From assembly GCA_047967505.1 (NCBI GenBank), contig CM106538.1: a DNA stretch of 64,000 nt. The stretch is one strand, 5' to 3'. This DNA is from Dipteris shenzhenensis. Lineage: Eukaryota. Position numbers and translations under genes: made by a program. Every line of letters begins with the position of its first letter. The stretch's first letter is position 1. Positions 1 through 64,000 of this stretch are shown here, piece after piece. The notes under the pieces are model-generated. The model made no database searches, was not told the DNA's origin, and worked only from the letters and a program-made list of their open reading frames with translations.

Positions 1-16
1 TGCCCATGTCAACTAT

Positions 17-451
17 ATGCGGAGTCTTATGACTCAGTTAGCTTCTATCAACTCTCCTATCACCCCTGATGATGCTATGGCAGTACTACTTAAGAGTATG
101 CCTGAAAGCTTTGATCACATTGTAAGCACTTTGAAGAATCTTCCCAATCCAAACCTTGAAGGCATTATCTCAGCTCTCGAAGAAGAAGAAAGACACATGG
201 AGCTAAGGAAAGGCAATGACACTGCTTATGTTATGAAATTCCAGAAGGGCAAGTATTCTCCTTGCAATCACTGTGGAAAGACAAATCACCTTTCAAAGGA
301 CTGCTTCAAAGTTAATCCATGCAAGCACTGTGGCAAAAACAACCATAGTGAGAAGTTTTGCAGAGACAAAGCAAAGACAGAAAATGCAAATCTACTTACA
401 GTGAATTTGCCTCCACAAGATGAGGCATCCCATGAAGATTATGCATTTTAA
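17..451 (+). CDS. C-terminal part of a copia-type Gag (UBN2-like region plus two CCHC zinc knuckles)
   Basis: LLKSMPESFDHIVSTL motif; knuckles CNHCGKTNHLSKDC and CKHCGKNNHSEKFC. The ORF probably starts upstream of the window. Confidence 0.8.
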   Translation: MRSLMTQLASINSPITPDDAMAVLLKSMPESFDHIVSTLKNLPNPNLEGIISALEEEERHMELRKGNDTAYVMKFQKGKYSPCNHCGKTNHLSKDCFKVNPCKHCGKNNHSEKFCRDKAKTENANLLTVNLPPQDEASHEDYAF

Positions 452-826
452 ATCATCTCTATGTATGCTCCAGATCTCTCTTTTTATGTCAAGGTACTCA
501 GCCTGGATAGTCCTCCAAAATGAATGAAAATAAACTATTGTGTGTTGTGTGTTTTGTAAACACCTCTGGTCACCTTATGATGTAGACCATGTGTATGTTT
601 TGTTCCATGGTACCTCCTACAGACATTGTGTGCATGTACATGTAGGGGAGATCACCATTGGAAGGTCTGTTTGTATCCCTTTCTGTTTACCTTACACCCA
701 AGGGAACCCTTGCTAGCATGAGAACCTAGCCATAGATTAATCCTTGACCACCATGAGATGGCATGAGAAACTATGAGACTAGATGTATCCTTGACATAGC
801 CTGAGGCATTTCCTTGAGGGGGGGTT

Positions 827-1115
827 TGTTGGGATATCTCAAGGTGTATGCCTCAGGCACACCTTATGTTTCTATGTGTGAGTGCTAGAGGCACAGTTAG
901 GTGCCCACAAGCACAGTTAGGTGGTGGAAAAGCCACATAGGATGATTGAGTGAATCTAGGAGCAGATTGAGGAGATGATTGAGGAGCTTTGAGGTCATCA
1001 GTGATGTCAGTGACCTTGTATGAGGTGCCTACTTAAGGACCTCTTTCTTCTTCATTCTATAAGCAAGTATTCTGAATTTGTGTCAACTCTACTCTTTCCT
1101 TTCAGTATTCCAACA
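827..1115 (+). repeat. 3' LTR (~289 bp) of the gag-only element
   Basis: Starts TGTTGGGA 2 nt after the PPT and ends TTCCAACA (terminal inverted repeat). Confidence 0.75.
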
Positions 1116-1239
1116 GTCCCAAGGCAGATATAGTGCCAGTAAGCAGTACCTCAGGTGAAACATACAATGTCACCAAGCGATCTCTAGATATCTGAGCCTG
1201 TTTGTGGAAAAACAGAGGAGGTACTACCCCTCTTGAGCA

Positions 1240-3083
1240 TTAGGCAATACTCCCCGACCTACGCTCTACTGAGCATGAAGGAGCCACAACTGAAGTCGGC
1301 TCAAGATGAAAAGCTTCTAGATAGAGCTGTAATAACTGAGGTGTATCTACCATATGATCATCATCCAGCCACTTTGCATTTGATGAAGAATAAATTCTGA
1401 ATTGCACCAAGTAGCAGTGGGAGACTCTACCTCTCATCTTCCTTTTCTTATGTGCCAAAATCTGCTCTGGAACTAGAATCTCATCCAGCTCCTCAACGTG
1501 TGGTTGTATTTCAACAGGCATATCCTTTGGCACATCACCCTTGAAAGGCTTAAAGAGACTCACATGAAAAGCATTGTGAATCCTCCAATAATCCGGTAGC
1601 TTCAACTTGTAAGCTACATCACTTAACTTCTTTGAAACTTGAAAAGGCCCCTCTTCTTCTTCAGCCTTGCCTTTTCTCGTGAAGCTTTATTTATTGTTGG
1701 AGATCCAGTCAGCTACAAGATCAGTGATGGACTAGCCTATCTTTCACACTGATTTGTTGAGTTGAGCGCAAAAGAACCAGATCACCTTCATTAAATATTA
1801 ATTCAGGACGATGACGATCAGCTGCCTTCTTTTGCTTTGCTTGAGTCTTTTGGAGAGCTAGTTTCACCTTCTTATATGCCACATCCATGCTTTCAACTTA
1901 CTTATCAGCCTCAAAGATCTTATCCTTAGTATGCAAGGTAGGTGGAACTTTTTTGCCCCCTTCCACTATTTCAAAAGGAGCTTTCCAAGTGCAAGTATGC
2001 ATAATATTGTTGTAAGCAAATTCCACCAAGGGCAAATACTGCTCCCATTGTGTCTTATGCTCAAACACATAACATTTGAGCAAATTAGGACTGTGAACTA
2101 CCCATTTAACTGAGGATGAAGAGAAGAAGAAAATCTCAATATAGTGCCCATATTCTCAAAGAGCCATCTCCGGCTATGCACCAGCCAGGGCGACATGACA
2201 TACGGAGGATTCCGCTCCGCTCCAGTCCTTTTCTTTTCTTTTCATTGTTACATCCAGATGTATTTGATTATGTATGAACAGACTTAGCGTTCAGCACGGG
2301 TGATGATGCTCGTTTCAGTAGCTTCACCCTTATTGTGATTTGTATCAGGTTTTCTTTCAGTCTCATAGACCCATCGGTCTTCCGAAGACTCTAATAAAAT
2401 TTCTTTCTTTCTTTCTTTCTCCAAAGAGACTCGTCATACTTAGATCTCTCACTTACGATAGATTAAGGCATCCCATGATATTTGAAAATGTTCTGCATGA
2501 ACAACCCTGCCATGTGATCTGTTGTAATTTTCTTCCTCACCGGAATGAAGTGTGCATGCTTGCTGAACCAGCATATAGTAGTCCAGAGACCATCATTCCC
2601 TGTAGGTGTCCTAGGAAGATCAAATATGAAATCTATGGCAATGCTCTCCCCCGGTCTATCTGGATTAGCAATGGCTACTCTTCTGCTTGTCAAACTTGAT
2701 CTTCTGGCAGATGATGCATGTTCTAACAAAGGCATCCACATCCCGTCTCAAAGCTGGCCAATAGAAAAAGTGCTCCACTGCTTTCACAGTGGCATCAATG
2801 CCTCTGTGCCTTGCATACAGTGGAGCATGACTTTCGATCATAACCTTTGCCTTAACTGCTTTGCGACACAAAGGTGTCCATGCATCATAATAAAGCCATC
2901 TGTGAGAGTATAATGATCATGCTGCTGATTATTAGACAGCTGGTCATAAATCCTAGAGAAATCCTCATCCTGAGCATACTGGTCCTTCATTGCATCCAAC
3001 TCACTGTGGTAAGCAATGGTAAATGTGGAAACCTGAGGCTCCCTTGACAATGCATTGGCCACTATGTTCTTTTTACCTTCCAC
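1240..3083 (-). pseudogene. Degenerate Ty3/gypsy chromovirus pol 3' part: RNase H end, integrase, chromodomain
   Basis: Fragments GKKNIVANALSR; HHCC zinc region (H...HRG...FYWP...CIICQ); DFIFDLPRT; QWEQYLPLVEFAYNN; IHNAFHVSLFKP; chromodomain-like VPEQILAH...YLVQFR...AKW. Many stops and frameshifts. Confidence 0.85.
2172..2417 (+). mobile_element. 5'-truncated non-LTR retroelement (LINE/SINE 3' end) inserted in the chromovirus integrase
   Basis: Interrupts integrase at the W of ...SLFW-R-W-LFENMG. TCTCC direct repeat at 2167-2171 and 2418-2422. AATAAA followed by a (TTTC)n tail. Confidence 0.7.
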
Positions 3084-3317
3084 ATGTATTCCTTGGTGTG
3101 TGCCTTGTAGGCCTAGTTACAGTCAGTTGGTACAGGTAGTACATGTACCACTTAGGACAATTAGGACACTTAGTCCAGTTAGGGCACTTTGCCCTAGGGT
3201 TTTGTTATATTGACTCTCTCTTGAGCCTCCACTTAGTTTTGCAGCAATTCATTATAGCAGCTCGTTTTGTCTTCTCTCCTTCATTTTTGAGCTTCCATTG
3301 ATTGCCCTAGCCTACAA

Positions 3318-3329
3318 TGGTATCAGAGC
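3318..3329 (+). promoter_or_regulatory. Primer-binding site complementary to initiator tRNA-Met
   Basis: TGGTATCAGAGC, 1 nt after the LTR-terminal CA. Confidence 0.9.
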
Positions 3330-3456
3330 AGGTCAGGGATTCATTCCTACAGCCATTGGCAGCTTGTTCAAGCTGTTCGGCTGCCCTTGGGCCTCTCTTT
3401 CCTGCTGGTTTGCTGGTTTCTACACACCCGTGAGCATGTGGCCTCTGTAACTACTT

Positions 3457-3595
3457 TTGTTGGGAGAAGTTTGTATTTTTCGTGTGAAGACTGCAGTTTG
3501 GAGCACCCATTGTGAAGGGAGACTTCTGTCGGGAGAAGTTTATCTTTTTCGTGTGAAGACTGCATTTTGGAGGACCCATTGCGAAGGCAGACGCA
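3457..3595 (+). repeat. Two-copy ~69-bp tandem repeat in the copia leader
   Basis: GGGAGAAGTTT..TTTTTCGTGTGAAGACTGCA..TTTGGAG..CCCATTG..GAAGG at 3462 and again at 3531. Confidence 0.8.
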
Positions 3596-5519
3596 TTTCG
3601 CAGCATTTCCATTCATTTTCTGCTGCACCGAGTTCACACGTGCGAATTCTTGCTACTGTACGGATTCCATACAACAATACGGCTGCTGTACGGATGCATC
3701 AAAGCCTGTACGGACAGCTGCCTTCAGCCGTGTGGTGCATTTAGGGTTTGTATGGACTTGTTGCTGCCTTGTACGGACCTGTTGCTGCAGCACGTGTGAG
3801 CTGTACAGATTTTTGGAGGACTGTGCAAGATCATTTAATGCAGTACGAATCTGTATGGACAGATTTGCTGCATCTATCACTGCTGTACAGTGCATTTATG
3901 ACACGTATGGTGCTGTACGGTCCTGCCTCGGGAAGCGTGCCAGCATTTGAAGCCTTCTCACAGCTGATTTATTCATTTGGTGGCTCATTCTTGGGTTTTG
4001 GAGCTTGTTATTGCGATCTGGAGGTCTCTCCCAAGCCCATTCCTTCTCATTTGGCTTTCCCTTGCCTTGGCTGCGAGTTCCCCTCTATTGATCACCTTCC
4101 TCTCATTTCGAAGTGTTCTCCTCCTCGTGGGAGTACTTTCTCTTGCTGTAACTCTCATTTCCAGCCTTCTCTTTGCATCTCTAATTGCCATTTGCTGTCT
4201 TTTTCACCTCCCTCAAGGGTGAAACCCTCTGCCCACATTTGGAGCCTTTTTCTTGATATATTTTCGGGCTAGATCCTTGGGTAAGACTTTGTTGCATTGG
4301 CTCTTTCCAATTTCTGCAAATCAGCCATTTCTTTGCTTCATTTGCATTTTGGAAAGGCCTCGTCTTGCCTTTTGGGGAATTTTTTGCAACAGGTACACCT
4401 TGAGACAGCATAGTCTTTTGCTGTGAAAAACTTAAGCTTGAGCATCGTTTTGCCTTTTGATTTTGAGAGGTTTCCCTTCTCTCATTTGCCTTGCCAGTTG
4501 GTGCATTTGCCTTGAATTTCAGCACCATGAATAGCAACAAGGATGATTTATTTGGGATGCTTGGGGTTGAGGACAAGCTTGATGGTACAAATTACCCCAT
4601 GTGGGCATACATGATGGGGCATGTTTTGGTTGCCAAGAATTTATGGAACATTGTTTCAGACGCTGAGGTCAGGCCTACATGTAATGCAGCTTCTGGTGCT
4701 ACACCTCTTGCCCTTGGTACTACAAGTACTGCTTCAGGCTCATCTGGTGATGGGTCTAATGCTACTTCTGGAGCTGTTGCATCTTCTACTACAAGTACTT
4801 TGCCTCCTACACAGGAGCAGATTCAGTGGGATGGTCGTGATGCCAAAGCACATGCCTTGATTGCTTTTTTAGTTAAAAGGGTCATTATCCCTCATATCGG
4901 GTCTTGCAAGACAGCAAAGCAAGCGTGGGATCAGCTTGCATCCTTATATCAGGTGCGGAATGAGGCGCGGGTTGCCTATCTCCGCAAGCAGTTGAAGGAC
5001 TTGAAGCTTGCAGAGGGTGGTAAGATGGATGCCAGTGTGAAGGATTTGAAAGAGTAGTTGGCTAACCTTGATGAAGTGGTACTTGATTCTCGGCTTATTT
5101 CTTATACCCTTGATGGGTTGCCCGACTCTTATGAGGGTTTTGCTACTACATTGAGGTTGGTTGCAGGGGGCAATGCCAACCATATTCCTTTGACCAGCTG
5201 GTTGCCCTCTTACTTCAGGAGGAACAACGCCGTGCAAATCACAATGCTTCTATGGCTAGTGATCAAGCCTTTGCTGCCCAGCATAAAAACAAAGGCAAAG
5301 GCAAGGTTTTAGCTGGTAAACCCCCTCATTCACATGCTGGTTACTCTCATGATGCTTCTTCTTCGGGGTATAAGAAGAAGACGAAGGGATGCAACTATTG
5401 CAGGAACTTGGGCATGACGTTTTTGAATGCAGGAAAAAAATTGCGTCTCCAAACTGATTAAGAAAATCTGTCTGCTCTTTATCTAGCTTGGAGATTACAA
5501 ATTGTGGATTGTCAGACTT

Positions 5520-5850
5520 AGTATCCTTTGCAAAAACTAAATACGCAGAAATATGATGTTTCATTACTGAGCATATAGCTGAAGTAGATACAACAGGGAC
5601 TCTCCCTTAAGTTTGACATCCAATACATGCTTCTTCCCTCTATGCTCCAGGGAAATCTTCCGATTGTAAGTATCCACCAAAGCATGAACTGTGTGACACC
5701 AAGGCATACCCAGCAAAACATCACAGCCTTGAAAAGGCATTATATAAAATTCCTTATTGTCCACGAAGCTCTGTATGTGCAAACGGAGCTTTCCAATGAT
5801 AGGGGTAACCAGAGAGAAAGAAAGAAAGAAATTGACTAGCTCATTGGCAA
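5520..5850 (-). pseudogene. Chromovirus-type aspartic protease C-terminal fragment
   Basis: FYIMPFQGCDVLLGMPW (D.ILG.PW motif). Same strand as the 1240-3083 remnant. Confidence 0.75.
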
Positions 5851-5859
5851 AGAGATCCA

Positions 5860-6990
5860 AGCGGCTCCCTGAGCTCTTGCCTCAGCTCCTCCCTCCCGCC
5901 TCCTTCTGCCACAGCCTCCACCTCCGCCTCACCTCCCTCTTCCGCCTCCCTCTTGCATCTTCTCCTCTCCGCCTTCTTCTACCTCTCCCTCACCTCCTTT
6001 CGCTCGCAGGCCGCATCTCCCCGCATTCCCCTTCCGCCCTCCCTGCCTCCTCCCTCCGACAGCCTCCACCCTCGCCCCCGCTCCTTCACGTCTCCCTTTC
6101 GCCGCCTCGCCTCCTCTCGCCACCTCACTGCCCTCCCTGCTCCTCCTCACCTCCTTCTCCTTCTTTCCGTTCTCTCCTTTCGCCCTTGCTACCTCCCCGC
6201 CCTCTCCTCTCGCCCCTCTGTCTCCTTTCGCCTACCTTTGCCTCTCGCTTCTTCTCACCTCTCCGCTTCCTTTCCTCCTTCCACTCTCTCTCATTCGTCT
6301 TCACCTTCTCCACCTGGCCTCCTCCTCGACTCTCTCCCTGCCTTTCGTTCGTCCCCTCTTCAGCCCCCCTTCGCCTTCTCTTTGAGGGCTCTCCCTCTCC
6401 GTTGGTAGCCAACTGCAGGGGTGTGTTTCCACGCAACTGGCCCTTGGTTTCTTCCCCACCCTTTGGGTAGCGATGAGCGTTTGTTTGTCTCCAGGAAAGA
6501 TCTTCTTGGTGGTGACCCTTGGTCTGGCCAGAGGATCTCTATGGCAGCATCCTCGAATCCCACAACCGTTAAGATTCTTCTTTCCCCAATTGACAAGCAA
6601 CAGGTGAAGCATGCAGTTTGGTCACTTTAGGACAAGGCGATCGTGGGCAGAATTGTGGGCCTCGTGCCTACAAGGAGACGGGTGCGAGAGTGGATCCAGA
6701 CGAGCTTGGCACTAGAGGGAGACCACATTCAGGAGGTAACCATCTATGGAAGAGGCGTATTTCTCATCCAGTTGAGCTCCCCCAACACTGCCTCGACACT
6801 CGTGGAGCAGAGCCCCATTCTCATGGGCCCGGATTTGGTGTACCTCTTTCCTTGGTACCGTGGCTTTACAGTGGAGGACATGGACACAACACACCATGTT
6901 CCCCGTTTTCCGGTTACTCTCCGCTTCCCAGGGCTCCCAAAGGACTATGGAGCCATCCTCCCCTTATTGGTCGGTCATTGGTTTTGCCAC
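5860..6990 (+). mobile_element. 5' fragment of a plant L1-type LINE: polypyrimidine 5' UTR plus disrupted ORF1 (DUF4283-like)
   Basis: C/T-rich tract ~5865-6400. ORF1 from ATG 6541 with a stop at 6628, then IVGRIVG...VREWI...GRGVFLIQL...FPWYRGF...PVTLRFPGLP. Same layout as the LINE at 59390. Confidence 0.75.
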
Positions 6991-6999
6991 GGTGAGTGA

Positions 7000-9050
7000 T
7001 TGTGATTGTTTTATTCTTCGTTTCCAAAACAGCCCCAACATGGAAATGCTATGGTATTCGTAGTAACACATCACAACCATTCAACAGCATAATATAGAAC
7101 TCTTCCGTGTCAACGTAGCTCTGAATATGCATCCTCAGCTTGCCTGTCACTGGAGTAACTGATTGGTTGAGCCCCGGGCAAGCCATATCCGCATCACACA
7201 AAGGACCCCTCTCTTCTGCCCATATTCCCAGCTTTCCAACAAGCTATGGAGAAATAAAGTTGGCCTTGGCTCCCAGATAAAAAAAAACATCTGCCCGTAT
7301 TTCTAGCTTTCCAGCAAGCTATGGAGAAATAAAGTTGGCCTTGGCTCCTAGATCAAAAAACATCAGAGCTGTTTGGTCTCATATCTTGCCCCATGCCCGA
7401 CATAACTCTGTAGCATATGTATTCTCAACAGCCCCGACCACAGTGGGTTTGGGCTTCTTATTCTTTTGATCATTCCTCTTCTCTTCCGTATGCTCACCCT
7501 GCTAAGTAGGAGGGAACTTCCTCTTCTTGTGTAGGCACTCAAAAGCCCTGTGGCCCTCCTCCTTGCAAATATAACATTTATTGGCATCATACATTTTTTA
7601 TTTTTCTTCATCTGACATACGGGTACGAGATGATACTCCTCTCTGTCTTGCAACAAACTTCGCTTTCATAGGCTGCGAGAATTTTCTAAACTTCTTAGGA
7701 GAGCCCGTCTTGCTGCCCATTGACTTAGGTGTCTCCTTTGGCTAGTGGCATTCTCAATCAATTGGGACATATTGGAGACCTTTATCTTTGTGCAGTACTC
7801 TCGAATCTCCTTTGGCAGCCCGCAGCACAGACAGCGCTACATGCTTGCAGGAATTCACTGGCAACAAGGCTTCTCAAAACTTCTTATTGTTGTCTTCCAA
7901 ATTTCTGCAATTCGTTGCATCTAATTTGTACCACGTGGTCATGATATCTACCTCGAAAGTGGTAGTTAACCATGCGGCTGAGAACACCTGTTTGAATTCA
8001 ACCATGTGGTAGGTGCTCTACCTTGCAAAAGTAAGTTGGTCCACCATTGGAGCACTGCCTTTCGAACTTTGGAAGACTCTGGAAAGTGTCCACCTGAGTA
8101 GGAAGCATCAAATTGTTGCACCGAATGTCAAAACCTTCAATCTGTCTTGCATCCCATTGAAGGTTTTGAATTTCACAGCTGCCCCTCCCCTTGTAATCTT
8201 TCAGCTTGCCTTTAGGGATGAGATTACCATGAACAGGGGGCTGTAAAAAGGGCGGAGTCATCATTGCTCCCGCATTTTGGGCCATATCACCCGGACCTAT
8301 GGTGGGGGTAAACATTCTGGGTCCCACTCCCTACATCTATGGCATGTTCCAAGTATTGCCCATCGTCTTAGGCATTCTTGTCTGCATATTGGCCTGCATC
8401 CCAAGATTTGTGTACATCATGTTGGCATTTGCAGGGGGCATTCCACCCATCATAGGTTGCTGGAAATTCTCATGCTGCCCATAAATGCGCCTGGCATTCC
8501 GGACCCATCTGTGGGCTGTCCCACCATTGCTTGAAAAACTGATCCCCCTCTGAAGTATCTTGGATGCATCATGGGCTGAGGGAGGACTTGCTCTCCTTGA
8601 TTGATTGAATGAAAGTTATTGGCATTACCGGCTACAGGGGTGACTGTGGGCATCTCTGGTGGCTGTTCACTGAAAGATAAATGCTTGTGAGTGTTCTTAT
8701 GCTTTTTATGCTTCTTTTGAGCTGTCTTTTTGCCTCCAGGGGGAGCAATAATAGTATAGGAGGAGCTTGCTTAATCTCCAATGAAAGTCTGTTGCAACTG
8801 TGACAGGGCTTCTACTCCACTTTGCATTTGAAACTGAAAAAGGGCATTGATCAAGTTCCTCTGTCTCATCTACCTCATCCTGTGAGTTTTCAGTGGCATG
8901 CTTAGGAGAAACAGGCTGTGCCCCACTGTCTTGCTCCTCATCACCCCCGCTGATGCTATGCTCCTCCTCAAAACTCTCCGATGTTGTGTCTTCCTCTTGC
9001 CCCTCCTGCTCGGAGATGGTCAACGATCTCTCACGGTGTGACATGCTTGC
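7000..9050 (-). pseudogene. Degenerate Ty3/gypsy gag region, probably the 5' part of the same chromovirus
   Basis: Broken minus-strand ORFs (acidic N-terminus from 9044, Pro/Met/Gly-rich stretch, knuckle-like remnant near 7530-7580), collinear with the protease at 5520-5850. Confidence 0.55.
7216..7364. repeat. Two-copy ~73-bp tandem duplication
   Basis: AGCTTTCCA.CAAGCTATGGAGAAATAAAGTTGGCCTTGGCTCC.AGAT occurs twice. Confidence 0.85.
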
Positions 9051-10319
9051 AAAGATTGATGGCTACAACAAATAAAATGCAATGAAGGTGTCCTTCACCC
9101 AATGCTACTAGGGCTCACCTCTATAGGAAGAGCGTGACAATCTCGGCAATGGAACCGTTGTAACCGGCCTTCAAAGAACTAAAGGGCAGTAATCCTTGTC
9201 TACTCAATCATAAACCTCATAAATAGCCACAATGCAAGCTTCAGTCATTTTAGTCACTTAACAATACTTAGAAAAATAAACTTTAACAACAACATTGGGG
9301 AGGCTAGAATGCCCCTGCTGAGTGAAAATAGTACACAACACGCCCACTGGTTCCAAATGCCTTGGCACCCCTTTCGGTATTTATTTAATGCTTCTGAATG
9401 GAAATGCTTTACACCAGGGGTTCACCCTTGCACTGTTCTTCTTTGCAAATCCTCTGTCTGTCTTCTGGGCATCTAATCCAAGTGCACCACTAGAATCTAG
9501 CTGGCAAGACATACTTAGGCATCGACTTTTGACCTGACCCAACTGAAAGGCATCCAAGCATCCAAATCACTAGCAAATTGTACCCCAAGCGGCCTCAAGG
9601 CTTTCACATGGGACACACTGGCCCTTTGGCCCTCCCCTAGGCACATCCTTTGCTTTTGAGTACTTGCTTACACCTATGGGGACTAGAAAAGACTCCAAAC
9701 AACAGAGAAACACTGGAGAAAGCTTCAAATCAAAAGAGAGCAATTAGAAACAAAATTGGAACCCATACCCGCTATCTGTGGCAGAGGGACGAGCTCTTTC
9801 CTTGCATCTATTCTCAGTCCAGGCTCCCCGCAGGGTGCAGGAGGTTTCTAGCTACCAGGAGAAGAGGAAAATGAAGAACGAGAGCGGAAGAGGGGCAAGG
9901 AAAGGGTTGAAGAGGACACATGCCTACAGATCTTCCCCAAAGCCTCGGGATCCGTGCCTCAAAATTTGTGCCCTAGTAGTTCGTATAGCCCACAAAAGCC
10001 ACTTTGTACAATTCGTACAGATGTATGGATAGCATTAAATGCGTCGTACTTGCCTTAGGAGTCGTCGTACACTTGTCTCAAGGGTCTCGCCTTTAGCCAA
10101 ATAGCAGCTGAGCTGCTGTGGGTGGAGTACAAGAGCTGAAAAGGAGGTCAGAGCAGCAACAAATGGAAGTCAAAGCAGCGAAAACAGTTGGGAGAGCCAG
10201 ACAAAATGCAACAAAATCTATGTCGGGAGCTTCTGCTAGGCCTGGAATGCTCTAGGAGGGTGAGGGGAGAGAGATGGTACGTGGTGTAGGCCATCCTATG
10301 GGCTATCCACAGATGCCAC

Positions 10320-12590
10320 TTATTCCTTGGTATGTCCCTTGTAGGCCTAGTTATAGTCACTTAGGACTATTGGTACAGTTAGTTCATGTACCATCTAGGT
10401 CAGTTAGGACACTTAGTCGAGTTAGGGTAGTTAGCCCTAGGGCTTTGTTATGTTGGCTCTCCGTTGAGCCTCCTCACTTGTACTTGCAACATTTTCATTA
10501 CAACAGCTCGTTTTTTGCCTTCTTGCACTCATCAGGAGGAGCAAAGTCGTGCAAATCGCAATGTTTCCATGGCTAGTGATCAAGCATTTGTAAGGTAAAG
10601 GCAAGGTTTCAGCTGGAAAACCCTCTCATTCCCATGCTGATCATTCACATGGTGCCTTTTCTTCAGGGGATAACAAAAGAAGAAGAGATGTAATTATTGC
10701 AGGAAACCTGGGCATGATATTTCTGAATGCAAGAAGCGCATAGCATCGGAAAAGAAGAAGAAAGAGTCTGGTCTTGCAGTATGTGGTTCTTCCAGTGCAG
10801 AATATCAACATGAGTCTGCTAATTTTGCACAAGACCAACATTGGGCTTTCTTGGTTACATGTCAGTATAATCTTGATGTTCATGATGCTTGTATGGCAGT
10901 TTCAGATGTTCATGATGCCTGGTTCTTTGATAGTGGTGCTAGCAAGCACATCACTTCTCGCCGGAAGTTATTCAGCCCATTAGAGCATACATCTCAGGGG
11001 GGCAGTGTCACATGTGCCAATAATGCATCATATACCTTGAAGGGTATTCGACAAGCTGCTCTTACTTCTGTCTCTGGTGGTATTCTTCCTCTAGAGCATG
11101 TGCTTTATGTTTCAAGCATTCGTAAGAACCTCATTTCTATTTCAGCTATTGCTACATGTGGCTTTCAGGTTCTTTTTGATGGTGTTAGGTGTGCAGTGGA
11201 TGATGCTACACATGCCTTTACCATGGTTTTGACTGGCACATTATCTAGAGGTCTTTATAGACTTGATGCTTATGACAGATGTTTGGATGATGATGCTGCA
11301 CTTGTTGATGCACATGCCTTTGCTCTTGATTCTACCATGGCAGATACTCATTTGTGGCATGAGAGGTTTGGACACCTCAATTTCGGAGCCCTGGTGAAGT
11401 TATATAAGGAGAATATGGTTGTTAATCTTCCCAAAATGCATATGCCTACAAAACATGTTTGTGAACCATGCTTGCTTGGTAAGATGCACTGTGCTGCGTT
11501 TCCCAAGGATGTGAGAGTTGGTGCTTCACGTAAGCTTTATTTGGTTCATAGTGATGTTTGTGGACCCATGAGGGTTGCAGACCTTGGGGGGTTCTACTAT
11601 TTTGTCACTTTTATTGATGAATTCACCAGGTACACTTGGATTTTCGCATTGAAATCCAAATTTGAAGTTTTTTCATGCTTCAAGCACTTTATTGCCTTGC
11701 CTGAGAATGAGAGTGGGCTGCACATTTCTCACCTTAATAGAGACAGGGGGGGTGAATACATGTCAAAGGAGTTTGCTGTTTTTGGGGCTTCCCGTGGTAT
11801 CAATCATCAATGCATGGTGCCTTATACTCCTCAACAGAATCCCGTGGCTGAGCGAAAAAATAGATCAGTGATGGAGATGGCCAGGTGCATGTTGAAAGGC
11901 AAACATTTACCTAATAAGTCGTGGTTTGATGCGGTCATGTGTGCGAATTACATCTTGAATAGATGTCCTACAAAGGCATTGCAGACTATCAGCCCTTATG
12001 AGGCTTGGACGGGTCGTAAGCCTCACATTTCCCACATGAGGTCTTTTGGATGCTTAGCTTATGCTCATGTGCCTTCACAGACGCGCACTAAGTTGGATGA
12101 TAAAGATGTCAAGTCATTTTTCTTGGGTATAGTTCAGAGCGCAAGGGCTATAAGCTATATCAGCCCCGCATGGGCAAGTGTTTTGTTAGTCGGGATGTTG
12201 TGTTTGATGAATCTTCCACTATGCCTTTGTTGGACTGTTAAAAACAGCCTGTTGTTGATGCCCCTGACATATTTGACAGCTTGATGCCTTTGTTTCCATT
12301 TGATGCTCCGGATGATGCTCCATCTGAGGTAGTACCTCCTCCATCTATTGGTTATTTGCAGCCACATGTGCAGCCATAAATTCAGCGTGATATGCCTCTT
12401 ATTGATCAGGGTCATTTGCGCATGTTGGCTCCTTGACACATTAAAAGACAGCAAACAAGACACTCCTCTGCCAACCCTTACGAGAGCAGCTGTTCGGAAA
12501 GAGTATGCTAGTTCTGTTGCTTATGCATTGGTTGCTATAGCATGCAATGAAGAGCCATTATGTCATCAAGTTGCCTTTCAGAATGATTGT
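10320..12590 (+). mobile_element. Ty1/copia remnant 2 (same family as remnant 1): LTR piece fused to gag C-terminus, then protease and integrase; RT absent
   Basis: 10320-10524 resembles LTR 3085-3275. 10530-10750 resembles gag 5215-5450. Confidence 0.8.
10851..12284 (+). pseudogene. Copia pol fragment: protease, GAG-pre-integrase, integrase core
   Basis: WFFDSGASKH; LWHERFGH; CEPCLLGK; VHSDVCGP; DRGGEY; YTPQQNPVAERKNR; FGCLAYAHVP. Confidence 0.9.
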
Positions 12591-12645
12591 TGTGTGAGTA
12601 CTAAGGGAGAGAGGAGGTGAATAGCGCCACTGAAGCAGTGTTACG

Positions 12646-12830
12646 CTGAAACGCGTTTCAGAGCCCAGCCAGGCCTGAAACGCCGTTTCAGAGACCAAGC
12701 GTTTCTGAAACGCGTTTCAGGGCCCGAAACGTTTCGGGACCCTGAAACGGCTGGCTGAAACGTTTCAGCCAGCCTGAAACGCGTTTCAGGTTGCTGAAAC
12801 GCCGCGTTTCAGACAACAAACGTTTCTAGG
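12646..12830. repeat. Left subterminal array of palindromic CTGAAACG(C)GTTTCAG motifs
   Basis: About 8 palindromic units. Confidence 0.85.
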
Positions 12831-13246
12831 TCTTCAATGTCTTGCGAGATGCGCCGCCAGCCCCGTTTTCTTCCTGTTTGCCTCCGATTTTTGCCTCCTT
12901 CCACTCCTTCAGCCTCATAGTTTATACTCTCTCCAGAGTCCATCCATCCTCAAGGTTTAGGGGCCCTCCTTCAGCCCCATTCACTCCTGACTCCTGAGTC
13001 CTTTCCTCTCCTTTCTCTCTTGCAGCCTGCTTCAGCCTTCAGCCCTCCATCATCATTTTCTCCCCTGCAGCCCTCCTTCAGCCCTCCTTCAGCCCCCTCT
13101 TTCAGCCCTTTCTTTCAGCCTTCTGTTCCCTCCTCTTTCAGGCCCCACTTTCAAGTTTCAGGCTTCAGCCCTCTCTTTCAAGTTTCAACCCTTGGCTCTC
13201 TTTGCAGTTTCAGCCCCCCTTTCAAGCAACAAGCTTCCAAAGTTCC

Positions 13247-14991
13247 ATGGCTTCAAGACACCCTACCCCTGAGTCTCAGTTGGAGGTAGAATTCACCCAA
13301 TCAGATTTTTGGTGGAGTCAAGTCGATCTCCTGGGTGGCTACGACTCCAAGAAAGGAGGCACTCGCAAGTTCATGTGCAGGCGTTGTTGATTGAAAAGAG
13401 GTGGGATTCCTGATAGGGTGAAGGCCCATCTTCTTGGCATCAAGGGAGAGGGGATTACAATATGCACTGAAATATCCGAGGAAGAGAAAGCAAGGTTGGC
13501 ACGAGATGTCGAGGCATTTCCTTCCGCGAAGAAAGCTAGGACTATTGCATCCACTGGTGGAGGAGCTACTTCAGGTGCTCATATGGCTACTGCAAAAAGG
13601 AGTCCTCTTCCCTCTGCTGCTGCTACTACAATTTCATCTTCTGGGAGTGCACATGTTCTTGGAGCTACAGGTTCTACTCCTATTGCATCTCCTTCACCTC
13701 TCCCACCTACACGAAGGCAAAGCACTCTTTATACTGCATGGCATCCACAAAGGAAGGCACAGGTAGATGCAGCCGTGGCCCGTTTCTTTTACTCGAATGG
13801 GATTAGTTTCAATGTGGCACGGTCTGCTTATTTCAAGGAGATGGTGACTGAAATTACAGCCTTTGGGCCCACATACACCCCTCCCACTTTTGATGCATTG
13901 AGGGGAAAGCTTCTAGAGGATGAGGTGAAGGCAGTTAATGAGGCCATTCAGCCTGTGAAGGAGAAATGGCATAAGTATGGGGTCACTTTGGTAGCAGATG
14001 GCTGGAGTGATGTACGTAGTCGATCACTAGAGGGTATTTTGGCATATTGCAGAGGATCTTCTTTGTACATACACTCCATAGAGTGCGGAGTACAACAAAA
14101 AACAGCAAATGTTTTGATGCAGATGTGGGCAGATGCAGTGGAGTATGTGGGCCCGTCTAATGTTGTGCAGTTGGTTTCAGATGGTGAAAATACCAATAGG
14201 GCTGCAGGTGCATTATTGGAACAAAGGTACCCCCATATTCAATGGAGTTCTTGTGTTGCCCATTGTTTGAATAATTTGTTGAAAGACATTGGCAAATTAC
14301 CTTGGGTAAAAATTGTAATTGATAATGCAAGAGAGATGGTTGGGTTCATTACACGCCATCATTTTTCTCTCTCTTTGTATCGCACCTATGCAAGGAAGGA
14401 GCTTTTGAAGTATGCAGAGACAAGGTTTGCATACAATTATGTGATGCTTCGCAGACTCATTGAAATGAGACCTGCTCTTAAGCAGGTTGTGGCAAGCCCA
14501 CAGTGGGATGCATGGCCCACTTCAAAGCAGGCTCTTGGGATATTGGTGTACGATTTGTGCATAGGCAGCGATGACTTTTGGGCTGATGCATCACACTTGT
14601 ATGACTTGTGTAAGCCGATTGTCTTGTTGCTAAAAAAGGTTGATGGAGACATGCCTTTTATTGGCAAGGTATATGAGGGGATGGATCGCATGATAGAAAA
14701 TATCAGAGTGTTAGAGAAAGATCCCCACAGGTTGAAAGAGGTGGAGGAGTTGGCTGTGACTAGGTGGAATCAGTACTACTCTCCCATTCATGCGGCTGCA
14801 TTTGTGTTGGACCCAGAGTTTCAACACAAGGCAACTGCACAACAAAGTGATGCAGAGGTGGTCCGTGGTTGGAACCTCACTCTTCAGAAGATGGTGCAAA
14901 TGCCAGAGGCTCGCCGGACAGTGAAGGACCAGCTCGCCAATTACCGCAATAAGGAGGGCATATTTGGATGGCCAGATGCCCAGCATGACAG
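13247..14991 (+). pseudogene. hAT transposase exon 1 (BED zinc finger plus catalytic core) with one in-frame TGA at 13388-13390
   Basis: WWSQV...FMCRRC*...VKAHL...IC; VTLVADGWSD; CVAHCLN; AETRFA; HAAAFVLDP. Donor AG|GTAATC at 14991/14992. Confidence 0.85.
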
Positions 14992-15100
14992 GTAATCCTA
15001 ACTCATTTAAATTCTTAAATTTTACTATTTAATGATTCATAATTTTCAGATTTCATGAGCTTTGCCATATATCTGAATTTTATGATCTCTCAAATTTCAG

Positions 15101-15488
15101 ATTTCGAGTTGGGTCTGTTACATGGTGGGAGGATTATGGAGCTGATTCCCCACAGCTGCAAGCGCTTGCCATTCGGATTCTCAGCCAGGGTTGTAGCTCC
15201 TCCTCTTGTGAGCGCATGTGGAGCAGCTTTGCCCACATCCATACAAAGAAGAGGAACCGTCTCAAAGCACACAAGGCGAACGATCTTGTCTTTGTTAATG
15301 CAAACTTGCGTTTGCTTAACAAGATGAGACAAGAGTACACTCATGACAAGTTCATTGGTTTTCATAAGCCTGATGACACCCTCACTGATGATGATGAGGA
15401 GGGGGAGGATGATGACGACGACGACGACGACGATGAGGAGATGGCAGTGGAGGAGGAGGAGGAGGAGGAGGAGGAGGAGGACTCTTGA
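15101..15488 (+). pseudogene. hAT transposase exon 2 (hATC dimerisation domain plus acidic tail)
   Basis: Acceptor TTTCAG| at 15100 restores frame: WWEDYG...LQALAIRILSQGCSSSSCERMWSSFAHIHTKKRNRL, then a poly-D/E tail. Confidence 0.85.
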
Positions 15489-15986
15489 GTCTTGAGCAGC
15501 TGAGCTATCTAGATTCGAGAATCTAGATTCTACATTATGGATTTTGATCATATCATCAGTGATGTAGCGGTTGGCCTTAAGGCTTAGAGCCTAGGCTTTT
15601 GGGAATCTGAATTTTGTACTTTTGACTCTTGAGTCTTGAGTCTTGACTCTTGACAATGAGACATAATAATATATGAATCATATATTATATTGCCTTTGGC
15701 ATTTTGTAACTTGTCAATCTTCAGCTTTTCTCATTGATTTCAGATTTGTCATTTGTATTTGTAATATGTATTGCTCACTGCTAAGCTAACTTCTAAGCTC
15801 CAAGTTCTAAGTTATAATTTGTAACTTGTTCTAACTTCTAACTTCTAAGTTCTAACTGACATTGTGCCATGTGGTAAGTATTATGCACTATATTTTAAGT
15901 TACAGGTAGGCTGTAGGCTGTAGCATTCTAAATGTGTGTGTTCTCATCTCCAAACTCCCTTTTGTAAACCTCCCTTGCTGACGTGG

Positions 15987-16082
15987 CGTTTCCCCGTTTC
16001 AGCCCTCCCAGAAATCCCGAAACGTTTCCGTTTCCGTTTCCGTTTCCGTTTCCGTTCCCCGTTTCCCCGTTTCCGTTTCCCC
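15987..16082. repeat. Right subterminal (CGTTTC)n array of the hAT element
   Basis: More than 10 tandem GTTTCC/CGTTTC units just inside the right TIR. Confidence 0.85.
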
Positions 16083-17319
16083 TAACTATGTTTCGAAGTA
16101 ATATGATCAGCACTGTTTTTTCGGGGAAAAAAAAAGAAGTCTCTTTTTTGCCCCAAAAAAAAAAATTGTTCTGAAATTGGAGTCATCACTGTTGAGGTTT
16201 CTCTCTACAGGTCATCCATGGTCCTTCAAAATCCAAGCAGCTCCTACTGCTCTTGGCTAGGTAATTTTTATTGACAGTCAGTCTTGATCTATAATCATGA
16301 TTAGGTTGATGGTCATTATGAGCCTTCCTGACCTGTTTGATATCCCCAATTGAGGGAAGCTTTTCTGTGGAGGACCCCCTCGTCATCATCATACTTGTTG
16401 ATATAAGGCAGTCAAATTGGTATGTCTTTGGTACAGGGCCAGTTATACATTCTTTGTGCTGTAGCCTATCTGTTATCATCTAATAAACCGCTTTCTTTCA
16501 GAACTAGGTTTAACTTTTCTTCTTGTCAGTTCTAATGTTTGCATATGGCAAGGATACAATGCCTGATGTTAATGCTTTCATCATGTCAGCGGTTTGTCTT
16601 TTTAAATCTATCTCCTATCTCTCCTTTTTGTTACAACCATTTTTATAGCAAAATTTGCCAGTTTGTTTTAAACTAATGCTAATATATACAGCGAGATAAT
16701 GCTGACAGGTCCTTCACTCATTACAATACTACTTGAAATGATGCTGAAGTTCAACATGACTGCTGTATTTACATCTTTTTAGTGGAGTATTTGTGTCGAG
16801 CATCTTATGCTATTGCACATAGATAACATGGAGAGAAGGCATGAAAACTTTTCGATACTTGCTGCTCCACATCATATCCATAGTGGCCTCTTCATATGCT
16901 CACATTACCAGATGACATAATTGGGCACAACCACATGCATGCCTCTTTGTGGGCTTGTGCTGCCCTACAACTGGGCATACCTCTTTGCGGAATGCACGCA
17001 GCCCTTCATGAAGAGAAATATATCTTGACTTACTGAAAGTGGATGCTTAACTGTAAAATTTGCAATTGAAATCTGTTCAAATTTTATTGGAAGGTCACCT
17101 TCAGATGTTTGCAATATCCTGTTTCAAATATCAAGAACAAAGGTAGAAGCATTTGTATGTTTGTCAATCAGGGATATTTTGGACTGTAACAAGTTGTTTT
17201 TGTACTTATACAGTCCAGGAGAGTATCAGTTTGCTCTATTGAGTAATCTCCGCTGTACTTGCCTTTATTTTGGACTGCAGCCTTTATATGGCTCATTCTT
17301 TTTTCGCTTGAAATTGCAG

Positions 17320-17778
17320 CCAGTGCATTGTATTGTTTGGGCTAAAGATCTTCTTTTTGGAAGACTTTTTGGAGACAAAAGCCAAGCCAGTGATCTTGTT
17401 GTACACTCCAAAGATGGCAATGCACCTTCGGATACCGAAGATGCTGATTTTTTTGAGCTCAGAAGAGGCGAAGATTATGAATCTTATGCTTGCAGAATTT
17501 TTGATGGGGTCTTTGGTCACAATATTGCAGTCGCTTTGAAGAATGAGAGTACTTGGAAGACCAGGAAAAGGCCTCGCCCATTGTATATGGCTGAAGTTTT
17601 GCCAGACCACAAGAAACAAAAGATTGACTCTGTTCAATGCTGGAATGGGGTCACTGACCATTCTGTGTCCTCAATGGGAGTGCTAGGATTGAAAGATCCT
17701 CAGGAAGTTTGGAGCTTAACAGATAACGCCAGAGTCTTTTTACAATCTTTACAGCTACTCCTTGACACACGCCAAAAG
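17320..17778 (+). CDS. SAE2: SUMO-activating enzyme subunit 2 (UBA2), internal exon A
   Basis: TTGCAG|PVHCIVWAKDLLFGRLFGDK...FGHNIAVALKNESTWK...QEVWSL...QK|GT. Confidence 0.92.
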
Positions 17779-17894
17779 GTGAAGATGCTGAACGTCTAGA
17801 ACGACATCTAGAACATGATAATTCACATGGTGTTTAATTGAGTTTGTATTTATCGAAAAAGGAGTATCTTTTTGTGATGGCTTTTCTTTTGCAG

Positions 17895-18124
17895 GAAATT
17901 GGGAATCTAATCTTTGACAAGGATGATCAGTTAGCTGTTGAGTTTGTCACAGCTGCTGCAAATTTGCGATCGTTTTGCTTTGACATTCCCATGCAGACCC
18001 TTTTTGATGCAAAGGGCATTGCTGGAAACATTGTCCATGCAATAGCAACCACAAATGCAATAATCTCTGGTTTGATTGTTCTTGAAGCAATGAAGCTTCT
18101 TACTGATAACATAGAAAGTTGTAG
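17895..18124 (+). CDS. SAE2: SAE2 internal exon B
   Basis: [29 protein letters not shown]...[25 protein letters not shown]...|GTATGC. Confidence 0.95.
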
Positions 18125-18318
18125 GTATGCTTTATTTCACTTTCTACTATTTGTGAATCCCTTATTTTTTCATCTGTTGTTTTTGTTGTCAAAATATTTG
18201 CTCTAGCATCTGCTTTTTTTTTGGGTGGCATGGTCTTCGGCCATAAATTTTGTGACAAGGTTGTCCCCACCTGCTCTTCTTGTAGTCTACAATGTGACTT
18301 CCAATCTGTTGCAAATAG

Positions 18319-18412
18319 GACAACTTATTGTTTGGAATATCCAAGGAGACAAATGCTGCTTATGCCAGCAGAATTGGCAGGCCCAAAGCCTACGTGCTAT
18401 GTCTGTTCTGAG
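18319..18412 (+). CDS. SAE2: SAE2 internal exon C (second Zn-binding CxxC)
   Basis: ATAG|(R)TTYCLEYP...[12 protein letters not shown]; phase-compatible with exon B. Confidence 0.9.
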
Positions 18413-18509
18413 GTATAGATTTGTTTCTGCTCTGATTGAGAGTTTCTTTTCTTTGGGTGTGCTTGGGTAGAATCATTTACAGGTGTATTTTACTTGTTGT
18501 CTTCCTCAG

Positions 18510-18692
18510 ACTCCTTTGTGGTTGGAGGTCAATACATCAAAAACAAAGCTGAGAGACATTGTAGAGAAGATTGTAAAGGGGAAACTTTCTGTTAACTCAC
18601 CAATAATCATGCAAGGGGCATGCCTTATTTATGAGACAGGAGATGATTTGGAGGAAAACATGATCACACAATACAATTTGAATCTTGATAAG
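18510..18692 (+). CDS. SAE2: SAE2 internal exon D (ubiquitin-fold domain)
   Basis: CTCAG|TPLWLEVNT...KLRDIVEKIVK...LIYETGDDL...NLDK|GT. Confidence 0.9.
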
Positions 18693-19299
18693 GTTGGTCT
18701 GAGTTTTTTCCTTTTGCAAATGACAGTTTTATGGTTAACATTTATTCAAAATATATTTTTCTCCAGCTTTGGCTTGTTTACACCAGTTGGCTTTATGCTC
18801 ATGTGGAAATATATGCTGAGAGCTGAATGATGGCATTGTGAAGAAATGGTCTCGTTACATTTACATATTGCATAATTTTCGTGGAAAAAGAGGAGACAAT
18901 GAATTGCTTGAATGCTTTTGGATACTGAACAGTCAAGCCTAAATTTCTGAATATGTTGTGAAGAGGCCTTTTGAAATAAAACATTTTGTGTTCATAGTCA
19001 GTGACTTTGGTTATCTTTTAAATCCCTGAATGCAAGCTGCCTGTAAGAAGATCACATTGAGATATATACACAATTATGTCATACTTGCGTTTGTGGACAT
19101 ACCACCTCAGACAACCCCCACACACAGACATGCTTGTGGGCAACAGATTGTCGGTCTTTTTTCAAGGCTATGTATAAGGTGGCAGAAACTTATGACGGAA
19201 TATACACTTATGGCACAGAACCGGCTTTGAGGCTAAACTTTCAACAATGTCTCTCTGCTCACTGTACAGGGATGGTAGAGTTATCATTCACCCCACCCC

Positions 19300-20400
19300 A
19301 TTCCGAAATAGGGATATGCAGCCTGTGGGGCCAATAGTGCTTTGGCCTTTGCTTTTTGAAATGGAAATGGGACTTCATAGTCCTCACCAGGCAACCTTGT
19401 CGAGATCAACTGTCTAGGGGGGAGATACACTTAGACACACTAGAGACCAGAAAGTGGGCTCTAAGCCCATAGTACATGGGTACACATGGATGTTCTAACA
19501 CCGGTCGGAGAAGTGCGTGGATCAGGGGGGTGGCAGTCCTCTTCCGCTTGCACTAGACACACATCATGGTCATAGGCCCTAATGAGCATGCCTGTCATAT
19601 GTAGATTAGATTGTCAAGGCCCACATCCATGACATGTACATTGTAGCATGCTTCTTTCCACCACAAACGTTGCACTATGCCAAGATGTAGGGAGGTGTTA
19701 GGCTTCATTTCCTTGGCACCACTCTATGAGGACATCCAAAGATACATACAATTCAAGGTCATCTTACTCATAGGGGACTTCAATGCTAGAACCAAGCATG
19801 CATGCACGGATCTTGGATTTCTAGGAGGATGCCATCATACTTCCATCTACATAAGGAGAGTTGAATTATGGATCGGAGATGTGCACACTGAATTTATAAA
19901 CTTTATTTCTAAGGATCACCATAGCTAACTCAAGATCTCAGTTAATAGATTTTATATTGAGGCATGTTGTGGGATCAGAGACCTAAGGTTATGCATCTTT
20001 TGTGATACACATGAGGTGGAGATCAAGGAACATGTCTTGATGTGAGGCCTCAGATATCGTGAGATTAAAGGGAAGTATCACTTCTTTTCGCAGATGGATA
20101 CGTGGATATGGGTAGAGTCATTGACTAACTAAACTAGAGATGCTTTGCACTCTTCGTACACGAGCTCATCGAATTGGGTCTACATTCATAAGACCCCAAA
20201 GGATGGGCTATGCTGAGATTGGGACCTTGACTTTCAAGCATGTCAGGTCAGTAGGAGACTGGAATCTAGATATAGGCCAAAGAAGCACCGTCCTATTCGA
20301 TCTACCATTTTTGTAGCATCTAGACTTAGGCAACCTCACGCCATCCATCAGTACATCCTATAGAGAGGAGCAAAGGACATCAGCGATACTTCTCATACAT
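19300..20400 (+). mobile_element. Highly degenerate, internally deleted non-LTR retrotransposon remnant (APE endonuclease plus C-terminal Cys/His motif)
   Basis: GSGGVAVL-like (~19520) and VILLIGDFNART (~19760) motifs, then an RLC..C...EHVL-like motif (~19990-20040). No RT between them. Confidence 0.5.
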
Positions 20401-22917
20401 CGAGGCTTTAAATGGGACTTGAGTTTATCCCATGCAGAGCTAGTTCACTCATGCTTGGCACATGACATAGGACACATAACAAGATCTCCTTCGAATATAT
20501 GGAGTTTCTTTGCTGCCTTTTCTAGCTTCATTGATAGTTCTCTTTTTCTTGGAGGCAAAATAAACACTTCTAGCTCCCCTAGGGTGTGTCCTCTCATGAT
20601 GGTTTTACTTTTCATGGTCTCATAGTGTGTGTGTTTGTGTGTCATAGGACACTAGTTTAGTAGTAATCGGCAGCCTGACAAGAGAACATTGCCTTATTGG
20701 CTAGACTAGAGAGAATTTCCTAGGGCCATTTCTAGCATGTGTTTTTCCTATGAGTATACATACATGTCTTGTGAATCTATCATGGCCCCATTTAAGGGGA
20801 TTTTGACATGTTGGAGTGTGGAGTGCAGACGATAGATGTGGAAAGATGGGAAACTCATTGGCTCTTCAATCAGAGAGGATGGCAATTCTCAGTGTGTGGA
20901 AAGTACAAAACAAAAGCACCCTAGACATAACCTAACTAGACCTAAATTTGGGGTTTGAAATCCTAAATGATGTGGTAGGCCAAGAACATGTTACTAACCA
21001 ATGATTAAAGACATGTTGCTAGCTCAGACATATGTCAGATTAAAAAAGACACCACTATTAGGAGGGCATCCATGCCTATGAAACCAAGCATTAACTTCTA
21101 ACACAAATGCTCACATGATTGAAAATTGGGGTTGTGTGTGTGAAAGAGTCAAATCAGGCTATGTGTCTTGGTTGAGCAACAATCAAGCGATTGTAGAGTT
21201 GTCAACAATTGAATTGAGCACATCTCACCTTCAAGATTTTCTAGTGAGCTTGGCCTTCGTTGAACTTGAAGCAGTCCAAGAAGGAACAATTACCTTCTAT
21301 GACTATATTTCTATTGAAGGAGGACAAAATTTATGGAAAGTTCAGCACATGAAAATATCAAATTTGGAAAACATATCTCTTCTCTAAAGCATCTTTACCA
21401 AAGCACTCCCTTTGTACTTTAGAATTTGTCGGATTACTTCATATCAAGGATACGATGCTAGTAATGCTGGGAGTGTTAGAGTAGCTCATTTGTGGTCTCA
21501 TTTTGTAATGCTATATTCAGTCAATTGTTTGTTTATATTGATATAGATAGCAATGTAAAATGTTGAAGGCATTTTTTGGGGGTCATGCCCCCCCCTTTGC
21601 AATTGGACACTCCTTGGCTTTGGTTGGATATTGGTAGAAGATGGATGGAGAATGGTTTGTACAAGCTCAAACAACGAGAGGATCTCTTTTTCGTTTTTGT
21701 AAAACCATGGCGAGTAGTTTTTCATGAATGATTGGCTTAAACTAGGGTAACAGCATCAAAATCGGTAGTGCACATACCTAGGAGGTGGTGAGTGAGTGGT
21801 TTATTATACAAAGCCCAAATAACCAAAGGATACAAGTTTCCCGTTCAATCCCTATGCAAATACCTTTTTTGTAGGAAAATCTCCACAAATGATTGATTGA
21901 TAGTGGGCTATCAGGGTTTCATCAGTGCAAGCGGAGTGCATACACCTTGAAAGAGGGTGGGAGGATGGTTTGTATTATGTTAGGTTACTGGGAAGCATTG
22001 ACCTTACACAATTTATGCTTCAGAGAGGATGCTACGGAAACGTTCCCGAGTCCACACAAAATAGCCATTAGAGAGAGCATCAACCTTTGTTATCATGTTT
22101 ATAGGGGCTTTTGGATCGGTCATGATACTAGCTGTCCTGACTACTACTACTCTTTTGATAGCATGGTCTGTTCTGTGGTGTATATTTTCGTCCTTTGCAT
22201 GTTCTTCTCATTGAATTATCTACCCGAATGTACTGCATTCAATATCTTATTGATATCCCTATTCTCCCCATGCATTCATTGTAACCTTGATCCAGTTATT
22301 TCCTTTTTGGCCATCGTAACTAAATCATCCACAGAGTTCTATCCCATCTATATACATAATGTCTGTGTTTCTGTTCTTTCTTGGCTGATGCTAATAATAA
22401 GTCTGGGTGTACTTCTGATTTTCTGTGATAAACTTTGGTTTTATTTCTAGGCATTTCAACTCAAGGATACTTTTATAAAATGCATAGCAACCAGTGGATG
22501 TAAAACTTAAAATTCAAGCAGTAGGAGTGAAGAACGTGGAAATAATTCAAGCTTTCATGATTAGAGAGTATTTCTAATTCTCTTTGCTAAACTTTGGTTT
22601 ATTACTAGGCGCTGAGGATCTAAAATTTACAATTTGAGGAGTCCGAGTGAAGAACATGGAAATATTTCAAGCTTGCATGTGTAGAGATTTTTGCTTTTCA
22701 GGGTAGATATGTAAAGGGTTCATGTTTGTCCTTTGACCCGATGTGACTTTTTGTGACAAGTCTTTTGTTAATCTAGAGAAGATTAAGTATAGAAAGGCTC
22801 ATAATTTTATAACAATGAAATTAGTAGGGTGCAATGTTAAAATTCACCTCATGCTTTTCGCTATAATATTTCAAGTATCACTCTTCATTCTTTAGTTTAT
22901 TCCCTCCTTTTTCCTTT

Positions 22918-23055
22918 GACCATTTGTTATGATGATTTTGCTAGGCAAATTGAATAATTTAGTATATACATTTTTCGCAGACTCTGGACCATTTGTTATG
23001 ATGATTTTGCTAGGCAAATTGAATAATTTAGTATATACGTTTTTCGCAGACTCTG
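22918..23055 (+). repeat. 69-bp tandem duplication spanning the SAE2 exon E splice acceptor
   Basis: GACCATTTG...TTTTTCGCAGACTCTG twice, with one mismatch. Confidence 0.95.
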
Positions 23056-23147
23056 GACTCCTTTCCAACACCAATTACAAATGGTTCTGTATTGACAGTG
23101 GAGGATTTTCAGCAGGAATTTACATGCAGCCTCCAAATAAAGCACAG
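23050..23147 (+). CDS. SAE2: SAE2 internal exon E
   Basis: [39 protein letters not shown](R)|GT. Matches the UFD continuation of plant SAE2. Not in the ORF track. Confidence 0.88.
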
Positions 23148-23569
23148 GTTTTGCTACTAAATATTTGGAGGCCCTTTTTTCTTTGAAGATCTTCAAACAG
23201 TCAAAAATCTTCACTTTGCGTCTGTTATTGAACAAAATATTGTATAATGTATTATAATCTGCAGATCGTATGCCCATTTGGGTAGCATGGAATTCTCGTA
23301 TCCTTTTTTATAGAAGGTTGTTGTCTTCTTTGCCTTTGATTTAATCTGTGACACTCTTTTGTGATCCTTGCCCATCTCTACCGCTGTAGAAAAGGGAAAA
23401 GGGGGCAGATGTAGAAAAGAGGGGATAGAGCAGTAGAAGGGAGTGAGGGAGAGATAGAGCAGGTTGAGGGAGGGGGAGAGGGAGAAAGAAGGAAAGACGG
23501 AAAGTTTAGTAAATTCTTCGGAAGACCGATGGGTCGGTCTATGAGATTGTGAAAAAACCTGAAACAAAT

Positions 23570-26500
23570 CTAGCTAGACGTTTTCACTTTGCCATACAAT
23601 TGTTTCAGCGTCGTACCTGCACGTGCTCAGCCATACAGTCCGTACTGATTCGTTCATATATGCTACAGCAGCGCTGCTGCTGTCCGTACAGGCTGCTTGT
23701 GTACCTGCAGCTCTTGGAAGCAGATATTCTGTACAGGTGGTTTTTGCAGGGTATCCTTGCAGGGTCCCTTTGCAGGTGGGCAGATTGGGGCATTTTGTCA
23801 AATTTGGGGCTTTTCGTGGATTTGCCCCAATTTCAGCTCAATCTCTCTACAAAATTTGTGGCTTTTGTTTTTTGCACTGCAGATTGTCTGCAAATTTGGG
23901 GCTTTCAGTTAATTTTCCCTCTTTTGGATGCAGTTGGCTTTTGGCATTCGAATGCAATTTGGCAATGTACTAGCAGTTTGGGATTGTTGCAGGCAGTTTT
24001 GGACTCAATTTGAGTGACATTGCAGACATTTGCCATCTTTGCAGTGTTATTTTGGCAGTTTTTTGGGCTTTTGTAGGACATTTTGGGTGCATTTTGAGCC
24101 TTTGATTGGCTTTGACAGTAACCTGTCATTGTGGACATGTTTTTTGGCAATTTTGGGTTGTGCATCTGAAATCCCAGGAAAGGATATTATTTTCACTCTT
24201 TTTTTTTTCTTTTGGTAGTTATGACCTAGAACAATCGCAATGAAATGTTTGGAGTCCTCACACAGGAGGATAAGTTGGATGGTACCAACTACTCCTTATG
24301 GATTTTTATGGTACACAATATCTTAGTTGGCAAACACTTGTGATTATGTCAATGGGGATGAGACACGGCCAGAGAATGTCGTTGCACCTGCCACTCCTCC
24401 TCAACAAGGTGGACGAAGGGGTAGAGGACAAGCTCAGGGTGCATGATAAGTGCTAGGTGCAGTAGTTGCTGTAGTGGCGCCTTCCACACAGGAATAGAAA
24501 AGGTGGGATTCACGTGATGCATAAGCACTTTCAATAATTTCCCTTTCTGTCAAAAGGTTTATTATTCCGCACATTCAGTCTTGCAAAACCTCAAAGGCAG
24601 CTTGGGATATTTTGGAGAGTGTGTTTTCAGCCCGCAATGATGCCAGGGTCTCTTTTCATAAGAGAGCATTGACTCATACTCATATGGATGAGGGTGACTC
24701 TTATGTCTGAGCACCTCACTAAACTTCAGGATTCGCGAGAGCAATTGTTGAAATTTGATGAGATCATTCCAGATTCATAGATGGTCACTACCACTTTGAA
24801 TTATCTTCTCGAGTCTTATCTTGGTTTTCACACCTCATTGAACTTGTCTTTGAGGGGGGGTGGCAATCCTCTCACCTTTCATGAGGTGATAGGGCTTTTG
24901 TTGCAAGAAGAACAAAAACCAGGAAGACATGGCTTCACGGGCTAGTGAGCATGCCATGCTTTCGAAATTCAAGCCCAAAGGGAAGGGGCAGCATAAGCAG
25001 CATGCAAATCAGCCTACACATCAGCATAAAGCCGATTCTGGATAACCTTCTCACAAGGCTAAGAATGATGCAGAGAAGCCCAAGAGAAAGGGCGTTTGTC
25101 ATTATTGCAAGAAGCCGGGTCACTACATAGGAGAATGCAAGAAAAGAATTGCCAAGGAAAAGAAAAAGGATTCAAGTATGGTTGTCACAGATTCAGCTCC
25201 TCACGCACATGATGGTGATGCTTTAGCCAACTTAGTGGAAGAAGATTATGCCTTTTTGACTTGCATTTCTGATTTTTCGGTGGTTGCTTCGGATATTACA
25301 GCCACATCTGAGGATGACTCTTATACTTTTCTGACTTGCCGTTATGATCCTTCTGAGGATTCATGTGCTTTCAATGCCAATGAGACATTGAATAATTGGT
25401 ATTTTGATAGTGGTGCCACCAAACATATCACTTCCAGCAAGTGTTTGTTTGATTCTCTGCATCCATCACCCGATGGAAAAAGGGTGTCTTGTGCAAATGA
25501 TTCTTCTTATTCTGTTCGTGGTATTGGTGAGATTGTACTTATAGCCATAGATGGCACAAATTTCAGAATTCATGATGTGCTTTATGTAGCTGGAATCAAG
25601 AAGAATTTGCTTTTAGTGTCCTCTCTCAATAAAAGGGGATTTCAGGTCGTCTTTGAAGATGTGAAGTGTGCAATTCGAGATAGGGAAGATGATTATGCCT
25701 TGAGACTATCTGGCACACTATTTCGTGGTCTTTTTATGCACTTGAAGTTTCTTCTCCCATTGCTGCTATGCAGATTGCGGAGTTATGGCATGCTAGATAT
25801 GGGCATATTAGTTATGGCAGCTTGATGACACTTCAAAAACATTCTATGGTTGATGCTTTGCCTCCGTCGGAGTCACCTCCTCCTCATGCTTGTGAAGGGT
25901 GCATACTTGGGAAGATGCACAGGTTTCCCTTTAAGAAATACGAGCTGTTCGGAAATTACAGCTCACTCACGGTGATATCTGTGGTCCAATGAGGACTCCT
26001 GCATTGGGTGGTTCTCTCTATTATGTGACATTTATTGATGACTACTCAAACTACACTTGGGTCTATGGTTTAAAGGAAAAATCAGATGTGTTCAAGCATT
26101 TTCGACACTTTGTGGCAAAGGTTGAAAATGAAACAGGCCTCACAGTTCAGATTCTACGCACAGATAGAGAGGGGGAGTATATGTCTCATGAATTTGAGGC
26201 TTATTTGAAAGAGAAAGGCATCACACATTAGCTTATAGTGAGGCTTACCCCTCAGCAAAATGGCAAAGCTGAGCGGAAGAATAGAACTCTTATGGAGATG
26301 GATAGATGCATGCTCACAAGCAACAAGTTGCCTCATAGGTTTTGGCTTGAGGGTCTCATGTGTGTCAACTATGTTTTGAATCGGGCTCCCACTAAGGCTT
26401 TGAAAAAAAAGACTCCTCATGAAGTTTGGCATGGAAGAAAGCCTTCAGTACACTTTCGTGTCTTTGGATGTGCTGCATATGCCCATGTGCCTGTTACGCA

Positions 26501-26640
26501 AGATTTTTGTCTGCAGAGATGTAATCTGTTCAGAAAATTCAGCACATACACAAGCTGAATTTAATGGGCCAGCTTCTTCTACATCAGATGATGTTTTTGA
26601 GGATTAATACCCATTGCTCTGGGTTTCGCATCTGACATCC
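23570..26640 (+). mobile_element. Ty1/copia remnant 3 (related to remnants 1 and 2): leader, gag, protease, integrase; no RT or LTR seen
   Basis: EDKLDGTNY near 24265; CHYCKKPGH; WYFDSGATKH; LWHARYGH; DREGEY; TPQQNGKAERKNR; FRVFGCAAYAHVP. Confidence 0.85.
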
Positions 26641-26679
26641 CTGCTGGAAATTAGAATTTACAGCAAGTTTCTCCTGTTC

Positions 26680-27125
26680 TGGCTTTGGACACCATTATAG
26701 ACTCCTGGCACTTATTGTTCCAGGTGCTACATGTGCCTCGTCTTGAGATCACAGACCGCCTCAAAGACAGGGGCCTTTTTTTGGATAATTCGGCTTGTCT
26801 TTCGATGCTCTTGCTGCAATGTCTAAAGGCATGCTTTTCTACCGCTTGCTTTGGCAAGCCCTTCTGGTTGTTTGGGGTTCATCTTATCAGGCGTTCATGG
26901 GTTTGCTGCTGGCACTCTGGACTGTATGGAAGGTTCGGAACCATAGGGTTTTTGGTGCTTGCCAAGTATTCCTACTTTCGGGCCTCCTTGCGGCTATCTT
27001 TCTTTGATTGTCTACAAGCTAGGAATATTGATTATCCTGCTTGCGTGTCATATCTTGAGATTTTCTGATGTTGTAGCTGAAATGTCGCTTTTCATGGGAC
27101 TGATTCTTGTAATATAAAGAAATAC
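26680..27125 (+). mobile_element. 3' end fragment of a plant L1-type LINE
   Basis: HLLF then LWTVWKVRNHRVF (W.IWK.RN...F motif); ends in an A-rich tail. Confidence 0.6.
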
Positions 27126-28289
27126 AATTTTCACCCAAAAAATGTGTGTGTACTTTTTGGCTTTTTGTGTGTTGGTACGATGTTGTCTGTCATGTGCAAC
27201 TCCTTTGCATTTGTTTTAGTCTTGGATCTACTAGATCTTTGGAGTCTTGGCTCTCTGACAACTCTCTCAGCTCTTAATTTCTCAATCCCGTGCCCTCTCT
27301 TGGCCTTGCTCTCTCTCTGCTCTTTCATCCTCGAATCCTTTTTAGCTCTCTCTCATCCCCTTTTCACCTCTGTCCGTTCTTTCTCAGGCTTGCCCAGCCT
27401 ACTACGAGATCCGGGGAGGATACCACTGTCTCTATCAGGATGGAGTGGCTTCAGCCCGCTATCACAATTGATCCACTTGCCTGACCATGCCTGCATTCTA
27501 TCTGCTTGAGATGCGCCGACACAGGGAGACCCTGCTACGACAGATCAGAGAGCAACATGAGGCGATCACACCACAGGATACAGAGGTTGACCACATAGGG
27601 CAGCACATCACAGATTTTTATGCATTTGAGTCAGCTCCAGGACACAGTGAGGTGGAGGAGGAGGAGCTAGCTTCTATGCGGGCAGTCATAGCTCAGCGGG
27701 TTCACAGATCGAGGAGACCACGCCCTCTGACACCGCAGCATGAGACAGCTAGACAGACTCAGATTCAAGACATTTTCACCGCTCATAGACGAGCCACCAC
27801 AGTGCCAGTTTTCGGTTTCTGAGTTTCCAGTTCGAGTTCTCAGCTTGCTCCAGATATCAGATAGCACATGATATGATATGATATGTTTTGTACTTGACTT
27901 TGCCTCAGCCACTGAGCTCTCTTTATTTGAGCACAGTGCTCAGCAAGGGCCTTAGCGCGCCCTTTGCCTCAGCCCTTTGTGGCCTGTATGAGTTTTTCCC
28001 TTTGGTGTCACTTTGTCCCATAGGCCCGCGAGGCCTCCCGTGGACGTTAATAATCTTTCTTTCTTTCTCAGTCTTCTCTCACCCCCTTACCTCTCGGCCC
28101 TGTCTCAGCCCTCTTCATTCTCAGATTCAGCCCTCCTTCTCAGCCCTCTACACCCTTTTTCCACCCTCTTTCAAGACTCAGGCCCCTTTCATTCTTAGCC
28201 CTCCCTCTCGAGTCTCATCTCCCTTTCATGCCCTTTCTCAGCCCCCTTATCGAGTTCTGTATGTCATGTGAATATTTTCTCTCCTCTTC

Positions 28290-28573
28290 CCCCTTTTTTT
28301 TCAACTTTAAAAAACAATACTTTTTTTAGAAGCTCACACCTTAAATTTTTGAAATAAAGTTCTGTCGAAGCTCGCACCCAACATATCTTGATGAACGCTA
28401 TGCATCTACTAAAGACTTGTACAAACATATATGACTGATAACTGAACCAGGTCACCAATAGTATGTTATCACATGTTTCTTCTCCATGGGACTGGAAGCC
28501 ACAGACAGTGGCTGCCTTAGATTTCAAGATCCCGAGCCATCCTCTAGAGCCCTAACCTACAAGAGGTTGGCTA
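28290..28573 (-). pseudogene. Old LINE ORF2 remnant, left half of the gypsy-complex target (continues at 59115-59380)
   Basis: A VAW..VT-like post-RT motif is readable on the minus strand in the right half. The two halves join through the GGCTA TSD. Confidence 0.4.
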
Positions 28574-29053
28574 TGTTAGCCCTCTCTACTCTGAAGACTA
28601 ACTCGAAACGCACTACTGCGACAGATTTACATGCGTAATCGAACTTCAGAACTGCGTATGAAAATTCATAGAGTAGAACAGTGATCGACAGAATCATTCA
28701 TGATAAAACAATAAGATAGATGCAATAGAATATCTGTATTACACTTCTCCGAGCAGTACAACACCGTACTCTCTGATACATAACAATGTTCCTCTTCTGA
28801 TCACACTGATCCTTGCTCCGATCCTCATCAATGAGCCCCCTGAATGATCGCTCTCTCTTCTCTTTTATCTAACCGGCACACATAACTCCTTCACGGTTGC
28901 CGTGACGGTTGCCGTGCCTCGTCAGTTCTCCGCCTGGTCCTAGAACTTCCGTCTTTTCATATCTCACTATAAACTAGATACAACGTATTAATGATAAAAT
29001 CTAAGGACTCCCCCCCTAGTTCCTCTTTGCTGTTGCTGCTTTTGCCCTTAACA
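28574..29053 (-). repeat. LTR1 (3' LTR of the outer element, 480 bp)
   Basis: TGTTA...TAACA ends; abuts the TSD. Confidence 0.95.
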
Positions 29054-29110
29054 CTTGGCACTCCCGGTGAATCGGATTCCGGATCCGCATCCGAACCCAC
29101 CGGTTCTCCG

Positions 29111-32100
29111 CTACGGTTCATCCTCGACGTCGCCACCGTCATCGTCCGCCACCGCCGCTGCTGCCGCTGGAACTGCTGGAGCCGCCGGCGCCGGTACTTG
29201 TACTGCCGGAGCCGCTTGCGCCGGTCGAAGTACAGGTAGCTGCTGCGGGTTGAGAGCATGGGCATCCACAAAAATTTGGAGCTGTCCATAGAAAGGTGGT
29301 GCCGCCGCCCCCGCCTGCTGAGCTACTGCCGCCATCCGATGAATATAGCGGCATGCTGTCCGCAGGTCGACCAACATAGCTGCTCTCTCAACATGACTCG
29401 TTCTCCGCAGCTGTTGTAGCTCCTCTTCATGCAGTCGGGTCTTCTCAGATAGAGCGAGTTCGAGATCGGTTACCCGCATACTGCGATCTGCTTTCTTCGC
29501 CACACCATCCAGTCGTTTCATTACCCGCCCCAATTCCTTGGTTTGGGCACCTGTTGATTGTTCTGCCGTAGTAGCTCTGATCTTCAGCAGATCTGCCATG
29601 AGGCTCTTCACCTCAACTTCATGTTGATGGTGCTCTTCTTTCCGGGCGAGCTTGAGTGCCAACAGCTGAGATCTGGCATCGTCACACTGCTGTTGCACCA
29701 CCGCGACGTGTTCTTTCAGCTGCAAAAAGTGCCTTGCGTCAAAGGATTCCCCGTCCGCTGGCAAAGCTGCCACAAAAGCGGCTGCTGCGTCCGCTTGGGG
29801 TCGTGGCTTCATTGCGGGAACCTGTGCGATCTCGGGTCTTTTTCCTCTGGCCTTCGCTCTTCGGAGGGCTTCTTCCAGTTCGGCGATCCGTTTGACATAG
29901 CCGTCGGAAGAATCCACCGGTCCCGCCGCTGTCTGCTTCCCGAGAGTATTTGCCGATGTAGAACTTCCACCCTCCAGTTGTGCCGCAGTTTCCGTCACCG
30001 GTACTGGTGGTAAAAATGCTGTTCCTGCGCCCCCTCCCGCCGGATCATCCTCATCCCTCCGGGCCAACCGTCGATCGAGAGGCCTGCAAGCCCGCTCCAG
30101 CTCTACTCGCAATTGACGTTGATGATCAAGAAAAATACCCTGCATCTCTGCGACGAAGGCTTCCGATAAATCCAACAAAAGTGCCTCGTCCAGCATGCGT
30201 GTAGAGCTAGAGGGTTGCCGGTACCCCATCACTTCCGCTTCCAACAACTGCACCCTGGCGGTCGCAGTTGTAGCCTTCTCCGTCAATTGTTCCGTCAGCC
30301 GCAGGTGTTCTTGAGTTTGGGCGACAATCGCCGTCCTTGCTTCCTCCATATCCTGCTGTCGCCGTGCATCCATCTGTTGGAATTGTAACAACTGCTCCTG
30401 CAGCTGTTGATTGCGTTCGAGCAGCCTGGCATTTTCCTGGCGCAACCTCGCCTCATTCTCCTCCAGCTGCCCCTTCTGAAAACATTGGAGCAAGCGCTCC
30501 GCCAACCGTCGTGCCGTGACCAGATCATATGTCTCCACCGGCGGAGATAGCTGCAGCTCACCACTCCCCCTTGGGACCACGGGTTTCCTCCTGACATGCC
30601 TGTCTCCCCGAACTGTCCTCCCGAGTGTGGACTGAGCTTTCCCCTTGCAAGGCCTCAGCGTCCGGGCGGGTTTTCTTCAACATTGCTCCTTCCGGCACAA
30701 GAGCCAACTTTCTTTTCAATAAACTGGCCATGCGGCTCGATGTTGCTGAGACCGCGGGCCTACTCCTCTGGCTGCCCTGTGGAACTTTTGCCGGAACCAC
30801 CACCGCAGGTACTATCGCCGTAACCTCCACCGCAGGTACTACCGGAGTCACCTGGTTCCTTGGCATCAGAGCTCCCTCCGTTGTTGATCTTGCTGGTTCC
30901 ACCTCCTTGGACTCCTTGTCCGAAGCATCGTCTGTGGACTCCTCCACCTCCACATACGACCCTGGGACTACCGGTTCCGCATCTGGTCCGAACAAAAGAA
31001 ATAAGACTTGCCCCATCCGGGATGTTGCCGTTGGCTTCAAGAGCTTCTTGGCCACCTCCAGAATTCTGTCCGCCATCAGCTTCGCCCAGGGAACCGGTTT
31101 CCCTTGCTCCGCCCTCTGGAAATAGGTAAACTGGGCCTGTCCCAGTAGCTCTGCTTTCACCTTCTGCCAGAGTGCCTCCGCAATAAACTTGTAGCATGTC
31201 TTCTGCGAAGCATCCAGCTTCTTCATGTTGTACTCCCCCTTGCAACCTGCGCCGAGAGCTGCCTCCATGGCACTGCTGGTAAGCTTCGTGACTTTGCATG
31301 GACCATCCACCGGCAAGTGCAACCGGGCCGCTACCAGCTCCTTGCACAAGGTGAAAGTCTTTCCATACACCACGACCTTGCGCCCGCGTGCAAGCTGCGC
31401 CAAGATATCTTGCGCCAATGGATGAACTGGTGTCGTAGCCCATGGCAAACCCGCGAACTCCACCAGACGAGCTCGTGTCAGCCAAGACTGCACAGCCTCA
31501 TCCCCAACAGGTAACGGATTGATCAGATGGAAGACCACCATAGCGGCGAGAAGCTGGGATGCGAGGGAGAAGAGTTCTGGAAAACAAAGAGTCGGAAATA
31601 AGCCCCCTTTTGCTTCCAAATTACCTTTTGGATGCCCTGGTGAACTCCTTGTTTGCATGCAACGATCAAGTGTCCCATCATCCTGATAAAAGCCCCACTT
31701 CGAAGATTCAGTAGATTGCATGGCGGCGTCCTCGATCCGCAACACGAAGCTTTGCTCCCACCGTTTCTCGGAATAAAGTGAGTGATACCACACGTGCGTA
31801 CTAATAGCCCCCATCATCGGTTTCTCCACCGAAATGGCTACAAATGCATTTGAAATGATCTTCATAGGTGGTATCTCCGGAAATGGGTAAGGTGGCATGG
31901 GCCCTGTATATGGTCGGAGACGAAATCCATTTACCGGCTTCTGCAACAGCTCCCCCTGTACTGTTCCTAATCGGAACGTGCCGTCACCATAACGCTCCAC
32001 CACCCAATACGGACCTCCCCACCGTAACTTCAGCTTACCCGGATGCGGACCCATCCGAGTGTTAAACAATATCACGGCATCTCTCCGTTTGAAGGTCTTC

Positions 32101-35100
32101 TTCTTTGAATGACGGTCCACCCAGACCTTCCGTCTGTCCTGGACTTACCTGTGCAAGATACGCACTGTTGAACCGCTCCTCACCCAGCCGATCCAGCTGT
32201 TCAATCCTCCGGTCTACGGACTCGTCCCAGCCCAATTTCTCTGCCGCTGCAATCCGCAGACTCGGTACTAGGAATTCCATGGGGACCACTGCTTCAACTC
32301 CGTAAACCAACTTGAATGGCGTGAACCCCGTCGCAACCTTATAGGAAGTCCGGAACGCCCATAATGCGGAGTAAAGTTTTTCATCCCAATCTGTCCGATT
32401 TTCATTGACCAGCTTTTTCAGAATGACTAGCAACACCTTATTCGAGGACTCCGCCTGTCCGTTTGCCTGAGGGTAATACACTGTGGACTTCTTATGAATG
32501 ATTAGGTGCCGGGTAACCAGTTCCCGTAACACCGCATTAAGGAAATGCCCACCTTGATCCGTGACGAGCTCAACCGGACATCCGTACCGTGTCATAATGG
32601 CTTCATAAAGGAATCTGGCCACAGCCTTTGCCGAATTATCCTTCAGTGCTCTGGCATCCACCCATTTGGTACAGTAATCCGTCGCCACCAGGATATACCG
32701 GTTACCTGTCCTCCTCGTCGGCGGCGAAAACGGACCTACAGAGTCCAGCCCCCACTTCATGAACGGTTCGAGGGCCAGTATGGGATTATGCGGCATCCGG
32801 TCCCGACCTGATGGCTGGCCCAACCTCTGGCACACATCGCATCTTTTGACGAACCTATGCGCATCCCCCATTAATGTTGGCCACCACAGACCTCCTTGGA
32901 GTACCTTCCGTCCGGTTACTTCTCCTGCGAAGTGTCCACCGCTGATTCCTTGGTGAGCCTCTTCCAGGATGACCTCCTGCTCATGTGGGTACACACACCG
33001 TCGCAACACACCATCTAGCCCCTGCTTATACAATTGGTCAGCAATGATCCGGAAGTCTCTGCTCTTGAGCGCGAGCCGTTTCCGCTGGTCTCGCGACATT
33101 CCGTCGCGCATCTGGCCCGTGTCGACAAAGTGAAACATGTCGTCGTACCACGTCTTTGGAGCTGCCGGTACCACCGCCTCCAGTTCGAACAGCTGGGCAT
33201 CCGGAAAATCGTCTTCCACACCCATCGGGTCTTCGCCAGATTCCAACCGTGAAAGGTAATCCGCTACGGCATGTGTACTTCCTGGTCGATGGACCACCGT
33301 GAAGTCGAACTCCTGTAAAAGCAGCATCCACCGGGCCAACTTTCCAGTGAGCTCGCGCTTGTGTACCAAATACAACAAGGCGGAATGATCCACATGAAAC
33401 GTGAACCGATTCCCCAACAGGTAGTGACGAAACTTTGTTACGGAATAAATCATCCCCAATGCTTCCCGCTCCGTCGTAGAGTAATTCCGTTCGGCTTTTG
33501 ACAACCTGCGACTTGCATAATACACCGGTCGGAACCACTTGCTTGTCGCTTCCTGCATGAGGACACTACCAATAGCCACGTCCGAGGCATCCACGAAGAC
33601 ATGAAACATCTTCGTCCAATCTGGCGGCTGAACCACCGGTGCTGTCGCCAACATCAGTTTGAGCCGTCGAAAAGCTAAGTCACAAACAGGAGACCAGACT
33701 ATCGGTACTTTGTTGAGTTGGTCATACAGTGGTGTCGCCACATCCGCCAGATACCGCAGCATTCGGCTGTGCCATTTAACCTGCCCTAGGAATCTCCCGA
33801 GCTGCTTACCGTTGCCAGGAACCTTGGCCTGCCGAATCGCTTCGACCTTCGCCGGATCTACCGCAATGCCTTCCGCCGAGATAATGCAACCCAGCAGCAT
33901 ACCGCTGCCCACGGCGAATGCACATTTCATAGGGTTCAGACACAACCGTGCCTCCCTACACCGGGTTAAGCATTTCTTCAGATGCTCAAGGTGCTGCTGG
34001 CGACTCCCGAAAACACTGAAATCGTCCAGAAATACCTGCATAAAGATTAGTAAATAATCATCAAATATTTCTTGGACCATGCGTTGAAATGTTGCCGGAG
34101 CATTCTTTAGCCCAAATGCCATCACCAGGAAAGCAAATGCTCCCCACTCCGTGATGAAGGCTGTTTTCTGTCGATCTTCTGGTGCCATCTGCACGTGGTT
34201 ATACCCACTGAAGCCATCCAGAAAAGAATACATCTCGTGACCTGCCACTGTATCCAGCATAGTATCATTAAACGGCAAGGGAAACGGATCCGTGATTGTC
34301 GCCGCGTTAAGCTTTCTGTAGTCAACACAGACCCGCAACTTCAAATTCTTTTTCGGAACAATCACTATTGGCGAAAGCCACGTTGCACGGTCAACCGGAT
34401 AGATAAACCCGACCTTTAGCAACCTGTCCAGCTCCTCCTTCACCCTCTGGGCATAGTTCGGGTTCATTCTATACCGTTGTTGCCGAACCGGTATCGCATC
34501 CTTCTGCAGATTGATCCTGTGCTGATAGAATTTGGGATCGATGCCGAGCAAATCTGTGTAGTCCCAGGCGAACACGTCTTTGAAGGATTTCAGCAATGTC
34601 TCCAATTTTCCCCGAAATCCTTTATCGAGCTTCGCACTGACACGGACGTTCTTTGGCTCCTCCTCCGTCCCGAGGTTAAGATCCAGCAGCTCGTCTTCTT
34701 TGACCCTCCGCGAGCGACGGAGTTCCTGCTCGAAAACTCTTTCCTCCTCCGCCACTCCCGCTTCGTCCGGCATGTCTCCTGTGCCTTCCGGTAGACTCCC
34801 TTCGACTGGTTCTTTCGTGGAACTGGATGACTCCTGCGTAGCCGAGGGAATCTGATGCTGATATTGCTTTAAAACGGCAACCACATCGACCTCGAACAAG
34901 CTTACCAGCTCCGTATTCCTACTGAATAGTCATCCTCCTCTTCGACCCCCATTCCGTCCATCATATGGATACCTTCCGCCATCGTCGGTCGGAATGGTGT
35001 CCTCAGTCCTTGTTTGGTATGTACCGAGAGCTTTAGCTTCTTTTTTCCTTTCCGAATGGTGATGCGGTCTGATTGCCAGTCTTGTTTCACACGGGCCTGC

Positions 35101-36489
35101 CGCAACCACGGTCTTCCGAGCAATAACGGGTATGACCCGCTAATATCCTCCATCCGGAGAATCACCGCAGCGATTTCGAACTTCACGCCGCAAACCTCCA
35201 TTTTCAATCCACGGAGCAATCCTAACGGCTGCACTCTCCGTTGGTCTGCCATCCGAACGGCGAAGGGTGCTGATTCCCATTTTGTGATACCCAATGGCAC
35301 CAGCATTTGTTCGGACAGGATGTTGACCCCAGACCCTCCGTCCAGCAACACCCCTCCCACACGGCTGTTCTCCAGTGTTACGGAAATTACCGGGACCGCT
35401 TCGTCAAAAACAGGAGGCTGTACTTCCGCTTCAGGCTTTGCAGATCCGTCTGACGACACTTCCATTGTTACCGCTTCCATCTCCGACTCCATCGCCCTGA
35501 CTGGTTTCGTCAATTGTTTGATGAGAGAACTCCGGAAATTGGGTACCAATGCTAACAATTGCTCCATTGTCATGTGTATTTGCTGTTTCCGCAAATCCTG
35601 CTATAAATCATATGGTTCAACACCCTCCTCGCCGGTCATCAGGCTGTCCTTCTGACTGGTAGGTAGACAAGTCGCTTCTGGCTGCTCTCCTTGCAGGCGC
35701 CTTGCCACCTTCGCACCATTCTCCGTCACCGAGACTGCCTTTTCCGCGCTCGGCCTAGGTAACACCGTTGGGGTTTTCTGGACCCATTCACCGACCGTCG
35801 ACCGCACCTTTTGTTGTGCCTGCCAGTCCAACGCCGTAGGTCTCCCCTTCTCTTGCGGGGCCTTGTATTCCCGCACCTTTTCCTGGGATCGTGTGACCAC
35901 GAGCACATCTCCGCTCGCACTTCCTCCCACTTTGCCTTCAACAGGGACACCCGCCGGTACTTCCGGTACTTCTTCGGACTTCGGACTAGGCTCCTTGCTA
36001 TCCTGTTGCTGACTGGCATCATCGCATTCGATAATCAGAACCGCATTCACTGCTGGTGCGGACTTGCCTTCTCCGGATCCCCGGGTTGCTTCCCTTTCCG
36101 CCTTGTGGCGCTTAAATAATTCGCAATCTACCTTTCGATGTCCGGGTTGATTGCAATAAAAACATAGGAACGTCCGTTCCCCGGCTGGTTCATCTGCACC
36201 TGTTCCAGCCGTTCTCGGCCGCCAAGGTCTTCTCGCCGGTGCGGCTGGTACCGCGGCTGGTGCTGCGGCTGGTGCCGCAACTACCGCCGCCACCGCTGGT
36301 GTCGGGGCTATTCGTGCGTTATAGCGGCAGATCTCCGTGGTATGCGTCGCTGTTTGGCAAATCGCACACCACCGCTCATTCAAACCGCATTCCTCTGCTA
36401 AGTGTCCTGCATTCCGGCACCGATTACACCAAGTATCCTTGCGAACTTTTGAAGAGGACCCTATTCCACTATCCCGGCTTTTGGCTCCG
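29111..36489 (-). pseudogene. Segment S1: mid-gag, PR, RT, RH, INT and C-terminal extension, disrupted
   Basis: ORFs 35601-36383, 34902-35594, 32062-34899, 30558-32120 and 29111-30580, separated by one stop and three frameshifts. Confidence 0.92.
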
Positions 36490-36523
36490 CCTCGAATAAG
36501 GTGTTGTACGTGACGTGTTGCTA

Positions 36524-37001
36524 GTTAAGGGCAAAAGCAGCAACAGCAAAGAGGAACTAGGGGGGGAGTCCTTAGATCATTATCATTAATACGTTGTATC
36601 TAGTTTATAGTGAGATATGAAAAGACGGAAGTTCTAGGACCAGGCGGAGAACTGACGAGGCACGGCAACCGTCACGGCAACCGTGAAGGAGTTATGTGTG
36701 CCGGTTAGATAAAAGAGAAGAGAGCGATCATTCAGGGGGCTCATTGATGAGGATCGGAGCAAGGATCAGTGTGATCAGAAGAGGAACATTGTTATGTATC
36801 AGAGAGTACGGTGTTGTACTGCTCGGAGAAGTGTAATACAGATATTCTATTGCATCTATCTTATTGTTTTATCATGAATGATTCTGTCGATCACTGTTCT
36901 ACTCTATGAATTTTCATACGCAGTTCTGAAGTTCGATTACGCATGTAAATCTGTCGCAGTAGTGCGTTTCGAGTTAGTCTTCAGAGTAGAGAGGGCTAAC
37001 A
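36524..37001 (+). repeat. LTR2 (missing the first T), followed by PBS TGGCGACCAC at 37005-37014
   Basis: Reverse complement of LTR1 with minor variants. Confidence 0.95.
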
Positions 37002-37107
37002 CTTTGGCGACCACGGAAGATTTCCATGTTCGTCGCGGTGGATACCCCGGAGAGGTTGGATGCTCCCCATCTGTAATACTCTGATTCCTCGGTGCGTAGA
37101 CTAGCGC

Positions 37108-40100
37108 ATGAATGACGCTGGGAGTGAGCCAGGGGGAACATCGCGCTCTCCGGCACGGCCTCGGGAGCCTGCAACTCCAGTATCGGCACGTACAACCCGC
37201 GAGGAACGGCATGACAGATATGTGGCTCAACGTGATCTTCTCTTCGGCTTCTTCACGGATAGTGAGAGTAGTAGCCGCTCTGACACACCTCCGCTGATCC
37301 CAGGAGAGGAAGGTCCAGTCGTTTCCGGTGTTCAGGAGAAAGGCGAATCCTCCGGACGCAGTAGCCCGCTCGATTTAACAAGTACTCCTCCGGAAGACGA
37401 AGCGTCACCGTTGCGGAATTCCCCACCACCGAGTCCCAGGAGACGGAGGGGTGGTGTGCCTGCAGGAAGCGGAGCCCCAGGTCCGTCACCAGATCCCGGT
37501 AGGGGAGATGGAGGCGGTGGAGGCGGAGGCGGGGGTGGAGTTCCGGCGGTAAGTAGCGCGGCTATTCCACCACTGGTACCCAGGATGACGGTGAAGTACC
37601 CCAAGTTTTCGGGACGGGATAAGGAGGATGCGGATGCACATATACTGTCATTTGAGATGGCATGGATGGTGAATACGGCTCCACCAGTGCAGGCGACAGA
37701 TCTTATGAAGATGGCGACTTTCATCCCGACACTGTAGAAGCAGGCGGCAGTATGGATCGTGCAATATGGAGCTACCCATTTCGCACGTTTGATCTACTGC
37801 GGGATGCTTTTTTGCTCCGGTTTCGGGAGGACAAGACCCGTGTTCATGTCCTGGCCAAACTGGGGAGACTGGAACAGAAGAACCAAGAAGTGGAGGCGTA
37901 TGCGGCCAGGTTTCGGTCGTTGATCCGCCGCCTCGATGCAGCAACTACCCCGGCAGTCCCCATCCAAAATGCTTACTTCATGGAGGGGCTGAATAAAGGA
38001 TTGAAAAGGTCCCTGGCATCGTTGGATCTGGACGCTCTTTCATTGGAAGAAGTCGTCCAAGCAGCGGTGAGGGCGGAACAAGTTCTGTTTACTTCCAAGG
38101 GAAGGAAAGGAAAAGTGAAGTATGAGGAGGCTGAGGGAGACTCCGATACCGATAATGAGGAGGAGTCGGATCAGTCGGATGAGGAGGAGGACAAACGTTC
38201 CATGAGGCGGAAGGCTGGAAAAGCGGCAGGGAAGTTATTTCCAGAAGGATCTGCTGCCGGAGCCAAAAGCCGGGATAGTGGAATAGGGTCCTCTTCAAAA
38301 GTTCGCAAGGATACTTGGTGTAATCGGTGCCGGAATGCAGGACACTTAGCAGAGGAATGCGGTTTGAATGAGCGGTGGTGTGCGATTTGCCAAACAGCGA
38401 CGCATACCACGGAGATCTGCCGCTATAACGCACGAATAGCCGCGACACCAGCGGTGGCGGCGGTAGTTGCGGCACCAGCCGCAGCACCAGCCGCGGTACC
38501 AGCCGCACCGGCGAAAAGACCTTGGCGGCCGAGAATGGCTGGAACAGGTGCAGATGAACCAGCAGGGGAACGGACGTTCCTATGTTTTTATTGCAATCAA
38601 CCCGGACATAGAAAGGTAGATTGCGAATTATTTAAGCGCCACAAGGCGGAAAAGGAAGCCAACCCGGGGATCCGGAGAAGGCAAGTCCGCACCAGCAGTG
38701 AATGCGGTTCTGATTATCGAATGCGATGATGCCAGTCAGCAACAGGATAGCAAGGAGCCTAGTCCGAAGTCCGAAGAAGTACCGGAAGTACCGGCGGGTG
38801 TCCCTGTTGAAGGCAAAGTGGGAGGAAGTGCGAGCGGAGATGTGCTCGTGGTCACACGATCCCAGGAAAAGGTGCGGGAATACAAGGCCCAGCAAGAGAA
38901 GGGGAGACCCACGGCGTTGGACTGGCAGGCACAACAAAAGGTGCGGTCGACGGTCGGTGAATGGGTCCAGAAAACCCCAACGGTGTTACCTAGGCCGAGC
39001 GCGGAAAAGGCAGTCTCGGTGACGGAGAATGGTGTGAAGGTGGCAAGGCGCCTGCAAGGAGAGCAGCCAGAAGCGACTTGTCTACCTACCAGTCAGAAGG
39101 ACAGCCTGATGACCGGCGAGGAGGGTGTTGAACCATATGATTTATGGCAGGATTTGCGGAAACAGCAAATACACATGACAATGGAGCAATTGTTAGCATT
39201 GGTACCCAATTTCCGGAGTTCTCTCATCAAACAATTGACGGAACCAGTCAGGGCGATGGAGTCGGAGATGGAAGCGGTAACAATGGAAGTGTCGTCAGAC
39301 GAATCTGCAAAGCCTGCAGCGGAAGTACAGCCTCCTGTTTTTGACGAAGCGGTCCCGGTAATTTCCGTAACACTGGAGAACAGCCGTGTGGGAGGGGTGT
39401 TGCTGGACGGAGGGTCTGGGGTCAACATCCTGTCCGAACAAATGCTGGTGCCATTGGGTATCACAAAATGGGAATCAGCACGCTTCGCCGTTCGGATGGC
39501 AGACCAACGGAGAGTGCAGCCGTTAGGATTGCTCCGTGGATTGAAAATGGAGGTTTGCGGCGTGAAGTTCGAAATCGCTGCGGTGATTCTCCGGATGGAG
39601 GATATTAGCGGGTCATACCCGTTATTGCTCGGAAGACCGTGGTTGCGGCAGGCCCGTGTGAAACAAGACTGGCAATCAGACCGCATCACCATTCGGAAAG
39701 GAAAAAAGAAGCTGAAGCTCTCGGTACATACCAAACAAGGGCTGAGGACACCATTCCGACCGACGATGGCGGAAGGTATCCATATGATGGACGGAATGGG
39801 GGTCGAAGAGGAGGATGACTACTTCAGTAGGAATACGGAGCTGGTAAGCTTGTTCGAGGTCGATGTGGTTGCCGTTTTAAAGCAATATCAGCATCAGATT
39901 CCCTCGGCTACGCAGGAGTCATCCAGTTCCACGAAAGAACCAGTCGAAGGGAGTCTACCGGAAGGCACAGGAGACATGCCGGACGAAGCGGGAGTGGCGG
40001 AGGCGGAAAGAGTTTTCGAGCAGGAACTCCGTCGCTCGCGGAGGGTCAAAGAAGACGAGCTGCTGGATCTTAACCTCGGGACGGAGGAGGAGCCAAAGAA

Positions 40101-42625
40101 CGTCCGTGTCAGTGCGAAGCTCGATAAAGGATTTCGGGGAAAATTGGAGACATTGCTGAAATCCTTCAAAGACGTGTTCGCCTGGGACTACACAGATTTG
40201 CTCGGCATCGATCCCAAATTCTATCAGCACAGGATCAATCTGCAGAAGGATGCGATACCGGTTCGGCAACAACGGTATAGAATGAACCCGAACTATGCCC
40301 AGAGGGTGAAGGAGGAGCTGGACAGGTTGCTAAAGGTCGGGTTTATCTATCCGGTTGACCGTGCAACGTGGCTTTCGCCAATAGTGATTGTTCCGAAAAA
40401 GAATTTGAAGTTGCGGGTCTGTGTTGACTACAGAAAGCTTAACGCGGCGACAATCACGGATCCGTTTCCCTTGCCGTTTAATGATACTATGCTGGATACA
40501 GTGGCAGGTCACGAGATGTATTCTTTTCTGGATGGCTTCAGTGGGTATAACCACGTGCAGATGGCACCAGAAGATCGACAGAAAACAGCCTTCATCACGG
40601 AGTGGGGAGCATTTGTTTTCCTGGTGATGGCATTTGGGCTAAAGAATGCTCCGGCAACATTTCAACGCATGGTCCAAGAAATATTTGAGGATTATTTACT
40701 AATCTTTATGCAGGTATTTCTGGATGATTTCAGTGTTTTCGGGAGTCGCGAGCAGCACCTTGAGCATCTGAAGAAATGCTTAACCCGGTGTAGGGAGGCA
40801 CGGTTGTGTCTGAACCCTATGAAATGTGCATTCGCCGTGGGCAGCGGTATGCTGCTGGGTTGCATTATCTCGGCGGAAGGCATTGCGGTAGATCCGGCGA
40901 AGGTCGAAGCGATTCGGCAGGCCAAGGTTCTTGGCAACGGTAAGCAGCTCGGGAGATTCCTAGGGCAGGTTAAATGGCACAGCCGAATGCTGCGGTATCT
41001 GGCGGATGTGGCGACACCACTGTATGACCAACTCAACAAAGTACCGATAAGCTGGTCTCCTGTTTGTGACTTAGCTTTTCGACGGCTCAAACTGATGTTG
41101 GCGACAGCACCGGTGGTTCAGCCGCCAGATTGGACGAAGATGTTTCATGTCTTCGTGGATGCCTCGGATGTGGCTATTGGTAGTGTCCTCATGCAGGAAG
41201 CGACAAGCAAGTGGTTCCGACCGGTGTATTATGCAAGTCGCAGGTTGTCAAAAGCCGAACGGAATTACTCTACGACGGAGCGGGAAGCATTGGGGATGAT
41301 TTATTCCGTAACAAAGTTTCGTCACTACCTGTTGGGGAATTGGTTCACGTTTCATGTGGATCATTCCGCCTTGTTGTATTTGGTACACAAGCCCGAGCTC
41401 ACTGGAAAGTTGGCCCGGTGGATGCTGCTTTTACAGGAGTTCGACTTCACGGTGGTCCATCGACCAGGAAGTACACATACCGTAGCGGATTACCTTTCGC
41501 GGTTGGAATCTGGCGAAGACCCGATGGGTGTGGAAGACGATTTTCCGGATGCCCAGCTGTTCGAACTGGAGGCGGTGGTACTGGCAGCTCCAAAGACGTG
41601 GTACGACGACATGTTTCACTTTGTCGACACGGGCCAGATGCGCGACGGAATGTCGCGAGACCAGCGGAAACGGCTCGCGCTCAAGAGCAGAGACTTCCGG
41701 ATCATTGCTGACCAATTGTATAAGCAGGGGCTAGATGGTGTGTTGCGACGGTGTGTGTACCCACATGAGCAGGAGGTCATCCTGGAAGAGGCTCACCAAG
41801 GAATCAGCGGTGGACACTTCGCAGGAGAAGTAACCGGACGGAAGGTACTCCAAGGAGGTCTGTGGTGGCCAACATTAATGGGGGATGCGCATAGGTTCGT
41901 CAAAAGATGCGATGTGTGCCAGAGGTTGGGCCAGCCATCAGGTCGGGACCGGATGCCGCATAATCCCACACTGGCCCTCGAACCGTTCATGAAGTGGGGG
42001 CTGGACTTTGTAGGTCCGTTTTCGCCGCCGGCGAGGAGGACAGGTAACCGGTATATCCTGGTGGCGACGGATTACTGTACCAAATGGGTGGATGCCAGAG
42101 CACTGAAGGATAATTCGGCAAAGGCTGTGGCCAGATTCCTTTATGAAGCCATTATGACACGGTACGGATGTCCGGTTGAGCTCGTCACGGATCAAGGTGG
42201 GCATTTCATTAATGCGGTGTTACGGGAACTGGTTACCCGGCACCTAATCATTCATAAGAAGTCCACAGTGTATTACCCTCAGGCAAACAGACAGGCGGAG
42301 TCCTCGAATAAGGTGTTGCTAGTCATTCTGAAAAAGCTGGTCAATGAAAATCGGACAGATTGGGATGAAAAACTTTACTCCGCATTATGGGCGTTCCGGA
42401 CTTCCTATAAGGTTGCGACGGGGTTCACGCCATTCAAGTTGGTTTACGGAGTTGAAGCAGTGGTCCCCATGGAATTCCTAGTACCGAGTCTGCGGATTGC
42501 AGCGGCAGAGAAATTGGGCTGGGACGAGTCCGTAGACCGGAGGATTGAACAGCTGGATCGGCTGGGTGAGGAGCGGTTCAACAGTGCGTATCTTGCACAG
42601 GTAGTCCAGGACAGACGGCTGGGTG
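37108..42625 (+). pseudogene. Segment S2: gag-PR-RT-RH-INT core, disrupted in gag
   Basis: Stop at 37735-37737 and frameshifts near 37785 and 38660. Motifs LLDGGSGVN (PR), FLDD (RT), DASD...EREA...DH (RH), DFVGP...TDQG...E (INT). Confidence 0.92.
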
Positions 42626-45600
42626 AATTTGAAGTTGCGGGTCTGTGTTGACTACAGAAAGCTTAACGCGGCGACAATCACGGATCCGTTTCCCTTGCCG
42701 TTTAATGATACTATGCTGGATACAGTGGCAGGTCACGAGATGTATTCTTTTCTGGATGGCTTCAGTGGGTATAACCACGTGCAGATGGCACCAGAAGATC
42801 GACAGAAAACAGCCTTCATCACGGAGTGGGGAGCATTTGCTTTCCTGGTGATGGCATTTGGGCTAAAGAATGCTCCGGCAACATTTCAACGCATGGTCCA
42901 AGAAATATTTGATGATTATTTACTAATCTTTATGCAGGTATTTCTGGACGATTTCAGTGTTTTCGGGAGTCGCAAGCAGCACCTTGAGCATCTGAAGAAA
43001 TGCTTAACCCGGTGTAGGGAGGCACGGTTGTGTCTGAACCCTATGAAATGTGCATTCGCCGTGGGCAGCGGTATGCTGCTGGGTTGCATTATCTTGGCGG
43101 AAGGCATTGCGGTAGATCCGGCGAAGGTCGAAGCGATTCGGCAGGCCAAGGTTCCTGGCAACGGTAAGCAGCTCGGGAGATTCCTAGGGCAGGTTAAATG
43201 GCACAGCCGAATGCTGCGGTATCTGGCGGATGTGGCGACACCACTGTATGACCAACTCAACAAAGTACCGATAGTCTGGTCTCCTGTTTGTGACTTAGCT
43301 TTTCGACGGCTCAAACTGATGTTGGCGACAGCACCGGTGGTTCAGCCGCCAGATTGGACGAAGATGTTTCATGTCTTCGTGGATGCCTCGGACGTGGCTA
43401 TTGGTAGTGTCCTCATGCAGGAAGCGACAAGCAAGTGGTTCCGACCGGTGTATTATGCAAGTCGCAGGTTGTCAAAAGCCGAACGGAATTACTCTACGAC
43501 GGAGCGGGAAGCATTGGGGATGATTTATTCCGTAACAAAGTTTCGTCACTACCTGTTGGGGAATCGGTTCACGTTTCATGTGGATCATTCCGCCTTGTTG
43601 TATTTGGTACACAAGCCCGAGCTCACTGGAAAGTTGGCCCGGTGGATGCTGCTTTTACAGGAGTTCGACTTCACGGTGGTCCATCGACCAGGAAGTACAC
43701 ATGCCGTAGCGGATTACCTTTCGCGGTTGGAATCTGGCGAAGACCCGATGGGTGTGGAAGACGATTTTCCGGATGCCCAGCTGTTCGAACTGGAGGCGGT
43801 GGTACCGGCAGCTCCAAAGACGTGGTACGACGACATGTTTCACTTTGTCGACACGGGCCAGATGCGCGACGGAATGTCGCGAGACCAGCGGAAACGGCTC
43901 GCGCTCAAGAGCAGAGACTTCCGGATCATTGCTGACCAATTGTATAAGCAGGGGCTAGATGGTGTGTTGCGACGGTGTGTGTACCCACATGAGCAGGAGG
44001 TCATCCTGGAAGAGGCTCACCAAGGAATCAGCGGTGGACACTTCGCAGGAGAAGTAACCGGACGGAAGGTACTCCAAGGAGGTCTGTGGTGGCCAACATT
44101 AATGGGGGATGCGCATAGGTTCGTCAAAAGATGCGATGTGTGTCAGAGGTTGGGCCAGCCATCAGGTCGGGACCGGATGCCGCATAATCCCATACTGGCC
44201 CTCGAACCGTTCATGAAGTGGGGGCTGGACTTTGTAGGTCCGTTTTCGCCGCCGGCGAGGAGGACAGATAACCGGTATATCCTGGTGGCGACGGATTACT
44301 GTACCAAATGGGTGGAGGCCAGAGCACTGAAGGATAATTCGGCAAAGGCTGTGGCCAGATTCCTTTATGAAGCCATTATGACACGGTACGGATGTCCGGT
44401 TGAGCTCGTCACGGATCAAGGTGGGCATTTCCTTAATGCGGTGTTACGGGAACTGGTTACCCGGCACCTAATCATTCATAAGAAGTCCACAGTGTATTAC
44501 CCTCAGGCAAACGGACAGGCGGAGTCCTCGAATAAGGTGTTGCTAGTCATTCTGAAAAAGCTGGTCAATGAAAATCGGACAGATTGGGATGAAAAACTTT
44601 ACTCCGCATTATGGGCGTTCCGGACTTCCTATAAGGTTGCGACGGGGTTCACGCCATTCAAGTTGGTTTACGGAGTTGAAGCAGTGGTCCCCATGGAATT
44701 CCTAGTACCGAGTCTGCGGATTGCAGCGGCAGAGAAATTGGGCTGGGACGAGTCCGTAGACCGGAGGATTGAACAGCTGGATCGGCTGGGTGAGGAGCGG
44801 TTCAACAGTGCGTATCTTGCACAGGTAGTCCAGGACAGACGGAAGGTCTGGGTGGACCGTCATTCAAAGAAGAAGACCTTCAAACGGAGAGATGCCGTGA
44901 TATTGTTTAACACTCGGATGGGTCCGCATCCGGGTAAGCTGAAGTTACGGTGGGGAGGTCCGTATTGGGTGGTGGAGCGTTATGGTGACGGCACGTTCCG
45001 ATTAGGAACAGTACAGGGGGAGCTGTTGCAGAAGCCGGTAAATGGATTTCGTCTCCGACCATATACAGGGCCCATGCCACCTTACCCATTTCCGGAGATA
45101 CCACCTGTGATGATCATTTCCAATGCATTTATAGCCATTTCGGTGGAGAAACCGATGATGGGGGCTATTAGTACGCACGTATGGTATCACTCACTTTATT
45201 CCGAGAAACGGTGGGAGCAAAGCTTCGTGTCGCGGAGCGAGGACGCCGCCATGCAATCTACTGAATCTTCGAAGTGGGGCTTTTATCAGGATGATGGGAC
45301 ACTTGATCGTTGCATGCAAACAAGGAGTTCACCAGGGCATCCAAAAGGCAATTTGGAAGCAAAAGGGGGCTTATTTCCGACTCTTTGTTTTCCAGAACTC
45401 TTCTCCCTCGCATCCCAGCTTCTCGCCGCTATGGTGGTCTTCCATCTGATCAATCCGTTACCTGTTGGGGATGAGGCTGTGCAGTCTTGGCTGACACGAA
45501 CTCGTCTGGTGGAGTTCGCGGGTTTGCCATGGGCTACGACACCAGTTCATCCATTGGCGCAAGATATCTTGGCGCAGCTTGCACGCGGGCGCAAGGTCGT

Positions 45601-47869
45601 GGTGTATGGAAAGACTTTCACCTTGTGCAAGGAGCTGGTAGCGGCCCGGTTGCACTTGCCGGTGGATGGTCCATGCAAAGTCACGAAGCTTACCAGCAGT
45701 GCCATGGAGGCAGCTCTCGGCGCAGGTTGCAAGGGGGAGTACAACATGAAGAAGCTGGATGCTTCGAAGAAGACATGCTACAAGTTTATTGCGGAGGCAC
45801 TCTGGCAGAAGGTGAAAGCAGAGCTACTGGGACAGGCCCAGTTTACCTATTTCCAGAGGGCGGAGCAAGGGAAACCGGTTCCCTCGGCGAAGCTGATGGC
45901 GGACAGAATTCTGGAGGTGGCCAAGAAGCTCTTGAAGCCAACGGCAACATCCCGGATGGGGCAAGTCTTATTTCTTTTGTTCGGACCAGATGCGGAACCG
46001 GTAGTCCCAGGGTCGTATGTGGAGGTGGAGGAGTCCACAGACGATGCTTCGGACAAGGAGTCCAAGGAGGTGGAACCAGCAAGATCAACAACGGAGGGAG
46101 CTCTGATGCCAAGGAACCAGGTGACTCCGGTAGTACCTGCGGTGGAGGTTACGGCGATAGTACCTGCGGTGGTGGTTCCGGCAGAAGTTCCACAGGGCAG
46201 CCAGAGGAGTAGGCCCGCGGTCTCAGCAACATCGAGCCGCATGGCCAGTTTATTGAAAAGAAAGTTGGCTCTTGTGCCGGAAGGAGCAATGTTGAAGAAA
46301 ACCCGCCCGGACGCTGAGGCCTTGCAAGGGGAAAGCTCAGTCCACACTCGGGAGGACAGTTCGGGGAGACAGGCATGTCAGGAGGAAACCTGTGTAGTCC
46401 CAAGGGGGAGTGGTGAGCTGCAGCTATCTCCGCCGGTGGAGACATATGATCTGGTCACGGCACGACGGTTGGCGGAGCGCTTGCTCCAATGTTTTCAGAA
46501 GGGGCAGCTGGAGGAGAATGAGGCGAGGTTGCGCCAGGAAAATGCCAGGCTGCTCGAACGCAATCAACAGCTGCAGGAGCAGTTGTTACAATTCCAACAG
46601 ATGGATGCACGGCGACAGCAGGATATGGAGGAAGCAAGGACGGCGATTGTCGCCCAAACTCAAGAACACCTGCGGCTGACGGAACAATTGACGGAGAAGG
46701 CTACAACTGCGACCGCCAGGGTGCAGTTGTTGGAAGCGGAAGTGATGGGGTACCGGCAACCCTCTAGCTCTACACGCATGCTGGACGAGGCACTTTTGTT
46801 GGATTTATCGGAAGCCTTCGTCGCAGAGATGCAGGGTATTTTTCTTGATCATCAACGTCAATTGCGAGTAGAGCTGGAGCGGGCTTGCAGGCCTCTCGAT
46901 CGACGGTTGGCCCGGAGGGATGAGGATGATCCGGCGGGAGGGGGCGCAGGAACAGCATTTTTACCACTAGTACCGGTGACGAAAACTGCGGCACAACTGG
47001 AGGGTGGAAGTTCTACATCGGCAAATACTCTCGGGAAGCAGACAGCGGCGGGACCGGTGGATTCTTCCGAAGGCTATGTCAAACGGATCGCCGAACTGGA
47101 AGAAGCCCTCCGAAGAGCGAAGGCCAGAGGAAAAAGACCCGAGATCGCACAGGTTCCCGCAATGAAGCCACGACCCCAAGCGGACGCAGCAGCCGCTTTT
47201 GTGGCAGCTTTTCCGGAGCCAGCGGACGGGGAATCCTTTGACGCAAGGCAATTTTTGCAGCGGCAAGAACACGTCGCGGTGGTGCAACAGCAGTGTGACG
47301 ATGCCAGATCTCAGCTGTTGGCACTCAAGCTCGCCCGGAAAGAAGAGCACCATCAACATGAAGTTGAGGTGAAGAGCCTCATGGCAGATTTGCTGAAGAT
47401 CAGAGCTACTACGGCAGAACAATCAACAGGTGCCCAAACCAAGGAATTGGGGTGGGTAATGAAACGACTGGATGGTGTGGCGAAGAAAGCAGATCGCAGT
47501 ATGCGGGTAACCGATCTCGAACTCGCTCTATCTGAGAAGACCCGACTGCATGAAGAGGAGCTACAACAGCTGCGGAGAACGAGTCATGTTGAGAGAGCAG
47601 CTATGTTGGTCGACCTGCGGACAGCATGCCGCTATATTCATCGGATGGCGGCAGTAGCTCAGCAGGCGGGGGCGGCGGCACCACCTTTCTATGGACAGCT
47701 CCAAATTTTTGTGGATGCCCATGCTCTCAACCCGCAGCAGCTACCTTTACTTCGACCGGCGCAAGCGGCTCCGGCAGTACAAGTACCGGCGCCGGCGGCT
47801 CCAGCAGTTCCAGCGGCAGCAGCGGCGGTGGCGGACGATGACGGTGGCGACGTCGAGGATGAACCGTAG
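42623..47869 (+). CDS. Segment S3: open frame RT-RH-INT(GPY/F) plus ~930-aa extension; 5'-truncated by a junction
   Basis: 1748-aa ORF. The listed start is a junction artefact. Confidence 0.9.
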   Translation: MNLKLRVCVDYRKLNAATITDPFPLPFNDTMLDTVAGHEMYSFLDGFSGYNHVQMAPEDRQKTAFITEWGAFAFLVMAFGLKNAPATFQRMVQEIFDDYLLIFMQVFLDDFSVFGSRKQHLEHLKKCLTRCREARLCLNPMKCAFAVGSGMLLGCIILAEGIAVDPAKVEAIRQAKVPGNGKQLGRFLGQVKWHSRMLRYLADVATPLYDQLNKVPIVWSPVCDLAFRRLKLMLATAPVVQPPDWTKMFHVFVDASDVAIGSVLMQEATSKWFRPVYYASRRLSKAERNYSTTEREALGMIYSVTKFRHYLLGNRFTFHVDHSALLYLVHKPELTGKLARWMLLLQEFDFTVVHRPGSTHAVADYLSRLESGEDPMGVEDDFPDAQLFELEAVVPAAPKTWYDDMFHFVDTGQMRDGMSRDQRKRLALKSRDFRIIADQLYKQGLDGVLRRCVYPHEQEVILEEAHQGISGGHFAGEVTGRKVLQGGLWWPTLMGDAHRFVKRCDVCQRLGQPSGRDRMPHNPILALEPFMKWGLDFVGPFSPPARRTDNRYILVATDYCTKWVEARALKDNSAKAVARFLYEAIMTRYGCPVELVTDQGGHFLNAVLRELVTRHLIIHKKSTVYYPQANGQAESSNKVLLVILKKLVNENRTDWDEKLYSALWAFRTSYKVATGFTPFKLVYGVEAVVPMEFLVPSLRIAAAEKLGWDESVDRRIEQLDRLGEERFNSAYLAQVVQDRRKVWVDRHSKKKTFKRRDAVILFNTRMGPHPGKLKLRWGGPYWVVERYGDGTFRLGTVQGELLQKPVNGFRLRPYTGPMPPYPFPEIPPVMIISNAFIAISVEKPMMGAISTHVWYHSLYSEKRWEQSFVSRSEDAAMQSTESSKWGFYQDDGTLDRCMQTRSSPGHPKGNLEAKGGLFPTLCFPELFSLASQLLAAMVVFHLINPLPVGDEAVQSWLTRTRLVEFAGLPWATTPVHPLAQDILAQLARGRKVVVYGKTFTLCKELVAARLHLPVDGPCKVTKLTSSAMEAALGAGCKGEYNMKKLDASKKTCYKFIAEALWQKVKAELLGQAQFTYFQRAEQGKPVPSAKLMADRILEVAKKLLKPTATSRMGQVLFLLFGPDAEPVVPGSYVEVEESTDDASDKESKEVEPARSTTEGALMPRNQVTPVVPAVEVTAIVPAVVVPAEVPQGSQRSRPAVSATSSRMASLLKRKLALVPEGAMLKKTRPDAEALQGESSVHTREDSSGRQACQEETCVVPRGSGELQLSPPVETYDLVTARRLAERLLQCFQKGQLEENEARLRQENARLLERNQQLQEQLLQFQQMDARRQQDMEEARTAIVAQTQEHLRLTEQLTEKATTATARVQLLEAEVMGYRQPSSSTRMLDEALLLDLSEAFVAEMQGIFLDHQRQLRVELERACRPLDRRLARRDEDDPAGGGAGTAFLPLVPVTKTAAQLEGGSSTSANTLGKQTAAGPVDSSEGYVKRIAELEEALRRAKARGKRPEIAQVPAMKPRPQADAAAAFVAAFPEPADGESFDARQFLQRQEHVAVVQQQCDDARSQLLALKLARKEEHHQHEVEVKSLMADLLKIRATTAEQSTGAQTKELGWVMKRLDGVAKKADRSMRVTDLELALSEKTRLHEEELQQLRRTSHVERAAMLVDLRTACRYIHRMAAVAQQAGAAAPPFYGQLQIFVDAHALNPQQLPLLRPAQAAPAVQVPAPAAPAVPAAAAAVADDDGGDVEDEP

Positions 47870-47926
47870 CGGAGAACCGGTGGGTTCGGATGCGGATCCG
47901 GAATCCGATTCACCGGGAGTGCCAAG

Positions 47927-48405
47927 TGTTAAGGGCAAAAGCAGCAACAGCAAAGAGGAACTAGGGGGGGAGTCCTTAGATCATTATCATTAATACGTTG
48001 TATCTAGTTTATAGTGAGATATGAAAAGACGGAAGTTCTAGGACCAGGCGGAGAACTGAAGAGGCACGGCAACCATCACGGCAACCGTGAAGGAGTTATG
48101 TGTGCCGGTTAGATAAACGAGAAGAGAGCGATCATTCGGGGGGCTCATTGATGAGTATCGGAGCAAGGATCAGTGTGATCAGAAGAGGAACATTGTTATG
48201 TATCAGAGAGTACGGTGTTGTACTGCTCGGAGAAGTGTAATACAGATATTCTATTGCATCTACCTTATTGTTTTATCATGAATGATTCTGTCGATCACTG
48301 TTCTACTCTATGAATTTTCATACGCAGTTCTGAAGTTCGATTACGCATGTAAATCTGTCGCAGTAGTGCGTTTCGAGTTAGTCTTCAGAGTAGAGAGGGC
48401 TAACA
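47927..48405 (+). repeat. LTR3, shared as 3' LTR of S3 and 5' LTR of S4; PBS at 48409-48418
   Basis: Preceded by the element 3' end and followed directly by CTT-TGGCGACCAC and gag. Confidence 0.95.
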
Positions 48406-48511
48406 CTTTGGCGACCACGGAAGATTTCCATGTTCGTCGCGGTGGATACCCCGGAGAGGTTGGATGCTCCCCATCTGTAATACTCTGATTCCTCGGTGCG
48501 TGGACTAGCGC

Positions 48512-51500
48512 ATGAATGACGCTGGGAGTGAGCCAGGGGGAACATCGCGCTCTCCGGAACGGCCTCGGGAGCCTGTAACTCCAGTATCGGCACGTACAAC
48601 CCGCGAGGAACGGCATGACAGATATGTGGCTCAACGTGATCTTCTCTTCGGCTTCTTCACGGATAGTGAGAGTAGTAGCCGCTCTGACACACCTCCGCTG
48701 ATCCCAGGAGAGGAAGGTCCAGTCGTTTCCGGTGTTCAGGAGGAAGGCGAATCCTCCGGACGCAGTAGCCCGTTCGATTTAACAAATACTCCTCCGGAAG
48801 ACGAAGCGTCACCGTTGCGAAATTCCCCACCACCGAGTCCCAGGAGACGGAGGGGTGGTGTGCCTGCAGGAAGCGGAGCCCCAGGTCCGTCACCAGATCC
48901 CGGTAGGGGAGGTGGAGGCGGTGGAGGCGGAGGCGGGGGTGGAGTTCCGGCGGTAAGTAGCGCGGCTATTCCACCACTGGTACCCAGGATGACGGTGAAG
49001 TACCCCAAGTTTTCGGGACGGGATAAGGAGGATGCGGATGCACATATACTGTCATTTGAGATGGCATGGATGGTGAATACGGCTCCACCAGTGCAGGCGA
49101 CAGATCTTATGAAGATGGCGACTTTCATCCCGACACTGCAGAAGCAGGCGGCAGTATGGATCGCGCAATATGGAGCTACCCATTTCGCCACGTTTGATCT
49201 ACTGCGGGATGCCTTTTTGCTTCGGTTTCGGGAGGACAAGACCCGTGTTCATGTCCTGGCCAAACTGGGGAGACTGGAACAGAAGAACCAACAAGTGGAG
49301 GCGTATGCGGCCAGGTTTCGGTCGTTGATCCGCCGCCTCGATGCAGCAACTACCCCGGCAGTCCCCATCCAAAATGCTTACTTCATGGAGGGGCTGATTA
49401 AAGGATTGAAAAGGTCCCTGGCATCGTTGGATCTGGAAGCTCTTTCATTGGAAGAAGTCGTCCAAGCAGCGGTGAGGGCGGAACAAGTTCTGTTTACTTC
49501 CAAGGGAAGGAAAGGAAAAGTGAAGTATGAGGAGGCTGAGGGAGACTCCGATACCGATAATGAGGAGGAGTCGGATCAGTCGGATGAGGAGGAGGACAAA
49601 CGTTCCATGAGGCGGAAGGCTGGAAAAGCGGCAGGGAAGTTATTTCCGGAAGGATCTGCTGCCGGAGCCAAAAGCCGGGATAGTGGAATAGGGTCCTCTT
49701 CAAAAGTTCGCAAGGATACTTGGTGTAATCGGACGTTCCTATGTTTTTATTGCAATCAACCCGGACATAGAAAGGTAGATTGCGAATTATTTAAGCGCCA
49801 CAAGGCGGAAAAGGAAGCAACCCGGGGATCCGGAGAAGGCAAGTCCGCACCAGCAGTAAATGCGGTTCTGATTATCGAATGCGATGATGCCAGTCAGCAA
49901 CAGGATAGCAAGGAGCCTAGTCCGAAGTCCGAAGAAGTACCGGAAGTACCGGCGGGTGTCCCTGTTGAAGGCAAAGTGGGAGGAAGTGCGAGCGGAGATG
50001 TGCTCGTGGTCACACGATCCCAGGAAAAGGTGCGGGAATACAAGGCCCCGCAAGAGAAGGGGAGACCTACGGCGTTGGACTGGCAGGCACAACAAAAGGT
50101 GCGGTCGACGGTCGGTGAATGGGTCCAGAAAACCCCAACGGTGTTACCTAGGCCGAGCGCGGAAAAGGCAGTCTCGGTGACGGAGAATGGTGCGAAGGTG
50201 GCAAGGCGCCTGCAAGGAGAGCAGCCAGAAGCGACTTGTCTACCTACCAGTCAGAAGGACAGCCTGATGACCGGCGAGGAGGGTGTTGAACCATATGATT
50301 TATGGCAGGATTTGCGGAAACAGCAAATACACATGACAATGGAGCAATTGTTAGCATTGGTACCCAATTTCCGGAGTTCTCTCATCAAACAATTGACGGA
50401 ACCAGTCAGGGCGATGGAGTCGGAGATGGAAGCGGTAACAATGGAAGTGTCGTCAGACGGATCTGCAAAGCCTGAAGCGGAAGTACAGCCTCCTGTTTTT
50501 GACGAAGCGGTCCCGGTAATTTTCGTAACACTGGAGAACAGCCGTGTGGGAGGGGTGTTGCTGGACGGAGGGTCTGGGGTCAACATCCTGTCCGAACAAA
50601 TGCTGGTGCCATTGGGTATCACAAAATGGGAATCAGCACCCTTCGCCGTTCGGATGGCAGACCAACGGAGAGTGCAGCCGTTAGGATTGCTCCGTGGATT
50701 GAAAATGGAGGTTTGCGGCGTGAAGTTCGAAATCGCTGCGGTGATTCTCCGGATGGAGGATATTAGCGGGTCATACCCGTTATTGCTCGAAAGACCGTGG
50801 TTGCGGCAGGCCCGTGTGAAACAAGACTGGCAATCAGACCGCATCACCATTCGGAAAGGAAAAAAGAAGCTGAAGCTCTCGGTACATACCAAACAAGGGC
50901 TGAGGACACCATTCCGACCGACGATGGCGGAAGGTATCCATATGATGGACGGAATGGGGGTCGAAGAGGAGGATGACTACTTCAGTAGGAATACGGAGCT
51001 GGTAAGCTTGTTCCAGGTCGATGTGGTTGCCGTTTTAAAGCAATATCAGCATCAGATTCCCTCGGCTACGCAGGAGTCATCCAGTTCCACGAAAGAACCA
51101 GTCGAAGGGAGTCTACCGGAAGGCACAGGAGACATGCCGGACGAAGCGGGAGTGGCGGAGGCGGAAAGAGTTTTCGAGCAGGAACTCCGTCGCTCGCGGA
51201 GGGTCAAAGAAGACGAGCTGCTGGATCTTAACCTCGGGACGGAGGAGGAGCCAAAGAACGTCCGTGTCAGTGCGAAGCTCGATAAAGGATTTCGGGGAAA
51301 ATTGGAGACATTGCTGAAATCCTTCAAAGACGTGTTCGCCTGGGACTACACAGATTTGCTCGGCATCGATCCCAAATTCTATCAGCACAGGATCAATCTG
51401 CAGAAGGATGCGATACCGGTTCGGCAACAACGGTATAGAATGAACCCGAACTATGCCCAGAGGGTGAAGGAGGAGCTGGACAGGTTGCTAAAGGTCGGGT

Positions 51501-53500
51501 TTATCTATCCGGTTGACCGTGCAACGTGGCTTTCGCCAATAGTGATTGTTCCGAAAAAGAATTTGAAGTTGCGGGTCTGTGTTGACTACAGAAAGCTTAA
51601 CGCGGCGACAATCACGGATCCGTTTCCCTTGCCGTTTAATGATACTATGCTGGATACAGTGGCAGGTCACGAGATGTATTCTTTTCTGGATGGCTTCAGT
51701 GGGTATAACCAGGTGCAGATGGCACCAGAAGATCGAGAGAAAACAGCCTTCATCACGGAGTGGGGAGCATTTGTTTTCCTGGTGATGGCATTTGGGCTAA
51801 AGAATGCTCCGGCAACATTTCAACGCATGGTCCAAGAAATATTTGAGGATTATTTACTAATCTTTATGCAGGTATTTCTGGACGATTTCAGTGTTTTCGG
51901 GAGTCGCGAGCAGCACCTTGAGCATCTGAAGAAATGCTTAACCCGGTGTAGGGAGGCACGGTTGTGTCTCAACCCTATGAAATGTGCATTCGCCGTGGGC
52001 AGCGGTATGCTGCTGGGTTGCATTGTCTCGGCGGAAGGCATTGCGGTAGATCCGGCGAAGGTCGAAGCGATTCGGCAGGCAAAGGTTCCTGGCAACGGTA
52101 AGCAGCTCGGGAGATTCCTAGGGCAGGTTAAATGGCACAGCCGAATGCTGCGGTATCTGGCGGATGTGGCGACACCACTGTATGACCAACTCAACAAAGT
52201 ACCGGTAGTCTGGTCTCCTGCTTGTGACTTAGCTTTTCGACGGCTCAAACTGATGTTGGCGACAGCACCGGTGGTTCAGCCGCCAGATTGGACGAAGATG
52301 TTTCATGTCTTCGTGGATGCCTCGGACGTGGCTATTGGTAGTGTCCTCATGCAGGAAGCGACAAGCAAGTGGTTCCGACCGGTGTATTATGCAAGTCGCA
52401 GGTTGTCAAAAGCCGAACGGAATTACTCTACGACGGAGCGGGAAGCATTGGGGATGATTTATTCCGTAACAAAGTTTCGTCACTACCTGTTGGGGAATCG
52501 GTTCACGTTTCATGTGGATCATTCCGCCTTGTTGTATTTGGTACACAAGCGCGAGCTCACTGGAAAGTTGGCCCGGTGGATGCTGCTTTTACAGGAGTTC
52601 GACTTCACGGTGGTCCATCGACCAGGAAGTACACATGCCGTAGCGGATTACCTTTCGCGGTTGGAATCTGGCGAAGACCCGATGGGTGTGGAAGACGATT
52701 TTCCGGATGCCCAGCTGTTCGAACTGGAGGCGGTGGTACCGGCAGCTCCAAAGACGTGGTACGACGACATGTTTCACTTTGTCGACACGGGCCAGATGCG
52801 CGACGGAATGTCGCGAGACCAGCGGAAACGGCTCGCGCTCAAGAGCAGAGACTTCCGGATCATTGCTGACCAATTGTATAAGCAGGGGCTAGATGGTGTG
52901 TTGCGACGGTGTGTGTACCCACATGAGCAGGAGGTCATCCTGGAAGAGGCTCACCAAGGAATCAGCGGTGGACACTTCGCAGGAGAAGTAACCGGACGGA
53001 AGGTACTCCAAGGAGGTCTGTGGTGGCCAACATTAATGGGGGATGCGCATAGGTTCGTCAAAAGATGCGATGTGTGCCAGAGGTTGGGCCAGCCATCAGG
53101 TCGGGACCGGATGCCGCATAATCCCATACTGGCCCTCGAACCGTTCATGAAGTGGGGACTGGACTTTGTAGGTCCGTTTTCGCCGCCGGCGAGGACAGGT
53201 AACCGGTATATCCTGGTGGCGACGGATTACTGTACCAAATGGGTGGAGGCCAGAGCACTGAAGGATAATTCGGCAAAGGCTGTGGCCAGATTCCTTTATG
53301 AAGCCATTATGACACGGTACGGATGTCCGGTTGAGCTCGTCACGGATCAAGGTGGGCATTTCATTAATGCGGTGTTACGGGAACTGGTTACCCGGCACCT
53401 AATCATTCATAAGAAGTCCACAGTGTATTACCCTCAGGCAAACGGACAGGCGGAGTCCTCGAATAAGGTGTTGCTAGTCATTCTCCGTACCGTGTCATAA
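48512..53500 (+). CDS. Segment S4: open gag-PR-RT-RH-partial INT ORF with a 246-nt in-frame gag deletion; truncated at the fold-back junction 53484
   Basis: 1662-aa ORF. Confidence 0.9.
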   Translation: MNDAGSEPGGTSRSPERPREPVTPVSARTTREERHDRYVAQRDLLFGFFTDSESSSRSDTPPLIPGEEGPVVSGVQEEGESSGRSSPFDLTNTPPEDEASPLRNSPPPSPRRRRGGVPAGSGAPGPSPDPGRGGGGGGGGGGGGVPAVSSAAIPPLVPRMTVKYPKFSGRDKEDADAHILSFEMAWMVNTAPPVQATDLMKMATFIPTLQKQAAVWIAQYGATHFATFDLLRDAFLLRFREDKTRVHVLAKLGRLEQKNQQVEAYAARFRSLIRRLDAATTPAVPIQNAYFMEGLIKGLKRSLASLDLEALSLEEVVQAAVRAEQVLFTSKGRKGKVKYEEAEGDSDTDNEEESDQSDEEEDKRSMRRKAGKAAGKLFPEGSAAGAKSRDSGIGSSSKVRKDTWCNRTFLCFYCNQPGHRKVDCELFKRHKAEKEATRGSGEGKSAPAVNAVLIIECDDASQQQDSKEPSPKSEEVPEVPAGVPVEGKVGGSASGDVLVVTRSQEKVREYKAPQEKGRPTALDWQAQQKVRSTVGEWVQKTPTVLPRPSAEKAVSVTENGAKVARRLQGEQPEATCLPTSQKDSLMTGEEGVEPYDLWQDLRKQQIHMTMEQLLALVPNFRSSLIKQLTEPVRAMESEMEAVTMEVSSDGSAKPEAEVQPPVFDEAVPVIFVTLENSRVGGVLLDGGSGVNILSEQMLVPLGITKWESAPFAVRMADQRRVQPLGLLRGLKMEVCGVKFEIAAVILRMEDISGSYPLLLERPWLRQARVKQDWQSDRITIRKGKKKLKLSVHTKQGLRTPFRPTMAEGIHMMDGMGVEEEDDYFSRNTELVSLFQVDVVAVLKQYQHQIPSATQESSSSTKEPVEGSLPEGTGDMPDEAGVAEAERVFEQELRRSRRVKEDELLDLNLGTEEEPKNVRVSAKLDKGFRGKLETLLKSFKDVFAWDYTDLLGIDPKFYQHRINLQKDAIPVRQQRYRMNPNYAQRVKEELDRLLKVGFIYPVDRATWLSPIVIVPKKNLKLRVCVDYRKLNAATITDPFPLPFNDTMLDTVAGHEMYSFLDGFSGYNQVQMAPEDREKTAFITEWGAFVFLVMAFGLKNAPATFQRMVQEIFEDYLLIFMQVFLDDFSVFGSREQHLEHLKKCLTRCREARLCLNPMKCAFAVGSGMLLGCIVSAEGIAVDPAKVEAIRQAKVPGNGKQLGRFLGQVKWHSRMLRYLADVATPLYDQLNKVPVVWSPACDLAFRRLKLMLATAPVVQPPDWTKMFHVFVDASDVAIGSVLMQEATSKWFRPVYYASRRLSKAERNYSTTEREALGMIYSVTKFRHYLLGNRFTFHVDHSALLYLVHKRELTGKLARWMLLLQEFDFTVVHRPGSTHAVADYLSRLESGEDPMGVEDDFPDAQLFELEAVVPAAPKTWYDDMFHFVDTGQMRDGMSRDQRKRLALKSRDFRIIADQLYKQGLDGVLRRCVYPHEQEVILEEAHQGISGGHFAGEVTGRKVLQGGLWWPTLMGDAHRFVKRCDVCQRLGQPSGRDRMPHNPILALEPFMKWGLDFVGPFSPPARTGNRYILVATDYCTKWVEARALKDNSAKAVARFLYEAIMTRYGCPVELVTDQGGHFINAVLRELVTRHLIIHKKSTVYYPQANGQAESSNKVLLVILRTVS

Positions 53501-56500
53501 TGGCTTCATAAAGGAATCTGGCCACAGCCTTTGCCGAATTATCCTTCAGTGCTCTGGCCTCCACCCATTTGGTACAGTAATCCGTCGCCACCAGGATATA
53601 CCGGTTACATGTCCTCCTCGCCGGCGGCGAAAACGGACCTACAAAGTCCAGCCCCCACTTCATGAACGGTTCGAGGGCCAGTATGGGATTATGCGGCATC
53701 CAGTCCCGACCTGATGGCTGGCCCAACCTCTGGCACACATCGCATCTTTTGACGAACCTATGCGCATCCCCCATTAATGTTGGCCACCACAGACCTCCTT
53801 GGAGTACCTTCCGTCCGGTTACTTCTCCTGCGAAGTGTCCACCGCTGATTCCTTGGTGAGCCTCTTCCAGGATGACCTCCTGCTCATGTGGGTACACACC
53901 GTCGCAACACACCATCTAGCCCCTGCTTATACAATTGGTCAGCAATGATCCGGAAGTCTCTGCTCTTGAGCGCGAGCCGTTTTCGCTGGTCTCGCGACAT
54001 TCTGTCGCGCATCTGGCCCGTGTCGACAAAGTGAAACATGTCGTCGTACCACGTCTTTGGAGCTGCCGGTACCACCGCCTCCAGTTCGAACAGCTGGGCA
54101 TCCGGAAAATCGTCTTCCACACCCATCGGGTCTTCGCCAGATTCCAACCGCGAAAGGTAATCCGCTACGGCATGTGTACTTCCTGGTCGATGGACCACCG
54201 TGAAGTCGAACTCCTGTAAAAGCAGCATCCACCGGGCCAACTTTCCAGTGAGCTCGGGCTTGTGTACCAAATACAACAAGGCGGAATGATCCACATGAAA
54301 CGTGAACCGATTCCCCAACAGGTAGTGACGAAACTTTGTTACGGAATAAATCATCCCCAATGCTTCCCGCTCCGTCGTAGAGTAATTCCGTTCGGCTTTT
54401 GACAACCTGCGACTTGCATAATACACCGGTCGGAACCACTTGCTTGTCGCTTCCTGCATGAGGACACTACCAATAGCCACGTCCGAGGCATCCACGAAGA
54501 CATGAAACATCTTCGTCCAATCTGGCGGCTGAACCACCGGTACTGTCGCCAACATCAGTTTGAGCCGTCGAAAAGCTAAGTCACAAATAGGAGACCAGAC
54601 TATCGGTACTTTGTTGAGTTGGTCATACAGTGGTGTCGCCACATCCGCCAGATACCGCAGCATTCGGCTGTGCCATTTAACCTGCCCTAGGAATCTCCCG
54701 AGCTGCTTACCGTTGCCAGGAACCTTGGCCTGCCGAATCGCTTCGACCTTCGCCGGATCTACCGCAATGCCTTCCGCCGAGATAATGCAACCCAGCAGCA
54801 TACCGCTGCCCATGGCGAATGCACATTTCATAGGGTTCAGACACAACCGTGCCTCCCTACACCGGGTTAAGCATTTCTTCAGATGCTCAAGGTGCTGCTT
54901 GCGACTCCCGAAAACACTGAAATCGTCCAGAAATACCTGCATAAAGATTAGTAAATAATCATCAAATATTTCTTGGACCATGCGTTGAAATGTTGCCGGA
55001 GCATTCTTTAGCCCAAATGCCATCACCAGGAAAACAAATGCTCCCCACTCCGTGATGAAGGCTGTTTTCTCTCGATCTTCTGGTGCCATCTGCACCTGGT
55101 TATACCCACTGAAGCCATCCAGAAAAGAATACATCTCGTGACCTGCCACTGTATCCAGCATAGTATCATTAAACGGCAAGGGAAACGGATCCGTGATTGT
55201 CGCCGCGTTAAGCTTTCTGTAGTCAACACACACCCGCAACTTCAAATTCTTTTTCGGAACAATCACTATTGGCGAAAGCCACGTTGCACGGTCAACCGGA
55301 TAGATAAACCCGACCTTTAGCAACCTGTCCAGCTCCTCCTTCACCCTCTGGGCATAGTTCGGGTTCATTCTATACCGTTGTTGCCGAACCGGTATCGCAT
55401 CCTTCTGCAGATTGATCCTGTGCTGATAGAATTTGGGATCGATGCCGAGCAAATCTGTGTAGTCCCAGGCGAACACGTCTTTGAAGGATTTCAGCAATGT
55501 CTCCAATTTTCCCCGAAATCCTTTATCGAGCTTCGCACTGACACGGACGTTCTTTGGCTCCTCCTCCGTCCCGAGGTTAAGATCCAGCAGCTCGTCTTCT
55601 TTGACCCTCCGCGAGCGACGGAGTTCCTGCTCGAAAACTCTTTCCGCCTCCGCCACTCCCGCTTCGTCCGGCATGTCTCCTGTGCCTTCCGGTAGACTCC
55701 CTTCGACTGGTTCTTTCGTGGAACTGGATGACTCCTGCGTAGCCGAGGGAATCTGATGCTGATATTGCTTTAAAACGGCAACCACATCGACCTCGAACAA
55801 GCTTACCAGCTCCGTATTCCTACTGAAGTAGTCATCCTCCTCTTCGACCCCCATTCCGTCCATCATATGGATACCTTCCGCCATCGTCGGTCGGAATGGT
55901 GTCCTCAGCCCTTGTTTGGTATGTACCGAGAGCTTCAGCTTCTTTTTTCCTTTCCGAATGGTGATGCGGTCTGATTGCCAGTCTTGTTTCACACGGGCCT
56001 GCCGCAACCACGGTCTTTCGAGCAATAACGGGTATGACCCGCTAATATCCTCCATCCGGAGAATCACCGCAGCGATTTCGAACTTCACGCCGCAAACCTC
56101 CATTTTCAATCCACGGAGCAATCCTAACGGCTGCACTCTCCGTTGGTCTGCCATCCGAACGGCGAAGGGTGCTGATTCCCATTTTGTGATACCCAATGGC
56201 ACCAGCATTTGTTCGGACAGGATGTTGACCCCAGACCCTCCGTCCAGCAACACCCCTCCCACACGGCTGTTCTCCAGTGTTACGGAAATTACCGGGACCG
56301 CTTCGTCAAAAACATGAGGCTGTACTTCCGCTTCAGGCTTTGCAGATCCGTCTGACGACACTTCCATTGTTACCGCTTCCATCTCCGACTCCATCGCCCT
56401 GACTGGTTCCGTCAATTGTTTGATGAGAGAACTCCGGAAATTGGGTACCAATGCTAACAATTGCTCCATTGTCATGTGTATTTGCTGTTTCCGCAAATCC

Positions 56501-58542
56501 TGCCATAAATCATATGGTTCAACACCCTCCTCGCCGGTCATCAGGCTGTCCTTCTGACTGGTAGGTAGACAAGTCGCTTCTGGCTGCTTTCCTTGCAGGC
56601 GCCTTGCCACCTTCGCACCATTCTCCGTCACCGAGACTGCCTTTTCCGCGCTCGGCCTAGGTAACACCGTTGGGGTTTTCTGGACCCATTCACCGACCGT
56701 CGACCGCACCTTTTGTTGTGCCTGCCAGTCCAACGCCGTAGGTCTCCCCTTCTCTTGCGGGGCCTTGTATTCCCGCACCTTTTCCTGGGATCGTGTGACC
56801 ACGAGCACATCTCCGCTCGCACTTCCTCCCACTTTGCCTTCAACAGGGACACCCGCCGGTACTTCCGGTACTTCTTCGGACTTCGGACTAGGCTCCTTGC
56901 TATCCTGTTGCTGACTGGCATCATCGCATTCGATAATCAGAACCGCATTCACTGCTGGTGCGGACTTGCCTTCTCCGGATCCCCGGGTTGCTTCCCTTTC
57001 CGCCTTGTGGCGCTTAAATAATTCGCAATCTACCTTTCGATGTCCGGGTTGATTGCAATAAAAACATAGGAACGTCCGTTCCCCGGCTGGTTCATCTGCA
57101 CCTGTTCCAGCCGTTCTCGGCCGCCAAGGTCTTCTCGCCGGTGCGGCTGGTACCGCGGCTGGTGCTGCGGCTGGTGCCGCAACTACCGCCGCCACCGCTG
57201 GTGTCGGGGCTATTCGTGCGTTATAGCGGCAGATCTCCGTGGTATGCGTCGCTGTTTGGCAAATCGCACACCACCGCTCATTCAAACCGCATTCCTCTGC
57301 TAAGTGTCCTGCATTCCGGCACCGATTACACCAAGTATCCTTGCGAACTTTTGAAGAGGACCCTATTCCACTATCCCGGCTTTTGGCTCCGGCAGCAGAT
57401 CCTTCCGGAAATGACTTCCCTGCCGTTTTTCCAGCCTTCCGCCTCATGGAACGTTTGTCCTCCTCCTCATCCGACTGATCCGATTCCTCCTCATTATCGG
57501 TATCGGAGTCTCCCTCAGCCTCCTCATACTTCACTTTTCCTTTCCTTCCCTTGGAAGTAAACAGAACTTGTTCCGCCCTCACCGCTGCTTGGACGACTTC
57601 TTCCAATGAAAGAGCGTCCAGATCCAACGATGCCAGGGACCTTTTCAATCCTTTATTCAGCCCCTCCATGAAGTAAGCATTTTGGATGGGGACTGCCGGG
57701 GTAGTTGCTGCATCGAGGCGGCGGATCAACGACCGAAACCTGGCCGCATACGCCTCCACTTCTTGGTTCTTCTGTTCCAGTTTCCCCAGTTTGGCCAGGA
57801 CATGAACACGGGTCTTGTCCTCCCGAAACCGGAGCAAAAAAGCATCCCGCAGTAGATCAAACGTGGCGAAATGGGTAGCTCCATATTGCGCGATCCATAC
57901 TGCCGCCTGCTTCTGCAGTGTCGGGATGAAAGTCGCCATCTTCATAAGATCTGTCGCCTGCACTGGTGGAGCCGTATTCACCATCCATGCCATCTCAAAT
58001 GACAGTATATGTGCATCCGCATCCTCCTTATCCCGTCCTGAAAACTTGGGGTACTTCACCGTCATCCTGGGTACCAGTGGTGGAATAGCCGCGCTACTTA
58101 CCGCCGGAACTCCACCCCCGCCTCCGCCTCCACCGCCTCCACCTCCCCTACCGGGATCTGGTGACGGACCTGGGGCTCCGCTTCCTGCAGGCACACCACC
58201 CCTCCGTCTCCTGGGACTCGGTGGTGGGGAATTCCGCAACGGTGACGCTTCGTCTTCCGGAGGAGTACTTGTTAAATCGAACGGGCTACTGCGTCCGGAG
58301 GATTCGCCTTCCTCCTGAACACCGGAAACGACTGGACCTTCCTCTCCTGGGATCAGCGGAGGTGTGTCAGAGCGGCTACTACTCTCACTATCCGTGAAGA
58401 AGCCGAAGAGAAGATCACGTTGAGCCACATATCTGTCATGCCGTTCCTCGCGGGTTGTACGTGCCGATACTGGAGTTGCAGGCTCCCGAGGCCGTGCCGG
58501 AGAGCGCGATGTTCCCCCTGGCTCACTCCCAGCGTCATTCAT
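53484..58542 (-). pseudogene. Segment S5: complete gag (three CCHC knuckles)-PR-RT-RH-partial INT; 2-bp deletion near 53895
   Basis: ORFs 53884-58542 (1552 aa) and 53478-53915. Confidence 0.9.
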
Positions 58543-58648
58543 GCGCTAGTCTACGCACCGAGGAATCAGAGTATTACAGATGGGGAGCATCCAACCTCTC
58601 CGGGGTATCCACCGCGACGAACATGGAAATCTTCCGTGGTCGCCAAAG

Positions 58649-59114
58649 TGTTAGCCCTCTCTACTCTGAAGACTAACTCGAAACGCACTACTGCGACAGA
58701 TTTACATGCGTAATCGAACTTCAGAACTGCGTATGAAAATTCATAGAGTAGAACAGTGATCGACAGAATCATTCATGATAAAACAATAAGATAGATGCAA
58801 TAGAATATCTGTATTACACTTCTCCGAGCAGTACAACACCGTACTCTCTGATACATAACAATGTTCCTCTTCTGATCACACTGATCCTTGCTCCGATCCT
58901 CATCAATGAGCCCCCTGAATGATCGCTCTCTTCTCTTTTATCTAACCGGCACACATAACTCCTTCACGGTTGCCGTGCCTCGTCAGTTCTCCGCCTGGTC
59001 CTAGAACTTCCGTCTTTTCATATCTCACTATAAACTAGATACAACGTATTAATGATAAAATCTAAGGACTCCCCCCCTAGTTCCTCTTTGCTGTTGCTGC
59101 TTTTGCCCTTAACA
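58649..59114 (-). repeat. LTR4 (5' LTR of the outer element, 466 bp); PBS at 58636-58645
   Basis: Abuts the TSD. By eye it differs from LTR1 only by a 12-bp and a 2-bp indel. Confidence 0.95.
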
Positions 59115-59389
59115 GGCTACATAACAGCAAGCTTTCGCCCCATTTGAGGCACCCTCATTGTAACATCCCAGTGCCAAGCTACTTCACAACGCCCTTGGGT
59201 TCATCCTATAGAGCAGAGCAGAGGGAAAGAGCACATGATCTTTGTGTTTTAGAGACACCAAGACTCCAGTCAAAAGCCCCGCCCAGAGGAAATACTCATG
59301 GCCTCCACCAATGGAGCATATGAAGAAAGCTTAGTTGCAAATTATGAACCCCCATCAGCCTCAAAATAATTCGAACGAGGAGCTGCTGC

Positions 59390-62300
59390 TGCTCCCCGCC
59401 TACGGTGCTGCCCTCTGCCTCCCTTCCCCGCCCCCCTCTCCTCCCTCCCCTCAGTCCCCTCCCTACCTTCCCTTCTTCGCCTCCCTCAGCTCTCTCCCTG
59501 TCTCTCGATCCTTGCCCCTTTCCCCACCTATCCCACCCCTATCCCCGCCTCTCCCGTCCCCTACATCCGCCCCTACCCCACCTCTTCTCCGCCCTCCACA
59601 GCCCCCTCTCTCAGCCCCTACCCCCGCCTCTACTCCTGCCCTCCTCAGCCCCCTCTCTCAGCCCCTACCCCTGCCTACTCTCTCCTCTTTCCTCAACCCC
59701 TTCTCCTCTCCCGTACTCCCGCCCTCTCCCCCGCCTCCCTCAGCCCCTCTTCCACCTCCTTTCCCCCACCCCTATCCTCACTCCTCCACGCCTCCTTCAG
59801 CCCCTCTCCTCCCCTCAGCCTCTCCCAGATCGCCCCTCTCTAGCCTCTCTCCTCCTCTCCTCTTCTCCTCCCTCTCTTAGCCTCTCCCCCCCTCCTCCTC
59901 TCTTTCTCGATCCTAGTGTCCCTCCCCTCAGCGTTCTCCCTCTCCTTTCTAGCAGCATCTTAGTCGGATGGAGTTCAATTGTGTTCGTGTCGGCCTTTCC
60001 ACCTTGATTGACGATGGCTCAGCCTTCAGCTAATCCTCGCCCGCTCCCACCGGCCGTGAAAACCATCACATTCTCAAAAGACGAGTTGCACCAGCTCAAA
60101 AAAGATACAAAGCAAGAAAGCTCGACATCGCTCTTTGCTCGCATCCATGGGTTCCAACCTTCCAGATTACAAGCCAGGGATTGGATGCTCGCCGCTTTAC
60201 TTGGAGACCTCGCAGGGCACCTCACAGACGTTTGTCTGCTTGGTCAAGATTTCTTTCAGGTTATTTTTAATTCCCCGGATGCAGAAGGTCCTGTGCTTCA
60301 GGCCAGTCCTTTGGCATTGAGCTCCAAGAGGATCTTCTTGACACCTTTCTTGTTGGGCTTTGACCCTGTGGAGGAGGATGGCCGGACATTTGCACTCTTC
60401 CTCAAATTCCTTGGCCTTCCTCAAGTGTACCATTGACTCTTATTTTCCATCGGAGCCGCTTTCGGGATGGTTACCGAGACCCCCTCCCCCTCTTCCTAGG
60501 ATGCCTTCTTTGGTAGCAGAGGCAGTCAGATCAAACAAGGTACCACGTGTTAGGGTGGTCGCCTCTGATCCTAACCTTACGGATGACCACATCATGCTCC
60601 TGTGTCTAGATGGCTCCTTCTTCAGGCAGAGAGTCGAGATCGCTGTTGGGAGACAGGATCAATGTAGGATTGGCAAGACCCCTGGGCACTTTGCCAGTGA
60701 ATTCCCAAGGAAGAAAAAAAAAGAAAAGGCCCAAAAGGTCCATGGGTGTTGTGCCTCCTAGCACTACCTCGGCTGGACCTACTTCACGTTCTACTGCACA
60801 TCCTATTACTTCTTGCGCTGTTGGACCTTCCACCTCTCATCCAGGACCGTCGGCTACAGCGTCTCGTCCTAGAGCTTCGTTCACAGCGCGCATGGGACCT
60901 TTAGCACGTTCTGTTCTAGTCATCCCTCGTTGGGTGCCAGTCAGAGTTATTGCTCCACATCAGGAGGTTATTGATGGCGCAACGGACCCTTCCTTACAGG
61001 TATGAGATATACTTGTTTTAATTCCTTGTGCTGATGAGGTTGCTCCTATCTCTTGAGATTTTCATGTGAAGGAGCTTTCTCCTAGGGAGCAAGCCTTTGC
61101 TGAAGCCTATGATGTACTCAAGGCTAATGCTGCTATTTTGGCCGAGATCCATCAACAGCAACAGCCCCCTTTTCCTCTTGTTCCTACTTCACGTCTTGAC
61201 AGAGGTAAGGGGATTATTGCTTCTACTCCTTCATCCGTAGGGATCCTCCGCACACCTACGCGCCAGGAGCATCATTCAGGAATTCTTTTGCAGTCTTGGC
61301 AGACATGACAGAGTTTGGTTTAGAGAAGGAGTTTGTACCCTCTACCCTTGGGGAGCACCTCGTTCAAAGCACCATGGATAGAGCTTCCCCTCTGCAGGTG
61401 TGGGAGTACTTTCCCCAGTTGACTTCCCTCCTCTTGATAGGAGGAATTTTTCCCAAGAGAGAGATATCTCCGCTACCAGGTCGGGTAGAGTATTTTATTC
61501 GGCCTCTTCGTCTCGTCGATGAGGATTGCCAGTTGGAACATTCAGGGCCTTGGAGTTGTAGCTCACCGCCGCCGTAGGCAACTCATTCGTAACCAACTTC
61601 ATCCAGGTGTTACTGGGGATGCCATTGATGTCCTCATGATTCAGGAACACAGACTGGATTTCAGGGATTGTGCCAAGTCGGGTAAGCTTCTATTAGGGCA
61701 TACTTTTTAGTTACCCGCCGTGGGCACCAGGGGAGGTACTCGTATTTCTGTTTCTTCTTTTCTACTACCCTTGGTGATTGGACATGGGATCATAGTTCCC
61801 TCTAGAGCTTAGTGGGTCATTCTTTTGATTGGTGGACGTAAGGTTGGTTTCTTAAACCTTTATGTCCCCAATTCAAGAGGAGACCGTGTTCTTTTCTGGA
61901 AGGAGCTGCTTTTTTGGTCATGCATTGCACAGTCTTGGATCATGGGGGGTGATTTCAATATGGTTGAAATGCCCACAGACAAAAGAGGTGATAGGGAAGG
62001 TGGCTTACATTCCCTAGAGAGAGCAGCCTGGGATGCCTTCCTTTTTCAGTACAGTGGCAGAGATGCTTGGCATGATGATACTTTTCACACTCGGCCGCAA
62101 TCACTTCCGTTTTATTGGTCGAATAGGAGGTTGCAGATGCCCATCCATCCACGGATTGATAGATTTTATGTGGATGATTGGGCTTTGGACAGAGGTGGGA
62201 TAGTATGCATTATACCTGGGGTGTCCACTTCAGATCACTTCCCAGTTGTTATGTATGTTTTAGATCCTCAGGTGAGTAGTCACTTTGCCAGTATCAAGAT

Positions 62301-64000
62301 TCCATATGCATTCTACGCAGAGGAGGGCCTCACAGAGACAGTGTGCAGACTTGGGTATCTCACATGTACGATGGGCTGCTTTCCCCGTCAGTTATAGCAG
62401 CAGCCCTCTTGGATATTAGTGACTTTTATCACTCAGTGGCTATGTTCAGGAGAGGTGAGATCCTCTGGCAAGAGATAGTTATCTGTCAGTACTTGACTCC
62501 TCTTCAGAGGGAAGAGTAGAAGAGGCCTACAAATGCTTGGGTTCAGGAGCGCCTTGCTGCAGCAAGGACTCAGCAACAGTCATTGTTGGATTAGAGAGTA
62601 GAGTATGCCTTTCAGACGGGAGGTACGGTCAACAAGCAGTTCTTCTCTACTCTTGGCCCCAGATATAGTAGGGAGAGTGTTTCACAGCTTGTTGACTCAG
62701 TCGGAGTTTTACAGACACATCCAAATACCGTCTTCTAGGTAGCTACAGATTTCTATGCCTCCCTTCTTACAACAGATTGTGATACTCAGGCCAGAGATGA
62801 TGCTTGAGTTATTATTTGGCAGCACTTACGGGTGACTGGAGATATGATAGTCTCACTTGATGCACCATTCACCAACATAGAGTTCAGGACTGCTCTCTCT
62901 ACCCTTCACAAGGGCAAGTGTCTTGGTTTAGATGGCCTTACACCCTCTTTCTTTATTTCATTTTGGAATCAGATCGGGGATCACATTATCTTAGCCCTGC
63001 AGGGCATTTGGGACTTGCGTGAGATGCCAAACTCACTCACGAAGGGCCTCATTCATCTTATCTCTAAAGGAGGTTGCAGGAATTTAGTGTTGCAGTGGAG
63101 ACCGATCAATTTGTTGGGCACTTTGTAGAAAATGCTAGCAAAAGCAATCAGCCTACGTCTGCAGCCCTTTCTTCCAGATCTTATACATGATACGCAGATG
63201 GGTTTTGTGCATGGCAAGAGCATCTTCGATAATATTTTGTCATTTTGGGAGGCTTTTGAATGGGCCATATATAATGGCCATAGGCTTGTCATTCTACTCC
63301 TGGACTTGGAGAAAGCTTATGATAGACTGGGGTTTTCTAGAGGGTACCCTCTCTCGCTTTGGATTCACAGATGCATGCATCAGAGGGGTGTCAGCTCTCT
63401 ACAAATCAGCCCATATCCAGGTTCTCATTGGTGGAGTCAGGGGAGACAGATTTCAGATTACCAGATCGGTCTGTCAGGGATGTCCTTTAGCCCCCTTTCT
63501 CTTTTTATTTGTGGCTAAAGCTATGAGTTACTACCTTAGAGCTCAAGCTGATATTATAGGGCTGAGTCTTCCGTTGAGGCAAGAGGATGAGCTTTTGGAT
63601 CGGCTGTTTTTTTGGATGCCACACCACATACACTCACCTCTTTTAGAACAGCCTTGGATTTGTTTTGCACTGTAGCAGGGGCCCATATTAATTGGAACAA
63701 ATCAGGTACTTACGATGCCAGGTTGGGGTGGGCATCTCTCCAGCACATCAGTTTGCTCCCGTATTGGAGAGCATCAGGAGGAAACTCATTTTTTGGAGTT
63801 CTGCCAGACTTGACCTTGCATCTAGAGTAGTGGTTGTGAACCAGGTATTATTGGCTACTGCTTGGATGGTTTGCTCTTGTTGGTGTAGATCTAGAGGTTG
63901 TATATCTCAGATCATTGGGAAAAGAGGTCTCAATATTATTGATCCAAATTTGCAGTGTATGGCCTTGCTCTGCAAATTTGTAGTGAGAGGATTGATGCCT
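59390..64000 (+). mobile_element. Degenerate long plant L1-type LINE: polypyrimidine 5' UTR, ORF1 (from ~60014), ORF2 endonuclease and RT (from 61519)
   Basis: MRIASWNIQGLG; LMIQEH; NLYVPN; GGDFN; RIDRFY; SDHFPV; GLDG; WRPINL; LDLEKAYD; VCQGCPLAPFLF. Many stops. Confidence 0.9.

Follow-up and report, generated by a model that had tools for sequence, protein, structure and literature searches.

Capture of reverse-transcribed DNA at chromosomal breaks is known from classical work on yeast Ty1. Complex arrays of LTR retrotransposons are usually attributed to nesting and post-insertion recombination. Complexes produced by a single integration are recognised by their target-site duplication (TSD), intact outer ends and near-identical outer LTRs, and each case described by Sabot and Schulman in 2007 is a dimer, joined head to tail, in which three LTRs accompany two complete cores (PMC1950507). 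Iterative template switching is proposed as the mechanism of the DUP-TRP/INV-DUP rearrangement (PMC11293582), particles contain partial LTR-retrotransposon cDNAs with defined ends, including cPPT-bounded linear intermediates (PMC7197481), and the reported cDNA captures concern short fragments at unrelated breaks (PMC4516963, PMC11372161). Mu killer is an inverted partial duplication of the DNA transposon MuDR with a hairpin RNA and demonstrated silencing (PMC3440606).

Layout and identity of the insertion

A 64,000-nucleotide stretch of Dipteris shenzhenensis DNA (assembly GCA_047967505.1, contig CM106538.1), called here the window, was compared with itself by self-blastn, from which the layout was derived. 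Two GGCTA repeats enclose 30,541 bp, or 3.16 unit lengths, in keeping with the ~3.2 copies in one TSD announced in an earlier note on this DNA. Between them lie five partial copies (S1 to S5) of one Ty3/gypsy element of ~9.65 kb, successively on the minus, plus, plus, plus and minus strands. The features are the following.

28569..28573, unstranded: left target-site duplication GGCTA, directly abutting the outer LTR
28574..29053, minus: LTR1, outer 3' LTR, 480 bp, TG...CA
28574..36489, minus: S1, element ~1735-9651, late gag to 3' LTR
36490..36523, plus: J1 filler, 34 bp, templated
36524..37001, plus: LTR2, inner 5' LTR, without its first 1-3 bases
36524..42618, plus: S2, element positions 1-6095
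42619..42625, plus: J2, 7 nt equal to element 6101-6107 after a 5-nt skip
42625..48405, plus: S3, element ~3878 to 3' LTR
47927..48405, plus: LTR3, common to S3 (as 3' LTR) and S4 (as 5' LTR)
47927..53484, plus: S4, element 1-5806, 246 bp deleted in frame
49730..49732, plus: J3, the 246-bp deletion (S2 38328-38573 missing) at a 3-nt CGG microhomology
53324..53484, plus: fold-back spacer, 161 nt, single-copy, element 5646-5806
53485..59114, minus: S5, element 1-5645, 5' LTR to mid-integrase
58649..59114, minus: LTR4, outer 5' LTR, 466 bp, TG...CA
59115..59119, unstranded: right target-site duplication GGCTA, directly abutting the outer LTR

This layout is confirmed in the sequence, every block named previously being recovered. 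Inverted matches pair 36524-42168 with 59113-53484 and 28574-34348 with 48405-42625. A direct match of 3,910 bp at 99.3% identity (32581-36489 versus 53484-57391) corresponds to the ~3.9 kb said earlier to be duplicated around the inverted block; the outer element halves, S1 and S5, overlap by 3.9 kb. The 17-kb block is indeed inverted but is not a single copy: it is a composite of S2, then S3, then S4, in which 2.2 kb are directly duplicated, two pieces are joined in tandem through a common LTR, and the 246-bp deletion is found. Expressed in element positions, its path runs from 5806 to 1, through an LTR, from 9171 to 3878 and from 6107 to 2, and because this path is not colinear with one element a tandem, circular or cDNA template is required. 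Neither a TSD of its own nor a complete inner element was found in the inner block, which ends within integrase on one side and on the other at an eroded LTR terminus behind the templated patch. We tentatively regard the locus as a real single-site complex of one Ty3/gypsy family.

Pfam matches to gag, zinc knuckle, RT, RNase H and integrase place the element in Ty3/gypsy. In S4 and S5 the domains follow the order Retrotrans_gag/Ty3_capsid, zf-CCHC, RVT_1, RT_RNaseH, Integrase_H2C2 and rve, and S3 carries RT through integrase. The gag-(protease)-RT-RNase H-integrase order of this group was thus found on one strand, together with direct TG...CA LTRs, a 5-bp TSD and, 3 nt downstream of each 5' LTR, an identical TGG-initiated stretch which we take to be the PBS. 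S3 has a single open frame (42605-47869) and S4 an open frame at 48509-53500; the frame of S1 is interrupted at several places. The outer LTRs are co-oriented and, as described before, separated by two small indels only (12 bp and 2 bp; 0 mismatches and 2 gaps in 480 columns). LTR2 differs from either of them by at most 1 substitution. LTR3, of which the PPT side and the PBS side are both normal, differs from the other three LTRs by 6-7 substitutions, and two of its private alleles were also detected in contigs of runs X1 and X2. The qualification "young" given earlier to the element suits the outer LTRs only, the internal copies being 0.37-1.28% divergent. The family is very abundant, with a summed word depth in the thousands in run X3. 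The flanks of the insertion are TE-rich, with copia, hAT-like and LINE fragments.

Junctions between the pieces

The filler of J1 consists, in order, of 17 nt equal to element 5779-5795, 8 nt of unclear origin and a copy of element 5790-5800, in which the final 2 nt (GT) coincide with the beginning of LTR2. Since these 2 nt are ambiguous with the templated patch, the shortfall of LTR2 is given as 1-3 bases; the LTR at 36524 is truncated as had been reported, by one base or up to three. Of the five occurrences of the 17-mer in the window, where chance predicts 0, four are at the homologous position of the element. The donor region of the filler (element 5779-5800) is situated 6-27 nt from the right flip breakpoint at 5806, and the end of S4 at 5806 is the only copy of this stretch situated at a DNA end; by chance, a donor would fall no further than 30 nt from any of the six other break-ends with a probability of ~0.037. 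Because the filler was copied from beside the right flip breakpoint, the left and right flips look coupled. The template switching proposed in the earlier note is directly indicated by this patch, which copies both 5779-5795 and 5790-5800 next to the 5806 breakpoint. Furthermore, LTR2 stops 1-3 nt from the true LTR terminus (chance ~0.007 for any of the 8 break-ends), which suggests the free end of a linear cDNA.

At J2, the last G is common with the start of S3 (1-nt microhomology) and the path jumps back to element ~3878, generating the 2.2-kb duplication (40401-42618 matches 42625-44842). Record 1 of run X1 continues through the J3 point without the deletion. At J4 (53484/53485), where the inverted match joins 49730-53323 to 57078-53484, the microhomology is 0-1 nt, and at J1 it is 2 nt. 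Judged from their sequences, with microhomologies of 0-3 nt, the 5-nt skip of J2 and the templated patches of J1, the junctions are of the end-joining or template-switch type. Self-blastn of the window revealed no inverted repeat outside the rearrangement itself, and no pre-existing one mediates a junction.

Two further origins were rejected. An ordinary nested insertion made by integrase, already dismissed in the earlier note, is excluded by the mid-integrase end, the LTR lacking 1-3 nt with its 34-bp filler, the missing duplication and the 3.9-kb overlap of the host halves. An autointegration inversion product shares only the J1 topology, and its intact terminus, filler-free join and partner junction are absent.

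A purely chromosomal MMBIR of the DUP-TRP/INV-DUP type, working on the resident element, the sister chromatid or dispersed copies and involving no cDNA, appears very unlikely. It would account for the duplication / inverted middle / duplication layout with two flips in cis and for junctions with microhomology or templated patches, and a homology-driven switch between LTRs could have made the shared LTR3. However, the junctions have no pre-existing inverted repeat pair, the defining feature of the human rearrangement (PMC11293582); a chromosomal template should continue into the flank instead of stopping 1-3 nt from an LTR terminus; and at least two haplotypes are present. The earlier idea of such a rearrangement confined to one element is not supported, given the same absence of a mediating repeat and the same haplotype number, and its strict form does not fit because the inverted block crosses a shared LTR and is non-colinear with a single element.

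Variants among the pieces

The substitutions private to one copy (n = 73) comprise 55 transitions and 18 transversions, 43 of them being G>A or C>T. Their mean density is 0.31% per copy; they show no strong clustering, and the lowest value is that of S1 (0.18%, against 0.36-0.43% for S2 and S4). These transition-rich changes indicate ageing in place. The shared sites with incompatible partitions (n = 11) comprise 3 transitions and 8 transversions and differ in this respect from the private ones (Fisher p = 0.003). Ten of the 11 are biallelic and fit two parental haplotypes, S1 being one and S4 nearly the other, and column 4228 has three alleles. Being rich in transversions and in part found in other family copies, the shared sites indicate that more than one template was used, and the five segments carry at least two template haplotypes. 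Gene conversion among closely spaced copies could also be a source of shared sites. With the near-terminal LTR end, the alleles common with other family copies strengthen the option of several cDNAs raised earlier.

Among the 40 listed differences between run contigs and the window (136 more exist), 10 fall on substitution columns between segments, and the polarisation of variants is limited to the few listed sites of this kind. At these 10 columns the contigs of other copies carry another segment's private allele in five cases (S2 twice, LTR3/S4 twice, S5 once), an allele common to S2 and S4 in one, and the majority allele in the other four. S5 is identical to S1 at columns 2088 and 2131, the first two informative ones after 1735, and differs only from column 3110.

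A stepwise history, in which several insertions of the same family into or beside each other were followed by unequal recombination, illegitimate deletions and inversion, the single TSD being that of the oldest element, is unlikely. The TE-rich flanks, the abundance of the family in run X3 and the distance of LTR3 from the other LTRs agree with such a history, and recombination after insertion commonly makes shared-LTR tandems (PMC1950507). On the other hand, inner TSDs and a complete inner element are absent, the 3.9-kb overlap of the outer halves is impossible by nesting, the template of the J1 patch lay next to the J4 breakpoint, and the segments do not differ significantly in their load of private mutations (p = 0.098), which fits one age.

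An assembly artefact, arising from chimeric or fold-back long reads or from mis-joined family members of different loci, seems decidedly improbable. Inverted copies 99% identical are difficult to assemble, and no contig from four runs, all of individuals other than the source, bridges J1, J2 or J4 (the best run has 2 Mb and contains 0.44 of the sampled words). A fold-back read should give identical arms after polishing, whereas the arms here are 0.4-1.3% apart with a transition bias; those of J4 differ at 24 of 3,597 and 21 of 1,806 positions, in addition to the 246-bp deletion. Mis-joins driven by homology would be colinear, but J1, J2 and J4 are non-homologous and one of them has serial templated patches. 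The path also returns to the outer element in the right orientation with the TSD intact, and the window contains zero N. On the sequence evidence, both the divergence of the arms and the templating at a junction speak against an artefact of fold-back reads.

Routes of formation and comparison with known systems

As leading explanation we favour, with reserve, one event of repair or copying from several templates within or near a single element, probably with free reverse-transcribed DNA. A normally integrated element X would have consisted of S5 to ~1734, S1 from 1735, LTR4, LTR1 and the GGCTA duplication. A break in its gag at 1734/1735 would have been repaired by copying instead of simple rejoining: one broken end would be extended on a homologous template to 5645, would jump onto the opposite strand at 5806 (J4, 0-1 nt microhomology) and would copy a template of one-LTR topology back to ~3878, giving S4, LTR3 and S3 in reverse. 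After a jump to ~6107 (J2), S2 would be copied back until its template ended 1-3 nt from the LTR terminus, at the free end of a linear reverse-transcription product. After two abortive short copies beside the first jump site (5800-5790 and 5795-5779), the strand would be captured at 1735 by the remaining broken end (J1). Extrachromosomal cDNA intermediates or other family copies would have served as templates, hence the presence of at least two haplotypes, and the five pieces would later have aged in place at a similar rate.

The layout, junction sequences, templated patch, near-terminal LTR end and two variant classes are directly visible, whereas we infer the order of the steps, the polymerase and a timing after rather than before integration. 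The templated filler, the near-terminal stop of LTR2, the composite nature of the inner block and the two variant classes are new with respect to the earlier reading. Against the break-repair route, the private density is lowest in S1, a piece expected to rank with the oldest; this objection is weakened by the partly source-derived "private" load of S2 and S4. As S5 diverges from S1 only from column 3110, the break point is not pinned down, and a mirror version, broken at 5645/5646 instead, agrees just as well with the data. The argument from the nearness of the donor depends on p ~0.04.

Alternatively, a partly inverted multimeric cDNA of 30.5 kb may have been assembled first, by RT or by nuclear end-joining of several cDNAs, and integrated once; we consider this possible although rather improbable. 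It would extend the "template-switching complex" of Sabot and Schulman to inverted pieces. Synthesis would jump, at the end of each template, between the plus- and minus-strand intermediates that two co-packaged RNAs had yielded, and the whole molecule would be inserted by integrase with a single GGCTA duplication. The one TSD, the intact TG...CA outer ends and the outer LTRs free of substitutions are in agreement with this assembly, as are the end of LTR2 at a natural cDNA terminus, the S3-LTR3-S4 arrangement, which matches a plus-strand transfer product in its one-LTR topology, the two parental haplotypes fitted by 10 of 11 shared sites and the seemingly equal age of all pieces. Plant VLPs contain internal-PPT-bounded linear intermediates and inverted cDNA forms (PMC7197481). 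A GAAAAAG motif, with only three sense-strand occurrences in the element, directly precedes the start of S3 and another directly follows the end of S4; this coincidence is weak (Monte Carlo chance 0.04-0.13) and the real 3' PPT is unlike the motif. Moreover, 3.2 unit lengths should be far beyond the particle capacity expected for a 9.65-kb genome, the complexes described in print are co-oriented tandem dimers (PMC1950507), and column 4228 has its third allele. In one form of this assembly, likewise rather improbable, the whole structure would be one aberrant reverse-transcription product inserted once by integrase, RT having copied displaced plus-strand intermediates 3' to 5' and jumped whenever the template ended, which would yield a trimer, inverted in part, whose U3 and U5 termini are correct. 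If so, an integrated inverted multimeric LTR-retrotransposon cDNA would be recorded here in nature for the first time, and the insertion would have formed a hairpin locus from the outset, capable of silencing the very abundant family to which it belongs.

Within the structure, an element that seems to have been active recently forms a palindrome of 5.6 kb. A transcript from LTR4 would form a hairpin with a stem of ~5.4 kb, which could feed silencing of this very abundant family; transposon palindromes are a structure type known to start silencing, as in Mu killer (PMC3440606). If real, the locus is a natural footprint of reverse-transcription products in multi-step copying or repair, in a eukaryotic genome where one gypsy family is very abundant, and links three fields: aberrant retroelement strand transfer, cDNA-templated break repair and replicative complex rearrangements. 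Its distinctive traits are the single TSD, the inverted pieces, the patch copied from beside the other breakpoint and the piece ending at a cDNA terminus.

Like the complexes of Sabot and Schulman (PMC1950507), the locus has more than one copy in a single 5-bp TSD, highly similar outermost LTRs (0 substitutions, 2 indels) and an internal LTR common to two internal regions. Instead of two complete co-oriented tandem cores with one internal LTR, it has four LTRs, and its five cores are all partial; the three in the 17-kb middle run opposite to the two outer ones, LTR sharing is restricted to S3/S4, and the joins are non-homologous, one with templated patches. As in DUP-TRP/INV-DUP (Grochowski et al. 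2024, PMC11293582), a duplicated interval stands on both sides of an inverted block (36524-53484) with two flips in cis, but the flips show 0-1 nt (J4) and 2 nt (J1) of microhomology in place of a pre-existing inverted-repeat pair, the block lacks colinearity with the reference unit, and the templates comprise at least two haplotypes. As in the autointegration "inversion circles" (Lee et al. 2020, PMC7197481), an LTR terminus abuts an inverted internal position at J1; integrase-made joins are described there as exact with a short duplication, unlike the filler and eroded terminus of J1, and those products are non-integrated circles, unlike this integrated complex. J4, inverted with a 161-nt spacer and hardly any microhomology, resembles the fold-back inverted duplications reported by Hermetz et al. 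2014 (PMC3907307), although a chromosomal fold-back would mirror the flank past LTR4 and here the arm enters LTR3 and a further element copy. Retrotransposon cDNA inside a repaired break recalls the captures reported in PMC4516963 and PMC11372161, from which the locus would differ by ~21 kb in three pieces, a break in a homologous element and homology-driven extension on one side. With Mu killer (PMC3440606) it shares an inverted transposon duplication and a potential long hairpin transcript, here of an LTR retrotransposon and predicted from sequence. The locus is a variant of the known complex LTR-retrotransposon insertions.

Structure of the complex and its surroundings

The window was compared with itself to derive the segment layout, taking as ruler the plus-strand copy which starts at 36524 (e1; e-numbers are element positions in a unit of ~9,651 bp). 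This self-comparison reproduced the layout of the earlier note, a duplication, an inverted 17-kb block and a second duplication. The inverted block is indeed present but had been under-described, since it is itself composite, being made of three segments (S2, S3 and S4) with a common LTR. The parts of the complex are as follows:

28574-36489, minus strand: segment S1, e9651 down to e1735
36490-36523: filler of junction J1, 34 bp
36524-42618, plus strand: segment S2, e1-6095
42619-42625: join of junction J2, 7 nt
42625-48405, plus strand: segment S3, e~3878-9651
47927-48405: LTR3, serving both S3 (as 3' LTR) and S4 (as 5' LTR)
47927-53484, plus strand: segment S4, e1-5806
53485-59114, minus strand: segment S5, e5645 down to e1

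The complex is 30,541 bp long, corresponding to 3.16 unit lengths. Its outer LTRs (LTR1 and LTR4) have TG...CA ends, each directly adjoined by GGCTA, and differ from each other by two indels (12 bp and 2 bp) and no substitution. The 5' flank of the 3' LTRs and the 3' flank of the 5' LTRs show no differences among the copies possessing them. Pfam domains of gag/Ty3 capsid, zinc knuckle, RT, RNase H, integrase zinc domain and integrase core were found in gypsy order. An ordinary nested insertion is excluded: an inner TSD and an inner element in complete form are both lacking, and the two outer halves have 3.9 kb of overlap. A length polymorphism of the LTR, a 12-bp tandem duplication, is present in LTR1 and absent from LTR4 (28886-28912 versus 58962-58976); in a contig of another sequencing run, X1, 12 nt are inserted at the corresponding point of the inner LTR2 (36660).

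In S3, S4 and S5 the reading frames remain largely open. After the integrase core, the open frame continues for ~1,120 codons with no Pfam match (44504-47869, plus strand, and the same region in S1; best hit E = 0.26). Taken together, S4 (48509-53500) and S3 (42605-47869) suggest one frame of ~2,800 codons running from gag to just before the 3' LTR.

As evidence for an empty site was sought, the flanks of the complex were found to have no paralogue within the window, and the left flank does not match the right one. The left-flank copia similarity ends at ~26500, and in both copia elements the similarity ends after the integrase. DUF659 is typical of hAT-like transposase-derived proteins. The flanking features are:

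4533-5242, 10674-12284 and 24231-26558: two copia elements, related to each other and degraded (domains Pol_BBD, gag_pre-integrs, rve and SH3_retrovirus)
13391-14995, plus strand: open frame of 534 codons, strongly matching DUF659 (E = 4.7e-43)
59411-59903: C/T-rich array of imperfect 21-47-bp tandem repeats, starting ~300 bp right of the insertion site
61813-62397 and 63129-63518, plus strand: LINE-like fragment of the right flank with weak endonuclease/exonuclease/phosphatase and RVT_1 matches

Junctions

At J1, the first 17 nt of the filler are an exact copy of e5779-5795. This 17-mer has five occurrences in the window, one within the filler and the other four at the homologous position of the element, for a chance expectation of none. 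After an 8-nt core follows an 11-nt copy of e5790-5800, whose terminal GT is shared with the LTR2 start, and because of this overlap LTR2 is without its first 1-3 bases. No convincing donor was found for the 8-nt core; a 7-mer match to it close to the S5 break could be chance. The filler is not a PPT or tRNA remnant, as it does not match the sequence upstream of the 3' LTR.

At J2, S2 runs to e6095, skips 5 nt, continues for 7 nt more (e6101-6107) and meets S3 at e~3878 with 1 nt in common, yielding a 2.2-kb direct duplication. At J3, 246 bp (S2 38328-38573) are absent from S4 with a 3-nt microhomology, and the reading frame across this deletion is still open. The first record of run X1, a contig of another family copy, carries undeleted sequence across the J3 point. 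An apparent joint of opposite strands in X1 (36419/49732) turned out to be ordinary element continuity across two differently oriented copies, and indicates only that the 246-bp gap of S4 is a deletion. At J4, S4 stops at e5806 and passes into antisense sequence from e5645, the two sides sharing 0-1 nt, which leaves a 161-nt single-copy spacer (53324-53484) between arms of ~5.6 kb. Snap-back self-priming was rejected here, pairing being possible for 1 nt only.

The J4 break-end, e5806, is 6-27 nt away from the stretch e5779-5800 that served as donor of the J1 patch, and the three remaining copies of this stretch are at least 4 kb from every junction. Since the chance of finding a donor at most 30 nt from any of the six other break-ends is ~0.037, J1 and J4 look like products of one event. 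Furthermore, one break-end is within 3 nt of a natural LTR terminus (chance for any of the 8 break-ends ~0.007). At this LTR2 end, copying of a chromosomal template would continue into the flank, whereas a free linear cDNA would just stop there. The inner block is not one circle unit with terminal redundancy, as ruled out by its ends: beyond e5800, its right end is normal element sequence and its left end is LTR2.

That the complex could be an assembly artefact appears very unlikely from these joins and from the arms that they connect. Fold-back reads would make identical arms, whereas those of the complex differ by 0.4-1.3% and by the 246-bp deletion. Homology-driven mis-joins are colinear, whereas the joins described here are non-homologous, one of them with serial templated patches. 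The path also re-enters the outer element in the correct orientation and the TSD is intact. Among the contigs of runs X1-X4 over 35001-55000, none crosses J1, J2 or J4, which speaks neither for nor against the junctions; the best run represents 2 Mb and 0.44 of the sampled words. Seventeen runs were compared, many of them air metagenomes, and apart from the best one each reached at most 0.19. The complex is a single locus of the assembled sequence.

Sequence variation and templates

Pairwise differences among segments range from 0.37 to 1.28% (comparisons of at least 400 nt) and no pair is exceptional. Private sites were scored where at least three segments overlap. The 73 private substitutions comprise 55 transitions and 18 transversions (43 of the 73 are G>A or C>T), with a density per segment of 0.14-0.43% (mean 0.31%). 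Neither the heterogeneity of this load among segments (p = 0.098, not significant) nor the clustering of the sites, which is weak (largest-gap test, p = 0.048 for S2 and p > 0.2 for S1, S4 and S5), is pronounced, and the pattern looks like ageing in place after one event. The absence of substitutions between LTR1 and LTR4 is compatible with the private-site rate (2.85 expected, P = 0.058). RIP-like or editing hypermutation was ruled out, the changes being evenly spread over the copies and not strongly clustered.

The 11 sites common to at least two segments show mutually conflicting partitions and a spectrum (3 transitions, 8 transversions) unlike that of the private sites (Fisher p = 0.003). 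S1 and S4 act as two nearly pure haplotypes, S2, S3 and S5 being mosaics of both. LTR3 differs at 6 sites from LTR2 and from LTR4 and at 7 from LTR1, and is a member of the second haplotype. S1 and S3 show 7 differences within 130 alignment columns (6362-6492; S1 ~31730-31860, S3 ~45110-45240), a locally divergent patch located after the integrase region, which fits a recombinant origin of one of the two.

The sole outgroup was provided by differences between contigs and window (40 places listed, with 136 further ones beyond these). Among the listed places, 10 fall on columns with substitution differences between segments. At 5 of these 10, the contigs of other family copies bear an allele private to another segment (S2 twice, LTR3/S4 twice, S5 once); at one they bear the allele common to S2 and S4, and at four the majority allele. 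The X1 contig concerned has at least 8 further differences from every segment and is therefore another family member. Segment alleles being found in other family copies, part of the variation already existed in the family, and the sequences indicate two or more templates for the segments rather than the multiplication of a single chromosomal element.

Other sources gave no outgroup. An exact 23-mer conserved in S1-S5 had 0 loci in viral contigs and 0 in metagenome contigs. A protein-based metagenome scan gave 597 relatives from 605 pattern matches; the 80 loci kept are only 36-70% identical in protein; they belong to other families and are of no use in polarising variants at the 1% level. In the protein database there were 16 hits, none above 38% identity.

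Formation of the complex and comparison with known systems

The earlier note had proposed template switching, either as DUP-TRP/INV-DUP-like repair synthesis or as the joining of several cDNAs. In the strict form of a DUP-TRP/INV-DUP rearrangement of one element, the former is excluded. The inverted block follows the path e5806 to e1, through the LTR, e9171 to 3878, then e6107 to e2, an order that a single chromosomal element could not template, and the complex contains two haplotypes. In addition, no junction is mediated by an inverted repeat pair, the feature stressed for human DUP-TRP/INV-DUP (PMC11293582).

We tentatively favour, at just short of an even chance, a break in a resident element repaired by synthesis on reverse-transcription products of the same family. 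A normal element would have sat at the site, which would account for the TSD and for outer LTRs that match. A break in it, at e1734/1735 or in the mirror case at e5645/5646, would have been repaired by synthesis on homologous family cDNA, with three template jumps (J4, J2 and J1). At LTR2, copying would then have reached the end of a linear cDNA template and run off it, followed by two abortive re-primings next to the first jump site, and the strand would have been captured by the other broken end via end-joining. A stepwise history is quite unlikely, and a purely chromosomal replicative event is the least probable of all; neither agrees as well with the linkage of the junctions, the LTR terminus or the evenness of the ages.

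In the main rival, these jumps precede integration: reverse transcriptase, or joining in the nucleus, would produce one multimeric, partly inverted cDNA with proper termini, to be inserted once by integrase. In its favour, the one-LTR topology of S3-LTR3-S4 is that of a plus-strand transfer product, and both ends of S3-LTR3-S4 adjoin GAAAAAG, a motif with only three sense-strand sites per element (40395-40401, 42330-42336, 47130-47136 and homologous positions); the first lies directly before the S3 start and the second directly after the S4 end. These may be internal plus-strand primer sites bounding S3-LTR3-S4, or a coincidence, and are treated as a lead only because the Monte Carlo chance is 0.04-0.13. 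Plant VLPs, according to one report (PMC7197481), hold linear intermediates bounded by internal polypurine tracts and inverted cDNA forms. On the other hand, 3.2 unit lengths argue against a particle-borne product, and we regard this rival as possible but unlikely. It would extend the 'template-switching complexes' of Sabot and Schulman (PMC1950507), which are single-TSD structures and tandem dimers only.

In at least one further sequenced organism the family reaches very high abundance (run X3, 4,570 contigs, summed word depth in thousands). Fragments of the family were also seen in many air metagenomes (runs X3-X15, compared with 35001-55000). Both observations suggest that the host has a large genome and that its pollen or spores are airborne.

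In the open-access literature searched, no description was found of an LTR-retrotransposon complex that has one TSD and an inverted block inside it. Shared-LTR complexes within one TSD, fold-back inversions, cDNA capture at breaks and iterative template switching are already in print; the combination of one TSD, an inverted composite block, a patch from beside the other flip and a cDNA terminus appears to be undescribed. A transcript driven by LTR4 would run through e1-5645 in sense and then from e5806 to e1 in antisense, and is predicted to form a hairpin with a ~5.4-kb stem and a 161-nt loop. In this respect, the complex recalls the structure of Mu killer (PMC3440606), the hairpin being here a prediction from the sequence.
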